A DNA stretch of 64,000 nt from NCBI GenBank assembly GCA_016187835.1, contig JACPIY010000028.1:33455-97454 (forward strand). The letters are read 5' to 3'. The number at the start of each line of letters is the position of its first letter. Position 1 is the stretch's first letter. The translations under genes were made by a program, and so were the position numbers. The notes under the pieces are model-generated. The model had not been told where the DNA came from and made no database searches. It was given only the letters and a program-made list of their open reading frames with translations. Shown here piece after piece: positions 1 to 64,000 of this stretch. Source of the stretch: Deltaproteobacteria bacterium (GTDB lineage: Bacteria; Desulfobacterota_D; UBA1144; Nemesobacterales; CSP1-2).

Positions 1-1
1 T

Positions 2-130
2 TTAATGGACGCCGAGGTTCGCGATAAACTCATAATGAACGGAAGAAAAACGGCTGAGGCTTATAGCTGTAGAAACGCGGCATTAAGGTATGAGGAGTTT
101 TATAGAGGGATTTTAGAAACTGTTAGATAG
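2..130 (+). CDS. C-terminal end of a glycosyltransferase family 1 gene (partial; the gene starts left of the window)
   Basis: Frame 2 translates to ...DAEVRDKLIMNGRKTAEAYSCRNAALRYEEFYRGILETVR*, a typical GT1 C-terminus (recalled consensus, e.g. ...RLxxNARxxAxxFSWExxAxxxxxxY). The stop is at 128-130. This is the intact template of the degenerate repeats B, C, E and D. Confidence 0.5.
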   Translation, partial: LMDAEVRDKLIMNGRKTAEAYSCRNAALRYEEFYRGILETVR

Positions 131-141
131 GGTCACGGCTG
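5..141. repeat. Repeat copy A: the intact GT 3' end, which is the template for the degenerate direct repeats bounding the downstream cassettes
   Basis: It aligns with copies at 713-843, 3178-3295 and 6664-6765. The shared core is ...gaggct...cattaagg..cggagttttatag.g.gattttagaaa.tgttagatag. Confidence 0.6.
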
Positions 142-546
142 TTCAAGTTCCGCGTTAGGCAATGTAAAGTCAAGAACTGACCCTACTACTTCTGTTCCCT
201 TGAGCCAATTTTTAACCTCGCTACAAGCTTTCTGATGATCAGAGCATATCTGGCCAGAATCTTTATCGTATTTTAGGTCTACAAAGCCTATTCGCTTTTT
301 GTTAGTCCCCTCCCGGACGCGAAGATCCTCAATGGCATCGTCGAGATCTACACGGGGGCTAAGTACATATCTGGTTTGTGTTGCCGCCCCATTCTCGTAA
401 TCTATAACCAACGTGAGGCGACAATCCTGCGATACGCGTGAAAATTCTATTGGGAGGCGTGGCCCACCACTTTGCCAAGTCCCCTCTCTGGGCAACTCCC
501 GCGGATCCCAAATCAACGATCCCCATCCTATAATTGCAATCCGCAT
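133..546 (-). CDS. ChaC-like / gamma-glutamylcyclotransferase-like protein (137 aa)
   Basis: The N-terminal motif MRIAIIGWGSLIWDP resembles the GYGSLIW signature of ChaC/GGCT-like enzymes. A single gene occupies cassette 1 between repeat copies A and B. Confidence 0.45.
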   Translation of the reverse strand: MRIAIIGWGSLIWDPRELPREGTWQSGGPRLPIEFSRVSQDCRLTLVIDYENGAATQTRYVLSPRVDLDDAIEDLRVREGTNKKRIGFVDLKYDKDSGQICSDHQKACSEVKNWLKGTEVVGSVLDFTLPNAELEQP

Positions 547-712
547 TGTGCTGACCCCCTGTGAATCGTGTGTATATTAATTAACTTGCAAAATGCAGCC
601 TGAAATTCGAAAGAACGTGTTGTGCTGCAAGCGGTTATTTTACTTAATTTTACCCACTGGATACGAAAAACCTAATTTCAAGTCAAGAGGAAGGTAAGTG
701 GCAAACCGTCCA

Positions 713-843
713 AAGAAACTTCTCGATGAGGTTAGTGAGGCTATGCGGTGTAAGCTTTTAGCTGGCGAAAAACAGCATTAAGGCACGCGGAGCTTTATAG
801 TGAGATTTTAGAAAGTGTTAGATAGAGTAACGACCAGCGGCTG
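713..843. repeat. Repeat copy B: degenerate direct repeat of the GT gene 3' end
   Basis: About 85% identity to copy A over the 3' half. It still reads ...LLDEVSEAMRCKLLAGEKQH* in frame and then decays. It is preceded by the motif aatttcaagtcaagagg (671-690), which also precedes copy E. Confidence 0.6.
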
Positions 844-931
844 TGAGTTTGGCCTACCAATGCCTGAGCAAGATCGCCCTCTCATGCTGGTCTGCTCGAA
901 CCGCTTCTTAGGCCGGTTCCCGTTGAGGTGA

Positions 932-1615
932 TCATTTCTGGTCTCCCCATTCCTTCAAGACCCTATAAACAGACTCTTCTACCTCGGTTCGCGCCTCCCT
1001 TCTATCGTAGCCTCTCGACAGAAGCTCGTCGTATTTTGTTTCCGTATGCCGAATGTGAGCGATCACCGCTAAGCGCACCGCCTCTTCATCCAACTTCTTT
1101 GCTGATGCAGATCGACCTATCCGGCCGCTATATTTGAGGCACGCATGTTCGGCTATCTCTCGCTCCCTTCCAGTGGGGCACCTGGGGAAAAGTTCTCTCA
1201 CCCGTGTGGCAAATTGTTCCGCATATTGACGGTCTAATTCCTCTCTCCGGACGGCTTCTCGCTCCCTTCGTCGAACTCTTACCTCGCTATCGGCCAAACA
1301 TTCCTCTTCTGCCCTCTCCAGTGCGCGGGTTTCGACTAATAGCCCCTGCCTTTCATACCGCTTCCGAGTGCGACTCCATTTCAAAACAACAGCGGCTAGA
1401 GTCGAGTGCTTCCGGGCACGTCTGGTAAGTGCCGCATCGCCGGGTGGAAGAAAAATCAGATGATCCAAGTCGGCGCACGCGAGACACAAGGCACCTTTAT
1501 CTCTGGTCAAAGTAATCCAAGCTTTGGGACCAAGATTTTCTCCACACTCATCGCAGGTTGATTCACGGGTCGAGATAAACACTTTGAGTTCTTCTTGTTT
1601 CATGTGCAATTTCAC
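932..1615 (-). CDS. Zinc-ribbon protein with a conserved C-terminal IRHxxTxYDxLL motif, recalled as DUF2293-like; function unknown
   Basis: There is an N-terminal CDECG...CLAC pair (CxxC-N18-CxxC). The C-terminal HIRHTETKYDELL matches my recollection of the DUF2293 signature. Confidence 0.45.
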   Translation of the reverse strand: MKLHMKQEELKVFISTRESTCDECGENLGPKAWITLTRDKGALCLACADLDHLIFLPPGDAALTRRARKHSTLAAVVLKWSRTRKRYERQGLLVETRALERAEEECLADSEVRVRRREREAVRREELDRQYAEQFATRVRELFPRCPTGREREIAEHACLKYSGRIGRSASAKKLDEEAVRLAVIAHIRHTETKYDELLSRGYDRREARTEVEESVYRVLKEWGDQK

Positions 1616-1739
1616 AATCGGGTCTCGAATTTCACGAGGTCCCGTGCCTTATAAGCGTTAAACGACTCCTTTATAATATAACTAAAACTGTTCCACTCTT
1701 TAGAAGAAACTTGTAGACCATTAGCCGCCGAAGGTTAAA

Positions 1740-2135
1740 TCAGTCCTCGCACTTTTCCGCCAAATACGGTGAGATGAGAGTTGTTACAAGTACCACTAAC
1801 CAAAGACTCCCCTTCAAAACATCATACGCTTCTAACAGCTTGCTCAACGATTCGCCCATAACAAAATGTCCAAACAAGAACTCGAATGCTACCGTCAACA
1901 GTAGCCAGATGCCTCCAACAAGCCAAGCTTGATACGAACTGTTTATACCTAAGATTGGGAAGACACCTAATGTGATGACAAAAATGATGATCGATACCAA
2001 TAATCCGCTTACCGGGTGTGCCCACTGTTGTCCCAAATGAGGAACGAGTAGCTTTTCCCTTACTCCTCCATTGAGGATCGCCAGTAGGACCAGAAGAATC
2101 CAAATCCCAATGGATTTTATTGCTATTAATGCCAC
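1740..2135 (-). CDS. Small integral membrane protein (about 4 TM helices), function unknown
   Basis: Hydrophobic segments at ILLVLLAIL, LLVSIIIFVITLGVF, WLVGGIWLLLTVAF and LWLVVLVTTLI. Confidence 0.45.
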   Translation of the reverse strand: MALIAIKSIGIWILLVLLAILNGGVREKLLVPHLGQQWAHPVSGLLVSIIIFVITLGVFPILGINSSYQAWLVGGIWLLLTVAFEFLFGHFVMGESLSKLLEAYDVLKGSLWLVVLVTTLISPYLAEKCED

Positions 2136-2208
2136 TACTTTCTCCCCCTACCGTAGTGCCTGACTTCTCAAATACCTAATAGGAACTGCTTCTTTCTTCG
2201 ACTCTTGC

Positions 2209-2646
2209 TCAATCCTCATGACATGTCGGGGGTTCGTCTGTGGGTTCACTAAAACTAAGTATGTAGCCATTGCAGTCTCGGATAGCGAACTCTCTCCGGC
2301 CATAGTGATAAACCTCCGGACCCCACTCGATTTTCACCTTGTCCACAATCCGGGCATGGAGTCCCATCACATCTTCCACACCGATGTAAAGCTGTCCGGT
2401 AAAGGCCGGGTCCGGCTCGCGCTGGTCGGTATCAACGTAAAAACTTACATGCACATCCCCATGCTCGAGTATACAAAAGGTGTGGTTGTCCTCCGGCCAC
2501 ACGCAGCCCACCATGGACCCAAGTATTTGCGTGTAGAAGTCAATCGTTCGCCACAGGTCGGTCGTCTTGAGCATGGGCCTAATCTCTTTGAATTTGACCA
2601 CAAACCGCCTCCCTAAATTGTGATAATGCCCAAGGCGGTGCTGCAT
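2209..2646 (-). CDS. VOC (glyoxalase/bleomycin-resistance/dioxygenase) family protein. The likely true start is the internal Met at about 2574.
   Basis: VOC-like fold signature and composition (…WRTIDFYTQILG…HTFCILEHGDVHVSFYV…). It is adjacent to a second VOC gene. Confidence 0.55.
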   Translation of the reverse strand: MQHRLGHYHNLGRRFVVKFKEIRPMLKTTDLWRTIDFYTQILGSMVGCVWPEDNHTFCILEHGDVHVSFYVDTDQREPDPAFTGQLYIGVEDVMGLHARIVDKVKIEWGPEVYHYGRREFAIRDCNGYILSFSEPTDEPPTCHED

Positions 2647-2648
2647 AC

Positions 2649-3065
2649 CTACCCAGCGATCTCATCATACCGGCGTCCTAGGAACTCGATCAAGCAGAAG
2701 CCGTTACCGAAAGGGTCGGCCATGTTGGCGATGTGCCCCCATTTGTGTGTCTGGATATCACCCTCAAGCTGAGCCCCGGCAGCTTTTGCCTTTTGGACTG
2801 CCGCTTGAATATCTGCAACTACGAAGTCGAGGTGAACAGGAGTCCAATGTCTTTGATAGTCGCGCCGCTGTGGAGTATTGGGAGAAACAGAGCTACCAAC
2901 GGGCTTAGCCAAGAGATAGATAACTGAGGAAGCGCCGAGCATTTCGGCTACGCTATCGTTAAAACGGCGCCCTAATTTCAGTCCGAAAGCGTTGCCATAA
3001 AACTCTATCGCCCTCTCGAGATCATCTACATCTATGTTTGCAAGTAACTCGATTGTCATGATCAT
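2649..3065 (-). CDS. VOC (glyoxalase I-like) family protein
   Basis: IDVDDLERAIEFYGNAFGLKLGRRFND...VHLDFVVADIQAAVQKAKAAGAQLEGDIQTHKWGHIANMADPFGNGFCLIEF is typical of the glyoxalase/VOC superfamily. Confidence 0.6.
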   Translation of the reverse strand: MIMTIELLANIDVDDLERAIEFYGNAFGLKLGRRFNDSVAEMLGASSVIYLLAKPVGSSVSPNTPQRRDYQRHWTPVHLDFVVADIQAAVQKAKAAGAQLEGDIQTHKWGHIANMADPFGNGFCLIEFLGRRYDEIAG

Positions 3066-3177
3066 TCTAAATAGATGTTATAGGGGATCCTTGCATCTTT
3101 TTTCTTCTTTTTGGAGTGTACTTAAAGGGGCTTCCCAACTCAAGTAAATACGAGAAAAATTACGGACCAACGCCCCA

Positions 3178-3295
3178 ATATGCTTCTCGATAGGGTTCGT
3201 GAGGCTATAAGGCGCAAGCCTACAATTGGCGAAACACAGAATTAAAACACTCGGAGTTTTATAGTGGAATTTTGGAAGGTGCTAAACAGGTTTAA
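3178..3295. repeat. Repeat copy C: degenerate direct repeat of the GT gene 3' end
   Basis: About 80% identity to copy B. It reads MLLDRVREAIRRKPTIGETQN* and then NTRSFIVEFWKVLNR. Confidence 0.6.
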
Positions 3296-3385
3296 AAAAA
3301 ATTGCACATCTATACTACTTGTATCCATAAGGCATTGGTGGTCTGGCCGAGCCAATCAGTCTCAGGACTCCACCTACTCCTTCGA

Positions 3386-4267
3386 TCATGCAGCCATAGA
3401 AGCTACCTTAGCGAAATGCTCCGACAGACGGCGACGGCCGCGGGTGGGGGCGACGCACTCGCTGGTAAAGACCCGTGCGACGAATTCCAAGACCTCTCCG
3501 TAGCGGGGGTGTAACGGCTGTACCATGGCGGCGGTAGCCAAGAGCACATAGCGAGGGATGTGAAGTATTTTGGGCTTTTTACCAACCGTCTTAAATGCTA
3601 TCCGGGCGATTTCTTCGCGGGAAAGTATGTCGGGGCCGCCGATCGAGACGGAGACATCGTTGCCGAGTGTGAGGGTCTCAACGCATGTCTCTGCAACGTC
3701 GAGCGGATGAACGGGGTTGGTCAACGCCTTGCCATTGCCGGGAATATAGATGATCCCACGGCGAGCCATGTGCAGGAACGGGTCAAAAATCGGGAACGTG
3801 CCTGTTGGGCGAACGACGCCGAAAGAGATACCGGATTTCCTGAGTTCTTGGATAACCTCTTCGTGTGCCCGGATGTAGGCAGTCCGGGCGTAGCCCGGCT
3901 GGACATGGACGGATACATAGACAAAGCGGCTTACGCCTGCCTTATTTGCGGCTTGAACGAGGTTACAATTTGCTACGGTATCCACCTTGTGGAAGCTCCG
4001 GCGGTCTTTACCAGTGAAGCCCATAGGTGCGCCGAGACAGGAGATTACCGCATCCACTCCGTCGAAGACGTCGTCGAGACTCTTCGGCTTTGTTGCATCC
4101 CCGGTTGCGATCTCGTGGGCGATACCGCGAAGCGCTTGGGCGCGGGCAGGGTTTCTAGAAAATGTCTTGACCCGATAGCCCTTTTCGCGGAGGAGTTTTG
4201 CGACCTCGTGTCCCAGCATGTCGGTTGCGCCGGCGACGAGAACTGTCACAGAGGCTGCACCCTCCAC
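3386..4267 (-). CDS. NmrA-like / atypical SDR NAD(P)-binding protein
   Basis: N-terminal Rossmann motif TVLVAGATDMLGHEVAKLLREKGYRVKTFSRNP. The start may be the GTG overlapping the upstream stop (GTGA), which would indicate translational coupling. Confidence 0.65.
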   Translation of the reverse strand: MEGAASVTVLVAGATDMLGHEVAKLLREKGYRVKTFSRNPARAQALRGIAHEIATGDATKPKSLDDVFDGVDAVISCLGAPMGFTGKDRRSFHKVDTVANCNLVQAANKAGVSRFVYVSVHVQPGYARTAYIRAHEEVIQELRKSGISFGVVRPTGTFPIFDPFLHMARRGIIYIPGNGKALTNPVHPLDVAETCVETLTLGNDVSVSIGGPDILSREEIARIAFKTVGKKPKILHIPRYVLLATAAMVQPLHPRYGEVLEFVARVFTSECVAPTRGRRRLSEHFAKVASMAA

Positions 4268-5244
4268 TGAGGATGTCGCAGCAGCACGGAGCCCATCGGA
4301 TTTCTCTCCGGGCTGAACCAGATCTGAGACCAGCCTTCCAGTTGAATATCGAACCTAATCTCTAGCTGTACCCAAATGGACAGGTTCGGATTGGCTAAGC
4401 CGAACTCAATGGGCGGCATGGGAATAAAACCTTGAAGAAAAGCGTCCTTGAAACGTGACTCGTTCTCCTCTTCTATCAAAGTCTTGACCTCTTCCCTCGA
4501 GGCAAGTACGACGGGCGTTTCTACGGAATGTAACCCAGGGACACCGAAATCATGAGGGACCAGTTGTAGCGCGGTTTGTTTAAGGTGCAACCAGCACTTG
4601 CACCATTTGTCATCGGCTGCCCATAGCCAGTGCCAATAGCCAGTGAAGCCGGTGATCTGCCCAAATAGCTCGACGATGGGCGAGGATGCAAACCGGCCAC
4701 TGCTGGAGGGCGGCCTGCGATTCGCGTGCAGTTCAAAGTGAGCGACGGCCCCGGTGCTGGCGTGGATCAATGGGTCGTCATCGTAGTTGATGCCGCCAAA
4801 GAAGTGTAACCCGTCTGTGAGAAACGCGGTTTCAATCCCGCGTGAAGAGTGAAAATCTGTGCTTGCCCACCAGAACTCCCCATCGGCTGTCGGCTGTATG
4901 GGATGCGGTTCAATGTCTTGCGGTTTTATATGAAATAAACCTTCCGGGAGCTTGAAGCTACGCGCTACTTCCAAATTGGCTTCGTATTCCTGCCTGATAT
5001 TTGCCACATGCTCATGCAGATCGGGAATCTCCTTACGCACCAATTCAATAAGTCTCTTGTTCAAGCGGCGTTCTTCTTTGGATCCCTTCCTAACCGCAGC
5101 GGTTCGTCGTTGTCGTTGCTGCAGCTCCTTCATTTGCAGGTCTCGCAGCAATCTCAATGTTTTTTTGCTATCCTTGGGCACTTGATGAGACTCGTTGTGG
5201 ACCTCATTCCTGGTCATTGATGAATCTTTTGATTTTTTTGACAT
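4246..5244 (-). CDS. Hypothetical protein with a Lys/Arg-rich coiled-coil N-terminus and a C-terminal domain of unknown function
   Basis: The start is chosen at MSKKSKD because aaggag lies 6 nt upstream. I recognise no family. Its end overlaps the NmrA-like gene. Confidence 0.45.
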   Translation of the reverse strand: MSKKSKDSSMTRNEVHNESHQVPKDSKKTLRLLRDLQMKELQQRQRRTAAVRKGSKEERRLNKRLIELVRKEIPDLHEHVANIRQEYEANLEVARSFKLPEGLFHIKPQDIEPHPIQPTADGEFWWASTDFHSSRGIETAFLTDGLHFFGGINYDDDPLIHASTGAVAHFELHANRRPPSSSGRFASSPIVELFGQITGFTGYWHWLWAADDKWCKCWLHLKQTALQLVPHDFGVPGLHSVETPVVLASREEVKTLIEEENESRFKDAFLQGFIPMPPIEFGLANPNLSIWVQLEIRFDIQLEGWSQIWFSPERNPMGSVLLRHPQWRVQPL

Positions 5245-5417
5245 GATTGTCTCCTTTTCTCGGAAATCATACTTTAGCTTCACCAAATTGTCACGACCGC
5301 TAATTATTCGTAACCGACAGCCTTGCCTTAACTTATCTTTCCAATGCGACTAGCTATTTATTAGGTGGCAGCGATTTATACAACGCTGTCGATAACCGGT
5401 CATCACACGCTTCTCGG

Positions 5418-5837
5418 TCAAAGATGCTTTGTAACCAGAACGCGACCCTTTGCCCCGACGGCGGTCTGGCCGTCTTCACCCTTGACTCGACCTCGCAACT
5501 CAACGATGTCTCCACCAAGACGGGCGTTTGAGGTGACTTTAATCACAAGCCATTCGAGACGGATGGTCTCATCGGTAAATACAGCGCGGCGGAATCGCAC
5601 CCAGAACTCGAGACCGACCATCGAGGAACCCTTCGAGAAGTGGGCCGCGGTAAGCCCGAGAAGTAAAGCGGTGGTATGAGCACCGCTCGCAATCGGGCGA
5701 CGATATCTCGTTGTTGCCACAAAAACCGGATCATGATGGACCGGGTTGTCCTCGCCGGCAGCGCGGGCGAACTCAGCCACCATCGCGGGATTGAGCGCGA
5801 CCTGAGAAGAGAATCTGTCTCTTGGACGAACATTCAT
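5418..5837 (-). CDS. MaoC-like (R)-specific enoyl-CoA hydratase / hotdog-fold dehydratase
   Basis: FARAAGEDNPVHHDPVFV is the MaoC dehydratase signature (FAxxSGDxNPxHxD). Confidence 0.65.
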   Translation of the reverse strand: MNVRPRDRFSSQVALNPAMVAEFARAAGEDNPVHHDPVFVATTRYRRPIASGAHTTALLLGLTAAHFSKGSSMVGLEFWVRFRRAVFTDETIRLEWLVIKVTSNARLGGDIVELRGRVKGEDGQTAVGAKGRVLVTKHL

Positions 5838-6026
5838 GACCGGGCTCCCTTTGCCGGATGACGCCGAACAATTAATTAGGCTACATAGGTATTCTATTTA
5901 TCCTAACGTCCCTGATATACCCTGACCCTTTGCTTTACCTAATTTGGCACACAGAATACAAAGAGCCTGATTTCAAGTCAATAGTATAAGCACGGAGGTT
6001 GAGGATGTTTATGTAGATGTAAGAAA

Positions 6027-6085
6027 TAAATTTCTCGGCATAGCTTGGGAAGCACTGCGTTAAGTGCCGCTACCTCGCCATAGAT
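6027..6085. repeat. Possible fifth, highly degenerate copy (E) of the GT 3'-end repeat
   Basis: aaatttctcggcatagcttgggaagcactgcgttaagtgcc is about 60% similar to the start of copy B. It is preceded by gatttcaagtcaatag (5969-5984), the same flank motif that precedes copy B. Confidence 0.25.
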
Positions 6086-6094
6086 GATCCAGGC

Positions 6095-6465
6095 TCAACG
6101 AGCCTCCGCCAGCCACTGCCAAGTAAAGAAAGACAAAACTATAGAGCGCGGCAACTCTCCTTTATTCAGTAACGGCCAGAACTCCTGTGGTACGTGAACC
6201 ATAAAGTAGGCTACTGCCATCTGCCCAGAAAGTATGAAGGCAACGGGCCGGGTGAAGAGTCCAAGGAGTATAAGGAGCCCACACCGAAGAGTTCCAGCAC
6301 CCCAGCCATTCCCATCAACGACATTAGAGAAGGAGTCTGCTGAGCGGGCGGGATGGAGAAGAGTTTCTGACCTCCGTGCTGCATGAATAGCAAAGCTGTA
6401 GCGATCCGCATGACGCTGAGAAAGCACCGGGACAACTTAGAGAAGAATGAATTTGGATTAGCCAT
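6095..6465 (-). pseudogene. DoxX family membrane protein, split by a frameshift (ORFs 6211-6465 and 6095-6427 in different frames)
   Basis: The N-terminal part MRIATALLFMQHGGQKLF and the C-terminal part LLILLGLFTRPVAFILSGQMAVAYF are both DoxX-like but lie in different frames. Confidence 0.55.
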
Positions 6466-6663
6466 ACGATCCCTCCAGATATTAAGGACTTGTTTAGTAT
6501 TATGCTAAAAAGCGTTGTCTAAACGGTTAATCGTGCGAATAAAACTCGTATAATCATCGTTTGGTATGCTACAGAAAAACGTTGCACCCTAGAATTCGTT
6601 TGGCATTGTAATCAAAATATCTCTTTGAGTCTAAGAGCTGAGGGATCATGGAGTGATCTCAAT

Positions 6664-6765
6664 AAACCTCTCAATCGGGTTCGCGAGGCTAATTTCGAGC
6701 AGAGTTATTACTGGTGGAGCACCGCACTAAGACAACCAGAGTTTCATTAAAAGCAAATGTACTCG
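6664..6765. repeat. Repeat copy D: the most degenerate direct repeat of the GT 3' end
   Basis: ctcaatcgggttcgcgaggcta aligns with ctcgatagggttcgtgaggcta of copy C, and ...ctggtggagcaccgcactaagacaaccagagtttca aligns with ...attggcgaaacacagaattaaaacactcggagtttta. Confidence 0.5.
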
Positions 6766-6935
6766 GCTCATGAGCGAAACTCATGGCCTGTCCAGACCCG
6801 AAATTCTTGGGTAGTACATCAGTCTTGCCGGTGGACAGGAATAAGATGAGATTCTATTTCTGAAAGCTTACCCTGAGTTTAGCCCGAGGAGTCTTCGAGA
6901 TAACGAGCCGTCAGAACCTCTTTTACAAAAGGTTT

Positions 6936-7811
6936 TTAAAGATTAAGAGAAGAGAATTTATTTATCCTTTCTAACAGGTCACTGCTGATTTCGCCATGTG
7001 AGACTTCCTCTACCGGCCCTCGCATTCTCAATGACCAGTCCTCTCTCACTTCAATTTGAAGCTCTCCGCCCGGCATCGAAACGGTTATATAACTATCTGT
7101 AAAACCGTTTTTAACACACGCCGCTGCTACGGCACATGAACTGCTTCCCGATGCAAGCGTATAGCCGGCTCCCCGCTCCCAAATGAGAATATCTACTCTC
7201 TCTTTCGATATGACTTTGGCAAATTGAACGTTAGTTCGCTTGGGAAAAAGAGGATGAGTCTCAATTATGGGACCGAGTTTTCTCGTATAACCTTCATCCA
7301 GTTCGTGGGCAAAAACCACACAGTGTGGGTTTCCAACCGAAACCGCCGTGAATTTAAGTATCTCGCCGTTTATTCTAATTTCTTCACCCACTACTTCTCT
7401 CTCTTCGCCTTCAACGGGAATTAGATTGCTCCTAAAAGTGGCTTCTCCCATCTCTACCGTGACAAACGATGCTCTATCGTCTTTGGTCTCGAGCTCCGCT
7501 GTGACTATGCCCCCGAGTGTGTCTATCTTGAATGAGCTTTCTCTTGTATAACCATGCTCGTAGAGAAATTTGGAGAAGATTCTGAGCCCGTTTCCGCTCT
7601 TTTCCGCTTCGCTTCCATCCGGGTTAAAGATCATAAGCCCAAAGTCCGCTTTCTCGGATGGGACGAGAAGAAGTATGCCGTCTGAGCCTATTCCGTAATT
7701 TCTATGGCAGAGGAGTCTTATGACATATGGAGTAAGTTGAAAGGTAACATCGGCTTTATCGAGAACTATATAATCGTTTCCCAGTCCATGGGATTTAACA
7801 AATCGGTTCAT
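6936..7811 (-). CDS. dapF: Diaminopimelate epimerase
   Basis: MNRFVKSHGLGNDYIVLD and GNPHCVVF are the DapF signatures. Confidence 0.9.
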   Translation of the reverse strand: MNRFVKSHGLGNDYIVLDKADVTFQLTPYVIRLLCHRNYGIGSDGILLLVPSEKADFGLMIFNPDGSEAEKSGNGLRIFSKFLYEHGYTRESSFKIDTLGGIVTAELETKDDRASFVTVEMGEATFRSNLIPVEGEEREVVGEEIRINGEILKFTAVSVGNPHCVVFAHELDEGYTRKLGPIIETHPLFPKRTNVQFAKVISKERVDILIWERGAGYTLASGSSSCAVAAACVKNGFTDSYITVSMPGGELQIEVREDWSLRMRGPVEEVSHGEISSDLLERINKFSSLNL

Positions 7812-7964
7812 GTGTGAATCCTCTCTGTCTACCTAACTTGAAAGTAAATAATCAATGCATAGTTTTTCCTTGGTAAAAAAATAAAAGGGATTAAATACGC
7901 TGCGACCCTTTGAGTAAATATTTAGCACTAGACTACATGCAATCTTCTAATGAAGGTTTTATGC

Positions 7965-8375
7965 TTAAACTATTTCTTCTCTGTAGCCCTCTGCTCCGCG
8001 GAAGATAACTTTGAATAAATCGGTTGTGGAAATGATGCCTACCAATTTTCTTCCATCCATGACGGGAAGATAGCGGACGTTCTCCTCATACATAATCCTT
8101 ACCAGGTCGTCAATGTTATCCTCAGCCTGTGCGCATTGAACACTCTCGGTCATGACCTCGTTTATCTTTGTCTTCTCCAGGTCTTTATCCTCCGCGACTA
8201 CGCGGGAGAGAAGATCGCCCTGAGTAAATATGCCAAACGTCGGCCTTGGGGTTTGAACAATAAGAGCGCCCATATTGTGCATTGACATGATTCGAACTGC
8301 TTCCTTCACCGATGTGCTCTCATCAACTGAGAGGACGTCTTTGGTCATTATCTCGTGAGCTTTCATAACTAACAC
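7965..8375 (-). CDS. CBS-domain pair protein
   Basis: Two CBS motifs (IMTKDVLSV... and VMTESVQCAQ...RYLPVMDGRKLVGIISTTDL). Confidence 0.75.
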   Translation of the reverse strand: MLVMKAHEIMTKDVLSVDESTSVKEAVRIMSMHNMGALIVQTPRPTFGIFTQGDLLSRVVAEDKDLEKTKINEVMTESVQCAQAEDNIDDLVRIMYEENVRYLPVMDGRKLVGIISTTDLFKVIFRGAEGYREEIV

Positions 8376-8589
8376 CTCCTTAATATTATTTTAATGAGGC
8401 TTGTGCTTAATTTATAAACCAGCTTTATCCGTAGAGAGGCAGTCTTGTTATTCAACCAATATAATACATGCAAATGCAAACTGTTATGGGTTTATTGTAA
8501 ACAAAAATTTTATTTTGTACTAGTTGCTGAATATGAGATGAATAAAAGAGATAATGGCATGATTTTAAATGCAACTTTAACTCGATAAT

Positions 8590-8900
8590 TCCCTGTATCC
8601 CTGCTACAGGGTTTGCACTATTATTCCGAGCACATTCACCCTTCGGTTACACTCAGGGCATGCTTGGTTCAGTGTAAACTCAGCGAAGCAATCTCTCTTT
8701 TCGTTCATTTGTCATGTCGAACGCACGTGAGACATCTAGATTTCTCGTTTCACTCGAAATGACAAACTCAGCATCGGATTGCTTTGTCGCAGACTCTGCT
8801 CTGAGCCTGCCGCAGGGCTCCTCGCAAAATGACCAAGGCAAACGTCTGTGTTCACATGACGATACCCTGCAGCTTGCTGCGCGCTGATTCACTGTTGAGT
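8590..8900. repeat. Divergent member of the modular intergenic repeat family (see 46184 and 54664)
   Basis: It shares modules with the other copies: ctcagcgaagcaatct vs ctccgcgaagcaatctgaca; cccttcggttacactcagggca vs ccttcggcggagtttacactgagca; ctcgaaatgacaa vs gtcgaaatgacag. The 70-aa ORF at 8680-8892 lies inside it and is probably spurious. Confidence 0.35.
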
Positions 8901-8954
8901 TTAAGTTAAGGGTAGAGGAATCCGTGTTGCTTCTTAGTCATCATAAGATTGTAC

Positions 8955-9790
8955 TCATGGTGTCAATCCTTTAGGCACGCCGTTGGGAAAGTTCTCTTGA
9001 ATTGCCAGTTGAATTCGCTCAATGCGATTCTCTGGGTTGGGATGAGTGCTGAAAAATTCCGGCTGGCGCGTGCCTCCGGAGGCTTCCTCAAGAATCCTCA
9101 TCATTCCGACAAGAGCGCGTGGATCATAGCCAGCATCAGCCATGAAGCGTACGCCCAAAGTGTCTGATTGCAATTCGTCTTCGCGACCATACTTCATGTG
9201 GGATCATTTGGGTCATAAGTTGACATGACCAATGCTCCGGTAAGTCCCTGAGTCAGCTCTTGTTTGGCTATGCGCTGCGCGCTATGTCTTGCAACAACGT
9301 GCCCGATCTCGTGTCCCAAGACCCCCGCCAACTGTCCTTCGGTTTCGAGACGTTTGAAAAGTCCGGCTGTAATAAAAACCGGTCCCCCAGGCAGGGCAAA
9401 TCCATTCACTGTTTGCTCGTCAGCCAGCAAATGAAACTCAAAAGGGTAATTGGTTTGTGCGGCAGCACTGTTGGCAACCAGTTTTTTGCCTACGGCATCA
9501 ACGATTGCTTGGGCTCGTTGATCGGGATGTTCTCCGCCATATTCTGCTGTCATTTGTGGTGCAGCTTGGAGGCCTAGTGCGATTTCCTGCTCCTCGGTGG
9601 TGTTGATGTACTGTTTTTCACCTGTGATGGGGTTGTAGACGCTGGACATGAAATACGAAAAAAGTGCAAAAAGAGCCATGACCAGCCCAATGAGCAGGCG
9701 CGCTTTGCCAGAGCCACCCCTTGGACGGGTAGATGATGGGAAGGCGCGTTGGCTTAAAATCTCTCTTGTTGAAGGTCTTTGTCTGCTCAT
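8955..9790 (-). pseudogene. M48-family Zn metallopeptidase, split by a 1-bp frameshift near 9195
   Basis: HExxH motif GHEIGHVVARH in ORF 9194-9790. The downstream ORF 8955-9197 carries EDELQSDTLGVRFMADAGYDPRAL. The junction acatgaag looks like a deletion from acaatgaag. Confidence 0.6.
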
Positions 9791-9872
9791 GGTTCCTCCT
9801 TTTCATTTTGGGGGCGGTTGCCGCTTGGCAAATGTAAGGGATTTAGTTTACGTTTCGTATTTTACACATTGA

Positions 9873-10364
9873 TTATTCCTCGACAGGGACAAATTCTTCA
9901 ACTTCCAACCCCTCATAGTTGCCCCCAGCGAGTGCGCCAAAAATAATATGGCTTAGTGCCATGATCCAGCTTCGCATCGGAAAGAACCAAGGAAAGATCA
10001 AGGTGAAGGTGTAAAAGTTAATCAAATATAGGGCAAGCCCAAACAAAGCCCCGCCGAGAATCCCGACAAGTAGTCCCCAACGGTGGAATATAATAGCTAG
10101 TAAACAGGGGAAGCCTATGGAAAGAGGAATGTGAACGATAAGTGAAACGATAAAGATTGAGATATCAAACGTGGCAGGCGGAGGCAAAACGGTTTTGCCC
10201 ATCACTATAGAAGCAATTATACGAACTATAATCCAGGGACTGCCGAGATATATGGCAGTCAAAATCATGTTAATCACAAGGAAGATAATGCCGCTAATCA
10301 CACCAGCCCACACCGCCGCGCTCCAGTCAACAACTTGTCTCATTTTAGCTGCTGCTTGGCTCAT
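9873..10364 (-). CDS. Polytopic membrane protein, function unknown
   Basis: Four to five hydrophobic helices. Confidence 0.45.
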   Translation of the reverse strand: MSQAAAKMRQVVDWSAAVWAGVISGIIFLVINMILTAIYLGSPWIIVRIIASIVMGKTVLPPPATFDISIFIVSLIVHIPLSIGFPCLLAIIFHRWGLLVGILGGALFGLALYLINFYTFTLIFPWFFPMRSWIMALSHIIFGALAGGNYEGLEVEEFVPVEE

Positions 10365-10847
10365 GCGGACCTACTATGTGGTTTCACCAATTCTCAATTT
10401 TCGTAAACTGAAAGAGATAAAAGTGGTGAATGTCTTCGTTCATTTGTTGATTATGTGGAATTTGTCTTTTTTCGGAGGATCTAAATAAAATGTCTTATTA
10501 AGTCAAGGGCATAGGGGAAAATTCTGGAACTGGAACGACATCCCTACGGTCAATTTTTGAGGGTACCTTATTAAATCTTTCCTTATTCCCATGATTGTTC
10601 TGCCCTTCAAGAAATGCCTATATTTTGTCTACAAAAGCTTACTTTATAAGCAGTAAAGCATGGTAAAGATACCTAGAAAAGACAAAGACTGCTCCGAGGG
10701 GTTGCTTGTTTCCAAGGAGGTGTGTCGGAGCAGTCTTTGGATAAGCCTACTCATTTAGTTTGTTTGGCAATACTCGTGCCACTTGTGATTCATGTGATAT
10801 ATTAAATAAATAAATAAATAAAAAAATTCTCAGATAGTGAAGAACAA

Positions 10848-12296
10848 ATGGAGATTAAAATCAATGAAAAACTTTTAGGCGGAAAACTAAAAGAGCTGCA
10901 AAAAGCCAGATCATGGAGACCAAATGTAATCTCTAAGTTTGAGGACTTGATTCGCTCCGGTGATGACTATTCACTTTTCAGGGTAAATCCTTTGAAATTC
11001 GGAAGTGAAAATGGTATCTCAGAGCAGGAAGCAATAGACCTTTTTCTTTATGCGACGATGGTTGGGCTTTTCGAGATGAACTGGCAGCTCTTATGTCCTG
11101 GATGCGGAGATGTGGTTGAAAGCTTTAACACGCTCAGGAATTTGGATTCCCAATACCATTGCAACCTGTGTCAGAAGGATTTTGAAGCTGCACTTGATGA
11201 TTATATCGAGGTTAGCTTTACCATTGATCCCAGGATCAGGGAGATAGCTTTTCATAATCCTCAGTCCCTTTCTATAGAGGATTATTTCTTTAAGTATGTA
11301 TTTAGCCATGGCGCCGTTTATCCTGATGGGACGAAAATTGTTGACGTTGTACAAAAGTTGGTAAAAATCCTCACTTATCTTGAGCCTGGGGAAAAGAAGG
11401 AGTTTGAAGTTGAAATCCCTACAGGTTTTTTGGTGGGTTATGATTGTATAAACCATGCAGAGTTTCTTTTTAATGTGACAGGAGAACCGAAACCTGGAAT
11501 TCAGCGGTTTTCTTCTAAATTTGTTGAAGGAAAATATTCGCCCGCTAAGGATGAACTCTCTCCCGGAAGATATGTTTTCGGTTTTGAAAATCACACAAAC
11601 GAGAGAGGAGCCCTTTTATTAATCCACGAACCCACCGATTATTCAACACCGGGACGGCTCCACTATGAGCCGTTTCTCACAGGAAAGAAGGTTCTAACCA
11701 CACAAACCTTTCGCGACCTTTTTCGCTCAGAGATTATTCAGGGAACCGAAGGGATCGGAGTCAAAGACATTACAATTCTTTTTACCGACCTGAAGGAATC
11801 TACGGCGCTCTATGATGGTATAGGAGATCTCAAGGCTTTCGCACTTGTCAGGCAGCACTTTGATATCTTGGGGAAGGTTGTAAATATGCACTCCGGTGCT
11901 ATCGTGAAAACCATCGGAGATGCTATTATGGCTACTTTCTTGAATCCCTTTGATGCGGTAAATGTGGCTCTTGGAATGCTCCATAAAATGGAGCGCTTTA
12001 ATCAAGGATTCTCGGGTAAGGATATCAAATTAAAAATCGGGATCCACAAAGGTTCTTCTGTTGCAGTAACCTTGAATGACCGTCCCGATTATTTTGGTCA
12101 AACCGTAAATATTTCTTCAAGGGTTCAAAAACTAGCTGATGCGGATGAAATCAACATCAGTCATGATGTTTATGCCTATCCCGGAGTTCAGGAACTTTTA
12201 AAGGATTTTGAAGTTGTTCTCGGAAAAGCTAATCTAAAAGGGGTTCAAGGAGAGATTCAGATTTATAAAATTAAAAAAACTGCGGTTGTACCTTAG
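10848..12296 (+). CDS. Class III adenylate/guanylate cyclase with an N-terminal domain recalled as DUF5939-type
   Basis: C-terminal cyclase motifs ITILFTDLKESTALYD...KTIGDAIMATF. The roughly 290-aa N-terminal domain contains a CPGCG...CNLC pair. Confidence 0.8.
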   Translation: MEIKINEKLLGGKLKELQKARSWRPNVISKFEDLIRSGDDYSLFRVNPLKFGSENGISEQEAIDLFLYATMVGLFEMNWQLLCPGCGDVVESFNTLRNLDSQYHCNLCQKDFEAALDDYIEVSFTIDPRIREIAFHNPQSLSIEDYFFKYVFSHGAVYPDGTKIVDVVQKLVKILTYLEPGEKKEFEVEIPTGFLVGYDCINHAEFLFNVTGEPKPGIQRFSSKFVEGKYSPAKDELSPGRYVFGFENHTNERGALLLIHEPTDYSTPGRLHYEPFLTGKKVLTTQTFRDLFRSEIIQGTEGIGVKDITILFTDLKESTALYDGIGDLKAFALVRQHFDILGKVVNMHSGAIVKTIGDAIMATFLNPFDAVNVALGMLHKMERFNQGFSGKDIKLKIGIHKGSSVAVTLNDRPDYFGQTVNISSRVQKLADADEINISHDVYAYPGVQELLKDFEVVLGKANLKGVQGEIQIYKIKKTAVVP

Positions 12297-12317
12297 CTTT
12301 ATGGCATTATGATTCTT

Positions 12318-13406
12318 TCACCTTTTTACTGCCCATCTTACCATTCCGGATACGATTATTATACCAACAATCCATAGCCAGTAACTCTTTATGAAGTTTA
12401 TTGTCGAGTAAGCAGGGTTGAATTTTACTTTTACAGCCTTTACATATAAAGGATAATTTTTTGATTCAGTGCCGAAATCAGGACTATCTATCCTCACTGT
12501 GGCAGAGAGTAAAAGCGACTGAATTCCGGTCTTTAAAGGAATAACGTCCCAACCCCAATCTGTAAACTCTTGTTGAGCTGTTGTTTGTTCCTCCTGACTT
12601 AATGGCGTGATATAAAAGTTATTACCGGTTAAGTCGATTTTCATAGGTTCCACTAAGTTGATTTTATCTATTTGGGGCATTCTTTTTTTCTTGAGTGAGG
12701 TGTATAAGTCTTCTATCAGCGTCTTAGAAATCCTCACACCTACTCTTTGGCTTAGGCCGGCTTTCATTTCACGGGAGGGATTGAAAATGATCTGTTTTGG
12801 AGCGAGTTTCTTTAGCTCATCTTCGAGGGCTTTAGATAAATCTTCTGAGGTCAATAAAGCTTGTGGCGTTGACCGCCGAGGCTCATCTGTGGTTGCAGAT
12901 AGGGATTCGGGTGACTTCGGAGTTAGAGCTGGTTCCAGAATAAGGTGGGATCTTCTATTTAACTGAAAAGCTTCTTCAGTGCTTTCTGAAGAGAATTTTA
13001 TGGTTGCCCCCTTCGCTACTGTCTTTATTCTTTTCGGATCAATTCCGAGCTTGACTAAATATGCTTTTGTGGCGTCTGCCCTTGTTTGTCCGAGTCTCAT
13101 GTTGTATGTTTCCACGCCCCTTGTATCCGAGTATCCCTCTATTAACACAGTTGTATTGTGGTTTTTCTTTAAGGTTTCTGCGTTTTCTCTAAGAACGGAC
13201 TCTGCATCGGATCTGATGTTATTCTTAGTAAAATCAAAAAATATGTCCTTAAGCTGTAATTCTTCTTCCACAATTGGAGGAGGTATTGGTGGAGACCCCT
13301 CTTGAGCGATTACAGGGGTGTTCATAGCTATAATGAGGAAGTGTAGTGACACTGATAATTTAATTAAAGCCCCCGAAATCCTAAACGGAGTAAAAGTTTT
13401 TCTCAT
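12318..13406 (-). CDS. OmpA/MotB-domain protein with unusual topology: signal peptide, N-terminal OmpA-like domain, long linker and a C-terminal TM anchor
   Basis: FDFTKNNIRSDAESVLRENAETLKKN...VLIEGYSDTRGVETYNMRLGQTRADATKAYLVKLGI is an OmpA_C-like peptidoglycan-binding domain. The C-terminal YWLWIVGIIIVSGMV is a TM helix. Confidence 0.65.
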   Translation of the reverse strand: MRKTFTPFRISGALIKLSVSLHFLIIAMNTPVIAQEGSPPIPPPIVEEELQLKDIFFDFTKNNIRSDAESVLRENAETLKKNHNTTVLIEGYSDTRGVETYNMRLGQTRADATKAYLVKLGIDPKRIKTVAKGATIKFSSESTEEAFQLNRRSHLILEPALTPKSPESLSATTDEPRRSTPQALLTSEDLSKALEDELKKLAPKQIIFNPSREMKAGLSQRVGVRISKTLIEDLYTSLKKKRMPQIDKINLVEPMKIDLTGNNFYITPLSQEEQTTAQQEFTDWGWDVIPLKTGIQSLLLSATVRIDSPDFGTESKNYPLYVKAVKVKFNPAYSTINFIKSYWLWIVGIIIVSGMVRWAVKR

Positions 13407-13638
13407 CTACTATCTCTCAATTTTAATAATGCTATCTAGGGACTTATAGCTTGAAAGGTTGTTGTATATACGAAAAGGTTTTCTATCCATCTATCCCCCG
13501 TCCTTGTTGCACTATGGAAGATTTTAACAAATTAGCTAAATAAAAAGCAAGGTGGGTTAGATTAATCGTTACTGTTGGTTTATTAAAATCAAATCCATGT
13601 AGGGTATAGTTTACTTTCATCATTAAGCTTAAAAAACT

Positions 13639-14487
13639 ATGAAAATCTCGACTATTCTAGCTCTTTCTGTTTTTCTTCTTTTATCGTCAAAAACAGCTTG
13701 GTCTAAAGAAATAGTTTTTAAGAATCATGGTAGATTGGTTAAGGTTTTAACTCTCGAGCAGATTGAGAAGTTTCTTCCGGCTACGATTGTTACTGTATCA
13801 GAGCCGCATGAATCGGAGAACCGAAGGTACAAGGGGTTTCCGGCAAACGCGCTTTTTACTGCGGTATATGGGGAGGACTGGAATAAAGCCGAAGAGATAT
13901 TATTCGCCTGCGCGGATGGCTATCAGCCATCCCTACCTTCCGCAAGATTTGAGAAATATCCCAGTTACCTTGTCTACTTCAGCCCCGACAAAAGGGAGTT
14001 TGTTCTTCGCAACAAGCTGCAAAATAATGAGCTTGTAGAACTCGGCCCTTTTTATCTAATCTGGGATAACCTTAAAAACCCTGAGCTTCAAGCCGAAGGT
14101 GGGTCAGGCTGGCCCTATCAGGTCACGACTATTGATTTAATTAGTTTTTCAGACCGTTTTCCCAATATGGCTCCTCCTGAGAAGAGTTCTGAAGAGGTAA
14201 AGAACGGTTTCCTCTTTTTTCGAACTTACTGCATGAGTTGTCACACAATTAACGGGGAGGGGGGAGGAAAATCAGTGGAACTCAATTATCCGGTGAGTGT
14301 AACCGAGTACATTAATGAACCCTGGCTCGTAAGATGGATAGATACCCCGACAAGCATTAGATACAACACAACCATGCCAAGATTAAATCCAAATGCCAAA
14401 GACCGAGAGACGATTATAAAAAATATTATCGCCTACTTAAAGGCGATGAAGAACAATAAGCGTGAGCCTATGACTGGAAAGGATTAA
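13639..14487 (+). CDS. Secreted protein with a C-terminal c-type cytochrome motif
   Basis: Signal peptide MKISTILALSVFLLLSSKTAWS. The CMSCH heme-binding motif (CxxCH) lies near the C-terminus. Confidence 0.55.
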   Translation: MKISTILALSVFLLLSSKTAWSKEIVFKNHGRLVKVLTLEQIEKFLPATIVTVSEPHESENRRYKGFPANALFTAVYGEDWNKAEEILFACADGYQPSLPSARFEKYPSYLVYFSPDKREFVLRNKLQNNELVELGPFYLIWDNLKNPELQAEGGSGWPYQVTTIDLISFSDRFPNMAPPEKSSEEVKNGFLFFRTYCMSCHTINGEGGGKSVELNYPVSVTEYINEPWLVRWIDTPTSIRYNTTMPRLNPNAKDRETIIKNIIAYLKAMKNNKREPMTGKD

Positions 14488-14490
14488 ACC

Positions 14491-15336
14491 TCATCTATCT
14501 GGTATCAGAGCAATTATACGAAGAGGGCCGCCGCTTCCTCCTTTGATTTTCATTGGCATGGCAAATACTATTGCTCCTTTTGTCGGTAACTTATCTAGGT
14601 TAGCTACGTTTTCAAATGCCGGAACGTTTTTCTCGAAGAGAATTCTGTGACTTTCAAATAGTTCCGATTGTCCGTAATCGATACTTGGCGTGTCAAGTCC
14701 GATAGCGCTGATTTTACGATTTTCAACCAACCACCTGGCCGCCTCGGGATGCAAGCCAGGGAAATGGAGTTCCTTTACCGCATCGGGTCCGAGCCTGTCA
14801 GTTCCCATATATTTCGTGCGGTCAGGCCAGTACTGTCCGTAGCCGGTATATAGGAGCACAATAGCATTTTGGGGTATTTTCCCGTTTGCAGATTCCCATG
14901 CGGTGAAATCTTCGACGCTAATCTGATAATCCCGGTCTGCTATGGCTTTTTTGGAGACATCAACTACAACTCCCGCTCCAATGAGTTGTTCCAGAGGAAT
15001 CTGGTCAAGGGTGTTACGACCGTCTGCAAAATGAACGGGCGAGTCTATATGGGTTCCTCCATGTTCTGCAGCGCAAAATTGATAAGCCGAATAAAAAAAC
15101 CCCTTATCTGTAGTGCCTCTAAAGACCATGTCTAACCGGAAAGGTTGGGAAGTTGGCCAGTATATGGTTTCGGAAGAAAAATCGTGAGTAAGGTCAATCC
15201 AGCGACCTGATGGAAAGGAATCGGTCTTTGTACAACCGCAGGTTGTTAGCAGAATCAACACCAAAATAAAGGCTAATTTGTTCCCCATCATCCTATACCT
15301 CCATGATCTTGATATTGCCCATGAATTATATTCCAA
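14491..15336 (-). CDS. Putative cyclase family protein (kynurenine-formamidase-like metal hydrolase), lipoprotein
   Basis: The EHGGTHIDSPVHF HxGTHxDxPxH motif. Lipobox LLTTCGC. The start is probably the internal MMGNKLAF at about 15291. Confidence 0.7.
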   Translation of the reverse strand: MEYNSWAISRSWRYRMMGNKLAFILVLILLTTCGCTKTDSFPSGRWIDLTHDFSSETIYWPTSQPFRLDMVFRGTTDKGFFYSAYQFCAAEHGGTHIDSPVHFADGRNTLDQIPLEQLIGAGVVVDVSKKAIADRDYQISVEDFTAWESANGKIPQNAIVLLYTGYGQYWPDRTKYMGTDRLGPDAVKELHFPGLHPEAARWLVENRKISAIGLDTPSIDYGQSELFESHRILFEKNVPAFENVANLDKLPTKGAIVFAMPMKIKGGSGGPLRIIALIPDR

Positions 15337-15546
15337 TATTGATTCGATAAAAATAAGGCGATTTTTTGACCAATTGCAAGTCTTATGTTTTTTTCTCTAC
15401 GAGCATTTAAGGTTGGTTTTATATATGAAATTAAGGTCAGTCCACCAGTCTTGCTGGTAGGGGCTACAACGAGGAAGCTGGCTTGAGCTTGATGAGGAAC
15501 TAGCTACGTGGTTGTCATGCACGAATGTATTAATTGGGCATCCATT

Positions 15547-15572
15547 TAGAGACGCCATTAATGGCGTCTCTA
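15547..15572. promoter_or_regulatory. 26-bp perfect palindrome tagagacgccattaatggcgtctcta
   Basis: Checked base by base. It has the same outer half-sites (TAGAGAC-N12-GTCTCTA) as the palindrome at 37435-37464. Confidence 0.5.
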
Positions 15573-15749
15573 CCATATTAGATTCCCACTAAGTACTTGC
15601 AAGTGACAGATTTATATATTCGCTAGAGCGTATTTATGTGTAACATCGGTTGAGAATGCCACTAAGTTTATACACTACAGACAAACTGATGTCGTGCTGG
15701 GTCTTTGATGTGGACTGAGTTTAAGTGTCTGTAGTACGATCCGACTTCT

Positions 15750-16064
15750 TTATGCCGAGTGTCTGCATTCGGGAAGAATGTGGCTACGTTCGACATCCTC
15801 AAGAGTGTCTGAGCTAGTGGGCTGTGAACCGGCATTCAGTCCCAAAACAGACTCGTCAATCTGAAGTTCTGAGCCATGAGAAATCACTACTGCCCTTTCA
15901 ATTACATTCTGTAGCTCTCTTATGTTTCCAGGCCAAGAATAGTTAGTAAGCCGATCCATAGTATCCTTTGGAACAACTCTAACTTGTTTCCCAAACTTTT
16001 TCGTGAATTTGACAAAACAGCTTAGGGCGTTAAAACCTGAGTGGGCAAATTGTAACGTGAGAGA
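15750..16064 (-). pseudogene. Remnant of a sigma-54-dependent (NtrC/EBP-type) transcriptional activator, consisting only of the C-terminal end of the AAA+ domain and a degraded HTH
   Basis: ...FVKFTKKFGKQVRVVPKDTMDRLTNYSWPGNIRELQNVIERAVV matches the EBP C-terminal consensus (YxWPGNVRELxNxIERA). An upstream in-frame TAG leaves no room for the receiver and ATPase N-terminus. Confidence 0.55.
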
Positions 16065-16359
16065 AAGCTAATAATATCATTTTAAGAAAAAGATTCCGGC
16101 TTTTAAAAGTTATGTAAAACCAAGGAGAGTGGGGCAGTTCGCGAACCGCCCTACAACAAAATTTAGGATCCATTCAATGAACTTGTATAACCCTTGTTTT
16201 TCAGAAACTTAGTTTTATAATTTTACGAAAGGGCGATGATTGATTAATATATTAATAAGAACGATTGCATTAGAGGAGTGACAAGAATTCGTATTATTAT
16301 TTAATATAAGTTTACGAATTCGACCGCATCTGGTACAGAGCTAATGGAGGGATGAAGTA

Positions 16360-16518
16360 ATGCCTAAGAAGGGGCGAAGAAAAATAAAAGATTTGGTTGA
16401 CATGCTTGAAGATCCGGATAACTCGGGTTATATCGGTGGCGATTACGAAGACCTAATGGAACAAATTGAAAGAGAATTGGCCGAACAAGAGGAAGATCAA
16501 GAAATAAAAGAAGAATAG
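16360..16518 (+). CDS. Small acidic protein (52 aa), hypothetical
   Basis: ATG with ggaggg 8 nt upstream. It reads MPKKGRRKIKDLVDMLEDPDNSGYIGGDYEDLMEQIERELAEQEEDQEIKEE. It overlaps the 3' end of mnmG convergently by 22 nt. Confidence 0.3.
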   Translation: MPKKGRRKIKDLVDMLEDPDNSGYIGGDYEDLMEQIERELAEQEEDQEIKEE

Positions 16519-18407
16519 CTTTCTTTACTTTGAAGTTCCTTCCGTTTTAGGTAAACCATGAGAACAGAAATTGCAGCGGGTGTAATCCCCGATATTCGGC
16601 TTGCCTGTCCGAGAGAATTTGGACGAATTCGTGAAAGTTTTTGGACGATTTCTCTTGAGAGACCAGGGATGCTTTCATATGAAAAACTTTCGGGTATTTT
16701 TATGTTTTCAATCTGCTTAAATTTATCTACCTGCTCCATCTGTTTTTGAATATAACCTTCGTACTTAACTTCCATTTCAACTTGTGAGAAAATATCGCTG
16801 CCGATAAAAGCTCTAGAAGGCGGATCAATGAAACTGAGTTCATTATATGAAATCTCAGGACGTCTTAAAATTTCTTTAAGTGTCTGTGGTTTCTTAAGCT
16901 GTGAAGAACCAAGTTGCAGAAGGATTTCATTAAACTTGGAGTTCGGAAGAATCTTTGTGTTTTCCAGTCTGTCAAGTTCTTCTCGAATCCTTCTTTTCTT
17001 GTCTAGAAAACTCTCAAAATCACCTTCCTTGACTAGACCAATTTTATAACCCTTTTCTCTGAGTCGTAGGTCAGCATTATCTTCTCTGAGAATTAGACGA
17101 TACTCAGCACGCGAGGTAAACATCCTGTACGGCTCATCCACTCCTTTTGTTACAAGGTCGTCAATCAGTATCCCAATATAAGCCTCGGCACGGTCAAATA
17201 TAAGAGGTTCCTCTCCTTTTACGAGAAGCGCTGCGTTTATTCCAGCGATAAGCCCCTGGGACGCTGCTTCCTCGTAACCTGTCGTGCCGTTTATCTGCCC
17301 TGCAAAAAAGAGATTCTCGATGATCTTTGTTTCCAGCGTTGGTTTTAGTTGAGTAGGATCCGAAAAATCGTATTCAACTGCGTATCCCGGTCTCATAATT
17401 TCAACCTGTTCGAGACCTCTAATCGTCCTTATAAATTCATATTGAACTTCAAGCGGAAGGCTTGTTGAAATCCCGTTTGGATAAATCTCATAGGTGGCGA
17501 CTCCTTCAGGTTCAAGGAATATCTGATGCCTTTCCTTGTCAGGAAACTTTACAACCTTATCCTCGATTGAAGGACAGTATCTTGGACCGATGCCTTTAAT
17601 CACTCCCGAATAAAGCGGCGATTTATGCAGGTTGTCTCTAATTACCTGATGACTCTTTTCATTTGTATACGTTATGTAACACGGTAGCTGTTCTCTTTCG
17701 ATTCTGTCGTTTGAGAATGAAAACGGTTTAGGATCGGAATCTCCGGGTTGGACCTCGAGTATTTCCCAGTTGACTGTTCTTCCGTCGAGTCTTGGTGGAG
17801 TTCCGGTTTTGAGCCTTCCGATTTTAAAACCAAGGCTCTCGAATGAATCGGAAATCCCAACGGCAGGCGCTTCGCCTGCACGTCCTGCAGAAATCTGTGT
17901 TAGCCCTATGTGCATGAGTCCATTTGGAAACGTGCCCGGAGTAACCACTACGGCATCGGCGAAGAAATGCTCCCCAAGATTGGTTTTTACTCCAACTACT
18001 TTTCCCCCTTCAACCAGAAAACCCTCCACCATTCTCTGCTTTATATCAATGTTTTTCTCTGCCTCAAGGACTTTTCTCATGTAGATTTTGTAGGCTTGTC
18101 TGTCTGCCTGAATTCTCGTTGCTTGAACAGCGGCTCCTTTCCTTGTGTTTAGTCTTCTGAATTGAATCGCGGTTGCATCAGCGGCTTTTCCCATCTCTCC
18201 GCCAAGAGCGTCTATCTCCTTTACGAGATGTCCTTTCCCAACCCCGCCAATAGAGGGATTACAGGACATAAGCCCTATAGTATCAATGTTTGCAGTTAGT
18301 AGAAGGGTCTTACATCCCATCCTCGCCGGTGCAAGCGCGGCTTCACACCCTGCGTGTCCTGCGCCGATTACGATTACCTGATGTTTCTTTGTGTATGTAA
18401 TAGCCAT
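16497..18407 (-). CDS. mnmG: tRNA uridine-5-carboxymethylaminomethyl modification enzyme MnmG (GidA)
   Basis: MAITYTKKHQVIVIGAGHAGCEAA... is full-length MnmG (636 aa). Confidence 0.92.
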   Translation of the reverse strand: MAITYTKKHQVIVIGAGHAGCEAALAPARMGCKTLLLTANIDTIGLMSCNPSIGGVGKGHLVKEIDALGGEMGKAADATAIQFRRLNTRKGAAVQATRIQADRQAYKIYMRKVLEAEKNIDIKQRMVEGFLVEGGKVVGVKTNLGEHFFADAVVVTPGTFPNGLMHIGLTQISAGRAGEAPAVGISDSFESLGFKIGRLKTGTPPRLDGRTVNWEILEVQPGDSDPKPFSFSNDRIEREQLPCYITYTNEKSHQVIRDNLHKSPLYSGVIKGIGPRYCPSIEDKVVKFPDKERHQIFLEPEGVATYEIYPNGISTSLPLEVQYEFIRTIRGLEQVEIMRPGYAVEYDFSDPTQLKPTLETKIIENLFFAGQINGTTGYEEAASQGLIAGINAALLVKGEEPLIFDRAEAYIGILIDDLVTKGVDEPYRMFTSRAEYRLILREDNADLRLREKGYKIGLVKEGDFESFLDKKRRIREELDRLENTKILPNSKFNEILLQLGSSQLKKPQTLKEILRRPEISYNELSFIDPPSRAFIGSDIFSQVEMEVKYEGYIQKQMEQVDKFKQIENIKIPESFSYESIPGLSREIVQKLSRIRPNSLGQASRISGITPAAISVLMVYLKRKELQSKESYSSFIS

Positions 18408-18506
18408 AGTTTTAGCTGCCTTCCTTCAAATGAATTTAGAAAATTCTAAATACACAATGAGGAATCGTCAAATGTTTGCCTTTCTTGCTTTGTAAGTGAG
18501 TGTTAT

Positions 18507-18628
18507 CTGGGAAATGATGTGGCTAAATGTAGAGCGAATATTTTAGTGAAGGCTTATCTTCACTGAAAATGATAGAACTAATTTTGTAGGAGTTAAAATT
18601 TACTTGAGTACTGCTTTACTAGCTTGGA
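18507..18628. repeat. Left copy of a roughly 125-bp direct repeat that flanks the GC-rich segment 18629-21439
   Basis: About 75% identical to 21440-21570 (gggaaatga.g.ggctaa..gt.gagc.aata.ttt ... cttgga). Confidence 0.5.
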
Positions 18629-18670
18629 AAAAAACAGTTGACAAGTATGAATGATTTTGATATAAGTTGC

Positions 18671-18706
18671 CCTAAAGAACTAGTACTAAAGTACTAGTTC
18701 TTTAGG
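18671..18706. promoter_or_regulatory. Perfect inverted repeat cctaaagaactagtact-aa-agtactagttctttagg (17-2-17), 35 nt upstream of the 18742 gene, in the mnmG divergent region
   Basis: Verified by reverse complement. It is a candidate operator. Confidence 0.5.
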
Positions 18707-18741
18707 ATTAATTTTTACAGGAAAGGGAATGAGGTTCTCCA

Positions 18742-19179
18742 ATGGTGAGGGAAGAATTAGAAAAGGTCTGGGAAAAACATACCACCGCAGAGTTTCTGAA
18801 AAGAGATTTGGAGGCAACCATGGCGACGATGGTGGATGAACCTTACATTAAAATAATACCAATCAATGTCGGTGGAAGTGGTAAAGATGGAGTGCGTGCG
18901 TTCTACAGTGACGTTATGATTCCGTCGATTCCCGATGACCTTCAGGCAAGGATCATAAATCGCATTATTGGCGATAGGCATTTAGTAGATGAAATATACT
19001 TTACTTTCACTCACAACAAGCAGATGGATTGGTTCCTACCAGGCATACCCTCCACAAACAAGAGGATAGAACTTGAACACGTGGTAGTAGTGGAGTTTCG
19101 CGGTGACAAAATCGCAGGTGAGCGCGTTTACTGGGACCACGCAACGGTGTTGCGGCAAGTGGGGCTGTTGAAAGATTAA
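18742..19179 (+). CDS. NTF2-like / SnoaL-like small protein
   Basis: Size and pattern (…EFLKRDLEATMATMVDEPYIKIIP…ERVYWDHATVLRQVGLL) are consistent with the SnoaL/limonene-epoxide-hydrolase-like fold. This is a weak call. Confidence 0.4.
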   Translation: MVREELEKVWEKHTTAEFLKRDLEATMATMVDEPYIKIIPINVGGSGKDGVRAFYSDVMIPSIPDDLQARIINRIIGDRHLVDEIYFTFTHNKQMDWFLPGIPSTNKRIELEHVVVVEFRGDKIAGERVYWDHATVLRQVGLLKD

Positions 19180-19264
19180 GAATAGGAGTGGCTATTTTTT
19201 TTAACTTCTGCCGCGAGAACTATATTTGGCGCCACCTGACAAAAAGTAGTCAAGAGGTGATTTA

Positions 19265-19843
19265 GTGAATTTTGAAGAAAATTTTACAAGGAGTAAGATT
19301 ACTCGCCGAGATATGCTTGCCAAGATGGGTACTGGTTTGGTGGCCATCACGGTTAGCAGTGTTTGGGGGCAAATTAGTCCTTCACAAGCTCGGGCCAAAG
19401 GTGTAGCGCTGCGTAACCTTACCACTGTTGAAGGCCGTACGCTGGAGGCTCTCGGAGACATTTTGCTGCCTGGTGCCAGCGAAGCTGGTATTGCGCACTA
19501 TGTAGATGACCAGTTGAGTCGCGAAAATCCACTATTTGTCCTGAAATACATGGATTATGTTGGTTCCTATACCGAATTTTATAAACAGGGTTTGCAATCG
19601 CTGGAACGCCAAAGCCTCGCCAACCATGGTCAGCCTTTCGATACGAGTACTCTCGAGCAAAAGGTCGCGCTAGTGCGCGAGATTTCACAGAAAAACCCGG
19701 ATGGCTGGAGCGGACCACCTGCGCCTTTGTTTTATTTTGTCACCCGCAACGACGCTGTAGATGTTTACTATGGCACGACGCGGGGCTTTGAGAAGCTTGC
19801 GATTCCCTATATGGCCCATATTATACCGCCGCAAAAGTGGTGA
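19265..19843 (+). CDS. Gluconate 2-dehydrogenase subunit 3-like small subunit with a Tat signal
   Basis: A twin-arginine motif (TRRDMLAKMGTGLVAITVSS) precedes a domain typical of the small subunits that pair with GMC flavoproteins. Confidence 0.55.
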   Translation: MNFEENFTRSKITRRDMLAKMGTGLVAITVSSVWGQISPSQARAKGVALRNLTTVEGRTLEALGDILLPGASEAGIAHYVDDQLSRENPLFVLKYMDYVGSYTEFYKQGLQSLERQSLANHGQPFDTSTLEQKVALVREISQKNPDGWSGPPAPLFYFVTRNDAVDVYYGTTRGFEKLAIPYMAHIIPPQKW

Positions 19844-21410
19844 TAGATATAATGGATAAAGTTGATGTTGTGATTGTAGGGTCAGGAGCTTCGGGAAGCT
19901 TACTCGCAGCCAAATTGTCTCAAGCTGGCAAAAAAGTGTTGATTCTGGAGGCAGGTCCTGAGCTCAAAATGAGTTATCTTTACAGCTCACAGATCTGGGC
20001 GCGCCGCCTTAAGTGGGGTGGTCCAGCCACCGAAACAGGTGGGAAAGACCCCATTTCCGTAGCATTCAACCAGGGTTGGGGGAGTGGTGGAGTTGCAATG
20101 CACCACTACGCAGTGTGGTTGAGACTGTACATAGAAGACTTTGAGATGAAAAGTCGGTTCGGCCGGGGCTTGAAATGGCCTATTTCATACGAAGAGTTGC
20201 GTCCATTTTACGACCAAATTCAGAGAGAAGTCGGTATTTCGGGAGACGCTAAAGAAGAGGTGTGGAGACCAGTGGGCGAGCCTTACCCTATGCCCCCACT
20301 TCAGATTTTCAATCAGGGTAGGATTATTGAGGGGGGATTTAAAAAACTGGGTTTGCGCACTTCGTCACTTCCGGTGGCCATTAACTCGATAGAGTATAAC
20401 GGTCGCCCTGCTTGTATTTATGACGGCTGGTGTGATGCGGGCTGACCGATTTACGCCCTTGCAAACCCTCTGGCCGTTTACTTGCCACAGGCGCAAAAAG
20501 CGGGGAGTAAGATTGCACACGACATTTATGTTACTCGCATATTGGTTAAAGCTAAAGGTGATCGAGCAACCGGAGTTGAGTATTACGACGCCAAAGGTCA
20601 GCGTCAAGTTCAGGAGGCGAGCATAGTTATTTTGGCGGCGTTCACAGTGCAGAACCCTAGAATTCTGCTCAACTCTTTCACTACCAAGCATACCAATGGG
20701 CTTGCCAACTCAAGCCGATTACTCGGTAAGTACATGATGGCACACACTGCAGCCAACGTGTTTGGTCTTTTTAAAGAAGAAACTCAGAACTTCCTAGGTG
20801 TGACCGGCGGACAACTCTTGTCGCAAGACAATTATGCCAAGGACCCGCGCAAGGGCTATCTTGGCAGTTCACAGTGGGTACTCGCTAACGCTCTCAAACC
20901 CAACGACTTATTGGGTGTCGCCAACGCTCGTCCCGACCTGTTTGGTGACTCACTGCACAAATTTCTTGAAACCGCCAGTAAGCATCTTGCCACTATGAGT
21001 TTTTTGGCGAGAACTTGCCGAGTTTAGACAGTCAGTTGGTTATGAGCAATTATAAAGACAAGTACGGTCTACCATTGGCGCGCGTGATCCACGACTACGG
21101 TCCAGATGACATCAAATGTTTTGAGGTAGGTATGAAACAAGGACAAGAAATTTTCAAAGCGGCAGGAGCTTACGATGTTTGGGTCAGCGGGCGAGCCAAC
21201 GCGCACATGATGGGAGGCACGATCATGGGCCGCAGTGCTCTGACTTCGGTAACAAATAGCCACGGACAAACCCAAGATATTATCAACCTGTTCATAGCAG
21301 GGCCAGGCCTTTTCCCCACGGGAGGTGCTGTGAATCCGACCTTTACAATTCATGCGCTAACACTGCGGTCAGCCAAATATATACTTGACAACTGGTCAGC
21401 TCTGACTTAA
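19837..21410 (+). pseudogene. GMC-family FAD flavoprotein (gluconate 2-dehydrogenase large-subunit-like), disrupted by an in-frame TGA at 20443-20445 and a frameshift in a T6 run near 21005
   Basis: N-terminal DVVIVGSGASG dinucleotide fold. GWCDAG-TGA-PIYALANP sits where the GMC motif has GC-P. The pieces MSFLAR / GENLPSLDS are separated by a one-base shift in agttttttgg. The C-terminus GPGLFPTGGAVNPTFTIHAL is the GMC C-terminal motif. Confidence 0.65.
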
Positions 21411-21439
21411 AAATTGATCAGTCTTACAGATTTCAGTTG

Positions 21440-21570
21440 TCCGGGAAATGAGGGGGCTAAGCGTGGAGCAAATACTTTGGTTAAGACTCGTCATTTTAAA
21501 GTTAAACAAAAGATAGAATCAATTGCTGGGAGTCTACACTTTTCTAGCGAACTGCTTCTACTTGCTTGGA
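21440..21570. repeat. Right copy of the direct repeat flanking the GC-rich segment
   Basis: See 18507-18628. Confidence 0.5.
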
Positions 21571-21637
21571 GTTTCTAGCATCAATGGAATCCCAAGTAAG
21601 AGAATGGTAAAATGACCATCCAACTAATGGGTATGAT

Positions 21638-21961
21638 ATGACCACACCAAAAGAGATATTTGCTAAGCTCGAACGCAAAATCTTGGAAAGAGCCGGCGAG
21701 TTTTCTCAAATAGGCGGAATCTATAAATTTGTATTGAACGGAGTTGATGGCGGCACCTGGGTGGTGGATTTAAGGAAGGATTCTTTTGGTGTAAGAGAAA
21801 GCGACGAAGAAGCTCAGTGCAAAGTTACGATTTCATCTCAAGATTTTGTTCAAATAGCCACGGGAAAGCTAAAAGCTGATTCGGCATTCATGAGAGGGAA
21901 ATTAAAACTTATTGGAGACCTGGGTCTTGCGATGAAACTCGGGAAGCTTTTTGTAAAATAA
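21638..21961 (+). CDS. SCP2 sterol-carrier-like domain protein
   Basis: FMRGKLKLIGDLGLAMKL is the SCP-2 C-terminal motif. Confidence 0.75.
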   Translation: MTTPKEIFAKLERKILERAGEFSQIGGIYKFVLNGVDGGTWVVDLRKDSFGVRESDEEAQCKVTISSQDFVQIATGKLKADSAFMRGKLKLIGDLGLAMKLGKLFVK

Positions 21962-21983
21962 GCCAATATTTAGCCACAGATTT

Positions 21984-22023
21984 ACCCCGTGAGATAAATT
22001 AAAGCTACTAGATCTCACGGGGT
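21984..22023 (+). terminator. Hairpin accccgtgagat-N16-atctcacggggt directly after the SCP2 gene, with no U-tract. It is a member of the CCCCRTGAGATA hairpin family.
   Basis: 12-bp stem verified. The same arms recur at 46323-46352, 58008-58040 (inverted) and 60998-61026. Confidence 0.35.
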
Positions 22024-22294
22024 GAACAAGAATCAACATCAGTTCGATATAACTTTTCAAGAGCGGGAAATTAATTATGCAGCGGGATTAGAAAATCCCG
22101 CCTAGCTATATTTAGGATCCTGGATAGGTGGGACATTTCCTTCGATAAACTCAGGACAGGCCTGTTCTCCTATTACCAAATTAATATTAAAAAAACCAAT
22201 AGCACTCCAAGAGAAAGTGGAATCCTGAAGGATTCCGCCACAATAAAGCTCTTCCGTCGAACTCACGTTTATCCACTATTCAAAGAACTATTTG

Positions 22295-22618
22295 TCAAAA
22301 GCGTTTTAGAATTGAGAAGGTCTTCCAGAGGCAACTTTTAATTTTTAAAATACTGAACCTCTTGCCCACCTTTGGGTCTTTATAACAACTGAGTCCACCA
22401 TTCAGGTTATAAAGCCGTTTGAAGCCAATTTGACTTAGGAAAAAGCAGGCTTTTTGGCTACGCACTCCACGCTCGCAGACGACCAAAGTCTCACGAGATG
22501 GGTCAAGTTCAGCATATCTTTTTTCCAATTCTTGTATGGGTATCAGCATTGAATCCGGTATGTGGTGAGACTCATATTCCCTGGAAGTTCTTACATCTAC
22601 GACCTGAAACTTGCCCAT
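22295..22618 (-). CDS. Single-domain rhodanese-like sulfurtransferase. The N-terminus probably continues to a GTG at 22724 across a frameshift in a G5A5C4 homopolymer stretch.
   Basis: VVDVRTSREYESHHIPDSMLIP...LVVCERGVRSQKA is a rhodanese domain. The upstream in-frame peptide ISLNSEEAISGIL matches the usual rhodanese N-terminus but lacks a start codon. A GTG with ggaggc lies in the adjacent frame. Confidence 0.6.
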   Translation of the reverse strand: MGKFQVVDVRTSREYESHHIPDSMLIPIQELEKRYAELDPSRETLVVCERGVRSQKACFFLSQIGFKRLYNLNGGLSCYKDPKVGKRFSILKIKSCLWKTFSILKRF

Positions 22619-23032
22619 AAGTATCCCTGATATAGCTTCTTCACTATTTAATGAGATAAACGGAACCGGGGTTTTTCCCCCGCTTGTGCTTTAGTGCTCC
22701 AATAATCTCTCCCAGCAAACTCACTGTTATGCCTCCATGATGTATAGAACAGCCTCAATAGAAGAAATTGTGGATCAAATTTGCCGAAAAGTCATTAGAG
22801 AATCGTAAATCAAACTCAACCAACCTTTTTCAGCATACTTCAATTTTTTCCAACAAGAATTTTTGTCACTTTCCATCTAAGTATAAAACATCTTGTGTTA
22901 TTCTATTTCGCTCGTTATTTGAATTTGTTTAACTTAATTTCCGTTTTTCATGTTAACATTAGAGTCCGTATTAAAGCTTTATAGTTTTAACACCCTCACG
23001 ATTTCATTCAGGTTATGGGAGGTTAATTCCCA

Positions 23033-24577
23033 ATGTTAGATCGAATCAATGTTGATTTAATAGAGCAGATAAAGGAGAAGATTTTCAGTATCGTTTTAGA
23101 CTCTCAAAAAATCCTCAACAACTGTCACTACATAGATTTGAGGATAGGAGTAAGTGAGTCCAAATATGCCGTAGCCCAAAAAGGTGCTCCGAAAGAGGGC
23201 AGGGAAGAAGCGCAGATGTCTTTTAGTCTAAAGACGGTAGCGGGAGATCGCTTAAGAGCTTCCGGATACTTCGCCTCTTATCTTGGTGCGTCCGATCTAA
23301 AAAGGCTGGAAGTTGTTATAAAGGAAGGTATTGAACATGCTTACAGGCGTGCGCTGGCAAATGCTTCACTAAAGCTAAAGATGAAAGATATTCTGGGGGA
23401 ACTTGGAGAGTCAATATCGAGCACTAATCTTTCTCCAATTGAAATTTATAAAGATACTGTTGCTTTCCCCATTAAAGAAGACTCAAGAGGTATTTCACTT
23501 GAGAGCATAGTCAAAGAGGCGGTTGGCATATCTGATTCGGTTGAAAAACTCTATGAGTCCAATGGCTACAATGTGATTTCCATCTATACAACTATTGCTA
23601 GAGAGCTTTTTGCATCGTCAGAAGGAGCTCTAATTGATCAAACATACCCTCTTACGGAGGGCTTTGCTTATGTTCTTGTCGGAGACGAGCCGAACTATGA
23701 CCATTTGGGTGGAAGGTGCGGATGGGAAGCAATTCATGGAGAAAATCACTTTAATAAAACCTTTCATGATTTTGCTTTGGATCTAGCAAGAGAAACCATA
23801 GAACTTTCTAAAGCTGAAGTGCTTCCTTCCACCGATAAGGAGGTAGTGGTCGTTACAAACCCTCACTATAACGCCCTTCTCGTCCACGAAATCATAGGTC
23901 ATCCGGCCGAAGCGGATAGAGCGCTCAAAACAGAGACTGCCTACGCTGGAAGAAGCTGGTTATTCAGGGGATTTGATAAGAACCAGATCGGGAAAAAAGT
24001 AGCGTCTGATTTGGTAACCGCTTATTCAGATACTTCCCTCCCAGGTTATGGAAATTATAAGTACGACGCTGAGGGAGTAAGAGGGAAAAAAGTAGTTCAT
24101 ATTGATAAGGGCTTATTTCGGGGATTTTTAAACAGTCGTGAAACTGCGACAATTCTCGGCGAGGAGCCAAACGGTGCTATGCAGGCACCCTATACCTATT
24201 TTATTCCGCTCGTAAGGATGACAAACACGGTGTTTGCTCCCGGGGAGAGAAATCCTGAGGGAATAATCAAAGAGGTGGATGACGGATATTATCTCGTGGG
24301 TCACCATACACCTTCAATCGGAGAATCACGAGAGAATTTTAGTATATCGGCACGTCGCGTTCATAAAATAAAAAACGGCGAGCTTGTAAAGCTCTATAGA
24401 AGCGGAGGAATGACTTCAGATTCAAGGGATTATTTGATGAACGTTGATGCTGTGGGGAATGATTTTCGATTGTTTCCCATGCCAAACTGCGGAAAGGGGA
24501 TACCCATGCAGGCGCTTCGGGTGGGAAACGGAGGGCCAACTATGCGTAGCAAGGCAAGGCTTAGGGGTGGGAAGTAG
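23033..24577 (+). CDS. tldD: TldD-family metallopeptidase
   Basis: LLVHEIIGHPAEADR is the HExxxH motif. Overall length and C-terminal region are TldD-like. Confidence 0.8.
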   Translation: MLDRINVDLIEQIKEKIFSIVLDSQKILNNCHYIDLRIGVSESKYAVAQKGAPKEGREEAQMSFSLKTVAGDRLRASGYFASYLGASDLKRLEVVIKEGIEHAYRRALANASLKLKMKDILGELGESISSTNLSPIEIYKDTVAFPIKEDSRGISLESIVKEAVGISDSVEKLYESNGYNVISIYTTIARELFASSEGALIDQTYPLTEGFAYVLVGDEPNYDHLGGRCGWEAIHGENHFNKTFHDFALDLARETIELSKAEVLPSTDKEVVVVTNPHYNALLVHEIIGHPAEADRALKTETAYAGRSWLFRGFDKNQIGKKVASDLVTAYSDTSLPGYGNYKYDAEGVRGKKVVHIDKGLFRGFLNSRETATILGEEPNGAMQAPYTYFIPLVRMTNTVFAPGERNPEGIIKEVDDGYYLVGHHTPSIGESRENFSISARRVHKIKNGELVKLYRSGGMTSDSRDYLMNVDAVGNDFRLFPMPNCGKGIPMQALRVGNGGPTMRSKARLRGGK

Positions 24578-24764
24578 GGTTTTATAATTTAGCCACGAAT
24601 TGACACGAATGAACGGAATCACACAAGTAAAACGATGCACGATTCATGATACAGGATACAAGATGCACGTTAAATATTTATAAATCATGCATCATGTATC
24701 GTAAATCCTGCATCTTGTTTGTTTCATTCGTGGCCACATTTAAAGCTTACAAACTGGAGAGACT

Positions 24765-26243
24765 TTGATGATTACCATAGAAGACCTAAGAAAATGCGTA
24801 AAAGACGGGATTCAATTTGTTGAATCTCAAAATGATATTAGAGAAGCTGAGATATTCGCTTCCTGGAACGACAACGTGACGGTTAGAATCAATTACACAT
24901 CCGATATTCCGTGTAATGGTGTCCATGAGCCAAAAAACATCGTCGGGTATGGAGTTGGCATTGTAGCTGTGTTTGACACACCTGAGGGTTTCAAAATAGG
25001 CTCAGGAAGCGATACTGGAGACTTGAGCCCTGAGGGAATAAAGAGGGCCTTTGAGAAAGCCAGACAAAATTCGGTGAGCGACCCTAATTTTAAATCCCTC
25101 CCCCCTCCACCCGATGAAACACCCAAGCTTATTTCATATCATGACATGAACGTGATGAATTTAATGGATGAAGACATGGTCTCTCTTGGCTGGAGTGCTT
25201 TAAAGGGCGCTCTGTTGACATTTAAAGACGCGGGTTTTCTAAAGAGCCTGATTGTGGGAGGCGATGTTACGATTCTAAAAGAGAGAATGGCGATAGCAAG
25301 CACTCTAGGGATTGATGAATATGATGAGTCCTCCGCTCTCTTTGCATCCATTACTTCAATGATTGAGGAAAAGGATGCAAAAGGCACTGGGTGGACTACT
25401 GCGACTCATCTTGACAAGTTCAAACCGGAAGAAGCTGGAGCGATGGCGGCGATAAGCGCGATAAGCACTATTGAAGGGACGAGGATAAGATCGGGAAGCT
25501 ACAACGTGGTTTTTGGAAGGCAAGCCGTCGCCATGCTTTTCTCGGAGATGATAATTTCAGCATTATCCCTTAACTCAATAGATTCGGGTAACTCTCCCTT
25601 CGTCGGGAAGTTAGGGGAAAAGGTCGCTTCCGACATTGTTTCTATATATGATGACGGGGCAAGACTCTGGGAAGTCGGGAGCAAAAAAATTACCTGTGAG
25701 GGAATTCCTACGGGAAGGACAGATTTAATAGAAGAGGGAAGACTGGTTGGATTTCTTTCCAACAACTACTATGCGAAAAAGCTAGAGAGCAACGTTGCCA
25801 AATTTACACCGAGAAACGGGTTTAGGTTTGGAGATTTGGGAAGGGATTTTAGGCAAAACAATTCTATTTTTGCTACGAATCTTGTGATAGAAGGAACGAG
25901 GGAATTGGACTCCGGAAAGCTGATTTCCCATGTAAAGGATGGAATCTACATTGGAAGACTCTGGTATCTCTATCCGGTTCACGGACTGGTAAAGGCGGAC
26001 TTTACTGGGACCGTGATTGGCGATTCGTATATAATCAGAAACGGAAGATTGGAAGAGCCGCTCAAACCCAATACCGTGAGAATCAGCGATAACTTTGTAA
26101 ATCTCCTCCAAAACATCACGGGAATATCAGAAGAGAAAAGAACTACGATGATCTGGGATTCCAAAGAGGTTGTGATTGCCCCTGAGATTGCTGTTAAAGG
26201 AATGAGTCTCGAAAACGTTGCTGAGTTTGTGGAGGAGTTGTAG
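24765..26243 (+). CDS. pmbA: PmbA/TldE-family protein, partner of TldD
   Basis: TldE/PmbA family features (…GDSYIIRNGRLEEPLKPNTVRISDNFVNLLQNI…). It has no HExxH. It lies immediately downstream of tldD. Confidence 0.7.
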   Translation: MMITIEDLRKCVKDGIQFVESQNDIREAEIFASWNDNVTVRINYTSDIPCNGVHEPKNIVGYGVGIVAVFDTPEGFKIGSGSDTGDLSPEGIKRAFEKARQNSVSDPNFKSLPPPPDETPKLISYHDMNVMNLMDEDMVSLGWSALKGALLTFKDAGFLKSLIVGGDVTILKERMAIASTLGIDEYDESSALFASITSMIEEKDAKGTGWTTATHLDKFKPEEAGAMAAISAISTIEGTRIRSGSYNVVFGRQAVAMLFSEMIISALSLNSIDSGNSPFVGKLGEKVASDIVSIYDDGARLWEVGSKKITCEGIPTGRTDLIEEGRLVGFLSNNYYAKKLESNVAKFTPRNGFRFGDLGRDFRQNNSIFATNLVIEGTRELDSGKLISHVKDGIYIGRLWYLYPVHGLVKADFTGTVIGDSYIIRNGRLEEPLKPNTVRISDNFVNLLQNITGISEEKRTTMIWDSKEVVIAPEIAVKGMSLENVAEFVEEL

Positions 26244-26295
26244 ATGCAGATTGTTATTGGCTTTTAGTGAGAGTATTCTAGAATAATCCCTGTAT

Positions 26296-28848
26296 ATGAA
26301 GCCATATAAAGGTAAGCTTCTCTTATCAGCACTTCTTATAGCAACACTCACGTGTTTCCTCACGTCAAACTCCTATGCCCAATTAGAATCAAAGGAAAGA
26401 GGATGGAAGGGGCCATTATGTAAAAGACCAACATGCAAAAACGAGTTATTAAAAGAATTAAAAAAAGTTCAAGGAGACAGATATCAAACAGTTGAAGGTT
26501 ATATTATACAAGGCGATGACATTATTGCTATTATAAAAGAATCCAATATTGATATTAAAATCTATAACTCAATTATAAAGGGCGGGTTGGATTTTTCTAA
26601 GATACCAGAAGTCAATGGCAAACGTGAGGTAAATAATAAGATTGTGATATTGGATTCTGAAATTGGCTCTCGGCTTGAATTTTATTTTGCAGAAGAACTT
26701 CAAGAGGTTACTATTTTGCTGAGGTTAAGGGAAGAATCCATTCTTGCACAGCAAACCCATTTTAATAGAGATATCTTTTTCAGTTTGAAAACCACTTTCA
26801 ACGGTGATGTAGATTTTGCAGGCGCAACATTCAACCGAAATGCAATCTTCTCAAATACCACATTCAGTGGATATACAGGCTTTTCTGGAGTCACATTCGT
26901 TGGTAAGGCGTATTTTTCATATGCCAAATTCAATCGAGATACAAGCTTCGTTCGAGCCACCTTCGACAAGGAAGCAAATTTTGGACTAACTGTTTTCAAT
27001 GGTGAGGCAGACTTTCCGAATTCTACTTTCAAGCAAGGGGTAAACTTTGATAGAGCTGAGTTCAATGGTTATACGAACTTCTCAGGAGTAACCTTCAGCG
27101 GAGAAACAATATTTTGGAATACTAGCTTCACCAAAGTAGCAGATTTCAGAGATTGTAGTTTCAGTGGAATTGCAACGTTCTTGAGTACAAACTTTATTGA
27201 TGTGGCAGACTTCTCAAATACCACTTTCAGCAGAAATGCAAACTTTCAAGAAGCCGTATTCGAAAAGGCAGCATATTTTAGAAAAGCAACATTTTATGGT
27301 CTCTTATCCTTTGCAAATTCTTCATTCAAAGGATACGTTGGCCTGAGAGACACTACAATCAAAACAATTTACTGGATAAATTTCTCCTCAAGCTCGTCTG
27401 TTTTTGGCTTGATTGATATTTTAGGCCGGGTTGAACTAAGGGATGCTCAAGTTACAGAAGCATATTTTGAAGATATCTTCTTCAAAGATGATGTAGATTT
27501 TTCTGACACAGAGTTTGGTAGCCCTTTTCTGCTGTTTGATCAAAGTGATGTTCTTAATTGGCAAAAGCTTTTTAATAAGTTAAAAGAAAATAAAATTTCA
27601 GAAAAAAACACTTTAGCTAACCAAATAAATGAGAAGCTAGATCAGACACTTGAACGCCATGGAATTAACCTTAGTAAGGTTAAAGAGTTCGACGATAGCC
27701 TTAAAATAAAATTTATTGTTGCTTTGAATTCAATTCTCGAAAACACAGATTTATCTTATGAAGAATTTTCTGAACAGCTAGATAAAGAAAATCAGATAGC
27801 AAAAAAACTTCTGAAGAAAGATAGAGATAAACTTACTCGAATCGAAACAACTCTTTTAAATAGATTTCTAATTGAGTCTCTCTACCCAGACATTATCGCA
27901 AGTAAAACGCGGGAAATACAAGACGATGACTTTGCAACTGTTTTCAGATTTGTTACTTTTGGCTCTGATGTAAGTTTTGTCAGGACAAAATTTTATAGCA
28001 ATACTGCCTTTGAAAGCCTTACTTTTAAAAAAGAGACCAACTTTACAAGTGCTGAATTTAAGAAAAGCATATTCAGCATTAATGAACCAATATTTTCTCT
28101 TTCATACCTGAATTTTAGAAATTTAATTATTAATTTCGAACAGCTTCCCAAACTTGAAAACTGGGTACGTGATTCAAAGCATCGCATAAAAGGGCGGGCA
28201 GATAGGTGGAATAAGTCTAACAATTTGGGGAAGCCCCTCCAACCTGTTTCACAAGTGTTAGCAGAACTGGAGTCAACCTTTCTCAAGGAGAACAAGCTAA
28301 GTGACATGAACGAGGCTCATTATCATATGAAAATTGCTGAACTGGACGAAAAGATAGTAGATTGTAAGAACACGAATAGGGACTTTATACAATGTCTCAT
28401 CACCACTGAAGAAGGGAGAGAGTGGCTTAAATGGGGTTGGAGCAGTGGATATGGCGTGAAATTATGGCGGGTTGTCAAATGGTATATCGGTGTTTGGGTT
28501 TTTTTCGCTTTTATTTATTATGCACTTAGGGAGGATCTTGAAACAAAGAAAAATAAAGACACAAAGCCTGATTCTGAATTCAGGTCGAGGCTGCACAACT
28601 TTCCCTGGCACTTCTTAAAATCTGAGGGCATCAAAAACAAAAAAGTATTGGATTTCTTTACTGCTCTAAGATTCAGTAAAGTGCTACTTTTTAAGATTGG
28701 ACGGAGAGACACAGTGGCTTCAGGCAAACTAGTAATGACTATGGTATGGTTTGAGTGGATACTCGGATACTATTTGCTTTTGGTTTTTATAATCACCCTT
28801 ACAAACACTGTTCCTATCCTTAATAGTATTTTGAGTAGCGTATTCTAA
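26296..28848 (+). CDS. Large (850 aa) secreted pentapeptide-repeat protein with a central coiled-coil and two C-terminal TM helices
   Basis: Signal peptide. About 60 consecutive A(D/N)FxG-type pentapeptide repeats (ATFNRNAIFSNTTFSGYTGFSGVTF...). C-terminal hydrophobic helices WYIGVWVFFAFIYYAL and WILGYYLLLVFIITL. Confidence 0.75.
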   Translation: MKPYKGKLLLSALLIATLTCFLTSNSYAQLESKERGWKGPLCKRPTCKNELLKELKKVQGDRYQTVEGYIIQGDDIIAIIKESNIDIKIYNSIIKGGLDFSKIPEVNGKREVNNKIVILDSEIGSRLEFYFAEELQEVTILLRLREESILAQQTHFNRDIFFSLKTTFNGDVDFAGATFNRNAIFSNTTFSGYTGFSGVTFVGKAYFSYAKFNRDTSFVRATFDKEANFGLTVFNGEADFPNSTFKQGVNFDRAEFNGYTNFSGVTFSGETIFWNTSFTKVADFRDCSFSGIATFLSTNFIDVADFSNTTFSRNANFQEAVFEKAAYFRKATFYGLLSFANSSFKGYVGLRDTTIKTIYWINFSSSSSVFGLIDILGRVELRDAQVTEAYFEDIFFKDDVDFSDTEFGSPFLLFDQSDVLNWQKLFNKLKENKISEKNTLANQINEKLDQTLERHGINLSKVKEFDDSLKIKFIVALNSILENTDLSYEEFSEQLDKENQIAKKLLKKDRDKLTRIETTLLNRFLIESLYPDIIASKTREIQDDDFATVFRFVTFGSDVSFVRTKFYSNTAFESLTFKKETNFTSAEFKKSIFSINEPIFSLSYLNFRNLIINFEQLPKLENWVRDSKHRIKGRADRWNKSNNLGKPLQPVSQVLAELESTFLKENKLSDMNEAHYHMKIAELDEKIVDCKNTNRDFIQCLITTEEGREWLKWGWSSGYGVKLWRVVKWYIGVWVFFAFIYYALREDLETKKNKDTKPDSEFRSRLHNFPWHFLKSEGIKNKKVLDFFTALRFSKVLLFKIGRRDTVASGKLVMTMVWFEWILGYYLLLVFIITLTNTVPILNSILSSVF

Positions 28849-28864
28849 TGCTGAGGGATCAACA

Positions 28865-29536
28865 ATGCCGGAAAAAGTCCTTTTCTCATGGAGCGGTGGG
28901 AAAGATAGTGCGATGGCGCTTTATGACATTCAGAAAAGTAGAGATTATGAAGTAGCAGCTTTGCTGACTACTGTAACAGAAGACTACGACAGAGTCAGCA
29001 TGCACGGTTTAAGGCGGGTTTTGCTAGAGAGGCAGGCGGAATCGCTTGGGTATCATCTTGAGAAGGTTCTTATCTCAAAGAACGCTCCAAATGAAGAATA
29101 TGAGTCTAAAATGGAGAAAGTTCTTCTGAAATATAAGAGTGCTGGTGTTAACTCTGTAGTTTTTGGAGACATATTTCTGGAAGACATAAGAAAATATCGG
29201 GAAAGCAATTTAGCAAAGATAGGGATGGAGGGAATCTTTCCTATATGGAAAAGGAATAGTAATGAACTAGCTCAAACATTCATGGACTTGGGCTTCAAGG
29301 CAATCACTATATGCGTTGACTCAAACGTTTTGGATGGAAAATTTGTCGGCAGGGAATTCGATGCGCAGTTTTTATCTGACCTTCCTTCTAATATTGACCC
29401 TTGCGGTGAGAATGGTGAATTCCATTCCTTTGTATACGACGGGCCGATATTCCGGGAAAAAGTGTCGCACGAATTGGGCGAAATAATTTTGAGGGATAAC
29501 CGTTTCTACTATTGCGATTTGATTGCTGTTGATTGA
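28865..29536 (+). CDS. Dph6-like (MJ0570/COG2102) PP-loop ATP pyrophosphatase
   Basis: N-terminal SWSGGKDS PP-loop. The internal EFHSFV motif is typical of the diphthine-ammonia-ligase-like family. Confidence 0.65.
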   Translation: MPEKVLFSWSGGKDSAMALYDIQKSRDYEVAALLTTVTEDYDRVSMHGLRRVLLERQAESLGYHLEKVLISKNAPNEEYESKMEKVLLKYKSAGVNSVVFGDIFLEDIRKYRESNLAKIGMEGIFPIWKRNSNELAQTFMDLGFKAITICVDSNVLDGKFVGREFDAQFLSDLPSNIDPCGENGEFHSFVYDGPIFREKVSHELGEIILRDNRFYYCDLIAVD

Positions 29537-29729
29537 GGGGCCCTTCAAATCTGCAAATTCACCCCACGACAGGCTCAAGGAATATTTAGTTGACAACCAG
29601 CAACCGACAAGAAAAAAGAAGAGATTGCTTCGCTTCGGAATGACAGTGAGAAATCCTATACGGGGTGATCGGTTTGTTCAGACTTCTTTTTTCTCAATAC
29701 GTCACCCTTTGATAAGGTTTGAAACAGAT

Positions 29730-30275
29730 CTACTGGTAGGGTTGATACCTCTTTTGCTGGTTTACGAGCAGGAATGCTCTGTTAAATTTTTCTACGCTGT
29801 CTAGTACACCCTCTCGGACAATATTTTGCAGATTCGGCTGTCCGGTGATCCCCATGACATCGGTTGACCAGGTCGGTGCATAAACAACTATATTCTTGTC
29901 CCGAAAGATAGAAACCCATTGTTTTAGCTCCGTTTTAATTGAGTAGAAAAACAGTTCATTAGGTGCCTTCATGGCGTTAACTGTTATGTAGAGGTATGGT
30001 GCATCAGCTTCTATCTTGGCTACTCCTTCCGGGAATATTCTAATCCCGTTTGCCAGAAGCTTGAGTTCTATTTCGTTCCTGAGTTGAACTTTAGTAATAC
30101 CGGCTTGTTCAAAAACGTAGTTTATGCCTGTAATCACCAGATGAACTCCCTTAAGCCCTTTGAGGGATTCTTCGGGAGATGACAATTCCCATGCGGAAAC
30201 AGGAAAATTCAAACTAAATAACAATAAGGTTGAAATCAGCGCTACAGAAAGCATCCCAAATCTTTTGTTTTTCAT
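29730..30275 (-). CDS. Secreted hypothetical protein
   Basis: The start is set at MKNKRFGML because ggaggc lies 6 nt upstream. Signal peptide LSVALISTLLLFSLNFPVSA. Confidence 0.5.
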   Translation of the reverse strand: MKNKRFGMLSVALISTLLLFSLNFPVSAWELSSPEESLKGLKGVHLVITGINYVFEQAGITKVQLRNEIELKLLANGIRIFPEGVAKIEADAPYLYITVNAMKAPNELFFYSIKTELKQWVSIFRDKNIVVYAPTWSTDVMGITGQPNLQNIVREGVLDSVEKFNRAFLLVNQQKRYQPYQ

Positions 30276-30622
30276 TGTTTGCCTCCTTACGATCTTTGTT
30301 AAATAGAATAACATAGTTACCTTTCATTTCCTTCTCCCTCTGGCGCATAGAAATGTAAGGACACTTAGCGTAATTTTCTGAATTTTGCATCTAACTGAAA
30401 TATATAAGTTTACTTAGAATGACCGAATTGGCTGAAGATCAATTCTGGAAGAAACCAGATGATTCATAATGCCATTGGCCAACAGGACGGAAAAGATTTG
30501 CTACGAGATTATTGAACTTTTTCCGGCTACCTTCCAGGAAATTCAAACCAGGGAGGATGGTTAAAAAGTCTATGTGCTTGACAGCCTGTTATAACTTTGC
30601 TATAAAAAATAAGGAACCACAA

Positions 30623-31216
30623 ATGAAGAGATATTTCGAAAAAGCAATTAATGAGATGCTTTTTCTCGTGCTCTTTTGTGCGATATTAACAACTAACGCT
30701 CTAGGCTCTCCTATGGGGGTTCCAGAACATAACGTGGATCGTCCCGGCAATGATATCATGACCGGGTTTTCATCTCCTCATTGGAGTGCATGCAGTACAT
30801 CCTGTGCCACCAACAATCAGTGTCGAGCCTATACTTACGTTAATCCGAAATCCGCGGGTCAGAATGGTACTTGTTGGCTCAAGAATAAGGTTCCGGCGAA
30901 AAAAGCTAATACGTGTTGTGTGTCCGGTGTCCGCATCATGAGTCCTTTCGAGGAAGGTATAGATAGGCCGTGGGGGGACTTGATTCCGGGTTTTTCCGTT
31001 CCAACTCGAAGCAATTGCGAGACTGAGTGCACAAACAATTCGAAATGTAAAGCGTTTACATATGTTAAACCCGGGTATCAGGGTCCGGAGGGAAAATGTT
31101 GGTTAAAGTACAAGGTTCCGGCACCCAAGACTAATAACTGCTGTGATTCCGGCGTCAAGCTTATATTCCCAGTACGCCGCATCAATTTGCCAAACAATGA
31201 GCTTACACCTCCTTAA
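30623..31216 (+). CDS. Secreted protein with two tandem PAN/apple-like domains
   Basis: Two repeats fit the PAN Cys pattern: C..C.....C.A(Y/F)TYV.......G.CWLK.KVP......CC.SGV. The start is the internal Met with aaggaa 7 nt upstream. Confidence 0.6.
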
Positions 31217-31495
31217 GAGACCGTAAGTTTCATAAAGATGGAGCACAACAACCCTTGTGTTCTTTCTTTTATTTGGTTCTTAAATACTCGATTCCTAATC
31301 GCTTAAGATATAGGGTTATTGAGTACATGTTCATCATAGAAGGACTAAGATAGAATAAAGACCGTTTCTTTACCCTACCTTACTTTTACATTTCGGTTAC
31401 ATTTTACGCTGCAGAATATGGCATGTTGACAAGAGTCTGTAATTCGTGCGAAAATTGCGACGAAAAAGATTTACACACAAATAGGGCAATAACTA

Positions 31496-32737
31496 ATGCC
31501 GGGGATTCAAATGCTCGAAAAGCTTTTTCATCTCCAGGAGTCGGGAACTAATATCAAACGCGAGGTCATTGGGGGTTGTACGACATTCATGACGCTTTCC
31601 TATATTATCTTTGTCCAGCCAGCCATAGCTCTTGCGCCGGCGATGGGGCATAACTTTTATTTCGCATTTACGGTTTGTATAACGCAAGGCGTCTCGTGGC
31701 AACATGCGCTTGGCGCTGTTTTTATTGCGGGTTTATTATTTATCCTTCTGTCCACGGTCGGTTTGCGTGAGACTGTAATAGCGGTGATGCCGAACGCGCT
31801 TAGAAATGGTATCCCTGTCGGTATTGGACTGTTAATTGCTCTGGTGGGATTGGAATGGGCGGGAATTGTAGTTAGTCATCCGGCAACGTATGTCACGCTT
31901 GGAAAAGTCTTCTCTCCTCCTGTCTTGCTCTCCCTGTTTGGTTTGGGCTTGATTGCCACACTATTTGCCCTTAAGGTGCGGGGTGCGATTTTAATCGGCA
32001 TTTTTGCCTCAACGGTCGTTGGTCTAATTACCGGCCTGGTAGAGTTTCAGGGCGTTGTCTCTTCTCCTCCTTCTATAGCTCCGACCTTCCTTAAGCTCGA
32101 GATCCCCAATATTTTCGCCGAGCCTCATCTCATAGCGATAATATTCGTGTTCTTCTTCCTTGCTCTTTTTGACACCGTTGGGACGTTGATCGGTGTTAGC
32201 CAGCAGGCGGGCATAATGGTAGATGGTAGGTTGCCGAAGGCAAGGCAGGCTCTGCTCGCAGATGCTATTGCCACAAGCACCGGTGCTCTGCTCGGAACAT
32301 CCACAGTGACTAGCTACATTGAAAGCGCATCGGGTATTTCTGCTGGCGGTCGTACGGGCCTAACCAACGTTGTGACAGCGGTTCTGTTGCTGCTTGCGCT
32401 ATTTTTCAACCCGCTTATTAAAATGGTAGGCGCGGGGTATCAGGTCGGGGAAAATACTTTCCTCTATCCGATAATCGCCCCTGCTTTAATCGTTGTTGGA
32501 AGTTTGATGCTGAAAAATGTAGTCCAAATAGATTGGGACGATATGACTGAATCAATACCTGCATTTCTCACGCTCGTAATGATGCCCTTTACCTTCAGTA
32601 TTACCGAAGGGATCGCATTCGGTTTCATTTCTTATGCCCTCTTGAAACTCGTGAGTGGTAAAGGCAAGGAGGTTCATTGGCTTATTTACCTCTTTGCCTT
32701 GCTCTTTGTGGCTCGTTATATCTGGCTGGTTGGCTAG
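31496..32737 (+). CDS. NCS2-family purine permease (AzgA/PbuG-like adenine/guanine/hypoxanthine permease). The start is possibly at 31511.
   Basis: MLEKLFHLQESGTNIKREVIGGCTTFMTLSYIIFV is the AzgA-type N-terminus. The protein has about 12 TM helices. Confidence 0.75.
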   Translation: MPGIQMLEKLFHLQESGTNIKREVIGGCTTFMTLSYIIFVQPAIALAPAMGHNFYFAFTVCITQGVSWQHALGAVFIAGLLFILLSTVGLRETVIAVMPNALRNGIPVGIGLLIALVGLEWAGIVVSHPATYVTLGKVFSPPVLLSLFGLGLIATLFALKVRGAILIGIFASTVVGLITGLVEFQGVVSSPPSIAPTFLKLEIPNIFAEPHLIAIIFVFFFLALFDTVGTLIGVSQQAGIMVDGRLPKARQALLADAIATSTGALLGTSTVTSYIESASGISAGGRTGLTNVVTAVLLLLALFFNPLIKMVGAGYQVGENTFLYPIIAPALIVVGSLMLKNVVQIDWDDMTESIPAFLTLVMMPFTFSITEGIAFGFISYALLKLVSGKGKEVHWLIYLFALLFVARYIWLVG

Positions 32738-33000
32738 TTTTAAAAAGAATAGATTAAGCTGATCCAACTTTCATTTGTAGCAGTTTTCAGGTGAGTGTAC
32801 GGTATTTCTTCATTTCATAACCCGTTCACACAGCCTGTCGAAGGGTGTTGGGCGTCCTTCGATAAGCATGTCCTGAGCAAGGTCGAAGGACTCAGGACGA
32901 ACGGATATAAGCAGTAATGCCGCATACGCAAATTAAAACCGTTGCAATATTCATCCCAAGATAGCTCTTTTTTTAATTTAAGATAGAATTAATATGAAAT

Positions 33001-33702
33001 ATGAGTGTATTCGAACCCTTTATAGGAATAACCACCGATATAAAAACAGATGTAGCTAAGGAAGAAAGTTTCCTGATAGAAACGACCTATGCCAGGGCTA
33101 TTGCCAAGGCTGGCGGTATTCCGGTTCTCCTTCCATTGCTTTCTGCAAACGGTTCTCTTCTTGAAAATTTGGTAGCGAAAATAGACGGGCTTCTTCTTCC
33201 CGGCGGAAGGGATATGGATCCTAAATTCTACAACGAGGAGCCGCATCCAAAACTAAGACTAATGAGCCTTGAGAGAACCGAATCGGAGATGGTGATATTA
33301 GAGGAAGCTTTAAAGAGAGACATACCCGTTTTGGGTATTTGCGGCGGTATGCAGCTTATAAACGTTTTCTTTAAAGGCTCGCTATATCAAGACATTCCTT
33401 CTCTAGTACCTAATGCCCTGATCCATGAAAAGGGCTCGGTCCATAAAATTTATGTTGAAGAAGGGACGCTTCTTCAGGAAATAATCCAGGAAAAGAGCTT
33501 CTCTATAAAGAGTTATCACCACCAATCCGTAAAAGCGCTGGGAAGTGGACTCAGAGTTTGTGCAACGTGCCCGGATGGGGTTATAGAGGCAATAGAGGGC
33601 ACCGATTCTTTTATTCTTGGGATTCAGTGGCATCCTGAAAGGGAAGAGAGCGAGATTTCAAAAAGGATTTTTAAGGCTTTTATGGATGAGTGCAATAAGT
33701 AA
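33001..33702 (+). CDS. Gamma-glutamyl-GABA hydrolase-like class I glutamine amidotransferase (peptidase C26)
   Basis: LLLPGGRDMDP...VLGICGGMQL...IQWHPE is the catalytic Cys-His-Glu triad context. Confidence 0.75.
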   Translation: MSVFEPFIGITTDIKTDVAKEESFLIETTYARAIAKAGGIPVLLPLLSANGSLLENLVAKIDGLLLPGGRDMDPKFYNEEPHPKLRLMSLERTESEMVILEEALKRDIPVLGICGGMQLINVFFKGSLYQDIPSLVPNALIHEKGSVHKIYVEEGTLLQEIIQEKSFSIKSYHHQSVKALGSGLRVCATCPDGVIEAIEGTDSFILGIQWHPEREESEISKRIFKAFMDECNK

Positions 33703-33742
33703 ATTCATCCCCGCTTTTAATCCCAGGTAAAATTATTCTACT

Positions 33743-36556
33743 TTGCAATCAATCAAAATTATTGGAGCAAGGGAGCATAATCTAAGGAACATAAGCCTTG
33801 AGATTCCGAGGGGAGAGTTCATTGTCGTCACTGGGGTAAGCGGTTCGGGCAAATCCTCTCTTGCCTTTGACACTATTTTTGCAGAAGGCCAGAGGAGATA
33901 CATGGAATCTCTCTCTGCATATGCGAGGCAATTTGTAGAGAGAATTGATAAGCCCGATATAGATTCTATTGAAGGACTTTCTCCATCCATCTCGGTAGAT
34001 CAGAAAACATTTCAGAGGAATCCGCGGTCAACCGTAGGCACCATAACCGAGATCTATGATTTTCTAAGACTCCTATTCGCACGTCTTGGAAAACCCCACT
34101 GCTATAAATGCGGGGGTGAAATATCCGCCCAAAATCTTGAAAAGATGATAGACCGCATACTTTCTCTCGGAACGGGGGAAAAGGTCTCCATATTCTCACC
34201 TATTGTAAAGGGAAGAAAGGGTGAGTATAAAAAGGAGCTCGATGAGCTCAGGAATCAGGGGTTTCTCCGGGTAAGGATTGACGGAAAGTTTTTTGACCTG
34301 GAAGATGAGATACATCTTGAGAAGCAAAAGAAGCATACAATTGAACTCATTGTAGATGTGGTTGTACTTCGCGGCGATAATTTAAGAACCAGGATTGAGG
34401 ATTCGTTAAGACTCGCTTTAAAACGTGGAGGAGGAGTTGCAAGAGTAGAGACCGAGAGTGGAAAGACTATTACGTTCAGTGAAAAATTTGCCTGCCCTAC
34501 GTGCGGGATAAGTTACCCTGAGATCTCTCCCAGGCTTTTTTCATTCAATAGTCCATACGGCGCATGTCCTGAGTGCCAGGGACTCGGAGTGAAATCATTT
34601 TTCGATCCCGAGCTTGTGGTTGAGAGCTGGGACAAGTCAATTGAGGAAGGGACGATAATTCCCTGGAGAAATTCTAGCTACTTCCGTCGGTTAATAGAAT
34701 CCGTTGCCAGACACTATAAATTCAGCTTAAAAACGCCCCTTAAAAAGCTTCCCTTAAAAATACAAAAAATAATCCTCTACGGCTCAGGAGATGAGAAAAT
34801 TAGGTTTTATAGAGAAAGCGGGAGATGGATTGACGACTACTGGGACACATTTTCCGGAGTGATTGGAATTATCTCGGAGTGGTACAATGAGACTCAATCT
34901 GACGATGTAAGAGAAGCTCTTTCTAAATATGTACGCAGCGTTACCTGTTCTTCATGTAACGGCTCAAGACTTAAAAAGGAGAGCCTGACGGTGTTGGTGC
35001 ATGAAAAATCTATCCACGACATAACAACTATGTCGGTGGATGAGTGTGGCAGATTTTTCGAGAGTCTTGAGCTTGTAGGGAGGGAAAGAGAGATTGGCGA
35101 GAGAATTCTTAAAGAGATCAACTCCCGCCTAAGCTTCCTTAAGAATGTTGGTCTTGGATATCTTACTCTTGATCGTCCGGCGCCTACGCTTTCAGGTGGC
35201 GAGGCTCAGAGAATAAGGCTTGCAACGCAGGTAGGATCAAAACTCACGGGTATTACTTATGTACTCGACGAACCGACAATCGGCCTTCACCCCAGAGACA
35301 ATAAGAGGCTTATTCATACTCTCAAATCTCTAAGAGATAGTGGAAACACAATCTTAGTGGTTGAGCACGATGAAGAAACCATAAGGAATGCGGATTTTAT
35401 CGTGGATATGGGACCTGGGGCAGGAGAAAAAGGCGGTGAGATTGTTGCTCGGGGAAAGATTTTCGATTTAATGAGAAATGAGAGATCACTTACGGGGAAG
35501 TACCTTTCAGGAGAGCTTTCAATCTCTATTCCTAACGAGAGAAGAAAACCCGAAGGATACATAACGATAAAAGGTGCCAGTGAAAATAATCTGAAGAATG
35601 TGGATGTTCCCTTTCCGCTCCGTGTTTTTACGTGCGTCACAGGGGTTTCGGGTTCGGGGAAAAGCACGCTTGCTATTGATTCCTTACACAATGCGCTTTG
35701 TGCAAAGCTATATGGGAGCAAAGAAAAAGTAGGCAAACACTCGGAAATTATCGGAGATGGCGAGATTAATAAGGTTGTAAACGTTGATCAGTCTCCGATT
35801 GGAAGAACTCCAAGGTCGAATCCTGCAACGTACACCGGGGTTTTTACTCCGATAAGGGAGCTTTTCTCCATGCTTACAGAGGCAAAGATGAGGGGATATA
35901 AACCCGGCAGATTCAGTTTTAATGTTCAAGACGGAAGGTGTGATGGATGCAAGGGTGAAGGAACGGTGAAAATAGAAATGCACTTTCTGCCAGACGTTTA
36001 TGTAAGGTGTGAGCAATGCGGAGGCAAAAGATTCAATTCTGAAACTCTTGAGGTTAAATATAAGGAAAAAAGTATTGCCGATGTTCTAGATATGACCATC
36101 AGTGAAGCGCTAGAGTTTTTTAATAATGTCCCCCAAATAAAATCCAAACTCCAAGTCCTTCACGCTGTAGGGCTTGATTACATAAGGCTCGGTCAGCCTG
36201 CCACGACGCTTTCAGGCGGGGAGGCTCAGAGGATAAAACTCGCAAAAGAACTGTCAAGGCGAGCTACAGGCAGAACCCTCTATATACTGGATGAACCTAC
36301 TATCGGACTTCATTTTGATGATGTGAGGAGATTGCTCGAAGTCATCCAGAGGCTTGTCGATATGGGGAATACCGTAGTTGTAATTGAGCATAACCTTGAT
36401 GTGATAAAGTGCGCCGATTATATAATTGACCTCGGACCAGAGGGTGGGAAAGAGGGAGGGAGGGTTGTTGCTTATGGCACGCCTGAAGAGGTTTCTCAGG
36501 TCGAAGGATCATATACTGGTATGTTCCTTAAGAGGGTGCTTGAAAACCGAACTTGA
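33743..36556 (+). CDS. uvrA: Excinuclease ABC subunit A
   Basis: IIGAREHNLRNISLEIPRGEFIVVTGVSGSGKSSLAFDT. Two ABC modules and zinc-finger cysteines. Confidence 0.95.
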   Translation: MQSIKIIGAREHNLRNISLEIPRGEFIVVTGVSGSGKSSLAFDTIFAEGQRRYMESLSAYARQFVERIDKPDIDSIEGLSPSISVDQKTFQRNPRSTVGTITEIYDFLRLLFARLGKPHCYKCGGEISAQNLEKMIDRILSLGTGEKVSIFSPIVKGRKGEYKKELDELRNQGFLRVRIDGKFFDLEDEIHLEKQKKHTIELIVDVVVLRGDNLRTRIEDSLRLALKRGGGVARVETESGKTITFSEKFACPTCGISYPEISPRLFSFNSPYGACPECQGLGVKSFFDPELVVESWDKSIEEGTIIPWRNSSYFRRLIESVARHYKFSLKTPLKKLPLKIQKIILYGSGDEKIRFYRESGRWIDDYWDTFSGVIGIISEWYNETQSDDVREALSKYVRSVTCSSCNGSRLKKESLTVLVHEKSIHDITTMSVDECGRFFESLELVGREREIGERILKEINSRLSFLKNVGLGYLTLDRPAPTLSGGEAQRIRLATQVGSKLTGITYVLDEPTIGLHPRDNKRLIHTLKSLRDSGNTILVVEHDEETIRNADFIVDMGPGAGEKGGEIVARGKIFDLMRNERSLTGKYLSGELSISIPNERRKPEGYITIKGASENNLKNVDVPFPLRVFTCVTGVSGSGKSTLAIDSLHNALCAKLYGSKEKVGKHSEIIGDGEINKVVNVDQSPIGRTPRSNPATYTGVFTPIRELFSMLTEAKMRGYKPGRFSFNVQDGRCDGCKGEGTVKIEMHFLPDVYVRCEQCGGKRFNSETLEVKYKEKSIADVLDMTISEALEFFNNVPQIKSKLQVLHAVGLDYIRLGQPATTLSGGEAQRIKLAKELSRRATGRTLYILDEPTIGLHFDDVRRLLEVIQRLVDMGNTVVVIEHNLDVIKCADYIIDLGPEGGKEGGRVVAYGTPEEVSQVEGSYTGMFLKRVLENRT

Positions 36557-36650
36557 TAAATTTCTTTTAGGTATAAAACCTTAACTAACCCCTAATATCT
36601 TTTTCATGTAGAATTACTTTCCTTATTTTCTAATACATACGGAGAATCTA

Positions 36651-37367
36651 TTGGATTTACTACAGTCTATTGTTCTCGGAATCGTGCAAGGTATCACAGA
36701 GTTTCTTCCCATAAGCAGCACCGCACATCTGGCTCTTATCCCCTGGTTTTTTAAGTGGAATGACCCCGGGCTTGCTTTTGATGTTGCTCTACACATAGGA
36801 ACCCTTGTTGCTGTGATCTATTACTTCTGGCGTGAATGGGTGGTGATTATAAGAGGATTAATACAAGGTTTGCTCTCAGTAAGCTTTGCAAAAAATCCCA
36901 ATGGGAAGCTGGGAGTATATATCATCATTGCAACCATACCTGGAGCACTCTCAGGGTTTATATTTGAGGAGCAAGCATCTGGAATACTTAGACACCCCAT
37001 TGCTATTGCGGTCTCAGTCTTTTTCTTTGGAGTAATTCTTTACGTATTTGATAAATTCTCTAGAAAAGAAAAAGGAATTTCGGATTTAAATATTTTTGAT
37101 TGCCTGGTGGTAGGGATTGCTCAAGCTTTTGCGATAATTCCTGGAGTATCGCGCTCTGGAGTTTCAATTACAGGCGGTCTAATTAGATTAGATTATGCAA
37201 CCGTTGCAAGTCCTCCATTCATCGTTGGAATTCTCACGTCCGCCCTTTTTGGTTTTCTAAGCATAAAGTATCTTCTAAGATACCTTCAAGCTAAGACCTA
37301 TACTGTGTTTGTTATATACCGCGTAGCGCTGGCAGCTTTTATTTTATTTCTTTATTTTGGCAGATAA
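36651..37367 (+). CDS. uppP: Undecaprenyl-diphosphatase
   Basis: MDLLQSIVLGIVQGITEFLPISSTAHL is the BacA/UppP signature. Confidence 0.85.
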   Translation: MDLLQSIVLGIVQGITEFLPISSTAHLALIPWFFKWNDPGLAFDVALHIGTLVAVIYYFWREWVVIIRGLIQGLLSVSFAKNPNGKLGVYIIIATIPGALSGFIFEEQASGILRHPIAIAVSVFFFGVILYVFDKFSRKEKGISDLNIFDCLVVGIAQAFAIIPGVSRSGVSITGGLIRLDYATVASPPFIVGILTSALFGFLSIKYLLRYLQAKTYTVFVIYRVALAAFILFLYFGR

Positions 37368-37434
37368 GTTGCTTCTTGCGCTCAGGGTTCTTCAATGCAG
37401 GATGTCAAGTATACTAAGTGAGTCAGTTGCTCTC

Positions 37435-37464
37435 TGTAGAGACACAAAATTTTGTGTCTCTACA
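37435..37464. promoter_or_regulatory. 30-bp perfect palindrome tgtagagacacaaaattttgtgtctctaca between uppP and the secreted TldD-like gene
   Basis: Verified by reverse complement. It has the half-sites TAGAGAC-N12-GTCTCTA, as at 15547-15572. Confidence 0.5.
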
Positions 37465-37576
37465 ATAAGGCTGGTGCAAAACCCTCGGAATACTGGTGGA
37501 CTCAACCGTTACCTTTCACTTTGACATACTAGGCTTAGGGGGTAATCTTTAGGAATCCAAAAATGGAGTAAAAATT

Positions 37577-39274
37577 ATGCGCCTCAGAATATTGTCAATA
37601 TTTTTCATAATCCTCTACCTGTCGTTTCATTCCATCGGTGAATTGAAAGAACAGAGAAGCGATCTTGGTGTAATGAAAGCCATGCAAGAGGAGTTGAATC
37701 GCTCCTGGGAAAAGCTCAGGCTGGATGGCTATGAGTCTCCCTACTTTATAAGCTATCAGATTAAGGACAATACCTATTATAGTATAGAGGGGAAATACGG
37801 CGCTGTTGTATCGTCCGATAAGAACCGAATGAGACGTCTATTTGTGGATGTGCGCGTGGGCAATTACGAATTCGATAATTCGATAAGGGGACAGTCCGGA
37901 GGCAAGGTGCCTTTTTATAACGCTTCCTATATTCCGGTTGACAATGACGTTGATGCTATAAGAGCCGTTTTATGGCAGGCGACGGATTACGCCTATAAGG
38001 AAGCCCTCTCCCAGTATTTCAACAAGAAGGCAAATTATGTCCAGAAAGTGAAGGATGAGAATTTTGCGAGCTTTTCTCGTGAAAATAGTAATGTCTACTA
38101 TGATCCTGAAGTCAACTTGTTTTTTGATCCCAAGGAGTGGGAAAGTAAGATAAGAGAGATTTCAGCCATATACAAAGACTATAAGGAACTGATAGATGCC
38201 GATTTGGATATAACCGCTCAGAAAGAAACTACTTATTTCATTAATACCGAAGGGACACGATACATAAGAGATGAGATTCTCTATTCCGTGGACGCAGAGG
38301 TAACGACGAGAGCAGAAGACGGGAAGATTATTAAAAACTATAGAAACCTGTACTACGTATTACCGGAGGACTTGCCTTCGGTTGAAATGATAAAGTCGGC
38401 AATAAGAGAAATGGTCGAAGAGACCATAAAACTGAGAGAGGCGGAGGTGCTTACTCCAATAAGCGTCCCTGCCATACTCGAACCTGAAGCAGCAGGGATT
38501 GTATTCCATGAGGCTGTTGGACACAGGCTTGAGGGTGAAAGGCAGATTGACGACAGGGAAGGACAAACATTCAAAGAAAAAGTAGGAGAGAAAATAGTTC
38601 CAGCTTTTCTTTCTATCTTTGATGATCCGACAATGAAAGGCTTAGGTGGAACTCACCTTGTCGGATATTACCCGTTTGACGACCAGGGAGTACCGGGGCA
38701 GAAAGTCCTTTTGGTACAACACGGGGTTTTAAAGAATTTTCTCCTTTCCCGCACCCCTATTGAAGGTTTTAATAAATCGAACGGTCACGGAAGAGCCTCA
38801 TACGGAAGGGCGCCGATGGCAAGGATGAGCAGCCTTATTATTAAGTCTGATAAGGAATACACGAAAGAGAAGCTGAAAGAACTACTTATAGAGGAAGTAA
38901 AACGTCAGAATAACCCCTTTGGGCTTATAATTGAAAGAATGGAAGGTGGCGAGACAAACACCTCGTCTTACGATTTTCAGGCCTTCAAAGCAACGCCCCT
39001 TGTTGTCTATAAAGTTGATCCCAAGACAGGGAATGAAACACTTGTGCGGGGTATAGAAGTTGTGGGGACACCAATTGTTTCAATTAACAAGATTATCGCT
39101 ACCGGAAATGATTACGCAGTGTTTAATGGATTCTGCGGAGCTGAATCCGGATATGTCCCTGTCTCTACGGTTGCTCCAAGCATACTTATTTCGGAAATAG
39201 AGCTTCAGCGCATCTCTGAGAAGAAAGAAAAGCTCCCTATTCTTCCCCCGCCGTTTTTTGACGGGAGTGAGTAG
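37577..39274 (+). CDS. TldD/PmbA-family metallopeptidase paralog with an N-terminal signal peptide
   Basis: GIVFHEAVGHRLEGER HExxxH motif. The hydrophobic N-terminus is MRLRILSIFFIILYLSFHS. Confidence 0.7.
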   Translation: MRLRILSIFFIILYLSFHSIGELKEQRSDLGVMKAMQEELNRSWEKLRLDGYESPYFISYQIKDNTYYSIEGKYGAVVSSDKNRMRRLFVDVRVGNYEFDNSIRGQSGGKVPFYNASYIPVDNDVDAIRAVLWQATDYAYKEALSQYFNKKANYVQKVKDENFASFSRENSNVYYDPEVNLFFDPKEWESKIREISAIYKDYKELIDADLDITAQKETTYFINTEGTRYIRDEILYSVDAEVTTRAEDGKIIKNYRNLYYVLPEDLPSVEMIKSAIREMVEETIKLREAEVLTPISVPAILEPEAAGIVFHEAVGHRLEGERQIDDREGQTFKEKVGEKIVPAFLSIFDDPTMKGLGGTHLVGYYPFDDQGVPGQKVLLVQHGVLKNFLLSRTPIEGFNKSNGHGRASYGRAPMARMSSLIIKSDKEYTKEKLKELLIEEVKRQNNPFGLIIERMEGGETNTSSYDFQAFKATPLVVYKVDPKTGNETLVRGIEVVGTPIVSINKIIATGNDYAVFNGFCGAESGYVPVSTVAPSILISEIELQRISEKKEKLPILPPPFFDGSE

Positions 39275-39319
39275 GGAGTATTCAACCTAGAAAATAAATT
39301 TTGGATTGATGGTTTGCTT

Positions 39320-39365
39320 GTAGGGGCGAACGGCTGTTCGTACCTACTAAAGTATTTTTTACCGA
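39320..39365 (+). terminator. Rho-independent terminator candidate after the TldD-like gene
   Basis: Stem gtaggggcgaacgg / ctgttcgtacctac, with about 12 of 14 pairs, followed by taaagtatttttt. Confidence 0.45.
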
Positions 39366-39486
39366 ATCTCCATTTCTCAGACAGTTTTTCGTTGTAGTTT
39401 CATAAATCTCCACTTCCAAATCCACTTATTATTTGTTAGTATTGAAAATATTTATTTATCCCAATCCTTCATAAAGGAGCTACCAA

Positions 39487-41442
39487 ATGGCAAAAGAGGC
39501 AAAAACGATTTTAGACCTGCTTAAAGAGAAAAGAGTGTTTTCACCTCGTAAAGACTTCAGTGAAAATGCTCATGTGAAAAGCGAATCAGTCTATAAAAAA
39601 GCCAGTAGGAGCAGAGAGGCTTTTTGGGAGGGGTTTGCAAAGGAACTCGATTGGTATAAGAAATGGAGAAAGGTTTTGGATTGGAAAACGCCACATTCAA
39701 AGTGGTTCGTTGGAGGGAAGATAAACATTTCTTACAACTGTATTGATCGTCATATTAATACCGCAAGGAAAAATAAGGCGGCTATTATCTGGGAAGGTGA
39801 GCCGGGAGATAGTCGTGTCATTACTTATTGGGATTTGTATAGAGAAGTAAACAAGTTTGCAAACGTTCTAAAAAAGCTTGGCGTAAAAAAGGGAGACAGG
39901 ATAACTATATATCTTCCCATGATACCTGAGGCGGCAGTAGCAATGCTAGCCTGTGCAAGAATTGGCGCCCCTCACAGTGTGGTATTTGGCGGATTTAGCG
40001 CCGACAGCTTGAGAGACAGAATAAACGATTCACAGGCAAAAATACTCATTACGTCGGACGGGGGTTTTAGAAGGGGATCGGTAGTGCCTTTGAAGAAGAA
40101 CGCAGATGAAGCTCTTTTTGGTGCTGCATCAATAGAAAAAGTAATAGTAGTTAAAAGAGTCGGAGAAAAAGCACAGATAGAGATGAAAGAGAAAAGAGAC
40201 TTGTGGTGGCATGAGCTTATGGAAAACGCCCCCCAATACTGTGAACCAGAGAAAATGGATAGCGAAGACATGCTCTACATACTCTATACAAGCGGAACTA
40301 CAGGAAAGCCAAAGGGAATAGTTCATACAACGGGTGGATACCTAGTGGGAGTATATGCGACGACAAAATGGGTATTTGATCTCAAGGAAGAAGACACATT
40401 CTGGTGTACGGCTGATATAGGTTGGGTGACGGGACACAGCTATATAGTTTATGGCCCCCTTGCAAACGGTGCCACATCGCTGATGTATGAAGGAGCGCCT
40501 GATTATCCCGATAGAGACAGGTTCTGGGAAATAGTAGAAAAGTATGGGGTGAATATCTTCTATACTGCTCCTACAGCGATAAGGGTATTCATGAAATGGG
40601 GAGAGGAATATCCAAGGAAACATGACCTCTCTACTCTTCGACTTCTCGGAAGTGTAGGAGAACCTATTAATCCCGAAGCATGGATGTGGTATTACGTGAA
40701 TATCGGCAATAAAAAATGTCCTATAGTGGATACCTGGTGGCAGACAGAGACGGGCATGATACTAATTACTCCCCTTCCCGGAGTAACGAAACTTAAACCG
40801 GCATCGGCGACAAAGCCGTTTCCGGGTATAGAAGCTGATGTTGTAGATGAAAATGGAAAGAGTATAGAAGTTGGGGCGGGTTATCTAGTCCTTAAAAGCC
40901 CCTGGCCTGCTATGCTGAGGACTATATACGGAGACCCGGAACGGTATGTCCAGCAATACTGGAGCAGGTTTCCAAATATGTATTTTACGGGAGACGGAGC
41001 AAAGAGGGATAAGGACGGGTATTTATGGCTGTTAGGTAGAGTGGACGATGTGATGAACGTAGCGGGTCACAGGGTAAGCACAATGGAGGTGGAAAGCGCG
41101 CTTGTGGATCATCCATCGGTTGCAGAGGCTGCCGTTATTGGAAAAACGGATGAACTAAAGGGACAGGCGATATCAGCGTTTGTTACGCTAAAGGAGAGCA
41201 TTAAATCAAACTCAGGTCTGGTAGATGAGCTTAAAAAGCACGTAACGAAGAAAATAGGGGCTATTGCAAGGCCTGATGACATCATATTTACGGCAGAACT
41301 TCCCAAAACAAGAAGCGGCAAGATAATGCGAAGACTTCTTAGAGACATAGCTGAGGGAAGAGCATTGGGTGACACAACAACCCTTGCCGATCCAACTATT
41401 GTCAGACAACTAAAAGATAAATATGAGGATAAGGAAGGGTAA
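39487..41442 (+). CDS. acs: Acetyl-CoA synthetase (acetate--CoA ligase)
   Basis: [14 protein letters not shown]-binding motif. Full-length Acs architecture (651 aa). Confidence 0.92.
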
Positions 41443-41656
41443 TAACCCGGTTTCCTGGTAGCTATACTCCAGATCCCCTAAAGACTCGTTGCCTGGGAGG
41501 AGTTTGTTAAACAAAGCCCTACGGTTATGCATTCTATAAATCAAACGCAATGAGGATTTCACTACAGTTTCGCTCTTAGGTCGAACTTGTTTATTAGCAC
41601 CTAATAAATTTTAGTTGTATAGTAATTAGACTTAATTCCTTTTCGGTAATACAAAC

Positions 41657-43714
41657 ATGATCCAATTAGTCAATGTTTCACTCGCTTTTAGCGCACGGGT
41701 GATTTTTAATAACCTTTCATGGCACCTAAAACCCCAAAAGAAAATCGGGTTGTTCGGCCCTAACGGAACGGGGAAAACAACCTTACTTGATCTTATTGCG
41801 GGTGTTCGCGTGTCGGACTCTGGATTGATTTCTAAGGCACCATCAATAAATATTGGCTATCTGCCTCAGGAAGTGCACGAAGAAAACACAGGGCGTACGG
41901 TAATTGAGGAGGCTATCGCGGCATACAAAGAGGTATCAAACCTTGAGCAAGAGGTCGAGTCTATCACAGATGAGCTAAAAAAAGCTATAGATTCAAATAG
42001 CGGTGAATACAAAAAGCTCCTTTCCCGTCTCGATGCGATACAGATTGAGCTTACAACACGCGATGCACACAGGATTCAGTATGAAGCCGAGAAATTGCTA
42101 ATGGGACTTGGTTTCGAGACTGATGAGTTAACCAAACCCCTCAGTACTTTTTCGGGGGGATGGCGAATGCGCGTAGCGCTTGCTAAGCTCCTGCTTCAGA
42201 AGCCTGATGTGGTTCTTCTTGACGAACCGACAAATCACCTCGACATTGAGAGCATCGCCTGGCTCGAGAACTACTTAAAAACCTTCCAGGGCGCTGTGGT
42301 CTTGGTATCCCATGATCCTTACTTTCTCAACCGCGTGGTTGACGCTATAGCTGAACTCGTAATGGGACAAATTACAGAATATACAGGCAACTACTCATTC
42401 TACATTCGGGAGCGGGAATCACGTGTTGCCATGCACAAATCCGCATATGGAAACCAGCAGAGGCAAATCCGGGATATGGAGCGCTTTATTGAGCGCTTTC
42501 GCTACAAGGCATCGAAGGCTAGACAGGTGCAAAGCCAGATAAAGATGCTTGAGAAAATGGAGTTGATTCCGCCTCCGCATTCGGACGATCCTTCAATACA
42601 TTTTAGGTTTCCTGAACCACCGAGGTCGGGCAGAACCGTTTTGGAGCTTTCTACTTTTTCAAAATCCTACTCTGATAAAAACTGTGGTACTAATCAAGTG
42701 TTTACCCAAGCAGGGCCGTTGTTGGTAGAACGAGGGGATAAAACAGCTATTGCCGGTAAAAACGGCGCTGGTAAAAGCACACTGGCAAGAATACTTCTTG
42801 GCACTGAGCCATTTGAAGGGAACCGGCTAGTTGGCTATAACGTTGAAATCACATATTTTGCCCAACATCAAGCTGAATCGCTTAATCCGTCTAACACTAT
42901 TGTTGACGAGTTAGAATCACGTAGTAAAGGTCAAAACGAAACTCAAATCAGATCGTTGCTTGGAGCCTTTCTATTCACCGGAGATGACGTGTTTAAACCA
43001 GTCGGAATCTTATCCGGAGGTGAGAAAAGCCGCGTGGCTCTGGCAAAAACACTCCTATCACCTACAAACTTTATGATACTCGACGAACCGACTAACCACC
43101 TTGATATACAATCAAAAAATATTCTGATTGAAGCGTTAAAGCAGTACACAGGAACATTTGTTGTAGTGAGCCACGACCGCCACTTTCTGGACCAGATTGT
43201 AAACAAGGTGTGGTATGTTGAGCATGGGGAAGTCCATATGTGCTTCGGAAATTATTCCGACTGTAAATATCACCTGAGTACAAGAGGAAATGAAACTCAG
43301 CAAATCAAAGATGCAGGAGCATTGAACAATAATAACAGCTATGGAATTGTAAGCTCCTCTCTTAAGACCATGAAGCCAGGAAGCAAATTTAAAGAGGATA
43401 AGCGCAGGGTAGCGGAAGAGCGCAACCGTAAGTACAGAGAAATCCAGGAGCGTGGAATTGAAAACATAGAGGATTGGAGACAATTATCCCTAAAACAACT
43501 CCACAGAGCACTTGCTGACCTTGAGGAAAAGATCAAAGCGATGGAGGACAGAAAAACAGAAATAGAGAGACTCCTCCAAAACCCTGAATTCTATATGGAC
43601 AAAGAGCTATCATACGAAGTGACGAGCGAATATAATGACCTGCAAAACTCGCTCAAAGCTTTATATGAAAGATGGGAATCTATTACATCCCATCTTGAGC
43701 CTGAGGTTCATTAA
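41657..43714 (+). CDS. ABC-F family ATPase (two ABC domains with a C-terminal coiled coil; Uup/YheS-like)
   Basis: GPNGTGKTT and GKNGAGKST Walker A motifs. LSGGWRMRVALA and LSGGEKSRVALA signature motifs. No TM domain. Confidence 0.88.
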   Translation: MIQLVNVSLAFSARVIFNNLSWHLKPQKKIGLFGPNGTGKTTLLDLIAGVRVSDSGLISKAPSINIGYLPQEVHEENTGRTVIEEAIAAYKEVSNLEQEVESITDELKKAIDSNSGEYKKLLSRLDAIQIELTTRDAHRIQYEAEKLLMGLGFETDELTKPLSTFSGGWRMRVALAKLLLQKPDVVLLDEPTNHLDIESIAWLENYLKTFQGAVVLVSHDPYFLNRVVDAIAELVMGQITEYTGNYSFYIRERESRVAMHKSAYGNQQRQIRDMERFIERFRYKASKARQVQSQIKMLEKMELIPPPHSDDPSIHFRFPEPPRSGRTVLELSTFSKSYSDKNCGTNQVFTQAGPLLVERGDKTAIAGKNGAGKSTLARILLGTEPFEGNRLVGYNVEITYFAQHQAESLNPSNTIVDELESRSKGQNETQIRSLLGAFLFTGDDVFKPVGILSGGEKSRVALAKTLLSPTNFMILDEPTNHLDIQSKNILIEALKQYTGTFVVVSHDRHFLDQIVNKVWYVEHGEVHMCFGNYSDCKYHLSTRGNETQQIKDAGALNNNNSYGIVSSSLKTMKPGSKFKEDKRRVAEERNRKYREIQERGIENIEDWRQLSLKQLHRALADLEEKIKAMEDRKTEIERLLQNPEFYMDKELSYEVTSEYNDLQNSLKALYERWESITSHLEPEVH

Positions 43715-43750
43715 AACAGTGAAATATTCTTTATTAACCGACTTACATCC

Positions 43751-43996
43751 TTACTTTTTTTTGTATAAATCACGAATGTCAATTTCCTCACCATCTGGTG
43801 TGATAATTCTGGTTTGATTGTTCATTGTTACAATATGGAGTTCTGCGGTTCTGCCATCATCAAATTCTAGCCTGTACGCCTTGCCCACCATTTTATCAAC
43901 ACTACTGAGGATTTTGCCTTTTAAGCCCGGTTCATATTCCATATCGCCCATTTTAATCTTGGTCTTCACCACAAATCTTGCGCCTGGTATGTACAT
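43751..43996 (-). CDS. Small hypothetical protein (81 aa), possibly with a small beta-barrel (SH3/Tudor-like) fold
   Basis: The ORF has a KKK C-terminus. I recognise no family. Confidence 0.35.
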   Translation of the reverse strand: MYIPGARFVVKTKIKMGDMEYEPGLKGKILSSVDKMVGKAYRLEFDDGRTAELHIVTMNNQTRIITPDGEEIDIRDLYKKK

Positions 43997-44523
43997 TATT
44001 TAGCCCTCTCAAAAAGCGATAATATCTTTTTATAAGAATATGTTACGTATAAAATTATCTTATTACAATTGTTTTCGAGCATGGGACATCTAAATCTGTG
44101 AATCCCTACTGGCATAGCAAGCTTTATCTTTTGCTTTCTAATCTGTCTCATCTTACATCGGACACGAAGAAAGAACTTTTCTTGAACCATAAATGATTCC
44201 TAGTTCTGAAATCATTCCAAGGTACTATTGTAATTCTAGAGAATTAAACCTGATATTATTTGAAGATTTATGGGGATCCTAAAGTTTGAACAACATTTTT
44301 AGCCTGTAGCTCAATATGTTGATATGTTCTGAAAGATAGTTTAGTTAAATGACAAAAATCATTGTAAGTGAAGAGGGGAAATTTGCATTGATGACAAAAT
44401 TTGTCTTTTGTGCTCCAAGTTTGGGTCTCAATGTTGCGAAAAATGGACTCTTTTCCTTGTTAAAGATACTTAAAATTTGTTTTTATTAGGAACAACAGTA
44501 AGTTAGCGACAGTAAGGTGAATT

Positions 44524-44539
44524 TGGCACATATATTGCC
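44524..44539 (+). promoter_or_regulatory. Sigma-54 (RpoN) -24/-12 promoter, TGGCAC-N5-TTGCC
   Basis: Exact match to the GG-N10-GC consensus (TGGCACatataTTGCC), about 70 nt upstream of the 44609 small ORF. Confidence 0.5.
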
Positions 44540-44608
44540 ACTATCAAACTATAGGAATTATGGATAAATTAAAATTTGAAAGTCAGGTTAATTTTCTAGA
44601 GGTGCAAA

Positions 44609-44776
44609 ATGAAATATGAGGGCGAAAAAAAACAGTTGGTAGATGGATTAGTATTTATCTTTGATCAGAGAACCGGTGAATTGGAAGTAGTAGAAACTCA
44701 GAATAATTGCGATGGGGAAACACTAAAGGGGACAAATGCCGAATCCAGTGACGAAAGCGATGTTATATCAGATTAA
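44609..44776 (+). CDS. Small acidic protein (55 aa), hypothetical, preceded by a sigma-54 promoter
   Basis: ATG with agaggtg 6 nt upstream. It reads MKYEGEKKQLVDGLVFIFDQRTGELEVVETQNNCDGETLKGTNAESSDESDVISD. It is flanked by a promoter and a terminator. Confidence 0.4.
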   Translation: MKYEGEKKQLVDGLVFIFDQRTGELEVVETQNNCDGETLKGTNAESSDESDVISD

Positions 44777-44883
44777 TCTTTTTGAGGAATTTCAACGTTT
44801 ATATTATTTGCAATAATGTGCTTATTACACTACTTATAATTGCTAAGTTGTAAATATAAATTTATCAAAGAGTTCCCATCCTC

Positions 44884-44930
44884 CAAAGGGTAGGCTGGTT
44901 AAAACATATTTAGTTGGCTTACCCTTTTTT
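44884..44930 (+). terminator. Rho-independent terminator (11-bp stem, 21-nt loop, T9)
   Basis: aaagggtaggc ... gcttacccttt followed by ttttttttt. Confidence 0.5.
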
Positions 44931-44964
44931 TTTGAATACAACACTACAACTACCAGTTAAAGAT

Positions 44965-46098
44965 TTATGAAATTAGCTTAGGATAAACTGGCCTTGACTC
45001 AGCTATCTCTTCGGGATAGACGATAACCTTGTTTCCATTCCTCCACTGAACAATTACCATTTTGTGGCCAATCTGAGTACCTGTAGATTGGTCGATCTTA
45101 AAATGACCATAAAAGGTTTTAAAATCAGCTCTGCTTGCAGCTTCTCTAAGAGCATAGTCATCGAGCGTTCCGGCATCTTCAATACACTTTTGGATAACTG
45201 GTCCTATATTATAACTTTGAGCTGCGGTATAGTCGGGTTCCTTCCCATATTTATATTTGAACCTGATAAAAAAATCCTGAGGTGTCGGTCCAAGGTCGGG
45301 TTCTATTTTAATTCCCCCCTCCCATTGGCTTGGTCCCAAAAATCCCTCTACGTCTTTTCCGAGAGTTTGATGAAACTCTTTTATACCGGCTACGACAAGT
45401 CCTATCGCTTTTGCATTTACTTTATTTTCTACAATTTGCTTAGCAAGGAGCAAGTCATCCTCGGCGCGTCCTACGCCGAGGATTAGGTCGGGGATATTTT
45501 CTTGCACCTGTTTTAGAAGAGAGGAAAAATCCTTTGTGCCTGATACATATTTAAGCTCGGTTATCCGGAACCCATTTTCTTCTCCGTAGCGCTTTGCCCC
45601 TTCTGCTACATTTGTGGAAAATCCGCTGTCTTCCGCTCTAAATATAGTAATCTTCCTTGCTTCGTTATCGATTTTTTTTACCATTTCAATAATTCCGACA
45701 AAGTATTTACTAGCAGATGTAATCGTACTTACGATATATTTAGATCCACTCTCAAAAATCTCATCGGATGACCCGCCATGATTCCATAGAATTTTTTTGA
45801 ATTCTTCTGCAATCGGTGCTGCTGCTAGGGTAAGACCGCTTGAGTAAGGTCCTATTAGAACATCAACTTTATCTTTAACGATAAGCCGTTCCACGATTTC
45901 CTTACACTTATATGTCGAACTTTCGTCATCATAGTAAAGAAGTTCTACCGTAAATTTTTTACCGAATTCCTTGACAAAAATACCGCCAGATCCGTTTACG
46001 TCTTTAATCCAAAGTGCAAGCCCTTCAAGGCTCTCTTTACCTTGATTTGAATATCTCCCACTTAATGAGATAGGAATGCCGAATTTTATCTTTTGCAT
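44965..46098 (-). CDS. Periplasmic-binding-protein type I substrate-binding protein (branched-chain amino acid ABC transporter SBP-like)
   Basis: The FGIPISLSGRYSNQGKESLEGLALWIKDVN pattern is that of the LivJ/LivK family. No signal peptide is seen at the called start. Confidence 0.7.
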   Translation of the reverse strand: MQKIKFGIPISLSGRYSNQGKESLEGLALWIKDVNGSGGIFVKEFGKKFTVELLYYDDESSTYKCKEIVERLIVKDKVDVLIGPYSSGLTLAAAPIAEEFKKILWNHGGSSDEIFESGSKYIVSTITSASKYFVGIIEMVKKIDNEARKITIFRAEDSGFSTNVAEGAKRYGEENGFRITELKYVSGTKDFSSLLKQVQENIPDLILGVGRAEDDLLLAKQIVENKVNAKAIGLVVAGIKEFHQTLGKDVEGFLGPSQWEGGIKIEPDLGPTPQDFFIRFKYKYGKEPDYTAAQSYNIGPVIQKCIEDAGTLDDYALREAASRADFKTFYGHFKIDQSTGTQIGHKMVIVQWRNGNKVIVYPEEIAESRPVYPKLIS

Positions 46099-46183
46099 TG
46101 ATAGAATTCTACGTGATGAAGGTTTAATCGTAAATTTGGGAAATAAAGTTTATTTAGTATAAAACGGACAATGTAAGTACTAT

Positions 46184-46575
46184 TTTTCACCCTCTGTCAA
46201 ATTTCTCAAGGCTGTCACTCCTAGGGTTTCTACCTCACAGCCAGTACTTAGCAAAGCAAGTAATAAGGTCCGCTGAGCAATCTGACAAAAGGTGTTATTT
46301 CTCGAAGGCTAAGATTTCTCCCCCATGAGATATGAAATTATCTCACGGGGTCGAAATGACATGAGGGGAGGTCGAAATGACAGGTGGGTCGGTCAAAACG
46401 ACAGTCTCATTTGTCATTCCGAACCCTGTCCCGAGCGAATGTGAGGGAGCTTGTGAGGAATCTTGTTGTTTTCAGGATGACAGGAGAAACGGTTGAATGA
46501 CAGTTACTTGATAGGAATTATTAAACTAGGTGAGACTTGGCTCCACATTGTCTGTTTGGTCAAATTTAGTTTTTT
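46184..46575. repeat. Intergenic repeat element copy 1 (about 390 bp)
   Basis: It is largely colinear with copy 2 at 54664-55050 and near-identical to it over several stretches (not computed). It contains the hairpin ccccatgagata-tgaaat-tatctcacgggg and the modules gtcgaaatgaca(2x) and ggtcggtcaaaacgacagtctcatttgtcattccgaaccctgtcccga. Confidence 0.65.
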
Positions 46576-46609
46576 AAAGATAATGAGATGATTTATCTCT
46601 TTGTCGAAT

Positions 46610-47812
46610 TCATTTTAGCTTCTCAACTGCCTTTTCTATCCTATCAACTCCCTTTTTGATCTCTTCCATTGAAGTTGCATAGGAAATTCTTATATGATTG
46701 TCTGACCCGAATTCCGCTCCCGGAACGACTGCTACTTTTGCTTCTTCAAGAAGAAATTCGGTAAAATCGAGAGAGTTTCTGATTTCCTTCCCATTATACT
46801 TTCTTCCGAAGAACTTAGAGATATTTGGAAATGCGTAGAATGCACCCTGGGGATTAAAGCATCTAAAGTCAGGAATCTCGTTTAGTCTTTTAACTATGTA
46901 GTTCTTCCTTCTCTCAAATTCCTTCGACATTCTTTTAACTTCGTCTTGCGGACCTTGAAAAGCCTCTATTGCTGCTTTCTGAGAAATGGATACGGGATTT
47001 GATGTGGACTGGCCCTGAAGGTTATTCATAGCCCCGATTATTCCTTTATCTCCTGCTGCGAATCCGATTCTCCACCCCGTCATGGAATAGGACTTTGAAA
47101 CTCCATTTACGAGGATTGTTGATTTCTTTACATCCTCTCCAAGCGTTGCAACTGGAGTGTGAGTGAGTCCATCATATAAAATCTTGTCGTAAATCTCATC
47201 GGAGATAATGAGAAGTCCGGAATTCATCGCGACATTAGCTATTTCTCTAAGTTCATCTTCACCATAAGTGGCTCCGGTAGGATTTGATGGATAGTTCAGT
47301 ATCAGAGCTTTTGTTTTTGGGGTTAAGAGTTTTTTTAGTTTATCCAGATCGATTTTAAATCCGTTTTCTTCTTCAGTTTCAATAATTATGGGCGTTCCAC
47401 CGGCAAGGGTTATCTGCTCAGGATAGGAAACCCAGTAAGGTGACGGGATTATAACCTCATCTTCCTCTTCAAAAAGGACTTGGGATAGGTTGTAGAGCGT
47501 GTGTTTAGCCCCACACGATACTGTTATTTCTGATTTTTCATACTTTAGCCCGTAATCTTCTTTTAACCGATGTATAATTGCGTTTTTAAGCTCGTCAATT
47601 CCGCCCACAGCCGTGTACTTTGTAAATCCTTCTTTGATCGCTCTTACCGCTTCTTCCTTTATATTCTCGGGAGTGTCAAAATCAGGTTCCCCTGCACCGA
47701 ATCCTACAATGTCTATACCTTCTGCTTTTAGGGCTTTTGCCTTTGCCGTAATTGCAAGTGTCGCCGATGGTCTTAATTTATCCGCGCGAGCAGACAGTTT
47801 CATTAACTTCAT
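46610..47812 (-). CDS. Aspartate/aromatic aminotransferase (PLP-dependent, class I)
   Basis: Class I PLP aminotransferase pattern (…NPTGATYGEDELREIA…SKSYSMTGWRIGFAAG… with the PLP-binding Lys). Confidence 0.85.
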   Translation of the reverse strand: MKLMKLSARADKLRPSATLAITAKAKALKAEGIDIVGFGAGEPDFDTPENIKEEAVRAIKEGFTKYTAVGGIDELKNAIIHRLKEDYGLKYEKSEITVSCGAKHTLYNLSQVLFEEEDEVIIPSPYWVSYPEQITLAGGTPIIIETEEENGFKIDLDKLKKLLTPKTKALILNYPSNPTGATYGEDELREIANVAMNSGLLIISDEIYDKILYDGLTHTPVATLGEDVKKSTILVNGVSKSYSMTGWRIGFAAGDKGIIGAMNNLQGQSTSNPVSISQKAAIEAFQGPQDEVKRMSKEFERRKNYIVKRLNEIPDFRCFNPQGAFYAFPNISKFFGRKYNGKEIRNSLDFTEFLLEEAKVAVVPGAEFGSDNHIRISYATSMEEIKKGVDRIEKAVEKLK

Positions 47813-48303
47813 GCCTCCTGCTTCTTAAGTAATTTTTCTCTTAGCTTTTGCTCTACAATTTCCGGAATCATTTCTTTAGCTGAGCCACCTAGGGTTATTA
47901 TTTCCTTAATTAAAGAAGAACTTATATGTGAATAAGCACTTTCTGTAACCATGAAAACCGTTTCAAGCTCTGAATAAAGGGTTTTATTGGCAAGAGCCAT
48001 CTGAAATTCATATTCAAAGTCTGATACCGTTCTCATACCACGTAGCACTATGTTTGTTCCGATTTTTCTTGCATAATCTACAAGCAGTCCTTCAAAGTAG
48101 TCTACCTTTACCTCAGAACTGTTAGGGAAAATCTCCCGAATGATTTCGACTCTTTCTTGAAGCGTAAAAGTCGTTTTTTTAGATACATGATGGGCAACCG
48201 CAACTATAACTGTATTAAAGACTTTCACTCCACGCTCTATGATGTTTATGTGGCCGTTTGTGAACGGATCGAAAGAGCCGGGATATATTGCGACTTTATT
48301 CAT
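47809..48303 (-). CDS. coaD: Phosphopantetheine adenylyltransferase
   Basis: MNKVAIYPGSFDPFTNGHINIIERG. Confidence 0.9.
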   Translation of the reverse strand: MNKVAIYPGSFDPFTNGHINIIERGVKVFNTVIVAVAHHVSKKTTFTLQERVEIIREIFPNSSEVKVDYFEGLLVDYARKIGTNIVLRGMRTVSDFEYEFQMALANKTLYSELETVFMVTESAYSHISSSLIKEIITLGGSAKEMIPEIVEQKLREKLLKKQEA

Positions 48304-48851
48304 TCCTCACCTCTCCTGAAAAAGCTAACCTGAGTGCCTCCGAAAGATTTTGTAATTCTTCTGAAACCCATAGGTGTATCATCTATCTTGTAGTTGTGCT
48401 CGATTACGATTACACCTTCATTTTCAAGAAGTTCTGACACTCCATTTATAAAATCATTTACCTGTTGCTTTCCATAGAGAATATAGGGCGGATCAATGAA
48501 TATTAAGTCAAACTTCTCCCAGCTTTTTTGTAGTTTTTTTAGCGCTCCCTCATAGTGAGCGAAAATTAAGGTTGCTCTATCAAGGAATCCACAAAGTGAG
48601 ATGTTTTCCCTAAGTATCTTATAAACAGAAGGATTTTTTTCAATAAACGTAACATGAGCCGCTTCACGGCTCATAGCCTCGATTCCAAGACTCCCCGAGC
48701 CCGCAAATATATCGAGGACTTTTAAACCGCTTATGTCGCCAAGCGTATCAAAGATTGACTTTTTGATTCTGCTTGTAGTCGGACGAACCGTTTTTCCTTT
48801 TGGAACTTTGAGTTTTCTTCCTTTTGCCGTACCTGTAAGCACCTGCAACAT
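48300..48851 (-). CDS. rsmD: 16S rRNA (guanine966-N2)-methyltransferase
   Basis: GSGSLGIEAMSR...IFIDPPY, together with the conserved rsmD-coaD arrangement. Confidence 0.85.
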   Translation of the reverse strand: MLQVLTGTAKGRKLKVPKGKTVRPTTSRIKKSIFDTLGDISGLKVLDIFAGSGSLGIEAMSREAAHVTFIEKNPSVYKILRENISLCGFLDRATLIFAHYEGALKKLQKSWEKFDLIFIDPPYILYGKQQVNDFINGVSELLENEGVIVIEHNYKIDDTPMGFRRITKSFGGTQVSFFRRGEE

Positions 48852-49000
48852 TTGGTTTGATATACTACCATGTTAACTAGTTTTGGCAAAAAATGAGTTA
48901 TAAGAATTCTAGCCACAGAGAACACAGAGTGCACGGAGAGTTTTTTAAAAAATCTTTCTCTGCGTTCTCTGTGAACTCTGTGGGCAAATGAGGCTTTTAC

Positions 49001-49814
49001 TTATCTGATTTCAATTTTTCTGCAAAAAAAGGCGAGTGTCTTCTCCCAGGAATCCTTTGCAGCTTTGGCGTCATAAGAACGACTTTCCTGATTGGAAAAG
49101 GCGTGACCTGCTCCTTGGTAAACGTTGATGCTGACGTCTTTCCCTAACGCCTTCATGCTTTCTTCAAATGTCTTGACACTGATTGTGGGAATTCCTCTGT
49201 CTTGGTCTCCAAAGAAGCCGATAACGGAGGCTTTAATTTTTGCAAGCTCATTTTTATCGGTCACAAGCCTACCGTAATAAATCACGGATGCTGCTAGATC
49301 GGGACTATTTATCGCAAGTGATAATGAATATCCTCCTCCCATGCACCCATCCGATAGAGCCTATTTTATCTTTTTTTACCTCAGGCAGTGATTTGAGATA
49401 TGAAACGGCTGCGAGCATGTTCTTTACCGCTCTATCCTCTGGAAGCCCTCTCAAAAGCTCATGCGCTTCTTCCGGGTCTTTCGTCACCTTTCCTCGGTAA
49501 AGATCAACTGCAAGCGCAACATATACCTCTTTTGCCAGCCGTTTTGCTTCACCTTTTACCTGGTCATTCAGTCCCCACCATTCATGTATCACTATGATTG
49601 CGGGAAATGGTCTCTTTCTTTCGGGTATAACTAGGAATCCCGAGATCGTTTCTTCACCAGACTTGTAGCTCACCATTTTACCTTCCGGAGGGCTTTCGGA
49701 TTGGGTTTTCAGAGGAGTTCCCAGTAACAATAAGGAAACTAAAATCAAAAAAGAAATAGGTGAAAAAAATACCTTCATTATTCTAAACCTCCAGGGGCAC
49801 TTATAATCAGCCAC
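49001..49814 (-). pseudogene. Dienelactone hydrolase family protein, split by a +1 frameshift near 49335
   Basis: Signal peptide followed by IIVIHEWWGLND. KIGSIGW|CMGGGYSL is split between frames; tgggtgcatggg should read tggtgcatggg, so there is an extra G. Confidence 0.6.
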
Positions 49815-50364
49815 ACTTTTCTGTAATTTAAAGTTTCAATTGCTAATACAATTTCAGGGAATGATGTTCCAGTATGTCACTGATTATGATTTTAAACCCA
49901 GCACTTGGACGCTAGATCTATTTATTCAAGTTCCTGATGACGCCAATGGTCGAAAGACAACTAGACGGACTAATGAGTTTGTAGTGCAAAGATAGTTAAA
50001 GATTCGATTACTACAAGTTGCTAAAATAAAAAATCTTACGAGGAAAAATGACAATACTAGCTATTGTTTCCCAATTATTTGTGCAAATTTGCACAGTTTT
50101 TACAGTGTATTTTTACACAGATAACCGTATTTTTGTTTTTCCTGAGTCCGTCTGGTATCTATAACTTATTGTAACAATTAAAAATTAGGAAAATCTTAAA
50201 CCCGCTGGTACGAATATTGCGGATAAAGTTTTAGAATTATGAAACCTTAATATCGCGGACACCCTCATGGAGGTCCTCCCGGACATTATAAGTTTAAAGT
50301 GAAACATAAACGCGGGCATAAGTAATTTTTATCGTTTCAGATACCAAAATTTTCTCTTGAGAGT

Positions 50365-51363
50365 GTGATGACGATGATGAGATACTCTGAAAATATAAGA
50401 GAAGATCGAATCATAAGGGTATGTTTTTTCAGTTTTATTTTCGCGTGCTTATTATTTGTAGCATGCTCCTCCCCGGAAAAGAAACTCGAAGAGGCAAGAG
50501 AGCATTACACAAAGGGAAGGGATGCATATATGCTTTTCACGCCAAAAGGTTTAGAGGAAGCAATAACTGAGTATCAAAAGGCTATAGATTTGGATAAAAA
50601 CAATGCGCTTCCATACGCCGGACTTGGCGAAGCTTATTCCTTCTTGGGTTTGTGGAAAGAGCAAAACGATAATAAAAAAGATAATGGTCTCTATGATAAA
50701 TCCCTTCAGCATAGCCAAAAAGCAGTGGAGCTTGCTCCGGACTTGGGTGAATCTCATCGCGCTCTCGCTTCCAGTTATCGTGCCTCGGGTAAGTTTGAAG
50801 AGGCTAAGAAGGAAGCAGAAAAAGCAATAGAGCTTAACCCAAAAGATTCCGAGGCTTATTATGTACTCTGGACCCTAACTGGCGTGGATGTAAATAGTAA
50901 AAACATTAAAAAAGCCTTTGAGTTGAATCCGAATCTAAGCATAGCTCATAATGACCTTGGCTATATCTACTACACCAAGGGCAAGTATGAGAAAGCTGCT
51001 GAGCATCTAACGCGTGCGATTGAGATTACCCCTGATCTGATCCAAGCCCACACCAACCTTGGGCTTACCCTAGCGGCTCAGAAAAAGTTTGACGAAGCAG
51101 AGGAGGAATACCGGAAGGCAATTGAGATAAACTCTGATTATCTACTTGCACATTATAATCTAGGCGTTGCTTTTGGAAGCCAGGGCAAGTTTGACGAAGC
51201 CATTAGCGAATTTGAAAAGGCAATCCAAATCAACCCCGATTTCCCCGAGGCTTATATAACGCTCGCACTTGCTTATGAAAATAAAGGAGACAGAGAAAAA
51301 GCACTAGAGCAATATCAAAAGTTTGTTGACCTGGCATCAGCAAATAAATCAAGATATGAATAA
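50365..51363 (+). CDS. TPR-repeat lipoprotein
   Basis: Lipobox LFVACSS. About eight TPR units (AYxxLGxAY...). Confidence 0.7.
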   Translation: MMTMMRYSENIREDRIIRVCFFSFIFACLLFVACSSPEKKLEEAREHYTKGRDAYMLFTPKGLEEAITEYQKAIDLDKNNALPYAGLGEAYSFLGLWKEQNDNKKDNGLYDKSLQHSQKAVELAPDLGESHRALASSYRASGKFEEAKKEAEKAIELNPKDSEAYYVLWTLTGVDVNSKNIKKAFELNPNLSIAHNDLGYIYYTKGKYEKAAEHLTRAIEITPDLIQAHTNLGLTLAAQKKFDEAEEEYRKAIEINSDYLLAHYNLGVAFGSQGKFDEAISEFEKAIQINPDFPEAYITLALAYENKGDREKALEQYQKFVDLASANKSRYE

Positions 51364-51519
51364 CTGGTCGCTGAAGCCGGCAATAGAATTAAGAAGCTCC
51401 AAAAAGAAGATAAGTAATCGAGAGGGATGAACCACCCTGCTAGGGTTCTAAGTTAGCGAACTAAAAGGCGCTATTAGGTCCTTCGATTCTATAAAGACTA
51501 GCCTCAGGTCAAAAGGAGG

Positions 51520-52530
51520 ATGAGCATGAAAAGGCTGGCAAAAAACATACTGTTTCTTGCGATATTAATATCGGCTGTGTCAATAAGCCTCTTAAGCTGT
51601 GGAGGAGGGGGTGGGGGTAATGGTCAATCCAGCGAATCGGGCACAATAAACGGAAGAGTATCGGATGTTATGATGACAATGGCTCCGATGCAAGAAAGGT
51701 CATACATGTTAGCTTTGCTTCAGGAAATTATTAGCTTATCAAAAAAAGCCAATGCCCAGGCTTCAGGCGTTTCTGGAATCACTGTTTCAGCCATCCTGAA
51801 TGGAAATACCGTTGATACCGATACCACTGATGCAGAGGGTAATTTCACATTGACTGCTTTCGGCAATGTGACTCTGGTTTTCGTTACAGATGAATTTACA
51901 ATTTCTATAGATATTTCCATACCGGAAGGTACTGTGGTTAATATAGTTGTCACTCTCCTACCAGATGAACCGGATCCGGACGATCGGGTCGAAGTTGAAG
52001 ATTTGGAAATAGCGGGAACTGTACGTTGTGAAACCGGGGTTCTTAACATAAGTGACTTAGTCAATGATATTGTGATTGACGGAGGAGGGGAAGACGATTG
52101 TATAAGGGTTGAGGGAAGTTGTACTCTTAGTATGGGGTCTAATAACCTTACGCTTACCAATTGTGAGAGGTGTATTGATGCTAGAGGTACAGGCCAGGTA
52201 ACAATTACATCAGTGGATGTTAGCTGTGATGCCAGTGAAGATGGTATTAGAAGCAGAGGAAATTCCGTTGTTACCTTAGATGCCGATGGTGATATTGACA
52301 TTTCGGTTGGGGAAAATGGCATCAGAGCCGACGGTAACTCCGCTACCAGTTTGAGTGCTACTGGTGATATTAATGTTTCAGGGGATGAAAATGGGATTAG
52401 GGCTGAGGGCACGTCGAACGTCAATGTAAGTGCAGATGGTGAATGTTCAATATTTGGAGCTGAGAATCCTGTTCGACAAGACGGTGATCCGACAATCGAA
52501 ATTGCGGATTGTTTTCTCGCAGGACAATGA
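51520..52530 (+). CDS. Lipoprotein with a carboxypeptidase-regulatory-like N-terminal domain and C-terminal degenerate ~22-aa repeats (DGDIxxSxxENGIRAxGNS)
   Basis: Lipobox LLSCGGGGGG. TINGRV...GNFTLTAFG. Repeated ENGIRA(D/E)G units. Confidence 0.5.
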   Translation: MSMKRLAKNILFLAILISAVSISLLSCGGGGGGNGQSSESGTINGRVSDVMMTMAPMQERSYMLALLQEIISLSKKANAQASGVSGITVSAILNGNTVDTDTTDAEGNFTLTAFGNVTLVFVTDEFTISIDISIPEGTVVNIVVTLLPDEPDPDDRVEVEDLEIAGTVRCETGVLNISDLVNDIVIDGGGEDDCIRVEGSCTLSMGSNNLTLTNCERCIDARGTGQVTITSVDVSCDASEDGIRSRGNSVVTLDADGDIDISVGENGIRADGNSATSLSATGDINVSGDENGIRAEGTSNVNVSADGECSIFGAENPVRQDGDPTIEIADCFLAGQ

Positions 52531-52874
52531 GTCTAGAGATGATGATAGAATAAAGTTGAGCATAATTCTTGGAATGAGTGAGTGAACGCAATGTAGGTCA
52601 GAAAAATTATAGAAAATTGGAGCGGTAACGAAATGGCATTGGAATTATTATTTTCTTAGTTTTAAATATAAGTTACATATAAAATTCAAATAAGTTTAGT
52701 TTTGTGGGTTTTGAGTATGTCTTATGAAAAATTTTTCTTGACTTTTTTTTATTTTTATAATAGAAATAAGCTTTCTAGCAAATTCAAATTTGTTGAAGAA
52801 AGTGAATAGTATTTTATATTCTGATGCTATTGAGCTTTGTCTTACCATATTAAACTTATAAGGAGGATAGATTC

Positions 52875-53276
52875 ATGATTCTTATGAGAAATAAGCTGTA
52901 TAGGTTATCGATAATAATTATTGTTCTGTTGAGTTTCACCCCTATGTGTTTAATTTCTAAAAGCGTTGAGGGTGCTACACTCGCCTCGCAGATGATTTCA
53001 TCAGACGGTAAAACATCGGCAAGGGGAATTGAAGAAGCAAAAGTTCGTAGAGCACTTGAGAATAAAATAGTAGCTGAAAAGCTAAAGAGCTACGGGCTTT
53101 CTAAAGAAGAAGTAATAACAAAAATGGAGAGAATGAGCGATGAACAGGTTCATCAGTTGGCTTCTCTTTCCGACCGAATACCGGCAGGCGCTGATGGTGG
53201 TGCAACAGCGGCAGTGATAATTCTGGTAGTTTTTGTAATGGTACTCTTGGTTCTTATAGTGTTGAGAAGGATCTGA
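52875..53276 (+). CDS. Small secreted/membrane protein, recalled as PA2779-family-like (tentative)
   Basis: N-terminal signal/TM and a C-terminal TM (AAVIILVVFVMVLLVLIVL). It sits immediately upstream of a C39-like peptidase, as in the PA2778/PA2779 gene pair. Confidence 0.35.
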   Translation: MILMRNKLYRLSIIIIVLLSFTPMCLISKSVEGATLASQMISSDGKTSARGIEEAKVRRALENKIVAEKLKSYGLSKEEVITKMERMSDEQVHQLASLSDRIPAGADGGATAAVIILVVFVMVLLVLIVLRRI

Positions 53277-53291
53277 TCTTATCTCGAGGTC

Positions 53292-53867
53292 ATGAGGTTT
53301 TCTCTCATGTGTAGGTTTAGGGGGGTCTTTAGGTCTGGTCTACTTTTGGTTGTCGTCTTGCTTATTGCAGGATGTTCTCAGAGACCTTCTATACATGGCA
53401 GTGTTCCTGCTTCGAATGAAGCTAAGGTTATAGAGAACGTCCCCTTTGTAAAACAGAAAGGTAAGTTTTGCGGACCTGCAGCTATGGCTTCAGTAATGAG
53501 ATTCTATGGTCAAAATATAAGTCAGGAAGAAATCGCCAAAGAAGTGTATACTCCAAAACTAGGGGGAGCACTTATATCAGACATGGAATACTTTGCAAGG
53601 GAAATGGGGTATAAAGCAGAAACGAAAAACGGGGATTTAAAGGCGATAATCTCTATTATCAATGAGGGTATACCTACTATATTGATCGTTGACCTTGGAA
53701 AGTGGGTTGTAAGTGTTCCCCATTACTATGTGGTGTATGGTTATAACAAGAGTAGCAGCACGTTCCTACTGCACAGCGGATTCAAAGGGGATCAAGAAAT
53801 GAGTTTTTCTGAATTAGATAAAGAGTGGGAAAAAATGAATAGGCTTATGCTTGTAGTTAGAAAGTGA
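53292..53867 (+). CDS. C39-like cysteine peptidase domain lipoprotein (PA2778-family-like peptidase module)
   Basis: VPFVKQKGKFCGPAAMASVMRFYG is the papain-like C39 catalytic Cys context. Lipobox LIAGCS. Confidence 0.55.
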   Translation: MRFSLMCRFRGVFRSGLLLVVVLLIAGCSQRPSIHGSVPASNEAKVIENVPFVKQKGKFCGPAAMASVMRFYGQNISQEEIAKEVYTPKLGGALISDMEYFAREMGYKAETKNGDLKAIISIINEGIPTILIVDLGKWVVSVPHYYVVYGYNKSSSTFLLHSGFKGDQEMSFSELDKEWEKMNRLMLVVRK

Positions 53868-54484
53868 AAAAATATACAATAAATTTTGTCTTTTTTCTTC
53901 TTTTTTCCTGTCTGCTTTCTGGATGTAGTTACTTTCCAAAGCTAGTACTCCTACAGGACCCCTTAACCGCCGAGGAGCATAACAACCTGGGCGTGGCTTA
54001 TGAAAAAGAGGGAAAATATGAACTAGCCCTGAGGGAGTATAAGAAAGCGTTGGATAAAAAACCCAACTTGACTACTTCTATTGTAAATATGGGAAATGTT
54101 TACTCTAAACAGGGAAAGTACAAACAGGCGGAGAAAAGTTATTTGAATGCGCTCAAGAAAGACGAAAAGAATATTGAGGCCGCCAATAACCTGGCATCTC
54201 TTTATATTGCGCTTAATAAAAACTACGAGAAGGGCTTAGAATATTTAACTAAGGCTACTAGTTCTCATGATCAAATACCTGCCTATGCCCTTGATACTCT
54301 CGGGGTTTTGTACCATAGACTAGGCAACGAACTCAAAGCAAAAGAAATGCTCCTAAAAGCCTGCGAGAGTGTAGATGATGATAGAGCTCTCTTTGAGGAA
54401 ATAGAGGTTCACCTCAGGGAATTGGGTGAGGATGGGTGCAAAAATAAGTCTATTCAGCAACCAGTTTCTCTCGATAAATCATGA
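53864..54484 (+). CDS. TPR-repeat lipoprotein
   Basis: Lipobox LLSGCS. TPR units NNLGVAYEKEGKYELALREYKKAL... The start overlaps the peptidase stop (GTGA). Confidence 0.65.
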   Translation: MKKYTINFVFFLLFSCLLSGCSYFPKLVLLQDPLTAEEHNNLGVAYEKEGKYELALREYKKALDKKPNLTTSIVNMGNVYSKQGKYKQAEKSYLNALKKDEKNIEAANNLASLYIALNKNYEKGLEYLTKATSSHDQIPAYALDTLGVLYHRLGNELKAKEMLLKACESVDDDRALFEEIEVHLRELGEDGCKNKSIQQPVSLDKS

Positions 54485-54663
54485 ATTAATTTTTTCTTCC
54501 TTAAAAGGGAATAATTACCAAGTCATAAATAACCTGGTGATAAATGCACAACAGGCAATGTCTGAAGGTGGATTAATAAAGATCAAGGCCGAGAACCGAT
54601 TAATTCGATAACTATTTAATTGTAATAATCAAGATTTATTCTATCGGACAATGTCAGCACGAT

Positions 54664-55050
54664 TTTCACCCTTTGTCAAAATTCTCAAGGCTGCCAATCC
54701 TAGCGCTTCGATACCTCAGAGCAAAGCGAAGCAATAAACTCCGCGAAGCAATCTGACACCGCTGTCATTCCGAACGTATGTGAGGAATCTTAAACGCCGT
54801 AAAGATTTCTCCCTGCGGTCGAAATGACAGGAGGGTCGGTCAAAACGACAGTCTCATTTGTCATTCCGAACCCTGTCCCGAATCCTTCGGCGGAGTTTAC
54901 ACTGAGCACTTCGATTCTCTCGGTACAGGCTAATCTTGTTGATTTCGAGATGATAAGAGTAACGGTCGAATGACAGTTATTTAATAGGAATTACTAAATT
55001 GGGTAAGATTTACTCTACCTTGTCTGTTTGGTCGGTCAAATTCAAATTGT
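54664..55050. repeat. Intergenic repeat element copy 2 (about 390 bp)
   Basis: See copy 1. Both copies end about 10 bp from the stop codon of a minus-strand gene (pepF here, the aminotransferase for copy 1). Confidence 0.65.
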
Positions 55051-55070
55051 AGAATTTTAATCTCCCTTTG

Positions 55071-56903
55071 TTAATTACTCTTTTGCTCCGCAAATTTATC
55101 CGCGAGTTCTACGGCTTCTTCAACCATTTCCCTCAGCAAATCCAGTCCTCCCTGCCAGAAGTTGGGATCGGTAATATCAACGCCAACACGGGCTAGGAGT
55201 TTCTCCGGTGCATCCGAACCGCCTGATGAAAGCAGCTCGATATAACGGGAAACAAAGGCATCGCCTTCTTTTAGATATTTGTTATATAGGGCAAGCACCA
55301 GAAGCTCTCCGAAGGAATAGGCATAACAGTAAAAAGGCGAATGTATGAAGTGTGGAATATACATCCACCACCATCCGTAGTCCTCCGTCAACTTCACAGA
55401 GCTGCCGAACATGGGTTCATTGGCTTCAATCCAGAGTTCATTTATTCTCTTGGGCGTGAGTTCGCCTTCAGTTATTCGTGCCTGATGAAGCTTTTCTTCA
55501 AATCGGGTAAGTACGACTTGACGAAACACGGTTGCAAAAATATCTTCCAGTTTGCTGCAAAGAAGCGAAAGCCGAGATTTCGGGTCTTTTTCAGATTCTT
55601 TTAGTTTATGGAATACAAGAATTTCACCGAACACACTCGCGGTCTCTGCAGTGGTAAGCGGTGTGTGGCACTGGAAATACCCCTGCTTTCTCGACAGGTA
55701 CTGATGGATTCCATGGCCGAGTTCGTGCGCCAGCGTCATAACGTCGCGCAGTTTCCCGGTGTAGTTTATGAATACATAGGGATGAACACTCGGGACGGTG
55801 CTATGACTAAATGCGCCCCCTCGTTTTCCCTTTCTCACTTCTGCATCAACCCAATCCTTTTCAAAAAACTCTTCTGCAATCTCGGACATCCGGGGCGAAA
55901 AGTATCGAAAGGCTTCTAGAATGATTTCTTTGCCTTCTTTGTAGCTGATCGTGTTCTTTTCGGAAAAAATAGGTGCGTAGCGGTCATAGTCGCGGAATCT
56001 TTTTATACCAAGGAGCCTCTTTTTTAGGTTGTAATATTTCTCCACCATGTGATAGTTTTTTTCGCACGAGGTCATCAGAGTGTCTACAGTTACTTTATTA
56101 ATTTCATTATCTAGATGACGCGATGCCATGGGATACGGGAAAGATCGAAGGCGATCATTTGTAGAATGATCTTGAACGAGTATGTTGAAGATATAGTTAA
56201 GAACGTGGGCGTTATCCTTAAGTCCTTTTGTAAGTCCCTCTGCCGCGGCCTTCCGCTTATTTCTGTCTGGATCATAGAGAAGGGCGAGCGTTTCAGTTTC
56301 GGTAAGGTGTTTTATCTTGCCGTCTAATTTGACTTTGAATCTAATGTTATTTATTACCTCGTCAAAAAGGCGGCTAAACGCGCGGGAGCCCGTATTTGCC
56401 TTTTCATCAAGTATTTTTTCTTCAGGCTCGCTTAATCTATGGGGCTTATATCGTCTTTCGTGTTCAAGGAAGTGGCGGTAAAGTGAAACTGTTTGATCCT
56501 CAAGCACGCGATTTGCCATATCATCAGGCAGAGCAATCCACTCAAGCTCAAAAAACATGAGGTGTTTTCTAATTTGAGTTGCCTTTTCCTGAACTTCTTG
56601 AAGAAAAGCCCCGTGTTTTGGATTGCTAGTGTCTGCGGCAAATACGAGATAAGCATAAGAGAGTAATTTCCCTATCTGCTCGCTAATTGATTCAAGTTCC
56701 TGTACTGCTTCAATAAGAAGAGCGGGAGTAATCTCTTCTGAATTTATCTTTCCTCTGTATTTTTCTTCAAAGTACTTTGCTCTTCCGGATGCGTCTTGGG
56801 TATCTCTTTCAATTTGCGGATCATCGAGGTTTATATACAAATCCGAGAGATTCCATGTGACTCCCTCTGAGCCAACTGGAACGGTTTCTGCTACTTCAGC
56901 CAT
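55071..56903 (-). CDS. pepF: Oligoendopeptidase F (M3B)
   Basis: HELGHGIH zinc motif. The 610-aa length is typical of PepF. Confidence 0.88.
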   Translation of the reverse strand: MAEVAETVPVGSEGVTWNLSDLYINLDDPQIERDTQDASGRAKYFEEKYRGKINSEEITPALLIEAVQELESISEQIGKLLSYAYLVFAADTSNPKHGAFLQEVQEKATQIRKHLMFFELEWIALPDDMANRVLEDQTVSLYRHFLEHERRYKPHRLSEPEEKILDEKANTGSRAFSRLFDEVINNIRFKVKLDGKIKHLTETETLALLYDPDRNKRKAAAEGLTKGLKDNAHVLNYIFNILVQDHSTNDRLRSFPYPMASRHLDNEINKVTVDTLMTSCEKNYHMVEKYYNLKKRLLGIKRFRDYDRYAPIFSEKNTISYKEGKEIILEAFRYFSPRMSEIAEEFFEKDWVDAEVRKGKRGGAFSHSTVPSVHPYVFINYTGKLRDVMTLAHELGHGIHQYLSRKQGYFQCHTPLTTAETASVFGEILVFHKLKESEKDPKSRLSLLCSKLEDIFATVFRQVVLTRFEEKLHQARITEGELTPKRINELWIEANEPMFGSSVKLTEDYGWWWMYIPHFIHSPFYCYAYSFGELLVLALYNKYLKEGDAFVSRYIELLSSGGSDAPEKLLARVGVDITDPNFWQGGLDLLREMVEEAVELADKFAEQKSN

Positions 56904-56983
56904 AGTGGTTTCTCCTTTGCCAGGTTATTGTTTATTGGATTAATAGATGAATATTTAAAGCCGGAAAATACTAATTCACTGTT

Positions 56984-57468
56984 TTACATTGAACTGTTCA
57001 TAATAAAATCCAAAACCTCTTTTGCATGTCCTGCGGGGTTTATTTTTCGGTATATATTAGCCACCTTCCCAGAAGGATCAATGATAATAGAATCTCTTGA
57101 AGCATACCCACTGGAAACTTTTACATCGTATTGCGACATTATGTTATGTTCTTATCTCTAAAATCACAGTGGCTCTCTTTTGTATCAGCGCTTATGCCAT
57201 AAACCTGAGCGCCATTCTTTAAAAATTCCTCATAGAGTTCCGTGAATTCCTTGGCTTCAATAGTGCATCCCGGAGTGTCGTCTTTTGGGTAGAAATAGAG
57301 CACCACCCATTTTCCTTTTAGATTTTTTAAGTCAACGAGTCTATTCTCATGGTCTTTTGCTTTGAATTCAGGTGCAATCTCACCTACTTTAACCTCTGCT
57401 TTAGAGATTAAGATAAAATAAAAGAGAATAAAAACTGATAAGCCAAGTAATCCGAATACTTTTCTCAT
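56984..57468 (-). pseudogene. bcp: Peroxiredoxin (Bcp/AhpC-TSA family), split by a 1-bp frameshift near 57138
   Basis: PKDDTPGCTIEA peroxidatic Cys motif in ORF 57139-57468. The C-terminal RDSIIIDPSGKVANIYRKINPAGHAKEVLDFI continues in the adjacent frame down to the stop at 56984. Confidence 0.6.
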
Positions 57469-57482
57469 AATTATCTCCCAGT

Positions 57483-57947
57483 CTAAGACGAACCCTCTAT
57501 TTTTTCCAGTTCCTCTTTAGCTACTTTATTTACCAATGCACCGTCGGCTTTTCCTTTCATGCGAGGCATGAGTATTTTCATCACTTTTCCCAATTCTTTG
57601 ATGGTTTTTGCTTCGGCTTCTTGAATGGCTTTTCTCACTTCTTCTCTAACTTCCTCATCCGTCATCTGCTTGGGCATGTACTTTATAAGAACGTCAAGCT
57701 CGACTTTTTCTTTATCCGCTAAATCCTGTCTTTGTCCCTTCATATACCCCTCTATTGATTCTTTCCGTTTTTTAATTTCACTCCCTATAACCTCGATAAC
57801 CTCTTCGTTGGTTAACTCACCTTTGTTTTTCTCTATTTCTTTATTCCTTATCGCAGACTGAAGCATGCGAAGAACGGAAAGTTCCACAGCGTTTTTGTTT
57901 CTGAGCGCGTTCTTTAAGTCCTCGGGTATTTTGTTTCTAAGACTCAT
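57483..57947 (-). CDS. GatB/YqeY-domain protein
   Basis: YqeY-like pattern throughout (KNALRNKNAVELSVLRMLQSAIRNKEIE...). Confidence 0.8.
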   Translation of the reverse strand: MSLRNKIPEDLKNALRNKNAVELSVLRMLQSAIRNKEIEKNKGELTNEEVIEVIGSEIKKRKESIEGYMKGQRQDLADKEKVELDVLIKYMPKQMTDEEVREEVRKAIQEAEAKTIKELGKVMKILMPRMKGKADGALVNKVAKEELEKIEGSS

Positions 57948-58279
57948 TTTTCAAAGCCCTATTATTTTCATGATGCATGTGGTTCCCTGAAAACCCCATT
58001 CTTTACCCCGTGAGACAATTTCATATCTCATGGGGTGAATAGCTACTATAGATCCCACCGCGCATCAAATACCTCTAAAAAATTACCATAAAGTGTGGCT
58101 GGAATAAAATCTCGGTCCGAGTTGGAAAGGATAGACGTGGGTGGCTTTCCAGTCCTGTCTTGGTAGACGAAATTGTAAAACCTCGCATATCATTGGACGA
58201 ACGGCCACTCCCCCCTACTTATTAACGTACAAAAGGTCAGGTAATGTGATACCAATGGTAAAATCGAAGAGGTGTAATC

Positions 58280-58948
58280 ATGACATTTACGAAAGAACTC
58301 TGGCGAGAGATAATCCCAATTTATAAATCAATAATTTCTCATCCCTTTATTAAAGGACTTACCGATGGCTCGCTAAGAGAAGAATCCTTTAAATTCTACG
58401 TTATTCAGGACGCCCTTTACCTTCGAGAATTCGCAAGGTCTCTTAGCATTGCTGCGGCTAAAGCTCCGGAAGACGATTGGATAATAATGTTTAATGAACA
58501 TTCTGCCGGAGCACTTAAGGTAGAACGTGCCCTCCATGACAGCTTCTTTCGCGATTTTCGTATGAGAAAAAAGGATGTAGCGACCACTCCTCTTGCGCCG
58601 ACGAATCTCGCTTATACAACCTACCTCCTTTCCGTAGCGTATTCTTCTCCGTTTCACGAGGTTGTCGGAGCTCTTCTTCCCTGCTATTGGATATACTGGG
58701 AGGTAGGGAAAGCATTGATTTCTAAGGGTTCTACAAACTCGCTTTATCAAAGATGGATTGATACCTATGGAGGAGAAGAGTTCGCAGGAATTGTTAGAGC
58801 GGTCCTTGGCCTTACAAACAGAGTCACAAAGGGTTTAAGAGAGAACGAAAAAGAAGCAGTGAAAAAGCACTTTGTTGCCACAAGCCGTTACGAGTGGATG
58901 TTCTGGGATATGGGATTTAGATGTGAGAGATGGCCAGTGGGAAAGTGA
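58280..58948 (+). CDS. tenA: Thiaminase II / TenA family protein
   Basis: HPFIKGLTDGSLREESFKFYVIQDALYLREFARSL is the TenA/PqqC-like fold. Confidence 0.8.
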   Translation: MTFTKELWREIIPIYKSIISHPFIKGLTDGSLREESFKFYVIQDALYLREFARSLSIAAAKAPEDDWIIMFNEHSAGALKVERALHDSFFRDFRMRKKDVATTPLAPTNLAYTTYLLSVAYSSPFHEVVGALLPCYWIYWEVGKALISKGSTNSLYQRWIDTYGGEEFAGIVRAVLGLTNRVTKGLRENEKEAVKKHFVATSRYEWMFWDMGFRCERWPVGK

Positions 58949-58954
58949 TAGGGG

Positions 58955-59329
58955 TTATTGAGTAGAGCCCCTATTATGTTTGATGAAATCTTTAACTAAT
59001 TTCACAAGTGCTTTACTCGAAAAGGGTTTTGGTAAGAACCTGTTTCCTGTTGACTCTATGAATTCATTTATATTTCCTGATACGAATATTATCCTCTTTG
59101 CCTGTTCTTGATTTAGCGTCATTACTTTCAGATAAAGCTGGTCTCCCTTCATTTTAGGCATTTCAAAGTCAGAGATTATTGCATCGTAGCGATTATTTTT
59201 TATTCTTTCCAGACCCTCTGCTCCGTCTCTTGCAATCTCTACCTGAAATCCCTCTCTCTCTAAAAGGTCTTTCTCTAGGACTGATATTGACTCGTCATCT
59301 TCTACAATGAGGATTTTCTTTTTGTGCAA
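58955..59329 (-). CDS. Stand-alone response-regulator receiver domain protein (CheY-like)
   Basis: KILIVEDDESI...DAIISDFEMPKMKGDQL...PKPF provides the phospho-acceptor Asp context. Confidence 0.8.
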   Translation of the reverse strand: MHKKKILIVEDDESISVLEKDLLEREGFQVEIARDGAEGLERIKNNRYDAIISDFEMPKMKGDQLYLKVMTLNQEQAKRIIFVSGNINEFIESTGNRFLPKPFSSKALVKLVKDFIKHNRGSTQ

Positions 59330-59578
59330 TTATTCTCTTTCTCCAAATCGTAACTGTATAATCCGGATAATTTATACCTTCTCATATTTGTTAATTCATC
59401 TATGCAGAAGATATCTGTTTAAGGTGTACAACGGATTTATTTGCACTCCTTAGTTCCCCTCTTCAATGACAATATAGTAATACTTAGGACAAAGCAATTT
59501 AAACTAGACCTAAGGCTGGATTTTGCCTATGTCTTTAGTTATAAGAATACCCAAGCACTAAGCCTTTTATCGGATTAC

Positions 59579-60673
59579 TTATTGTTGGGAAAAATGTTGT
59601 GATCTTCCTGATTTTATCTGAAATATCTTTTTGTCGTCTTTTCGGAGGACTTCTTTTGTGGTAGTTGCTGTTACAAAGACCTGTCCTGTAAATCCTTCCA
59701 GAAGCCGGAATAGGAAGTTCCTTCTCCTCTCATCGAGTTCGCTTGTTATGTCGTCTAAAAGTAGGATGGGATTTCTTCCAAGGATGTTCCTGGTAAGTTT
59801 TATTTCAGAGGTTTTAAGGGATAGTGCAAGCGTTTTTGCTTCACCCTGAGAAGCCAAAACCGATGCGTCTTTTCCGTTTATACTAAATTCTATAAGATCC
59901 CTGTGAGGACCAACTGAGGTGTGTCCCCTGATTTTATCCTGTTTAAACCTTGACCTCAACTCTTTTCTCAATTCCTCTTCAAAATTACTGTCCAATTTGA
60001 AAGAGGGTTTATACTGGATTTTAACATCGGGTTTTTGTCCGGAGATGAATCCGTAGATTTTTTCTGCCTCGCGCTCGAGCTTCTCGATTATTCTAATTCT
60101 TCTCTTTATTATCCTTCCCCCTAGTTCTCCTATCTTTTCATCCCACACATCAAGCGTCTCTCCGGGGTCTTCTTTTTGCATCATGAGAGCGTTTCTCTGC
60201 ATGACGGCCCGGAAGTACGATTTTAGGTCTTTAAGATGGGCTGGGTCAAAGTTGAATATGAGACTATCAAGGTACCTTCTTCTATCCTGCGGGGTTCCTT
60301 TTACCAATTCTAAGTCTGATGGAAGGAAAGCAACAACGTTAAACTTGCCTAAAACCCTGCTCATATTGTATATGATTTTCCCATTGAGCTTTACGGTTTT
60401 TCCACCCTTCGTGAGTATTATATGTACTTCATTAAGACCTGAATCGGAATCGATCTCACCTTTTAATCTGGCTTCATTTTCTCCCAGAAAGATAAGTTTT
60501 TCCATGCTGACCTGTTTGAAGGGTCTGAACGTGAGTATAAAGTGTATTGCCTCGAGTAAATTGGTTTTGCCCTGGGCATTATCTCCAAATATAAGATTAA
60601 ACCTTTCATGAAACGTTAGGGTATCGGTTTTGTAATTTCTAAAGTTTCTTAGAGTGATTGATCTGAGTATCAC
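59579..60673 (-). CDS. recF: DNA replication and repair protein RecF
   Basis: LRNFRNYKTDTLTFHERFNLIFGDNAQGKTNLLEAI Walker A. Length 364 aa. Confidence 0.9.
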   Translation of the reverse strand: MILRSITLRNFRNYKTDTLTFHERFNLIFGDNAQGKTNLLEAIHFILTFRPFKQVSMEKLIFLGENEARLKGEIDSDSGLNEVHIILTKGGKTVKLNGKIIYNMSRVLGKFNVVAFLPSDLELVKGTPQDRRRYLDSLIFNFDPAHLKDLKSYFRAVMQRNALMMQKEDPGETLDVWDEKIGELGGRIIKRRIRIIEKLEREAEKIYGFISGQKPDVKIQYKPSFKLDSNFEEELRKELRSRFKQDKIRGHTSVGPHRDLIEFSINGKDASVLASQGEAKTLALSLKTSEIKLTRNILGRNPILLLDDITSELDERRRNFLFRLLEGFTGQVFVTATTTKEVLRKDDKKIFQIKSGRSQHFSQQ

Positions 60674-60837
60674 GGAACTGGTGCTTATAAGATTTATAGT
60701 ATTCCGCGATACAACCCATTTATTTCCATTTCTCGCGAACTGCGCTCGAAATAATTCACCTTCTTTGTCATCATAAGGCCCCCGCCGGCTTAACTGTGAT
60801 AGCGAGCATGGTAAAAAATCTCAAACGGGTTGCTTCA

Positions 60838-61045
60838 CAGAGTTTATACTTAGCACTTCGATTCTCTCAGTGCAGGCTCCGCGAATGTGCTCGCAATGAC
60901 GATTTAAGGGAAGTTACGCGGCTAACTATGAAACAAATTATAAATAAAATAATATGGTTGTTCAATTTGGTATCTGGGGGTAGGAATTCATCCATGAGAT
61001 ATGAAATTATTTCACGGGGTAAAGAGGGTGACTTTTCAGGGCAAT
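60838..61045. repeat. Partial, rearranged member of the intergenic repeat family
   Basis: Shares tttatacttagcacttcgattctctcagtgcaggct with copy 2 and ccatgagatatgaaattatttcacgggg with copy 1. The 84-aa ORF at 60796-61050 is probably spurious. Confidence 0.45.
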
Positions 61046-61107
61046 ATTAATCTTTCTTGACCTTGATCGGTTTGATACGGTAGTATTTTGTATCAGGGGT
61101 TGAAACG

Positions 61108-63258
61108 ATGTTATCCCTTAAAATTTACGAAATTTCGGTGAAGGATGCCGGTAAGGGTTTTGCAAGAGTTGACCCAAAGGATATGCGTGCGCTTGGTGTG
61201 AATCCCTGGGACATGATCGAAATTGGAGGAAAAAGAAAAACCGTTGTCAGGGTTATGCAGTTAGAAAAATCTCTTCAGGGGAAATCCATAGTACAGGTTG
61301 ATGGAATTACGAGAGAAAACGCAAGAGTAGGGATTGATGATCGTGTTTTTGTGAAGAAAGTTGGGACTGAATCTGCAATAAAGGTCGTGCTTGCACCATT
61401 TAACAGCGAGCTGCTTTTTAATGGAGACGATGGTAAGTTTCTGCTGAGCCGTCTTGACGGAATTCCTTTGACGGTTGGTGATAGAGTAAGGGTTACTCTT
61501 CCTGGGTCAAGAAACGAGGATTTTCAGGTGCTGGGGACTATTCCTGCTCAGTCAGTTGTAGTTCGGCCTACGACCAAGATAGAACTCAGAAAAAAACAAA
61601 AGAACAAATTAGACGCTTCAAGGGTAACATATGAGGATATTGGCGGTTTAAGAGAACAAATCAACAAGGTGAGAGAGACCGTAGAGCTTCCTCTCAGATA
61701 CCCTCAGGTATTTGAAAGACTGGGAATAGCACCTCCCAGGGGAGTTCTCCTTGTTGGACCTCCTGGGAGCGGAAAGACCCTTCTTGCAAAGGCTATAGCA
61801 CATGAGACAAACGCTAATTTCCAGTTGGTAAACGGCCCTGAGATCATACACAAATTCTACGGAGAGAGCGAAGCAAGGCTAAGAGATATTTTTGAAGTCG
61901 CTACTAGAAACCAACCATCCATTATTTTCATGGATGAACTTGATGCAATCGCACCCAAGAGAGATAAGGTTACCGGAGATGTGGAGAAAAGGGTTGTGGC
62001 ACAGCTTCTTGCCCTTATGGATGGGCTAAAGGATAGAGGAAGAGTAATAGTAATTGCCGCTACGAATCTTCCAAACATGATTGATCCGGCTTTAAGAAGA
62101 CCTGGCAGGTTTGACAGAGAAGTGAGTTTGGATGTGCCGGATAGAAACGGCAGGCTCGAGATTCTTGAGGTACATACGCGTGGAATGCCCCTTGCAAAAG
62201 ACTTAGACTTGGAACGCCTCGCTGATCTTACACATGGCTTTGTGGGTGCGGACATTGAAAACCTGTGTCGGGAGGCCGCAATGAAGGCTCTTAGAAATTT
62301 GCTTCCTGACATTGATTTTGAAGACGGATCCCTTCCCTATGAAAACCTTATGACACTGAGTGTGAGCATGCAGGACTTCATGGATGCTCTAAGAGGTGTT
62401 GAGCCTTCTGCAATAAGAGAGATATTTGTTGAGATACCTAAAGTTACATGGAATGATGTGGGTGGTCTTGATGAAATAAAGCAAAAGCTCACGGAAGCCG
62501 TAATTTGGCCTCTAAAGTACAAGGAATTATTTGAAGCAACTGGGACAAAAGCTCCAAAGGGAATACTTCTTTATGGACCGACAGGAACGGGTAAAACCCT
62601 ACTTGCAAAAGCGCTGGCAAATCAAAGCGGTGTAAATTTCATTTCAATAAAAGGGGCGGAGCTTCTTTCAAAGTACGTAGGCGAATCTGAAAATGCAGTG
62701 AGAGAGGTGTTTAAGAAAGCAAAGCAGGTTGCTCCGTGTACGGTGTTTTTTGATGAAATTGATGCGCTTGCTCCCTGCCGCGCTAAGGCTGAGGGTAATC
62801 GCGTTTCGGAAAGGGTTGTAAGCCAGTTGCTAACCGAGATGGACGGAATAGAAGAATTAAGAGGCGTTGTTGTTCTTGCCGCCACGAATCGGGTTGATAT
62901 GTTAGACCCTGCGCTCTTAAGGTCGGGGAGATTTGATCTTTTCCTCAATATCCCACTTCCAGATGAAGATGCACTACTACAAATCTTAAAGATTCACACC
63001 CGTGAGAAACCGCTTTCAAGGGATGTAAATTTAAGAGAGATGGCAGGCAGGATTAAGGATTTTTCTGGAGCCGATGTTGAGCTAATGTGCCATAGAGCTT
63101 CGATTATTGCAATAAAGGAGCATCTTAAGCGGGGAAAGGGCGTGTTGAGAATTAGGCAGAGCCATTTTGAAGAGGCTTTAAAGGAGATTGCAGAAAGAAT
63201 AAAAGGGTCTTTTTGCACTGCGGATGCTGAAAAGGGGAGGTTTGTTGGAGCCCAGTAA
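61108..63258 (+). CDS. Cdc48/VCP/VAT-like AAA+ ATPase (N-domain followed by D1 and D2 AAA domains)
   Basis: Cdc48-type N-domain (…[13 protein letters not shown]…). Two Walker A motifs: [13 protein letters not shown] and [13 protein letters not shown]. Second-region-homology arginines. Length 716 aa. Confidence 0.85.
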
Positions 63259-64000
63259 TTTTACCATCCTCTATGTATTTTCCTTTTTTTTTGGCTCAGT
63301 CATAGGAAGTTTTCTCAACGTATGTATTTACAGGTTGCCAAGGGAAGAATCAATAGTTTTTCCTCCATCTAATTGCACCTCGTGTAATAATCCGATCAGG
63401 TTTTACGATAACATCCCGATAATTAGTTATCTCTTTCTTCGTGGAAAGTGCAGAAGCTGTGGTGAAAGAATTTCTCCGGTTTATTTGATTGTCGAGGTTC
63501 TCTCGGGTTTAATCTCCGCCCTTTTAGTCTGGAGATTTGGTTTTAGTCTGACAACATTATTTTATTTCGCTTTTCTCTCCGCACTTGTCGTTATAACTTT
63601 TATTGATTTAGAGCATATGATTATCCCCAATGTAATAACCTTTCCCGGCATAGGGGTTGGGATTATTTACGCTGTTTTGAAAACCGATTGGAACACTGCT
63701 CATTTGCTCTTCGGGTCTTCTCGTTTTAATCTGGAGAGTATTCTCAGGATATTGAATGAAGTGCCGATTATAGACTCGATTTTTGGGATAATACTCGGAG
63801 GAGGGGTCCTGTTTCTTATAGGCTTTCTATATGAAGTTATAAGAAAAAGAGAGGGCATGGGAATGGGCGATGTAAAATTGCTTGCAATGATCGGAGCTTT
63901 TCTCGGCTGGAAAGGGGTGATCTTTGTAACTTTTATAAGCTCTCTAATTGGAACTGTTGTCGGCATATCAATAATTCTCTACAAAAGAGGCGATCTGAAA
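63226..64000 (+). CDS. pilD: Prepilin (type IV leader) peptidase / N-methyltransferase, partial; it runs off the window end
   Basis: CTSCNN...CRSCGE zinc-binding pairs. GMGDVKLLAMIGAFLGW active-site region. The start overlaps the cdc48-like 3' end by 33 nt. Confidence 0.8.

Follow-up and report, generated by a model that had tools for sequence, protein, structure and literature searches.

The left 6.8 kb of the window (the whole stretch of DNA analysed, 64,000 nucleotides) holds small foreign gene cassettes stacked at the end of a glycosyltransferase (GT) gene, in an arrangement that differs between strains. The explanation we prefer, at slightly better than even confidence, is that non-autonomous cassettes derived from integrons were integrated serially, and specifically at a core, into the 3' end of this gene, the oldest being outermost. 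Integrons are textbook knowledge, and so is serial integration into the 3' ends of tRNA genes, tmRNA genes and a few protein genes; at this locus, the two come together in an uncultured phylum. Its cassette boundaries appear to be the fossil remains of an integron platform that became fused to the end of the target gene, and the array, which contains no attC, turns over between near-identical strains at one 9-nt core within coding sequence.

Layout of the array

The GC content of positions 1-6800 is 0.498, compared to 0.418 in the remaining window, which confirms the shift proposed by the original prediction; according to the ORF list of the window, its claim that all cargo genes lie on the minus strand holds as well. 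The array ends beside dapF (diaminopimelate epimerase; 6936..7811, minus strand), a conserved chromosomal flank, next to which no array cargo was found in the related genomes compared. The array had been taken to start from the end of a GT gene at the left edge of the window; in fact it starts left of the window, and the first 130 nt already belong to a displaced pseudogene copy. This psiGT 3' end (1..130, plus strand), a site of the A type, has the core AGTTTTATA at 96-104 and a right arm of type v1. It terminates a 92-aa ORF (HYW01_04720 / MBI2486257), a displaced, 5'-truncated copy of an MSMEG_0565-family glycosyltransferase with a weak Glycos_transf_1 match (profile 127-171/172). The intact MSMEG_0565-family gene (P0042, MBI2486254) is located left of the window, upstream of a MazEF cassette and psiGT. 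Intact GT and MazEF were found on the Logan contigs L037/L038, and this order was pieced together from short Logan contigs via homology to L031 and from the NCBI accession order, not from one continuous read. As in CIME-type elements, direct repeats of the target 3' end flank the units, and an intact gene copy is found at the proximal end. The array is polar: MazEF lies proximal to the intact GT, whereas the distal side holds a DoxX pseudogene and the repeat that has diverged most.

Within the window, the cargo begins with a gene for a 137-aa hypothetical protein (133..546, minus strand), whose stop codon is 2 nt from that of psiGT; its earlier label "ChaC-like" found no support in Pfam or NCBIfam. 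All further cargo genes are likewise on the minus strand. A DUF2293 protein (932..1615), a 131-aa membrane protein (1740-2135) and two VOC/glyoxalases (2209-2646 and 2649-3065) are followed, after the next repeat, by an NmrA-like/SDR protein (3386-4267), a 346-aa protein of unassigned family (4246-5286) and a MaoC-like dehydratase (5418-5837). The last unit was correctly identified as DoxX (6095..6465), but it is a pseudogene and not an intact gene, as a frameshift splits it into the overlapping ORFs 6095-6427 and 6211-6465.

Chimeric boundary repeats

By means of nhmmer, direct repeats akin to the GT 3' end were detected at 1-139, 698-834 (c1), 3162-3295 (c2) and 6648-6774 (c4), and no further copies in the 64 kb. 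The E-values were 1.5e-11 for GT and c1, 1.1e-5 for GT and c2, 3e-17 for c1 and c2, and 4e-6 for c2 and c4; c4 gave no significant match with the GT end itself. Hence, the repeats predicted near 713-843, 3178-3295 and 6664-6765 are significant. The copy predicted at 6027-6085 is not (E 4-5); it adjoins a 51-nt promoter-type repeat (639-689 and 5934-5984, 78%) and looks like a degenerate integrase-stub arm only. Nor does identity decay with distance as had been assumed: c1, c2 and c4 are nearer to one another than to the GT end, and the pairwise identity among the repeats is only 60-80%. A mosaic of left arms, which are of GT type or integrase-stub type, and right arms v1, v2 and v3 describes the repeats better than a "progressive decay"; each of the four combinations of left-arm and right-arm type is represented. 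As a whole, the original observation stands with respect to repeats, GC shift and strand bias, whereas several identities and one repeat copy had to be revised.

Judged from their sequence, the internal repeats are chimeras, in which an attI-like region, a promoter, a start codon and about 20 integrase codons precede the last ~26 codons of GT. The peptides LLDEVSEAMR and LLDRVREAIRRK, previously read as in-frame GT, represent the N-terminus of an integron-type integrase. In c1, an attI-like remnant with a divergent promoter-like region (type I; 547..697, boundary AATTAAC at 578-584) is followed by the integrase 5' stub (698..757, plus strand; GTG and ~19 codons, VANRPKKLLDEVSEAMRCK) and the GT 3'-end segment (758..832, plus strand). 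The latter comprises the last ~26 GT codons, reads in the GT frame up to RKTALRHAELYSEILESVR and a stop codon, and has the core AGCTTTATA at 791-799 and a v1 tail ending in GTTAGATAGAGTAACG. In c2, a truncated attI-like region with an intI-promoter-like box (type II; 3066..3161; E 2.6e-25 together with the stub) precedes a stub (3162..3221, plus strand; TDQRPNMLLDRVREAIRRK) whose start is mutated to ACG, and a GT segment (3222..3330, plus strand) with the core AGTTTTATA at 3255-3263. Its right arm v2 ends the reading frame with EFYSGILEGAKQV and a stop codon, continues with GTTTAAAAAAAATTGCACAT and runs to CCATAA; it is common to the psiGT ends in L029-L032 and to sites in L034, L041 and L042. 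A degenerate boundary module (5838..6094) contains GCCGAAC at 5863-5869, the type I promoter repeat at 5934-5984 and a weak stub remnant at ~6027-6070; its promoter part was matched at E 2.3e-4, and the GT-end part is absent. The module c4 (6466..6774, plus strand) is the oldest one. It combines a near-full attI-like region (boundary GTCTAAAC at 6517-6524), a stub (6648-6707) and a GT 3'-end segment that has decayed and whose core AGTTTCATT lies at 6740-6748, and was matched in the attI-intI comparison at E 4.5e-9.

The integrase origin of the stubs was established by comparison with L046, a genuine integron with a textbook attC (z -3.6). Using its attI-intI 5' region alone as a query, c2, c1 and c4 were matched at E-values of 3.9e-13, 1.9e-6 and 5e-4, respectively. 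This homology extends through the regions upstream of the stubs, which correspond to the attI-intI interval, and ends at intI codon ~21; at its other limit, an AAC (GTT on the cassette strand) is conserved at 578-584, 5863-5869 and 6517-6524. Promoter-like matches TTGACT-17-TATYCW face the cargo on the minus strand at 686-658 (TATCCA) and 5981-5953 (TATTCT), with a regional count of promoter-like sequences not above shuffled expectation. The stub family, PF13495, is called "integron integrase" in annotations of plasmid records, and a tblastn search with full-length IntI1 gave N-terminal matches only. The longest intI remnants at related loci have 45 and 74 codons; an intact integrase was found neither in the window, which holds stubs of ~20 codons only, nor in any fetched related locus. 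Thus, the earlier statement that no integrase is visible is correct insofar as the 64 kb contain no tyrosine recombinase ORF, but it overlooked integrase scars in every internal repeat.

A fixed breakpoint in related strains

As the original prediction had suggested, we compared related contigs, and those with the same GT or psiGT bear different cassettes (L029-L033, L034, L041, L042-45 and L048, all Dadabacteria-like). In three independent comparisons, the divergence of near-identical GT backgrounds falls exactly at the 9-nt core AGTTTTATA. L048 and L036 are 95-97% identical up to the core and random beyond; L037 and L031 share 83-90% left and 95-100% right of it; L034 and L042 are identical over 1,039 nt of GT and then differ in a patch of 97 nt that ends at the core, after which identity resumes. 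Site occupancy thus varies among related strains around a fixed crossover point, again as in CIME-type elements. The MazEF cassette is 92-98% identical compared to 78-90% for the flanking GT; for L041 and L037, the values are 92% for MazEF and 82% for GT (78% over its 3' 249 nt). The core encodes the GT codons E-F-Y (Glu-Phe-Tyr), and the tails of GT orthologues vary straight after EFY. It has no obvious dyad symmetry; when the conserved block was inspected by eye for a 28-bp dif-like site such as would mark the junctions of Xer-dependent integrative elements (IMEX), a partial TGTTAGAT likeness to the XerD arm was seen, and no matching XerC arm or dyad.

Individual cargo genes recur in these contigs. 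The DUF2293 gene also follows the orthologous repeat in L029 (90% nt) and L042, and the first 49 codons of the VOC gene at 2649-3065 recur in another context in L029 and L032 (90% nt). A 3' remnant of 55-70 nt of the 137-aa gene lies beside the intact GT in L034 and L042; this truncation and a VOC fragment in L029 are clearly illegitimate junctions. The displaced GT copies are of unequal length (~75, ~115 and ~470 nt), and the gene-conversion-like 97-nt patch shows homologous recombination to be at work here as well.

According to the preferred reading, the window would hold the distal part of an array that arose as small, circular, non-autonomous cassettes integrated again and again into a single site, the 3' end of the MSMEG_0565-family GT gene of a Dadabacteria-like bacterium. 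The crossover would take place at or beside the core. To the right of it, the incoming cassette would supply its own last ~9 GT codons, a stop and a short tail (v1, v2 or v3); one to four genes on the opposite strand and a GT-like arm left of the core would follow. In the main cassette family, this left arm is preceded by a promoter region facing the cargo, an attI-like region and the intI start codon with ~20 codons, an anatomy which suggests that the family goes back to an integron platform in which the GT 3' end had been joined to the integrase gene. Each insertion would renew the GT end and shift the previous one outward, so that the units should become older toward dapF; the DoxX pseudogene and the repeat with the strongest decay are both found at that end. 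We infer that the cassettes move as circles and that their exchange is catalysed by a site-specific recombinase supplied in trans, which could be an enzyme of the IntI type that cuts GAGTTTTAT at G|TT. Of the insertion model first put forward, repeated insertion, with the GT end renewed and earlier copies displaced outward each time, agrees with the different cassettes and fixed core in relatives, whereas its start of the array, repeat anatomy and simple decay do not hold. Neither a circular junction nor an empty site was observed, which counts against our explanation, as do the lack of an intact integrase in the window and the fetched loci, the unequal lengths of the displaced GT copies, the illegitimate junctions and the missing dyad symmetry of the core.

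The main alternative dispenses with a dedicated recombinase, and we regard it as a serious though improbable one. A chromosomal integron just downstream of GT (order GT -> cassettes <- attI, intI ->) would have undergone one illegitimate tandem duplication joining intI codon ~20 to GT codon -26. The resulting unit would have been amplified by unequal crossing-over, and the variable array would have come about through deletions and through exchanges between the ~130-nt repeats, by RecA-dependent recombination or gene conversion, in which DNA taken up from relatives also took part. The junction of stub and GT is identical in all copies, as one duplication predicts; this fits a single founding fusion and by itself does not prove mobility. 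The conversion-like patch inside otherwise identical GT, the gene fragments and illegitimate junctions common in the arrays, the missing integrase and the attI-type GTT bounding the cargo on the promoter side, which is consistent with past integron activity, point in the same direction. However, beside dapF the array ends in a GT-end copy and not in attI-intI, and GT-end duplications also flank the MazEF cassette, which lacks any integron part. Moreover, the breakpoints of the three comparisons coincide at one core instead of being scattered, repeats of 60-80% identity are a poor RecA substrate, no cargo is duplicated between units, and attC remains in none of them.

Two further readings have far less in their favour. 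If attP lay inside the integrase gene, as in SSV-type integration, each event would split the gene and leave int(N) beside the displaced target end. The stubs are indeed joined directly and co-linearly to the displaced GT end, with a constant junction at a short shared "TTAT/Y-S" motif. We nevertheless consider this very unlikely: none of the GT ends has an int(C) fragment fused to it or beside it, each closes with a normal C-terminus and stop codon before the convergent cargo begins, and the breakpoint between strains is at the EFY core, ~45 nt downstream of the junction. Hardly credible is an ordinary sedentary chromosomal integron or CALIN (an attC cluster lacking an integrase) with the repeats as attC sites, in spite of the co-oriented cassettes with typical cargo (VOC/glyoxalase, DoxX, GNAT, toxin-antitoxin), the integrase N-terminal remnants with attI-like sequence, and RYYYAAC/GTTRRRY-like heptamers at the module ends. 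The repeats are demonstrably fragments of GT and intI coding sequence and form no hairpins (z-scores of -0.4 to +1.7 on both strands), nor do the intergenic regions between the cargo genes fold (z at least -1.7). A scan for paired RYYYAAC...GTTRRRY gave 0 candidates in 1-7000, whereas the attC of L046, our positive control, reached -50 kcal/mol (z -3.6; 0 of 200 shuffles folded as well). Together with the searches of the window for tRNAs, of which none was found, and against Rfam, which gave no match, this supports the earlier statement that neither an attC-like hairpin nor a tRNA is present.

Relation to known mobile systems

The array resembles ICESt/CIME elements at the 3' end of fda in Streptococcus, discussed along with accretion and cis-mobilizable elements (PMC7563491), and the tandem ssrA-specific genomic islands of Dehalococcoides (PMC3146451). 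In each case, integration occurs inside a gene 3' end that the element restores, successive elements are set apart by degenerate direct repeats of the target end, the older ones have no integrase and would need one in trans, and the content differs among strains. In contrast, the present units are tiny (0.6-3.4 kb, one to four genes), none keeps integrase or transfer genes, the scar includes a fixed fusion of integrase stub and target, and the integrase belongs to the integron type and is accompanied by an attI-like region.

Integrons consist of intI, attI, Pc and attC-bearing cassettes and include sedentary chromosomal integrons and CALINs (PMC4889954). The array shares with them small co-oriented cargo genes of kinds common in chromosomal integrons, homology with L046 in the integrase N-terminus, the attI-like sequence and the promoter region, a conserved GTT that bounds the cargo on the attI side, and a candidate crossover at a G|TT. 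Unlike complete integrons, it has no intact intI (a tyrosine recombinase with the IntI-specific domain) and is entirely devoid of attC hairpins, the imperfect palindromes of 57-141 nt of which a complete integron has one per cassette; the module of attI, promoter and intI stub occurs at every cassette boundary and not once, and the site common to the units is double-stranded protein-coding sequence, the GT 3' end. Cassette insertion by the integrase outside att sites is known (bioRxiv 10.1101/2022.09.11.507474), as is a relaxed requirement for the GTT cleavage site (PMC2811028), such that IntI can act at genomic sites sharing little beyond the G|TT triplet (both references). The GT core, read as GAG|TTTTAT, would be compatible with such use; those insertions, however, involve a folded attC on the incoming cassette, which is lacking here.

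Rather doubtful, in our opinion, is the more far-reaching idea of a live, previously undescribed integron-like capture system. Its site would be a double-stranded composite module (attI-like region, promoter, intI stub and GT 3' end) instead of a folded attC, its cassettes would bring their own promoters, and an integron-type integrase encoded elsewhere in the genome would exchange them at the core G|TT, each time rewriting the last nine codons of a conserved housekeeping-cluster gene. If such an integrase drives the array, integron enzymes could assemble cassette arrays without attC hairpins, which would explain why integron finders that depend on attC models overlook them. In the annotation of metagenome-assembled genomes, a short "phage integrase N-terminal SAM-like" ORF or a 90-aa "glycosyltransferase" ORF can be the scar of a junction and so betray a cassette array. 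The functions of the cargo (VOC enzymes, SDR, MaoC, DUF2293 and toxin-antitoxin genes) are a minor point.

Composition of the array and its left flank

The outline of the original prediction, a GC-rich block of minus-strand genes separated by direct repeats, was reproduced by ORF, composition and repeat analysis. The ~6.8-kb block has a GC content of 0.498 compared with 0.418 in the remainder of the window; according to ORF listing and repeat finding, all of its genes lie on the minus strand with direct repeats in between. In nhmmer searches, the first 139 nt of the window matched 698-834 (E 1.5e-11) and 3162-3295 (E 1.1e-5), and these two internal copies matched each other far better (E 3e-17). 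The segment 6651-6774 is similar to both internal copies (E 4e-6 and 3e-4) and gave no match to the left-edge copy. The regions proposed as repeats at 713-843, 3178-3295 and 6664-6765 are thus significant, whereas the one at 6027-6085 is not (E 4-5); no further copies occur elsewhere in the 64 kb. Conceptual translations of the repeats had no Pfam match even at E ≤ 10.

The cargo identified by Pfam consists of DUF2293, two VOC/glyoxalase proteins, NmrA/SDR, MaoC, and the N-terminus of DoxX, which is a pseudogene, because its reading is split over two frames. No family was matched by a 131-aa membrane protein, a 346-aa protein, and the 137-aa protein, for which the label "ChaC-like" is unsupported. 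The adjoining dapF gene (6936-7811) shares 72-85% identity with its counterparts in MAGs of Candidatus Dadabacteria / Thermodesulfobacteriota. The interval that separates the last repeat from dapF (6775-6935) contains an 8-bp inverted repeat, CCTGTCCA...TGGACAGG, and, just 3' of the dapF stop, a hairpin followed by a T-run, which is probably the dapF terminator. The cumulative GC skew has its minimum near 9 kb (~8000-10000), from where it climbs steadily up to 64 kb; a skew turning point may thus lie close to the array, and the majority of genes past this minimum may share the direction of replication.

At the left edge, the supposed glycosyltransferase (GT) gene amounts to a 92-aa ORF (NCBI MBI2486257, HYW01_04720, on a contig of 113,536 bp), which is a 5'-truncated, interrupted GT remnant (psiGT). 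The intact GT, a 390-aa MSMEG_0565-family glycosyltransferase (MBI2486254), is located elsewhere on this contig. In Logan contigs from the same samples the intact GT is followed by a PemK/MazE pair (MazEF) on the opposite strand, and in L031, a contig of a JGI relative, the order intact GT end, MazEF, psiGT is continuous. Between the Logan contigs L037 and L001, ~27 nt are missing at a palindrome; therefore, we infer the order GT-MazEF-psiGT-window from homology to L031 and from the accession numbering (254/255/256/257...265), not from a continuous sequence. The window thus starts inside an array of at least six units. The psiGT is split by an insert of ~150 nt between the GT-like segments "..LPVIASDIE..TEY" and "..DGENS" (L031 1100-1215; L037 2330-2415; directly left of window position 1). 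This insert, which contains the palindrome GGGCTCGTTCCCCGAACGAGC at which the Logan contigs break, could be a small MITE-like insertion.

Integron-derived parts of the repeats

All repeat copies were aligned on the motif AGYTTYAT. Left arms of type A are GT coding sequence running on; type B is common to the three internal copies of the window and to copies in the related contigs L029, L034, L041 and L042. The right arms, which form the GT ends, are of at least three kinds: v1 (..GTTAGATAGAGTAACG), v2 (..CAGTTTAAAAAA..AATTGTGCAT..CCATAAC), and v3, present in L048. Each left-arm type occurs with v1 as well as with v2.

As judged from nucleotide homology, the type B arm is the 5' end of an integrase gene. 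L042 contains a 45-codon PF13495 remnant (MEQRPKKLLDQVLEAIWRKCYSNRTEQSYAVWIKRYILFHNKRHPQEMG) homologous to the B arm, and its B copy reads ATG-MEQRPKKLLDRVREAIGRK before changing to GT sequence (..AYSWR..EIYSGILKGVR*). In the window the integrase stub reads VANRPKKLLDEVSEAMRCK at 698-754 and TDQRPNMLLDRVREAIRRK at 3162-3218. The 120 best protein homologues of the stub, examined for an intact integrase, are without exception PF13495 fragments no longer than 86 aa. In annotated plasmids the N-terminus of the stub belongs to genes named "integron integrase", with 85% identity in a Kovacikia plasmid and lower values in thousands of class 1 integrons; the composite module had no nucleotide match in the plasmid database. 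The integrase origin is provable only at the nucleotide level, by way of the longer remnants in L042 and L046. The earlier reading of the repeats as plain GT ends with no integrase visible had to be revised accordingly: the B arms of the internal copies join an integrase 5' end to GT sequence. A degenerate integron-integrase N-terminal remnant (MENKPKLLEQVR..FHNKRH..) also lies ~5.4 kb from dapF in the Dadabacteria-like genome JBQTHB010000005.1 (L009 16286-16441, minus strand); integron remnants are therefore present elsewhere in this lineage.

The contig L046 is a genuine, if degenerate, integron holding a homologue of the stub. Its intI remnant is 74 codons long and is accompanied by an attI-type interval and a cassette of 159 aa, at the end of which stands a textbook attC of 90 nt (folding energy about -50 kcal/mol under RNA and -37 under DNA parameters; z -3.6). 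Searched by itself against the window, the attI-intI 5' region of L046 gave matches at 3098-3227 (E 3.9e-13), 619-759 (E 1.9e-6) and 6522-6691 (E 5e-4); in all three cases homology ended around intI codon 21. The stubs are preceded by an attI-like interval that is common to the units and whose homology stops at a conserved AAC (GTT on the cargo strand), in the window at 578-584, 5863-5869 and 6517-6524; past this boundary the cargo is unrelated from unit to unit. At 686-658 and 5981-5953 a TTGACT-17-TATYCW sequence is directed toward the cargo; it is promoter-like by consensus match only. An explanation of the repeats as promoters or terminators was rejected, their counts not being above shuffled expectation. 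The attI-like interval also contains a conserved inverted repeat (L046 632-656; L042 7134-7158; window ~6528-6556), which may be a binding site for a regulator or the integrase. The L046 version, TTATACGAAC-TAAA-GTTCGTATAA, is built like a Gram-positive-type LexA (Cheo) box (CGAAC-N4-GTTCG); the L042 version is TTATACGGAA-TTAT-TTCCGCATAA, with two compensatory changes.

In the window itself, a scan of 1-7000 for paired RYYYAAC/GTTRRRY gave zero attC candidates, the L046 control being clearly positive, and the classical integron/CALIN was rejected on this ground. As single strands the repeats do not fold (z -0.4 to +1.7, both strands), and no intergenic region folds better than its shuffles on either strand. 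Neither Rfam families nor tRNA/tmRNA targets were found, in agreement with the absence of a tRNA noted originally. With XerD and IntI1 queries, phmmer detected no tyrosine-recombinase ORF in the window, and inspection by eye revealed no convincing dyad of a dif/Xer site. An SSV-type split integrase was rejected, as no int(C) was found at any GT end.

Variable occupancy and the switch point

Variable cassette content at the same GT 3' end, as predicted, was seen across related contigs. The most informative ones came from exact-protein look-ups; a metagenome scan with the repeat-core pattern gave only three loci. Contigs with the same psiGT (76-89% identical) or an orthologous intact GT carry different minus-strand cargo and more repeat copies downstream. 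In L029, L030 and L032 the psiGT is followed by a 240-aa gene, a repeat, a 185-aa gene, a VOC fragment, a 241-aa gene, a repeat, and DUF2293. The GT is followed in L034 by a 70-nt remnant of the 137-aa gene, a repeat, a trypsin-like protease and a repeat, in L041 by MazEF, a repeat, GNAT, an arm remnant and osmC, and in L039, without repeats, by cupin, GNAT and osmC. L042-45 contain GT, remnants, a 144-aa gene with a 1234-aa DEAD/DUF559 helicase, a repeat, DUF2293, the integrase remnant, further genes, a repeat and an ankyrin gene; in L048 the GT has the third kind of end. The dapF neighbourhoods of 21 related genomes contain no GT, no cargo and no repeats; they are unusable as empty-site controls, because synteny is not conserved there.

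Three side observations concern these contigs. The first 49 codons of the VOC gene at 2649-3065 (window 2929-3061) recur with 90% nucleotide identity in L029 (2179-2328) and L032 (2010-2159), directly downstream of the unrelated 241-aa gene, which is evidence of illegitimate rearrangement within arrays. One cassette unit (L042 2967-7098) resembles an anti-phage defence module: it encodes a 144-aa coiled-coil protein and a DEAD/Helicase_C protein of 1234 aa that includes a DUF559 (Vsr-like endonuclease) region. A 60-aa GIY-YIG ORF lies between an AllH-like gene and the GT gene in L048 (3470-3652) and is missing at that position in L034, L039, L041 and L042.

Three independent comparisons point to the same switch point, the 9-nt core encoding Glu-Phe-Tyr (EFY). 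L048 and L036/L031 are 95-97% identical in the 200 nt leading to AGTTTTATA; directly beyond it, identity drops to the random level (23-35%). L034 and L042 share 1,039 identical nt of GT, then differ by 20-27% in a 97-nt patch ending at the core; beyond it, the right arm and the adjoining gene remnant are once more identical. For L037 and L031, identity rises from 83-90% on the left of the core to 95-100% on its right, across the whole MazEF cassette. Comparison of the window's psiGT with its L033 counterpart gives 85-89% identity on the left of the core; from ~30 nt on its right, the two are unrelated. Between L041 and L037, identity is 92% for the MazEF cassette; for the flanking GT it is 82% overall and 78% in the 249 nt at its 3' end. 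Conservation among GT orthologues extends through ..YSW.NTALRH.EFY; the tails beyond are heterogeneous, as expected if the last nine codons were repeatedly replaced. The 30-45-aa low-complexity inserts near residue 45 in several GT orthologues (e.g. P0028, P0030, P0071; among P0008-P0126) are unrelated to the array.

Candidate mechanism and known systems

The data fit a putative serial integration at the core within the 3' end of GT. An incoming unit would each time bring a new right arm, and thereby a new GT end, and would carry a GT-like left arm, which would come to lie beside the displaced old end. The polarity of the array is consistent with serial integration: MazEF, nearly identical across lineages, adjoins the intact GT on the proximal side, and in the unit adjacent to dapF the gene is a pseudogene, the module beside it is truncated, and the repeat is the most decayed of all. 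The main unit family is marked by a fixed fusion in which GT codon about -26 follows an integron platform made up of attI, promoter and intI codons 1-20; one founding illegitimate event probably made this fusion, the product having since propagated with different cargo. The common denominator of the units is the GT-like segment and not the integron remnant, because the MazEF units, which are without an integron part, are still flanked by GT-end duplications. The original observation is confirmed in part, and the idea of integration at the GT 3' end is supported at its core, by variable occupancy and one switch point, with important details corrected.

The identical stub::GT junction, the conversion-like patch between L034 and L042, and the many illegitimate junctions could also be explained by homologous recombination, i.e. 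by an integron platform next to GT that was duplicated in tandem, followed by unequal crossing-over, gene conversion and deletions. We consider this rather unlikely, since it accounts less easily for the coincident breakpoints, an array ending in a GT-end copy and free of duplicated cargo, or recombination between repeats that are only 60-80% identical. For serial integration, an attractive candidate catalyst would be an integrase of the IntI type, with the G|TT of GAGTTTTAT as its site of action, because relaxed cleavage-site requirements (PMC2811028) and off-site cassette insertion (bioRxiv 10.1101/2022.09.11.507474) have been described.

No description of such arrays was found in the literature, and a full-text search combining Dadabacteria and integron gave nothing relevant. 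The array is made of integron parts, but is negative in the defining tests for attC and intI. It is similar to the accretion of integrative elements at gene 3' ends, where tandem elements and integrase-less derivatives occur, as at fda in streptococci and ssrA in Dehalococcoides (PMC7563491, PMC3146451).

Follow-up and report, generated by a model that had tools for sequence, protein, structure and literature searches.

Results

Two matching palindromes in a 64-kb window

The window analysed here, a 64-kb stretch of a Dadabacteria-like genome, contains two palindromes: TAGAGACGCCATTAATGGCGTCTCTA, perfect over 26 bp, at 15547-15572 (site 1), and TGTAGAGACACAAAATTTTGTGTCTCTACA, perfect over 30 bp, at 37435-37464 (site 2). 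Site 1 lies in a 1160-nt gap that reaches from mnmG (16497-18407, minus strand) to a cyclase gene (14491-15336, minus strand). Site 2 lies between the gene for BacA/UppP (36651-37367) and that for a PmbA/TldD-like protein (37577-39274), which are encoded on the same strand. Re-reading of the window sequence confirmed the coordinates and the perfect symmetry given in a preliminary description, the letters of both 12-nt spacers, each of which is palindromic too, and the uppP/TldD-like context of site 2. The shared half-sites and spacing were likewise borne out: TAGAGAC-N12-GTCTCTA occurs twice in the window against an expectation of 0.11 (sd 0.31), a count not reached in any of 100 shuffles with dinucleotides preserved. 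With up to two mismatches allowed, sites 1 and 2 were the only matches, and the outcome was unchanged when any spacer from 0 to 30 was accepted. The half-site by itself is not enriched in the window (10 matches versus 7.5 expected), so the signal resides in the paired arrangement. Site 2 and the region downstream of it match the window with 100% identity in two independent assemblies of SRA data (Logan SRR12113422 and SRR12113401; loci L001 and L002), and site 2 is thus no assembly artefact.

The natural unit of the repeat is 28 bp long, G-TAGAGAC-N12-GTCTCTA-C, and is intact at site 2 (copy 2, 37436-37463, AGAC type, unstranded, GTAGAGACACAAAATTTTGTGTCTCTAC), where palindromy extends one pair further, to 37435-37464. 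Copy 2 scores 43.4 bits with the covariance model R1 (E 3.6e-13), has a fold energy of -12.4 kcal/mol (z -6.3) and is one compensated pair away from GTAGAGACGCAAAATTTTGCGTCTCTAC, a variant that occurs in Nostoc and in viral and metagenome sequences. It lies 70 nt past the BacA/UppP stop codon and 115 nt ahead of the TldD-like gene. Both Logan contigs terminate within this palindrome. A promoter-like element (TTGACA at 37521-37526, TAATCT at 37543-37548) follows, with site 2 placed 58 nt upstream of its -35 box; relatives keep this element and lack the palindrome. In the orthologous spacers of 11 relatives no palindrome was found and the covariance model came back empty too; synteny upstream of the TldD-like gene differs there.

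Copy 1 (15546-15573, AGAC type, unstranded, TTAGAGACGCCATTAATGGCGTCTCTAC) is a perfect palindrome over 15547-15572 and begins with T where the family has G, which gives TTAG instead of GTAG on one strand. Apart from that base, one compensated inner pair separates it from GTAGAGACGCGATTAATCGCGTCTCTAC, the commonest member of the family. It scores 26.9 bits with R1 (E 7.6e-7), and folded as single-stranded DNA it reaches -11.8 kcal/mol (z -9.4). A pseudogene fragment of a sigma-54 activator (15750-15959) lies in the same gap, with copy 1 about 150-180 nt downstream of it on the minus strand. Copy 3 (39320-39347, unstranded, GTAGGGGCGAACGGCTGTTCGTACCTAC) is a partly decayed member of a sister type, GGGC, and was detected only by R1 (14.8 bits, E 0.03) and by a degenerate pattern search with one mismatch, which makes its assignment weaker than those of copies 1 and 2. 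It differs at three positions from GTAGGGGCGAACGGCCGTTCGCCCCTAC in metagenome locus L205, has a fold energy of -9.6 kcal/mol (z -4.1) and lies 46 nt past the stop of the TldD-like gene (39274), ahead of acs (39487); its stem is followed 5 nt later by TATTTTTT. Copy 4 (16129-16154, minus strand, GTAGGGCGGTTCGCGAACTGCCCCAC; inverted repeat I7) is tentatively a decayed GGGC-type copy with indels: it resembles GTAGGGGCGGTTCGCGAACCGCCCCTAC of viral locus L189, escapes detection by R1 and folds weakly (-6.4 kcal/mol, z -2.3). Within these 64 kb the source genome carries two intact copies and one or two decayed ones. Three of the four lie between same-strand genes, downstream of an ORF or ORF remnant.

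The flanks of sites 1 and 2 share nothing past GTCTCTAC-ATA, and a longer MITE was rejected on that dissimilarity. Searches of the window against Rfam 15 at the gathering score gave no match, and relaxing the threshold to E values up to 10 around site 2 returned generic miRNA-like noise only; in 13 viral loci no Rfam hit overlapped an element. A tRNA/tmRNA scan of the window was empty, and the window mnmG product, looked up for an empty-site search, yielded no record.

A fixed-length palindrome with a covarying stem

The two sites belong to a family of fixed-length 28-bp palindromes, GTAGAGAC-N12-GTCTCTAC. The spacer measures 12 nt in 226 of 235 AGAGAC..GTCTCT pairs, in loci that had themselves been retrieved with N12 patterns. 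Arm lengths of perfect palindromes peak sharply at 14 (108 of 182), and outside the terminal G..C complementarity is at chance level. In a set of 120 distinct members, 98.8% of the cells of the 12-bp helix are paired; its four inner pairs occur as all four Watson-Crick types with complementarity kept, and at the centre of the palindrome, too, 83% of cells are complementary. Double-change cells number 304 versus 78 in shuffles, with none of 500 shuffles as high. Both strands start with GTAG: of 115 sites, 103 have a G directly before TAGAGAC and 101 have a C directly after the palindrome. GTAG is thereby paired with CTAC within the element, which has no unpaired tag; the stem comprises 12-13 bp of the 28-bp unit, and either strand is able to form the hairpin. 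Flanking direct repeats of 2-5 bp were not found at the elements. Partial, nested or tandem half-copies stand beside full copies in six loci (L062, L081, L147, L163, L181 and L185).

The co-varying interiors, the in-frame or post-stop placement described below and the occurrence in finished isolate genomes argue against a sequencing-adapter or linker artefact. Tn5/IS4 ends, dif/pdif-type Xer sites, attC sites, protelomerase targets, CRISPR repeats, DNA uptake sequences and paired BsmBI/BsmAI restriction sites were each considered and dropped as poor fits.

Occurrence in distant phyla and in viral contigs

Members of the family are strongly enriched in IMG/VR and in JGI metagenome contigs. Among the 135 IMG/VR matches listed for TAGAGAC-N12-GTCTCTA, 32 have a fully palindromic N12, for which the chance is 1 in 4096, and a further 27 have the four outer pairs. 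The 20-base pattern GTAGAGACGC-N8-GCGTCTCTAC was found in 86 viral stretches, with up to six copies in one 25-kb contig. In the metagenome scan, 86 of the 136 matches listed are perfect palindromes, on contigs with a GC content of 0.29-0.66. Cultured Cyanobacteria and Bacteroidota carry it as well, including strains of Nostoc, Calothrix, Parabacteroides and Spirosoma; one assembly of Parabacteroides distasonis has copies in at least 13 records. Identical 28-mers are common to Calothrix and Kovacikia (both Cyanobacteria) and a Bacteroidales MAG, another is common to Spirosoma and viral contigs, and the same 28-mers recur in Cyanobacteria, Bacteroidota, proteobacterial-type prophages and the Dadabacteria-like source genome. 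Neither the 30-mer nor a composite of 14 variants matched isolate phages, and no match was found in 5,426 E. coli genomes. Text searches of the literature by DNA string or encoded peptide returned primers or nothing.

Copies follow stop codons or lie in frame within genes

Measured from the stop codon of the upstream gene, elements lie at a median distance of about 20 nt, and most copies stand between same-strand (++/--, 97) or converging (+-, 32) genes, with 14 in the -+ arrangement. In a myovirus structural module, copies follow the genes for the head protease, the major head protein and the tail sheath. By crude ORF calling, about 40% of copies lie inside ORFs, and those in frame translate as VETxxxxSL or RDxxxxVST. 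A type IIG restriction-modification gene holds four copies and a GH2 beta-galactosidase gene two; single copies lie in genes for a histidine kinase, CheA, Der, Vsr and portal proteins. Homologues of the restriction-modification gene at 61-70% identity are free of the insertions, and the net length change within that gene varies from +4 to +10 residues. An all-against-all comparison of flanks yielded a single filled/empty pair, which differs by exactly 30 nt (10 codons) and has flanks just 76% identical. No empty site of high identity was obtained by which an insertion junction or target duplication could be defined: the restriction-modification homologues are at most 70% identical, the insert is present, intact or decayed, in all Der homologues, and all P. 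distasonis strains are filled, their sister species being too diverged. With no definable junction and no direct repeats, mobility is read from the distribution of copies and not from an observed event.

Association with RAYT-like transposase genes

A homologue of REP-associated tyrosine transposases (RAYT-like) is encoded in 10 of 120 metagenome loci that had been retrieved solely by the DNA motif. In nine of these ten, the element lies in frame within the RAYT-like ORF, directly past the HUH motif; these in-ORF elements occupy a single fixed position in the protein, and their reading phases differ. The stop codon of a gene for a 175-residue 'transposase' in Spirosoma directly adjoins the element, and in Fulvitalea the TAG stop of the RAYT-like gene comes from the CTA of the element. 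REP copies flank the RAYT-like gene in three cultured organisms. Among 72,556 plasmids three carry a RAYT-like gene, two of them with the element at its 3' end and the third (Leptolinea) with flanking GTAG-type REPs of the GGGC type. Such a tight link between element and gene is expected of a cognate enzyme and its substrate.

For the Spirosoma and Fulvitalea proteins and five more, the sole NCBIfam match is NF047646 (REP-associated tyrosine transposase; E 1e-10 to 1e-18), at scores of 40-65 bits versus a curated cut-off of 80. The proteins have no Pfam match, and in PDB their top match by sequence is TnpA-REP of E. coli, 4ER8 (E 0.007). All aligned members share an HUH-like NHIH/NHVH motif, GSYKSAV and WQxRFxDHIIRN; the proteins carry the HUH motif (..MPNHIHGI..) together with a conserved Tyr region. 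Judged by these motifs and matches, the RAYT-like proteins are a divergent subfamily of putative HUH/Y1 transposases. The family was recovered only with Bacteroidota RAYT-like proteins as queries; tblastn with three gammaproteobacterial-type RAYTs gave no matches anywhere. No RAYT-like gene was found in the 64-kb window, in the 11 loci from relatives or in any of 176 motif-bearing viral loci.

Discussion

The observed membership of the window palindromes in a family of fixed length, its stem covariation and positional pattern, its distribution over phyla and phage contigs and its physical association with RAYT-like genes lead us to conclude that these palindromes are probably selfish-DNA-like, non-autonomous elements of the REP type recognised by a RAYT-like enzyme. 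Such an enzyme would both recognise and mobilise the element, and we infer that the source genome encodes one outside the window. The conserved outer 8-9 bp most likely form the part recognised by a cognate RAYT-like HUH/Y1 tyrosine transposase, which would bind and cut the hairpin in single-stranded form and thereby scatter copies, a reaction that probably takes place at the replication fork, as it does in IS200/IS605 and RAYT systems. The inner pairs can vary freely as long as complementarity is kept. Copies would survive where they do least harm, namely just past stop codons, in gaps between same-strand or converging genes, and in tolerant in-frame protein loops, where they add about 10 residues. 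The copies in the window would be passive passengers of 3' intergenic spacers, with at most a secondary influence on the 3' ends of uppP or TldD-like transcripts.

The closest known systems are the GTAG-tagged REPs and their RAYTs (REPtrons, REPINs; Di Nocera et al. 2013, PMC3733652; Bertels & Rainey 2011, PMC3116915; structure 4ER8). Traits given for REPs in PMC3733652 include the GTAG tag, a position within 20 bp of ORF 3' ends, the use of TAG as a stop codon, in-frame copies within genes, compensatory sub-families and RAYT association. The 28-bp element has the corresponding features: a palindrome within 20-40 bp with a terminal, though paired, GTAG, sub-families with compensatory stem changes, a place near ORF 3' ends between same-strand or converging genes, a tag whose TAG serves as stop, in-frame gene copies (GRDxxxxVST, encoded here, is similar to 'GRDARAT', a peptide of GTAG-19 from O. 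terrae) and association with a putative RAYT-type HUH/Y1 gene, seen in other genomes and not in the window. It differs in several respects. The classical GTAG is unpaired at one end, whereas here it is paired with CTAC on both strands, in a wholly perfect palindrome of fixed length that is usually symmetric through its centre. Copies are mostly single, without inverted doublets as a rule. Classical families are confined to a species, genus or order, whereas the 8-9-bp arms and identical 28-mers of this element span several phyla and extend to phage contigs. In most cases the cognate-looking RAYT-like gene holds the element inside its ORF, past the HUH motif, and not in its flanks only, and the in-gene fraction (about 40% by crude ORF calling) is above usual reports. 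The description in PMC3733652 places GTAG repeats in Proteobacteria, Cyanobacteria, Chloroflexi and the PVC group, without Bacteroidetes among the groups named. On a comparison by description, the element may be identical with one of the cyanobacterial families GTAG-12, -15 or -16 of that account (PMC3733652).

Other small repeats share some of these features. The SDR1-8 repeats of Nostocaceae, reportedly described by Elhai and colleagues in 2008, are said to be dispersed repeats of 21-27 nt that form hairpins with compensatory changes and nested insertions. They were reportedly proposed as the smallest mobile elements, moving via an RNA intermediate, whereas the 28-bp element is linked to a DNA transposase. 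By description the two are alike as very small hairpin repeats, and both occur in Nostoc and Anabaena. SDRs are reported as confined to Nostocaceae in the account of PMC5861425, whereas the 28-bp family also occurs in Bacteroidota, in the Dadabacteria-like genome and in phage contigs. Rho-independent terminators resemble the element in having a stable hairpin a few tens of bases past a stop codon; they differ in that the element lacks a downstream T-tract, has a stem conserved across phyla and has many copies in ORFs. The subterminal hairpins of IS200/IS605 are short and are recognised as single strands by an HUH/Y1 transposase that acts as a dimer. The RAYT-like proteins likewise bear an HUH motif and a conserved Tyr region; the IS hairpins, however, are imperfect and lie at both ends of an element that encodes the transposase, in contrast to a free-standing, self-dispersed 28-bp unit. 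Among the Rickettsia palindromic elements, RPE-1 measures about 100-150 bp and is restricted to Rickettsia, whereas the 28-bp element adds about 10 residues and has no lineage restriction. RPE-4 and RPE-6 have been reclassified as CGTC-type REPs, according to PMC3733652.

The preliminary description proposed that the sites are operators of a shared dimeric regulator, restriction or segregation factor, and offered a repeated hairpin element as an alternative; the alternative proved the better account, and the element can be linked to a RAYT-like HUH/Y1 transposase family. Identical half-sites at fixed N12 spacing, the position of site 2 upstream of a gene, and a centre palindromic in most cells with single mismatches free of strand bias, which fits symmetry at the DNA level over selection on RNA, would all suit a dimeric regulator or chromosome-organisation or segregation factor that binds double-stranded DNA at TAGAGAC half-sites 20 bp apart, centre to centre. 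We nevertheless consider an operator very improbable. Half-site contacts alone do not account for four inner spacer pairs that covary through all Watson-Crick types; the sites gather past stop codons and within ORFs, away from promoters; the promoter near site 2 is conserved in relatives that lack the palindrome; the same 28-mers recur in unrelated phyla, prophages and phage structural modules; and the element is strongly enriched in and beside RAYT-like transposase genes. The preliminary description had named presence only inside repeats as a finding that would speak against operators, and the motif is in effect the repeat itself. Y1 transposases, such as those of IS200/IS605 and the RAYT enzymes, work on hairpin DNA as dimers, so the common dimeric DNA-binding protein then envisaged is still loosely implied as a transposase on a hairpin, though not as a transcription factor on an operator. 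A chance likeness of two unrelated terminator-like hairpins, which has nothing in its favour apart from the sample of two sites, has next to no probability given the expectation of 0.11, the failure of all 100 shuffles to give two matches, the hundreds of members elsewhere with the same 28-bp architecture and the covariance-model E values of 4e-13 and 8e-7.

An RNA-level hairpin, that is a terminator, attenuator or 3'-end stabiliser of the upstream mRNA served by a common RNA-binding or processing factor, would explain the short distance past stops in same-strand gene pairs, the positions after highly expressed phage structural genes and the very stable folds. In P. distasonis, moreover, an element fills a spacer that in a sister species holds a canonical hairpin and T6 terminator, and a role of this kind is among those proposed for published REPs in PMC3733652. 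We hold it to be unlikely on four grounds: the sense strand has no T-tract downstream (9 T-rich versus 31 A-rich among 85 oriented sites), single stem mismatches on that strand show no sign of wobble tolerance (G.T versus A.C, 8 versus 7), the four central bases that would form the loop are palindromic far above chance, and a large fraction of copies lies within ORFs. An intrinsic terminator was rejected on the missing T-tract, and a terminator scan of the window called neither site. Individual copies may act at the RNA level as a secondary effect. The partial, nested or tandem half-copies beside full copies, the presence in Nostocales, where SDRs were described, and the copies in phage genomes without a RAYT-like gene could instead reflect a tiny mobile repeat that spreads without RAYT, by an RNA intermediate as proposed for the SDRs or by hairpin replication slippage or template switching, with RAYT as a preferred landing site. 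This is quite improbable, since 8% of randomly retrieved copies are at RAYT-like genes, those within the ORF share one fixed protein position in differing reading phases, and three cultured organisms have REP copies on the flanks of the gene.

A REP-type element served by a RAYT-like enzyme leaves the symmetry of the centre unexplained, as a hairpin has no need of a complementary centre. More speculatively, the 28-bp palindrome and a divergent RAYT-like HUH transposase that bears its own substrate hairpin in frame ("REP-within-RAYT") might have spread horizontally across distant phyla, among them Cyanobacteria, Bacteroidota, Chloroflexota-type relatives and Dadabacteria-like lineages, and into phage genomes. 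If this tentative reading were true, few known mobile DNAs that spread horizontally would be smaller, the unit would be a rare case of a REP family tractable across phyla, housekeeping proteins would have been seeded with 10-residue VETxxxxSL or RDxxxxVST inserts, and the perfect centre symmetry would suggest copying via a hairpin or fold-back intermediate.

For the source organism, the sites are no regulon signature, and they give no reason to look for a regulator of the cyclase, uppP or TldD-like genes. The element also matters for annotation: de Bruijn assemblies break at it, spurious small ORFs arise from it, and it accounts for odd 10-residue inserts in conserved enzymes. The origin and spread of REPs is an old open question, in which movement has been inferred mainly from patterns within genomes of a few Proteobacteria. 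The present family is attractive for its study, with the same sequence in several phyla, easily spotted peptide motifs and an element nested in a small RAYT-like gene, and it offers a direct test system of one enzyme, one 28-nt hairpin and many natural variants.

Results

The preliminary description had reported two perfect palindromes, and the window sequence bears this out: TAGAGACGCCATTAATGGCGTCTCTA lies at 15547-15572 (site 1) and TGTAGAGACACAAAATTTTGTGTCTCTACA at 37435-37464 (site 2). A search of the window for TAGAGAC-N12-GTCTCTA with up to two mismatches recovered these two sites only; 0.11 matches would be expected, and all 100 shuffles gave fewer than two. Any spacer of 0-30 between the half-sites led to the same two-site outcome, and the TAGAGAC heptamer by itself is not enriched in the window. 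Rfam, tRNA and terminator scans made no call at either site, and the sites share no flanking sequence past GTCTCTAC-ATA. The same organism has two independent public assemblies (L001 and L002); both are 100% identical to the window across site 2 and downstream, and the ends of their contigs fall within the site 2 palindrome; palindromes are typical break points for de Bruijn assemblers.

The gene content of the window is that of an ordinary chromosome, with no transposase or phage genes in the 64 kb. Site 2 is located 70 nt past the BacA/UppP stop and 115 nt ahead of a PmbA/TldD-like gene, the product of which has its close relatives in MAGs labelled Candidatus Dadabacteria or Thermodesulfobacteriota. 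From the end of site 2, 58 nt lead to a promoter-like element (TTGACA at 37521-37526, a 16-nt spacer and TAATCT at 37543-37548). The promoter core is kept upstream of the orthologous secreted PmbA/TldD-like gene in ten relatives (L003-L012), where the upstream neighbour gene differs and the palindrome is absent; its conserved form there is TTGACA or TTTACA, a spacer of ~16-17 nt, TAATCT and then TTTT(T)A. Three paralogous PmbA/TldD-like genes (23033-24577, 24765-26243 and 37577-39274) occur within 16 kb, adjoined by the gene for an 850-aa pentapeptide-repeat protein (26296-28848). Site 1 falls within a non-coding gap of 1160 nt that extends from mnmG to a cyclase gene. On the same strand and ~150-180 nt upstream of site 1 is the remnant of a sigma-54-dependent activator (ORF 15750-15959, minus strand, continuing to ~15700; contains '..YSWPGNIRELQNVIERAVV..'), which retains the last part of the AAA+ domain and, after it, a broken Fis-type HTH, with nothing of the N-terminal part. 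With two palindromic elements and this fragment, the gap suggests a decayed or rearranged region.

Both sites belong to a large family. In IMG/VR, TAGAGAC-N12-GTCTCTA is found at at least 135 sites; among the 135 listed, the spacer is fully palindromic in 32 (chance, 1 in 4096), and a further 27 have four paired outer positions and a free 4-nt centre. Family members extend outward to G-TAGAGAC...GTCTCTA-C. The commonest among the IMG/VR matches listed is GTAGAGACGCGATTAATCGCGTCTCTAC, from which site 1 differs by one compensated inner pair and by T as its first base, and site 2 differs from GTAGAGACGCAAAATTTTGCGTCTCTAC by one compensated pair. A 20-base pattern, GTAGAGACGC-N8-GCGTCTCTAC, is present in 86 viral stretches, for an estimated expectation far below one, and some viral contigs of ~20-25 kb contain 4-6 copies. 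JGI and other metagenome contigs hold at least 136 sites of GTAGAGAC-N12-GTCTCTAC, and 86 of the 136 listed are perfect 28-bp palindromes, most others being a single mismatch away. The listed contigs range in GC from 0.29 to 0.66, and some derive from human-gut assemblies.

Perfect-palindrome arm length peaks sharply at 14 (108/182). Outside the terminal G..C, pairing is no more frequent than chance would give, save for a small tail, and the 28-mer has no flanking direct repeats. Among the collected loci, themselves retrieved with N12 patterns, 226 of 235 AGAGAC..GTCTCT pairs have the 12-nt spacer. Sister types of the same 28-bp architecture occur at the same loci (GTAGGGGC.., GTAGGGAC.., GTAGCGAC.. 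and others). Tandem or nested partial arm copies accompany full copies in L163 (~3200-3750), L185 (6755-6800), L147 (3482-3530), L062 (1036), L181 (1513) and L081 (1426), all retrieved loci; for example, GTAGAGACGCACGAT occurs twice ahead of a full element, yielding repeated 'VETHD' or 'VQTQNLASLQ' units in portal proteins.

In an alignment of 120 distinct family members (A3), the eight outer pairs hardly vary, and the four inner pairs show all four Watson-Crick types and stay paired. Altogether 98.8% of cells are paired, there are 304 double-change cells compared with 78 in shuffles (0/500 shuffles as high), and sliding the register brings a sharp drop. The two central 'pairs' are complementary in 83% of cells, though unpairable in a hairpin. 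Single stem mismatches are mainly transitions and have no sense-strand bias (8 G.T versus 7 A.C). Central complementarity and unbiased mismatches favour a DNA-level constraint or generating process over a purely RNA-level hairpin. In a strain alignment of Parabacteroides distasonis (A5), the same element copy differs between strains L312/L313 and L311 by two transitions, GAGAC to GAGAT and GCCCC to GCCTC, both of which give sense-strand G.T pairs; this single anecdote points to RNA-compatible wobble, against the pooled test.

A covariance model built from A3 (R1) recovers both sites, at 43 bits (E 4e-13) for site 2 and 27 bits (E 8e-7) for site 1. R1 also finds a third copy, GTAGGGGCGAACGGCTGTTCGTACCTAC at 39320-39347 (E 0.03), which lies 46 nt beyond the TldD-like stop codon and differs from a metagenome member by three changes; a decayed sequence at 16129-16154 is tentatively assigned as a fourth copy. 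Across ~176 kb from eleven relatives R1 finds no copies, and exact-pattern scans of these loci are likewise negative.

The window contains other repeats as well. A second hairpin family, CCCCGTGAGAT(A)...(T)ATCTCACGGGG, has four copies (21981-22026, 46323-46351, 58008-58036 and 60992-61020), is without the GTAG tag and is unrelated to the 28-bp element. An intergenic repeat of ~350 bp (46184-46538 and 54663-55011; 83-98% identity in blocks) contains short tandem GGTCGAAATGACAG units and recurs in part at 60840-60878, and a 79-nt direct repeat is present in three copies near the window start (59-137, 754-832 and 3218-3296; 66-81% identity). In an 860-nt gap upstream of mnmG, a near-perfect 36-bp palindrome, CCTAAAGAACTAGTACT-AA-AGTACTAGTTCTTTAGG (18671-18706), is followed by a T-run and scans as terminator-like, with no upstream gene evident. 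A GMC/FAD oxidoreductase gene is split into two ORFs (19837-20445 and 20482-21027), and an M48 peptidase (9194-9790) and a dienelactone hydrolase (49305-49814) match their Pfam models only partially; these may be pseudogenes or assembly frameshifts.

By crude ORF calling, intergenic members reside chiefly between same-strand or converging genes, at a median of ~20 nt from the upstream stop and at a broader range of distances from the next start. The elements are not canonical intrinsic terminators, because no T-tract follows them in the sense orientation; in P. distasonis, however, one copy fills a spacer that in a sister species holds a terminator made of a hairpin plus T6. In the structural module of a myovirus whose nearest cultured relatives infect Proteobacteria, copies come after the genes for the head protease, the major head protein and the tail sheath. 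By crude ORF calling, ~40% of members are inside long ORFs, translated as VETxxxxSL or (G)RDxxxxVST and never in the TAG-reading frame. One type IIG restriction-modification gene contains four copies that are absent from homologues at 61-70% identity; in one homologue, an independent copy occupies the same position. Internal copies are also found in a GH2 beta-galactosidase (two copies) and in histidine kinase, CheA, Vsr and phage portal protein genes. In a Bacteroidales lineage, the linker of the Der GTPase has an insert that is inherited and decaying among homologues of 81-96% identity. One filled/empty pair of loci differs by exactly 30 nt. Metagenomic copies have ordinary cellular genes as neighbours, cyanobacterial and Bacteroidota markers among them. 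One element-bearing viral contig (L053, 1651-1678 and 5799-6006) carries a CRISPR-DR4-type repeat array, and another (L032, 6601-6667) an int-alpA RNA motif.

Among cultured organisms, 36 PLSDB records contain the element when searched with a composite of 14 variants. These include cyanobacteria (Nostoc sp. PCC 7120 pGamma, Calothrix, Planktothrix, Anabaena, Trichormus, Brasilonema and Kovacikia) and Bacteroidota (P. distasonis, Spirosoma, Emticicia, Persicobacter and Fulvitalea), with 28-mers identical between phyla. Neither the 50,697 isolate phage records nor the 5,426 E. coli genomes searched contain any of these variants.

The Spirosoma copy directly adjoins the stop codon of a 175-aa protein annotated as a transposase, WP_231780410.1; for a 200-aa transposase in Fulvitalea, the TAG stop comes from the element's CTA. 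The sole NCBIfam match of both proteins is NF047646, REP-associated tyrosine transposase (RAYT; 63-65 bits). With these as tblastn queries, homologues (33-59% identity) are encoded in 10 of 120 metagenome loci that had been picked by DNA motif alone. A RAYT-like gene, ~0.01-0.02% of a genome, is found at 8% of random copies, a very strong association. At nine of the ten loci the element is in frame within the ORF and always at the same place, immediately behind the HUH motif (..MPNHIHGIL..[VETxxxxSL or RDxxxxVST]..SIIGSYKSAV..WQxRFHDHIIRN..). Because the reading phase differs between loci, the in-ORF copies do not all go back to one inherited insertion. At several loci, an additional copy sits just upstream of the gene. 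NF047646 is also the only match of five more RAYT-like ORFs, and the best PDB sequence match of the RAYT-like proteins is E. coli TnpA-REP (4ER8). Among 72,556 plasmids, only three have a gene of this subfamily. In two of them the element is at the gene's 3' end; in the third (Leptolinea, Chloroflexota), GTAG-type repetitive extragenic palindromes (REPs) of the GGGC type flank the gene. Downstream of the gene on this plasmid (L321), three GGGGTGGAYGCGRTCCACCCC hairpins at an even 147-nt spacing (2089-2109, 2236-2256 and 2384-2404) may form a clustered REP array.

Discussion

The element family matches properties published for GTAG-tagged REPs and their RAYTs. As described in PMC3733652 and PMC3116915, these are a short GTAG palindrome, compensatory sub-families, siting close to the 3' ends of ORFs, TAG serving as a stop codon, copies set in frame within genes and association with a RAYT gene. 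We therefore read the window sites as REP-type non-autonomous elements. The operator hypothesis favoured in the preliminary description, which had offered a repeated hairpin element as the alternative, is to be dropped. Compared with classical REPs, however, the element has a double and paired GTAG, is strictly 28 bp and symmetric through its centre, occurs mostly as single copies, is identical in sequence across phyla, is found in phage genomes and has a copy within a transposase ORF. Its central symmetry is unexplained by the REP/RAYT reading.

REP/RAYT systems as such are already known, and the cyanobacterial members may already be catalogued as a GTAG family (PMC3733652) or as a small dispersed repeat (SDR). 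GTAG repeats in Bacteroidetes are not reported in PMC3733652. The element's sequence strings and encoded peptides do not occur in the searchable literature, and Rfam has no model for the element. As REP-type elements, the palindromes would be recognized through their conserved arms by a RAYT-like HUH/Y1 enzyme that acts on DNA in hairpin form. We infer that an enzyme of this kind mobilizes the element and would be present in the source genome.

Follow-up and report, generated by a model that had tools for sequence, protein, structure and literature searches.

The locus described here lies between mnmG, which encodes the tRNA uridine 5-carboxymethylaminomethyl modification enzyme, and a gene for an SCP2-domain protein, two divergently transcribed native genes in a 64,000-nt stretch of Candidatus Dadabacteria DNA (hereafter, the window). 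The mnmG product shares 84% amino acid identity with Candidatus Dadabacteria MAGs, and the SCP2-domain protein is 96% identical to protein P0151 of the related locus L090. Between the two genes, a SnoaL-like gene, a gene for a small subunit with a twin-arginine (Tat) signal and a GMC flavoprotein gene follow one another on the plus strand, enclosed by two direct repeats of roughly 130 bp (Table 1). Both native promoters are intact. In an alignment of 10 intergenic regions, the mnmG promoter motifs CGTCAA and ATTCTAAAT are conserved, as are the blocks TGGAATCCC / TAGAATCCC and TGGTAAAAT of the SCP2 promoter. The initial annotation had the left repeat overlapping the mnmG promoter, but the predicted core promoter lies clear of it: the repeat begins 31 bp upstream of the predicted −35 box.

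Table 1 Features of the mnmG–SCP2 locus, in window coordinates.
Feature	Position	Strand	Description and basis
mnmG, native left neighbour	16497..18407	-	Pfam GIDA, E=1e-172
mnmG core promoter (predicted)	18443..18471	-	TTGACG-17-TAGAAT, intact; promoter scan
Lineage-specific inserted segment	18478..21584	.	3107 bp; each boundary good to ~10 bp
Left terminal direct repeat	18502..18628	+	127 bp, 33% GC
Candidate operon promoter	18638..18666	+	TTGACA-17-TATAAG; read from the sequence
Perfect 17-bp inverted repeat	18671..18706	+	2-nt loop, followed by ATTAATTTTT; between left repeat and SnoaL-like gene; unique
SnoaL-like / ester-cyclase-like gene	18742..19179	+	intact, 145 aa; Pfam SnoaL, 1.5e-8
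Gluconate_2-dh3 small 'hitchhiker' subunit gene	19265..19843	+	intact, 192 aa; Pfam PF13618, 4e-15
GMC flavoprotein catalytic subunit, pseudogene	19852..21410	+	three pieces; Pfam GMC_oxred_N and GMC_oxred_C on fragments
In-frame TGA	20443..20445	+	at third Cys of C-x5-C-x3-C; TGT in both homologues with DNA read
T6 run marking 1-nt deletion	21000..21005	+	frame 1 to frame 0 (−1 change); in conserved TFVGE block
Right terminal direct repeat	21436..21570	+	135 bp, 41.5% GC
SCP2 promoter region, native	21585..21613	+	TGGAAT-17-TAAAAT with TG extension, intact; conserved in relatives
SCP2-domain gene, native right neighbour	21638..21961	+	Pfam SCP2, 5.5e-22

Alignments of the window with its relatives L090, L092 and L093 end at 18416–18477 and restart at 21585, and in the 11 relatives with a readable junction (L007, L008, L009, L013, L014, L016, L059, L090, L091, L092 and L093, which span about 95% down to about 75% nucleotide identity) mnmG stands back-to-back with the SCP2 gene, with no block between. 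The relatives' mnmG–SCP2 spacer, which lies between the conserved promoter blocks, measures 13–20 bp. When 18478–21584 is removed in silico, the intergenic region becomes collinear with those of the relatives; the 3107-bp block is therefore a lineage-specific insertion into the 13–20-bp spacer of two divergent promoters. This is the outcome that a comparison set in advance had predicted for an acquired element, the interpretation first proposed for the block. In L090, the nearest relative with an empty site, mnmG is 94.7% identical to that of the window at the nucleotide level, and dS between the two is 0.17 for mnmG and 0.19 for SCP2. The insertion would therefore date to one Candidatus Dadabacteria lineage after its split from this nearest sampled relative. 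A 3.1-kb foreign fragment with a three-gene operon would have entered the spacer flanked by the back-to-back −35 elements of the two native promoters, presumably by illegitimate recombination at the sole neutral site that this compact pair of divergent promoters offers.

The initial annotation of the cargo is borne out by Pfam matches for all three proteins and by the TRRDML motif of the small subunit. Homologues of the SnoaL-like protein, also of 145 residues and 69% identical in amino acid sequence, are encoded by stand-alone genes in Dadabacteria genomes of the CSP1-2 type. The small subunit carries its twin-arginine signal TRRDML near the N terminus (...SKITRRDMLAKMG...), and homologues of the same 192-residue length adjoin a GMC gene in L087, L103 and L104. 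Both genes are intact, with lengths that match those of their homologues, and the damage is confined to the GMC gene; the view of the cargo as decaying thus holds for that gene and not for the other two. Upstream of the SnoaL-like gene lie the candidate operon promoter, which has a T missing at −7 and was not listed by the promoter scan, and the inverted repeat, the form of which suggests a terminator or operator hairpin.

The fragments of the GMC gene are best annotated as one pseudogene. Besides the matches in Table 1, they give Rossmann-type matches (N-terminal FAD-binding), and the FAD GxGxxG motif is present. The repaired reading comprises 519 residues and aligns along 100% of its length, at 76% identity, with an intact 519-residue homologue. 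Its full length also aligns with the large subunits of Gluconobacter fructose dehydrogenase and Burkholderia cepacia FAD-glucose dehydrogenase (FAD-GDH) (E of about 1e-57); the solved enzymes share little identity with it, and no NCBIfam equivalog matched. The nonsense codon and the frameshift noted initially are both present. In the C-x5-C-x3-C motif, Cys188 and Cys194 are retained and position 198 is the TGA stop; the spacing is that of Cys212, Cys218 and Cys222, the 3Fe–4S ligands of B. cepacia FAD-GDH (PMC6719666). Judged by homology, then, TGA replaces the TGT codon of the third 3Fe–4S cysteine ligand, a nearly invariant residue that is Cys in all 12 aligned homologues, the frames of which are uninterrupted. 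The sequence at the frameshift is most simply derived from an ancestral AGT TTT GTT GGC (SFVG) by deletion of a single G. Independent metagenome assemblies from four sequencing runs, at 99.8–100% identity to the window, contain the TGA in three of the three that cover it and the T6 run in four of four. The gene is probably dead: the change of TGT to TGA would remove an Fe–S ligand and truncate the product at residue 197, and the 1-nt deletion downstream would shift the frame.

The insert resembles the catalytic (alpha) and hitchhiker (gamma) subunits of direct-electron-transfer (DET) FAD-dependent dehydrogenase complexes, such as B. cepacia FAD-GDH (6A2U), Gluconobacter fructose dehydrogenase (7W2J) and gluconate 2-dehydrogenase. 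As in these DET FAD-dehydrogenases, the adjacent PF13618 small subunit bears a Tat signal and the large subunit bears none. In contrast to them, the insert has no multihaem cytochrome c (beta) subunit, which is also missing from the modules of L087, L089, L103 and L104; a SnoaL-like gene is attached, an association found in L089 as well; and the catalytic gene is a pseudogene that lacks the third Fe–S cysteine and an uninterrupted frame. The solved homologues suggest that, in the intact form, the signal-less catalytic subunit would have been exported to the periplasm by means of the Tat signal of the small subunit and would have oxidised a sugar- or alcohol-type substrate, with electrons passing from FAD through the 3Fe–4S cluster to an external acceptor.

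The GC content of the block, initially described as visibly higher, does exceed that of its surroundings, but only modestly: the small-subunit and GMC genes have 49% GC and the SnoaL-like gene 45%, against 41–44% in the flanking genes and 42.6% in the window. Genes at 10 to 64 kb have about 42% GC, and the part of the window from 1 to 10.4 kb is richer still. The closest intact modules of small subunit plus GMC protein show 71–76% amino acid identity and lie in loci of 47–68% GC, and a search of plasmids and phages gave a sole match, a distant one at the coding level (67%), to a small-subunit and GMC pair on a Deinococcus plasmid. As to the donor, the nearest GMC homologue is only 76% identical, and the nearest homologues of the SnoaL-like gene (69%) are stand-alone genes of Dadabacteria themselves, so that a composite cassette or one acquired within the phylum is also conceivable.

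The imperfect direct repeats, first described as about 125 bp long and about 75% identical, are real and reach five and four bases further than was given. In a gapped alignment 88 of 127 sites are identical (69%), with 74–77% identity in ungapped blocks; blastn within the window pairs the copies at E=3e-8, and their local alignment score is 67, compared with 18.9 ± 2.4 in 1000 shuffles (z=20). The copies keep a constant register at a start-to-start spacing of 2934–2941 bp and are best conserved at both ends (GGGAAATGA and ACTGCTT.TACT.GCTTGGA). The left repeat is the AT-richer (directional differences 21 vs 10, p=0.07). Alignments to the empty-site relatives place both copies within the inserted DNA, and no trace of the repeat was found in any of the 11 empty-site intergenic regions. 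The window, the 64 kb of the source genome that the search covered, holds only these two copies; none was found in about 100 fetched loci (nhmmer and blastn), including beside the closest GMC and SnoaL homologues (L087–L089 and L096–L104). Two exact-pattern scans of JGI metagenome contigs gave no match, and of two scans of IMG/VR one was empty and the other returned two chance matches inside coding regions.

Several identities for the repeat were tried and rejected. The similarity reaches neither the native SCP2 promoter nor the left flank, as the adjoining 24–25 bp align no better than shuffles (p of about 0.5–0.6). One frame reads GN[DE].AK..AN.LVK in both copies, but as a coding remnant the repeat fails: the differences by codon position are 3, 5 and 7 of 15 (hand count), the left copy has an early stop and a 7-nt indel disrupts the frame. 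A 54-aa ORF at 21414–21578 has no Pfam match. No Rfam family matched the window at gathering thresholds, and RNAalifold gives a weak consensus fold, of −10 kcal/mol for the plus and −1.6 kcal/mol for the minus strand. A template and variable repeat pair of a DGR is contradicted by mismatches that are not adenine-specific and by the absence of a reverse transcriptase.

The repeats were initially taken as a footprint of acquisition or, alternatively, of a duplication-mediated insertion. Neither proposal survives: both copies lie inside the insert, empty sites have none, and the Jukes–Cantor distance between the copies is about 0.40, whereas copies inserted as identical sequences after the L090 split would be at most about 0.18 apart. 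This age argument takes the empty site of L090 as ancestral rather than restored by allelic replacement, treats the dS of mnmG as an approximately neutral rate and uses 127 sites. Because the repeats are absent from every empty site and about twofold too diverged for the time since insertion, the comparison indicates that they were part of the incoming fragment and did not arise as a target duplication. They would then be the ends of the imported DNA; and because they would already have been diverged on arrival, their likeliest origin is a pair of paralogous non-coding sequences on either side of the donor operon. Overall, we consider it probable that a foreign operon was inserted, that its GMC gene has since been inactivated and that the repeats are imported ends that diverged before arrival. 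The block is ordinary gene gain followed by decay, and its one odd feature is the pair of repeats.

The repeats invite other accounts of the insertion. A circular molecule carrying the operon could have recombined with a copy of the repeat already in the spacer, by a single crossover (Campbell-type or site-specific) between diverged homologues and with a recombinase acting in trans, leaving repeats like attL and attR. The exact delimitation of the cargo by direct repeats, their conservation at both ends, the GC difference between the left and right copies (as if one were native and one foreign) and a different GC-rich gene in the same spacer of the Dadabacteria locus L010 all fit this account. 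We nevertheless regard it as unlikely, given that neither L090 nor the ten other empty sites has a trace of the repeat, that no integrase, transposase or tRNA lies in or next to the block, that the window, the fetched loci, the JGI contigs and IMG/VR hold no further copy, that the L010 insert has no flanking repeats and that RecA-type recombination would be very inefficient at 70% identity. The direct orientation at both ends, constant register and regular spacing would also suit repeats that were identical at insertion and diverged afterwards, a type of reading to which the initially proposed duplication-mediated insertion belongs. Such repeats could stem from a 2934-bp circular or concatemeric element that integrated as a piece of more than unit length, or from tandem duplication of the cassette followed by deletion. 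This is improbable: the distance between the copies is about twice the neutral maximum since the L090 split, the 1.56-kb GMC gene gained only two lesions over the same period, the block has no replication or rolling-circle gene and the similarity stops at the repeat edge. Least credible of all is that the cassette is ancestral at the locus and was lost precisely in every sampled relative. Direct repeats could in principle mediate a deletion, but such a deletion leaves one copy, which all 11 relatives lack, and this effectively refutes the idea; moreover, relatives at several depths share the same short spacer, and the composition and nearest homologues of the cassette are foreign.

A further alternative concerns the GMC gene, which might be recoded rather than dead, with UGA read as selenocysteine and the frame restored by −1 slippage on U_UUU_UUG. 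The UGA falls exactly at the conserved Cys codon, a −1 slip at 21000–21006 yields ...SFLGENLP... and a protein as long as the homologues, the 96-nt stretch that spans and follows the slip site folds better than shuffles (z=−2.9), and every assembly that covers the UGA and the T6 run has them. Against this, the UGA is not followed by a SECIS-like hairpin (z=+1.0), the window contains no tRNA-Sec, the Cys is an Fe–S ligand that, like the uninterrupted frame, is kept by 12 of 12 aligned homologues, one G deletion (consensus FVGE) accounts for the frameshift, the small-subunit gene of the same operon stops at TGA, and two independent recoding devices in a single gene are improbable. We therefore give recoding very little credence.

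Measured against mobile-element classes, the block shows the presence and absence at a fixed site among relatives that is expected of an integrative element. Every ORF in 18478–21584 is accounted for and none encodes an integrase or recombinase; the window contains no tRNA or tmRNA target. Like attL/attR or target-site duplications, the direct repeats mark both ends of the insert exactly; unlike them, they share nothing with the empty site, so that no att core in common with an attB emerged, and they are much longer than target duplications, only 69% identical and unaccompanied by a recombinase. A MITE or IS-bounded composite was rejected, as the repeat has no inverted ends and only two copies in the window, as was an attC-bounded integron cassette, given repeats with no consensus hairpin and an unremarkable fold (z of −1.3 to −1.8); no integron integrase was found in the insert's region of the window. 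The block is more like a pseudogenised islet of horizontally transferred DNA, being intergenic, absent from close relatives, above the host in GC, with its nearest homologues in other lineages, and beginning to lose function. It differs from such islets in having no integrase, tRNA target or IS element and in ending in ~130-bp direct repeats that were already diverged on arrival and do not stem from the target. There is a slim chance that the repeats are the ends of an undescribed non-autonomous direct-repeat cassette, with its recombinase elsewhere, that targets divergent-promoter spacers in Dadabacteria; if so, the independent L010 insertion would represent a second cargo moved by a related mechanism.

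The locus reveals no new mechanism. It is a clean, datable case, from the uncultured phylum Candidatus Dadabacteria, of gene gain and early decay, in which the empty site, the boundaries and two inactivating mutations are all directly readable. It is also useful for considering where compact genomes tolerate insertions, as foreign genes have settled in the mnmG–SCP2 promoter spacer on at least two occasions in the phylum, here and in L010, where the inserted gene encodes a dioxygenase. Beyond these two foreign-gene insertions, the mnmG–SCP2 intergenic region has received small insertions at least twice more in the phylum.

The mnmG protein is 72–84% identical to homologues in MAGs, most of them labelled Candidatus Dadabacteria or Thermodesulfobacteriota and a few differently. 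In seven of these MAGs (L007, L008, L009, L013, L014, L016 and L059) mnmG and the SCP2 gene are immediate divergent neighbours, 136–256 bp apart, and the gap holds no SnoaL or GMC gene. A search with the SCP2 protein retrieved four closer relatives, L090, L091, L092 and L093 (SCP2 96% identical in amino acids in L090 and L091; L090 mnmG 94.7% identical in nucleotides to the window, dS 0.17; L092 and L093 89.5% and 82% identical in nucleotides), and mnmG adjoins SCP2 in all four. The direct mnmG–SCP2 junction that the initial annotation proposed to look for in relatives is thus present in both sets. Alignments of the L090–L093 loci to the window end at 18416–18477 and restart exactly at 21585, and in silico removal of 18478–21584 leaves an intergenic region collinear with 10 of 10 aligned relatives. 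Because this removal restores collinearity with the conserved promoter blocks of the relatives, the alignments show the block to be a lineage-specific insertion of 3107 bp in the spacer that separates two back-to-back promoters.

The predicted core promoters of mnmG and SCP2 both survive the insertion. The left of the two direct repeats that bound the inserted genes had been thought to overlap the mnmG promoter; it starts 31 bp upstream of the −35 box, clear of the core promoter. An independent 1.08-kb insertion occupies the same inter-promoter spacer in Candidatus Dadabacteria PMV_6.24 (L010, 2359–3578). It encodes a 278-aa protein with an intradiol dioxygenase domain (PF00775), in a gene of 53% GC versus 42.7% for the locus, and is not flanked by direct repeats. 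Together, the two insertions indicate that foreign genes have entered the mnmG–SCP2 spacer of this phylum on at least two occasions. The mnmG leader, between −10 box and start codon, carries insertions of ~190 bp at L090:2851–3040 and L092:1907–2095, and of ~115 bp within the 256-bp intergenic region of L009. All of them include a hairpin, such as GTAGAGACGCAAAATTTTGCGTCTCTAC in L090; none is related to the repeats of the window, where these insertions are missing.

Features of the insert and of the regulatory region that it occupies
Feature	Position	Strand	Size	Description or basis
mnmG promoter (predicted)	18443–18471	−		TTGACG-17-TAGAAT; conserved blocks ATTCTAAAT and CGTCAA in aligned relatives
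Variable spacer	between mnmG and SCP2 promoters		13–20 bp	alignment of intergenic regions
SCP2 extended −10 promoter				conserved blocks TGGAATCCC and TGGTAAAAT; alignment of intergenic regions
Left direct repeat	18502–18628			pairwise alignment with right copy
SnoaL-like gene	18742–19179		145 aa	intact, normal length
Gluconate_2-dh3 small-subunit gene	19265–19843		192 aa	twin-arginine motif TRRDML; intact, normal length
GMC oxidoreductase gene	between repeats		519 aa (repaired protein)	three ORFs
Right direct repeat	21436–21570			pairwise alignment with left copy

The gene content first reported between the repeats, a SnoaL-like protein, a Tat small subunit and a GMC flavoprotein, is found there. 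The repaired GMC protein shares 76% identity across its full length with an intact protein of 519 aa; its homologues number >3000 at E ≤ 1e-20. The closest intact GMC genes all lie directly downstream of a small-subunit gene, in loci of 47–68% GC; the partner subunit has 192 aa in L087, L103 and L104 and 180 aa in L089, a locus that also has a SnoaL-domain gene, placed after the GMC gene and not before the small subunit. The nearest homologues of the window's SnoaL gene (69% aa, 75% nt) stand alone in Dadabacteria CSP1-2-type genomes, so the cassette may be composite or may come from within the phylum. The small-subunit and GMC genes have a GC content of 49% and the SnoaL gene one of 45%, against 41–44% in neighbouring genes and 42.6% in the window. 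The block is thus richer in GC, as had been claimed, but the excess, although real, is modest, and window 1–10400 is higher. Genes in that region have 45–58% GC and GC3 up to 64%, versus 40–44% for most of the window; this stronger compositional anomaly may be another acquired region. By these sequence measures, the composition and homologues of the insert lean foreign.

A solved-structure search aligns the repaired GMC protein end to end (E ~1e-57) with the large subunits from Gluconobacter fructose dehydrogenase (7W2J) and from Burkholderia cepacia FAD-glucose dehydrogenase (6A2U); it matches no NCBIfam equivalog. The B. cepacia enzyme binds, through Cys212, Cys218 and Cys222, a 3Fe-4S cluster that relays electrons from FAD, and its complex is exported by the Tat signal of the small gamma subunit, a ‘hitchhiker’ (PMC6719666). 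This C-x5-C-x3-C spacing recurs in the window GMC protein, at Cys188, Cys194 and position 198. The cargo resembles the gamma–alpha core of FAD-dependent dehydrogenase complexes, but lacks three of their defining features: it has neither the third Fe–S cysteine nor an uninterrupted frame, and the cassette has no gene for a cytochrome subunit. The operon would once have encoded a periplasmic two-subunit flavoprotein dehydrogenase.

Both a nonsense codon and a frameshift had been reported in the GMC gene, and both are borne out. ORFs one and two share a frame and are split by TGA at 20443–20445; ORF three, in the −1 frame, is entered at a T6 run (21000–21005). Position 198 is Cys in 12 of 12 aligned homologues, with codon TGT in both homologues whose DNA was read, from which the window's TGA is a single transversion. 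At the frameshift, homologues read ATG ACC TTT GTA/GTC GGG/GGC GAA/GAG (TFVGE) and the window ATG AGT TTT TTG GCG AG, which loss of G from a GTT codon explains exactly. Independent assemblies of four sequencing runs gave contigs with 99.8–100% identity to the window. Because all three contigs that span the TGA site carry the TGA, and all four that span 21000–21005 carry the T6 run, the lesions are real, carried by every sampled assembly covering them. Two more SNPs, at 20349 and 20365, segregate within the pseudogene. Independent Logan contigs break at identical coordinates (L001, L004 and L005 at 17513; L001, L002 and L003 at 22159), which hints at co-occurring strain variants branching in the assembly graph. 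Judged by its reading frame, the catalytic gene is shown to be dead; the decay ascribed to the whole module applies to this gene only. Recoding, with UGA read as selenocysteine and a −1 slip on U_UUU_UUG, is formally possible but very unlikely: no SECIS-like hairpin is seen (z=+1.0), the residue at the UGA is an Fe–S ligand, homologues need no recoding and TGA serves as a stop in a neighbouring gene.

The flanking repeats themselves are genuine. A repeat search finds ungapped blocks of 53, 23 and 17 nt in constant register (spacing 2934–2941 bp, identity 74–82%), blastn within the 64-kb window gives one 136-column alignment (E=3e-8) and no third copy, and local alignment of the two intergenic stretches scores 67 versus 18.9 ± 2.4 in 1000 shuffles. 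Global alignment matches 88 of 127 sites, with no similarity beyond the repeats in either flank; the left copy is AT-richer (33% GC versus 41.5%; directional differences 21 versus 10, p=0.07). Both copies lie within the inserted DNA and no empty site holds a trace of their sequence, which excludes a target-site duplication and equally an attL/attR pair with a core in common with attB. Integration at a repeat copy already in place, whether Campbell-type or site-specific, is unlikely; the insert has no recombinase, transposase or replication gene, and the window no tRNA. It is improbable that the repeats are a terminal redundancy made at insertion: their Jukes–Cantor distance of ~0.40 (p=0.31, 127 sites) exceeds the full window–L090 dS of 0.17–0.19, the maximum for copies identical at an insertion after that split. 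The copies therefore probably differed already when the DNA arrived and so predate the insertion that brought them in; the presence of only two lesions in the 1.56-kb GMC gene is consistent with this. Of the original acquired-element footprint, then, the insertion stands on the empty sites, but the pre-diverged repeats are not its mark. An ancestral block lost in all relatives is scarcely credible.

Most economically, these pre-diverged ~130-bp terminal direct repeats would be a pair of paralogous non-coding sequences that flanked the operon in its donor and were passively carried in. They lack a codon-position signal and a convincing common fold, a 54-aa ORF over the right copy matches no family, and nothing in the window matches an Rfam family. 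Further copies are absent from ~100 fetched loci, JGI metagenome contigs (two patterns) and IMG/VR. The insertion would have been illegitimate, and tolerated in that the inter-promoter spacer seems to be the only neutral point of the 140-bp regulatory region. The block behaves as a small genomic islet, without the integrase and att logic of integrative elements, and the locus is a fresh example of a familiar process rather than a new kind of system.

The stretch of the insert that separates the left repeat from the SnoaL gene contains a perfect 17-bp inverted repeat (18671–18706) with a 2-nt loop and then a T-rich tail, unique in the window and all fetched loci. Its perfection while the adjoining repeats diverged by 30% suggests that a terminator or operator function keeps it intact. 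At 15450–16185 the window has 736 bp where L090 has 71 bp, including a 69-aa ORF (15750–15959, −) whose sole match is the AAA+ lid domain (PF25601). This resembles what is left of an AAA+ regulator gene and would be a second pseudogene beside mnmG. Finally, a 55-bp stretch (46411–46465) is 98% identical to L093:4807–4861, whereas the genes of L093 are only ~80% identical. The two copies lie in non-homologous intergenic regions, that of L093 between SCP2 and a rhodanese gene, and the stretch is probably a miniature mobile repeat; by eye, the SnoaL homologue in L096 has a similar sequence upstream.

Follow-up and report, generated by a model that had tools for sequence, protein, structure and literature searches.

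In SgrS, a small ORF occupies the 5′ part of the transcript and a base-pairing seed sits beside the terminator; Qrr, GlmY/Z and CrcZ are sigma-54-dependent non-coding RNAs. SgrS/SgrT is one of several described dual-function small RNAs, together with SR1/SR1P, RNAIII/hld, AzuCR, Spot 42/SpfP and VcdRP (reviewed in PMC12612679 and PMC12310071). Sigma-54 dependence has also been described for the non-coding RNA CJnc230 of Campylobacter (PMC11187230), and the sigma-54- and NtrC-dependent glnA mRNA gives rise to the small RNA GlnZ from its 3′ UTR (PMC9731577). In NfeR1, unpaired CCUCCUCCC anti-Shine-Dalgarno seeds block ribosome-binding sites, including those of mRNAs for ABC-transporter binding proteins (PMC10746234).

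The locus described here lies in the window (the whole 64-kb stretch of DNA that was analysed) and forms a monocistronic unit about 385 nt long; the host is an uncultured, Dadabacteria-like member of the Thermodesulfobacteriota. The unit is self-contained and restricted to one clade, as its sequence and distribution show, and its promoter is of the sigma-54 type. On balance, we consider it probable that this is a small-protein gene dependent on sigma-54 and an enhancer-binding protein, and that a functional 3′ RNA module forms part of its mRNA, which is possibly dual-function. A first reading of the letters (the sequence-only reading) had proposed an RpoN-dependent small protein or regulatory RNA locus, a proposal supported by the conserved frame, the promoter and the behaviour of the unit as a module. 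The four elements that it placed at 44524-44930 (promoter, ribosome-binding site, ORF and terminator) were all found in the sequence.

The unit sits in a gap of 968 bp between called genes (43997-44964). This gap had been described as AT-rich and about 1 kb long, which agrees with its G+C content of 30-37%, compared to 40-50% in the flanking genes. It is bordered on one side by an 81-codon ORF (43751-43996) and on the other by a convergent gene for a solute-binding protein of the Peripla_BP_6 family (44965-46098), both on the minus strand. Since the first gene upstream is encoded on the other strand, the unit needs a promoter of its own. Its neighbours encode an ABC-F ATPase, the 81-aa protein, the solute-binding protein and an aminotransferase. 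The 81-aa protein has no family (intein_Nterm of NCBIfam fell below the cut-off). The 55-aa product of the unit is identical to hypothetical protein HYW01_04915 of a metagenome-assembled genome labelled Deltaproteobacteria bacterium, and close homologues of the neighbouring genes are found in genomes labelled Candidatus Dadabacteria or Thermodesulfobacteriota. In the NCBI taxonomy, Dadabacteria is a class of Thermodesulfobacteriota.

Our comparison set consists of five lineages (the window, L001/L002, L003, L004/L005 and L006/L018), and all of the relatives are metagenomic. Three of the five (window, L002 and L003) are close to each other, while L004 and L006 are distant. The whole unit is present in these five diverged lineages of the Dadabacteria/Thermodesulfobacteriota group. 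Homologues of the small protein were found in only four other lineages: P0002 (53 aa, 89% identity; loci L001/L002), P0003 (52 aa, 81% identity; locus L003), P0004 (54 aa, 65% identity; loci L004/L005) and P0007 (51 aa, 63% identity over 38 aa; loci L006/L018). No further small relatives of the 55-aa protein came out of an exhaustive profile search that covered 1.8 billion representatives. The small-protein family formed only three clusters at 50% identity in this search, of which one corresponds to the query's own lineages, and the remaining matches were PD40 repeat proteins, which match through one hairpin motif.

Conservation, measured as the fraction of alignment columns invariant across all five lineages, is concentrated in the promoter, the ribosome-binding site with its ATG, the N-terminal half of the ORF and the terminator; it does not extend to the flanks or to most of either UTR. 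This fraction is 12% in the upstream flank, 76% in the promoter (16/21), 24% in the 5′ UTR and 67% across the ribosome-binding site and ATG (10/15). Within the ORF, it is 63% in the N-terminal half and 35% in the C-terminal half. It reaches only 11% in the variable 3′ UTR, 85% in a 33-nt block made up of the pre-stem stretch and the 5′ arm of the hairpin (44867-44899), 89% in the 3′ arm of the terminator with its U-run, and 3% in the downstream flank.

The unit has a solute-binding-protein gene beside it in the window, L001/2 and L006/18; L003 and L004 have a different downstream neighbour, which in L004 is a 758-aa gene. In L020, the 81-aa gene and the binding-protein gene have homologues that lie next to each other, with no unit between them; the unit is also absent from L007, L017 and L019. 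As judged from these gene orders, the unit travels as a module, because the downstream genes differ and because it is missing between the same two neighbours in L020.

The promoter-like sequence TGGCACATATATTGC (TGGCAC-ATATA-TTGC; 44524-44538, plus strand) is an exact match to the sigma-54 consensus. It is composed of TGGCAC (44524-44529), a 5-nt spacer and TTGCC (44535-44539), with the -24 GG at 44525-26 and the -12 GC at 44537-38. The sequence-only reading had reported an exact -24/-12 consensus at 44524-44539, and TGGCAC-N5-TTGCC is indeed present. Exact copies of TGGCAC-N5-TTGC number two in the 64-kb window against 0.11 expected, and one in 100 shuffles reached two. Both copies are intergenic, each facing a short unit with a terminator-like hairpin at its end. 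Looking to relatives for conservation of the promoter, as had been suggested, we found the motif at the same position in all five lineages (L001-L006 and L018). The -24 GG, the -12 GC and the exact spacing are invariant over these lineages, and only the spacer and the base that follows TTGC carry substitutions. In L006/L018, the most distant lineage, the sequence is TGGCAC-GTACA-TTGCC, with the spacer ATATA replaced by GTACA. The base after TTGC varies between C and A, with L003 and L004 carrying TTGCA and not TTGCC. This pattern of substitutions fits the sigma-54 consensus TTGCW.

Two candidate upstream activator sites precede the promoter on the plus strand. Site 1, TGACAAAAAT (44350-44359), is about 174 bp upstream of the -24 element, and its 10-nt block is kept in the window, L003 and L006/L018 amid otherwise unalignable upstream DNA. 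Site 2, TGACAAAATT (44392-44401), is about 132 bp upstream of the -24 element and is conserved in the window, L002, L003 and L006. Both sites are TGACAAWAAW repeats, spaced by exactly 42 bp in the window and in L006, which are the most distant pair. The repeats are short, and the motif is statistically not distinctive on its own; the two are possibly sites for an enhancer-binding protein.

A six-frame translation of the window contained no motifs of RpoN, of an enhancer-binding protein (GAFTGA, Walker-A activator), of Hfq or of CsrA, and our literature search found nothing linking Dadabacteria with sigma-54 or RpoN. In the same phylum, sigma-54 regulons with non-coding RNAs are documented, including four such RNAs in the Desulfovibrio vulgaris regulome, and the regulons of cultured phylum members are large (PMC4641369). 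The prior for sigma-54 control is favourable for this reason. From the sequence and its conservation, we infer that the unit is sigma-54-dependent.

With a transcription start placed about 12 nt after the -12 GC by sigma-54 promoter geometry, the predicted 5′ UTR spans 44550-44608 on the plus strand, and its predicted length is 56-70 nt across the five lineages. A short uORF follows AGGA/AAGA in each of these lineages (in the window, 19 codons at 44560-44619, plus strand). The uORF peptides are not conserved and have lengths of 19, 8, 8, 7 and 11 aa. The GAGGTG ribosome-binding site of the sequence-only reading lies at 44599-44604 on the plus strand, 4 nt before the ATG at 44609. All lineages have AG[A/G]GGTG at this site, followed by ATGAAATA.

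The 55-codon ORF was found where it had been reported, at 44609-44776 on the plus strand, and its homologues (51-54 aa) share 63-89% identity with it. The encoded protein is acidic, with a pI of 4.1 and a net charge of about -9.5. Together with its homologues, it spans a pI of 4.05-4.4 and a net charge of -6.5 to -13.5, and none has a hydrophobic segment. The N-terminal core, LVFIFDQRTGELEVVE, is conserved, and the C-terminal acidic tail is variable. Most lineages end in DESDVI, L006 ends in ENDIVQE, and the window's protein gains two C-terminal residues through a TAA-to-TCA change, giving DESDVI(SD). Over codons 1-30, dN/dS (Nei-Gojobori) is 0.04-0.07 against L004 and L006, where dS has reached or passed saturation; over the whole ORF it is 0.14-0.30 in most pairs by the same method. 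Variable columns are distributed 21/12/30 over the three codon positions, and L004, although it has eight synonymous differences there, keeps LVFIFDQRTGELEVVE intact. The sequence-only reading had named a lost reading frame in relatives as evidence that would speak against the gene; the frame is kept in four further lineages under strong purifying selection. On this pattern of substitution, the ORF is truly coding and encodes a real small protein.

The AlphaFold model has strands at residues 6-11, 14-19 and 24-29 with a pLDDT of about 80, and residues 33-50 are disordered. The small protein is thus modelled as a three-stranded beta-sheet with a disordered acidic tail. It had been said to belong to no recognisable family, and our searches of Pfam, NCBIfam, PADLOC and PDB sequences, run with this protein and with its 81-aa neighbour, likewise gave no family; PDB sequence matches had E-values above 1, and the one match of the small protein in PHROGs was non-significant (E = 0.33). 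A Foldseek search of the model against the PDB returned nothing significant, with generic three-stranded sheets of RiPP recognition elements as the best matches (E = 0.5-1.3). A role as a RiPP precursor peptide was considered for this protein and dropped, given that no modifying enzymes are encoded nearby and that the matches to the recognition-element fold are at these E-values. The resemblance to PD40 repeats (WD40-like, TolB-type, PF07676) covers residues 15-36 in a profile comparison: LVFIFDQRTGELEVVE resembles the strand-turn-strand DVFVFDRQTGxLELVS that is repeated five to six times in PD40 proteins. In contrast to those proteins, the 55-aa protein has no Pfam match and consists of one hairpin-like unit with no propeller. 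We therefore rejected membership in the PD40/TolB-type repeat family, which would call for a Pfam match and several blades, and the resemblance is probably a shared beta-hairpin motif. Our guess is that the 55-aa protein binds a partner protein.

Downstream of the ORF, the AU-rich part of the 3′ UTR is variable (44777-44866, plus strand), and about 45 nt of it are deleted in L004. It is followed by an ultra-conserved stretch, AGUUCCCAUCCUCC (44871-44884, plus strand), which is identical in the five lineages, even though their synonymous sites are saturated, and lies directly 5′ of the terminator hairpin. The most conserved segment of the unit is therefore non-coding, and it was absent from the sequence-only reading. 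With only 11% of columns invariant in the neighbouring UTR, drift would not be expected to leave 14 invariant columns in a row. AGUUCCCAUCCUCC contains an anti-Shine-Dalgarno-like CCUCC (44880-44884) and is unique both in the window and in the 202 kb of compared sequence. An exact search for the 3′ block in species-representative genomes gave 0 matches, and a covariance-model search for the 3′ module in the 202 kb gave no further copies. For CAUCCUCC, the 3′ part of this stretch, the predicted unpaired probability is 0.8-1.0 in three lineages and 0.5-0.8 in L006; in L004 it is predicted to be paired.

The intrinsic terminator (44885-44933, plus strand) combines a hairpin at 44885-44927 with a T9 run at 44925-44933. 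An 11-bp stem with a T9 run at 44884-44930 had been proposed; the terminator and the T9 run are borne out, but the stem has 18-19 pairs and the T-run ends at 44933. Of these pairs, three to five are G·U. Five stem substitutions are seen across the lineages, all of them one-sided and all keeping the pairing, and the hairpin shows no double compensatory change. Its primary sequence is near-invariant, and is conserved beyond the needs of termination. On the minus strand the 3-5 G·U pairs become A·C mismatches, and a covariance model scores 96 bits on the plus strand compared to 15 bits on the minus strand. The G·U pairs and these scores indicate that the 3′ element acts as plus-strand RNA.

Two minus-strand candidates for the block were tried and rejected. 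A bidirectional terminator serving the convergent gene does not agree with the mismatches on the minus strand, with the lack of a U-run there or with the persistence of the block where the convergent gene differs. A 33-aa minus-strand ORF was rejected as the explanation on the same grounds (minus-strand mismatches, no U-run and a differing convergent gene). Taken as a whole, the transcript shows no excess of structure over shuffles (z = +0.24), which is what one would expect of an mRNA. In Rfam searches, the window had no match at gathering thresholds, and 44300-44990 had only chance-level matches at E-values up to 10. Taking the conservation and the strand asymmetry together, we infer that the 3′ end of the unit is a second functional element that acts as RNA. 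The choice between protein and RNA left by the sequence-only reading seems best answered with a protein, and probably an RNA too.

Other explanations were weighed for each part of the unit. At the 5′ end, TGGCA-N7-TGCCA may be read as a dyad operator for a dimeric transcription factor, with the unit transcribed from another, unrecognised type of promoter. The two arms are reverse complements, and they extend to TTTGGCA/TGCCAAA in L006. However, the downstream arm in L003 and L004 is TTGCAA, a change that breaks the dyad and moves towards the sigma-54 TTGCW. Moreover, we found no sigma-70-like promoter on the plus strand of the gap, the second exact copy of the motif precedes another short terminated unit, and the distance from the -12 element to the ATG is kept at 68-82 nt. 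These observations make a dyad operator improbable. That the ORF is short and matches no family would suit a purely non-coding small RNA in which the ORF is fortuitous, as would conservation that is strongest in the 3′ non-coding block. We give this explanation almost no credence, given the low dN/dS (0.04-0.07) with synonymous sites saturated, the dominance of third-position variation, an ORF length kept at 51-55 aa, and the invariant ribosome-binding site and ATG.

CCUCC is the complement of the ribosome-binding sequence GGAGG, and as the likeliest role of the 3′ element we tentatively suggest a trans-acting base-pairing seed that occludes the GGAGG ribosome-binding sites of other mRNAs; the transcript or its 3′ fragment may then be a dual-function RNA with an anti-Shine-Dalgarno seed. 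A scan for seed duplexes in the translation-start regions of the 79 window ORFs of at least 100 aa showed no enrichment (mean of -9.7 kcal/mol vs -9.1 kcal/mol in the background). A cis-acting or protein-binding/stability module is a possible, if somewhat doubtful, role for the element. Under the corresponding explanation for the locus, to which we assign a similarly limited likelihood, this is an ordinary small-protein mRNA, and the conserved 3′ block acts only in cis by aiding termination, guarding the 3′ end, binding a stabilising protein or pairing with the 5′ UTR. In the last case, GGAAUU (44554-44559) could pair with AGUUCC (44871-44876), closing the mRNA and masking the uORF. Partition-function folds of the window, L002 and L003 pair GUUCC with the 5′ UTR at a probability of about 1, and the 5′-3′ duplex has a z-score of about -2 in the same three lineages. 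In addition, AGGAAUUA (44553-44560) is the one conserved motif of the 5′ UTR, and no trans targets stood out among the window ORF starts. Yet in L004 (z = -0.06) and L006 (z = -1.2) the duplex energies do not surpass those of shuffles, and cognate 5′-3′ pairs do not beat non-cognate ones. The first helix (GGAAUU/AGUUCC) never varies and is thus uninformative, and the second helix is variable. A terminator can do without 14 invariant nucleotides ahead of its stem, and pairing between the block and the gene's own ribosome-binding site is weak (-5.9 kcal/mol in most lineages).

For the reading that we prefer, a sigma-54-dependent small-protein gene with a functional 3′ RNA module, the following sequence of events is proposed. 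Sigma-54 RNA polymerase would bind the -24/-12 promoter (44524-44538), and an enhancer-binding ATPase would open it, possibly from the TGACAAWAAW repeats 132 and 174 bp upstream. The transcript would begin near 44550 and end at the hairpin/U9 terminator (44885-44933). The resulting mRNA would encode a cytoplasmic, strongly acidic small protein, which might bind its partner by adding beta-strands or through its tail as a linear motif, although this step is a guess. Conservation suggests that the 3′ end would work as RNA, presenting AGUUCCCAUCCUCC, largely unpaired in the folds, against the near-invariant G·U-rich hairpin. In a layout like that of SgrS/SgrT, the seed could then occlude the GGAGG ribosome-binding sites of other mRNAs.

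The second exact TGGCAC-N5-TTGC in the window precedes a predicted RNA, about 80 nt long, whose hairpin loop exposes CACCUCCUU, a sequence that we take to be identical to the 3′ end of 16S rRNA. This second sigma-54-type unit was not found beside homologues of its neighbouring gene. One speculative and rather unlikely hypothesis is that our locus is a sigma-54-controlled dual-function RNA whose acidic protein and 3′ seed (CCCAUCCUCC) act in one response, and that with the second hairpin RNA it would form a set of enhancer-dependent riboregulators that compete with ribosomes for GGAGG sites and damp translation in a bacterial class without cultured members.

The locus adds a regulatory module (promoter, small protein, RNA element and terminator) with comparative support from a bacterial class known only from metagenomes. 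The 55-aa protein is one more conserved, unannotated microprotein family, both new and tiny. If the 3′ block is a trans-acting seed, the unit would be, to our knowledge, an early case of a sigma-54-driven dual-function RNA, and it would offer a handle on post-transcriptional control in Dadabacteria. Current understanding is not overturned by these results, since both dual-function RNAs and small genes or RNAs under sigma-54 control are already established categories.

Among the known systems, the SgrS/SgrT type shares with this locus a short stand-alone transcript of a few hundred nt with its own promoter and intrinsic terminator, as well as a small ORF in the 5′ part and a conserved candidate pairing stretch adjoining the terminator hairpin. 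There is, however, no sequence or Rfam relationship between them. The promoter here is of the sigma-54 type, a protein of about 55 aa is at the long end for the class, and base-pairing is hypothetical in our case. GlnZ resembles the locus in that a sigma-54-driven mRNA has a 3′ end, including the terminator, with a regulatory seed (a candidate seed here). Its parent mRNA encodes an enzyme, whereas ours encodes the 55-aa small protein, and the two share no homology.

NfeR1 and AbcR1/2 of alpha-rhizobia (PMC10746234) also have an ultraconserved C-rich motif, which is unpaired CCUCCUCCC in those RNAs and CCCAUCCUCC, predicted to be unpaired in four of five lineages, here. They carry three such motifs compared to the single one in our unit, which lies in a coding transcript and is only a predicted seed. 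Last, the sigma-54-dependent non-coding RNAs of D. vulgaris (PMC4641369), which is from the same phylum, and CJnc230 (PMC11187230) are similar in being short stand-alone transcripts behind a -24/-12 promoter. Those RNAs are non-coding; our unit, in contrast, encodes a protein under selection, and its searches gave no sequence similarity to any Rfam family.

In the 5' UTR of the sigma-54 unit (promoter, 55-aa acidic ORF and terminator), every lineage carries a short upstream ORF (uORF), of nineteen codons in the window and of eight, eight, seven, and eleven codons in the related metagenomic loci L002, L003, L004, and L006, respectively. Each uORF is preceded by AGGA or AAGA. The motif AGGAAUUA is kept across the lineages; the uORF peptides diverge. 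In the window, the uORF falls within 44553-44619 (+ strand) and overlaps the start codon of the 55-aa ORF in a different reading frame. These uORFs could be a device for translational coupling or masking, or they could be chance products of AT-rich sequence.

Divergent from this unit lies a conserved 81-aa ORF (43751-43996, - strand), with 94 per cent identity in L003, 74 per cent in L018, and 66 per cent in L020. Family searches with its product assigned none. The related locus L020, which has no sigma-54 unit, retains this gene. A sigma-70-like promoter (44046-44019, - strand) suits the 81-aa gene, and about 300 bp (44050-44350) separate this promoter from the candidate activator sites. Across that interval, the window and L003 are nearly identical, whereas the window and L006/L018 cannot be aligned.

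Between the binding-protein gene (Peripla_BP_6) and an aminotransferase gene, there is a G+C-rich island (46314-46500, up to 48 per cent) in which GGTCGAAATGACA is directly repeated and also occurs in inverted form, as TGTCATTCCGAACCC. The island looks like a dispersed repeat element. By eye, further hairpin-like repeats were seen in intergenic DNA of three related contigs (L014, 1-300; L015, 9870-9960; L020, 7360-7480).

A near-consensus sigma-54 site, TGGCAG-N5-TTGCT (37358-37373, + strand), precedes a PmbA/TldD-like ORF (37577-39274) by 204 nt and may be a further member of the regulon of the main unit. Three PmbA/TldD-type metallopeptidase paralogues are found inside 16 kb, this ORF and those at 23033-24577 and 24765-26243.

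The window also contains a second exact sigma-54-type promoter, TGGCACGAGTATTGCC (10781-10766, - strand), in the gap separating a gene for a 163-aa membrane protein from a divergent adenylate/guanylate cyclase gene. Downstream of it, on the same strand and within 10675-10781, is a putative RNA, roughly 80 nt long, with a fold z-score of -5. This RNA had no match in Rfam and was not seen next to homologues of the 163-aa gene in the three related contigs checked. It comprises a 15-bp hairpin (10738-10684, - strand) followed by a U-rich tail (10683-10675, - strand). The hairpin exposes in its loop CACCUCCUU (10722-10714, - strand), the same sequence as the 3' end of 16S rRNA.
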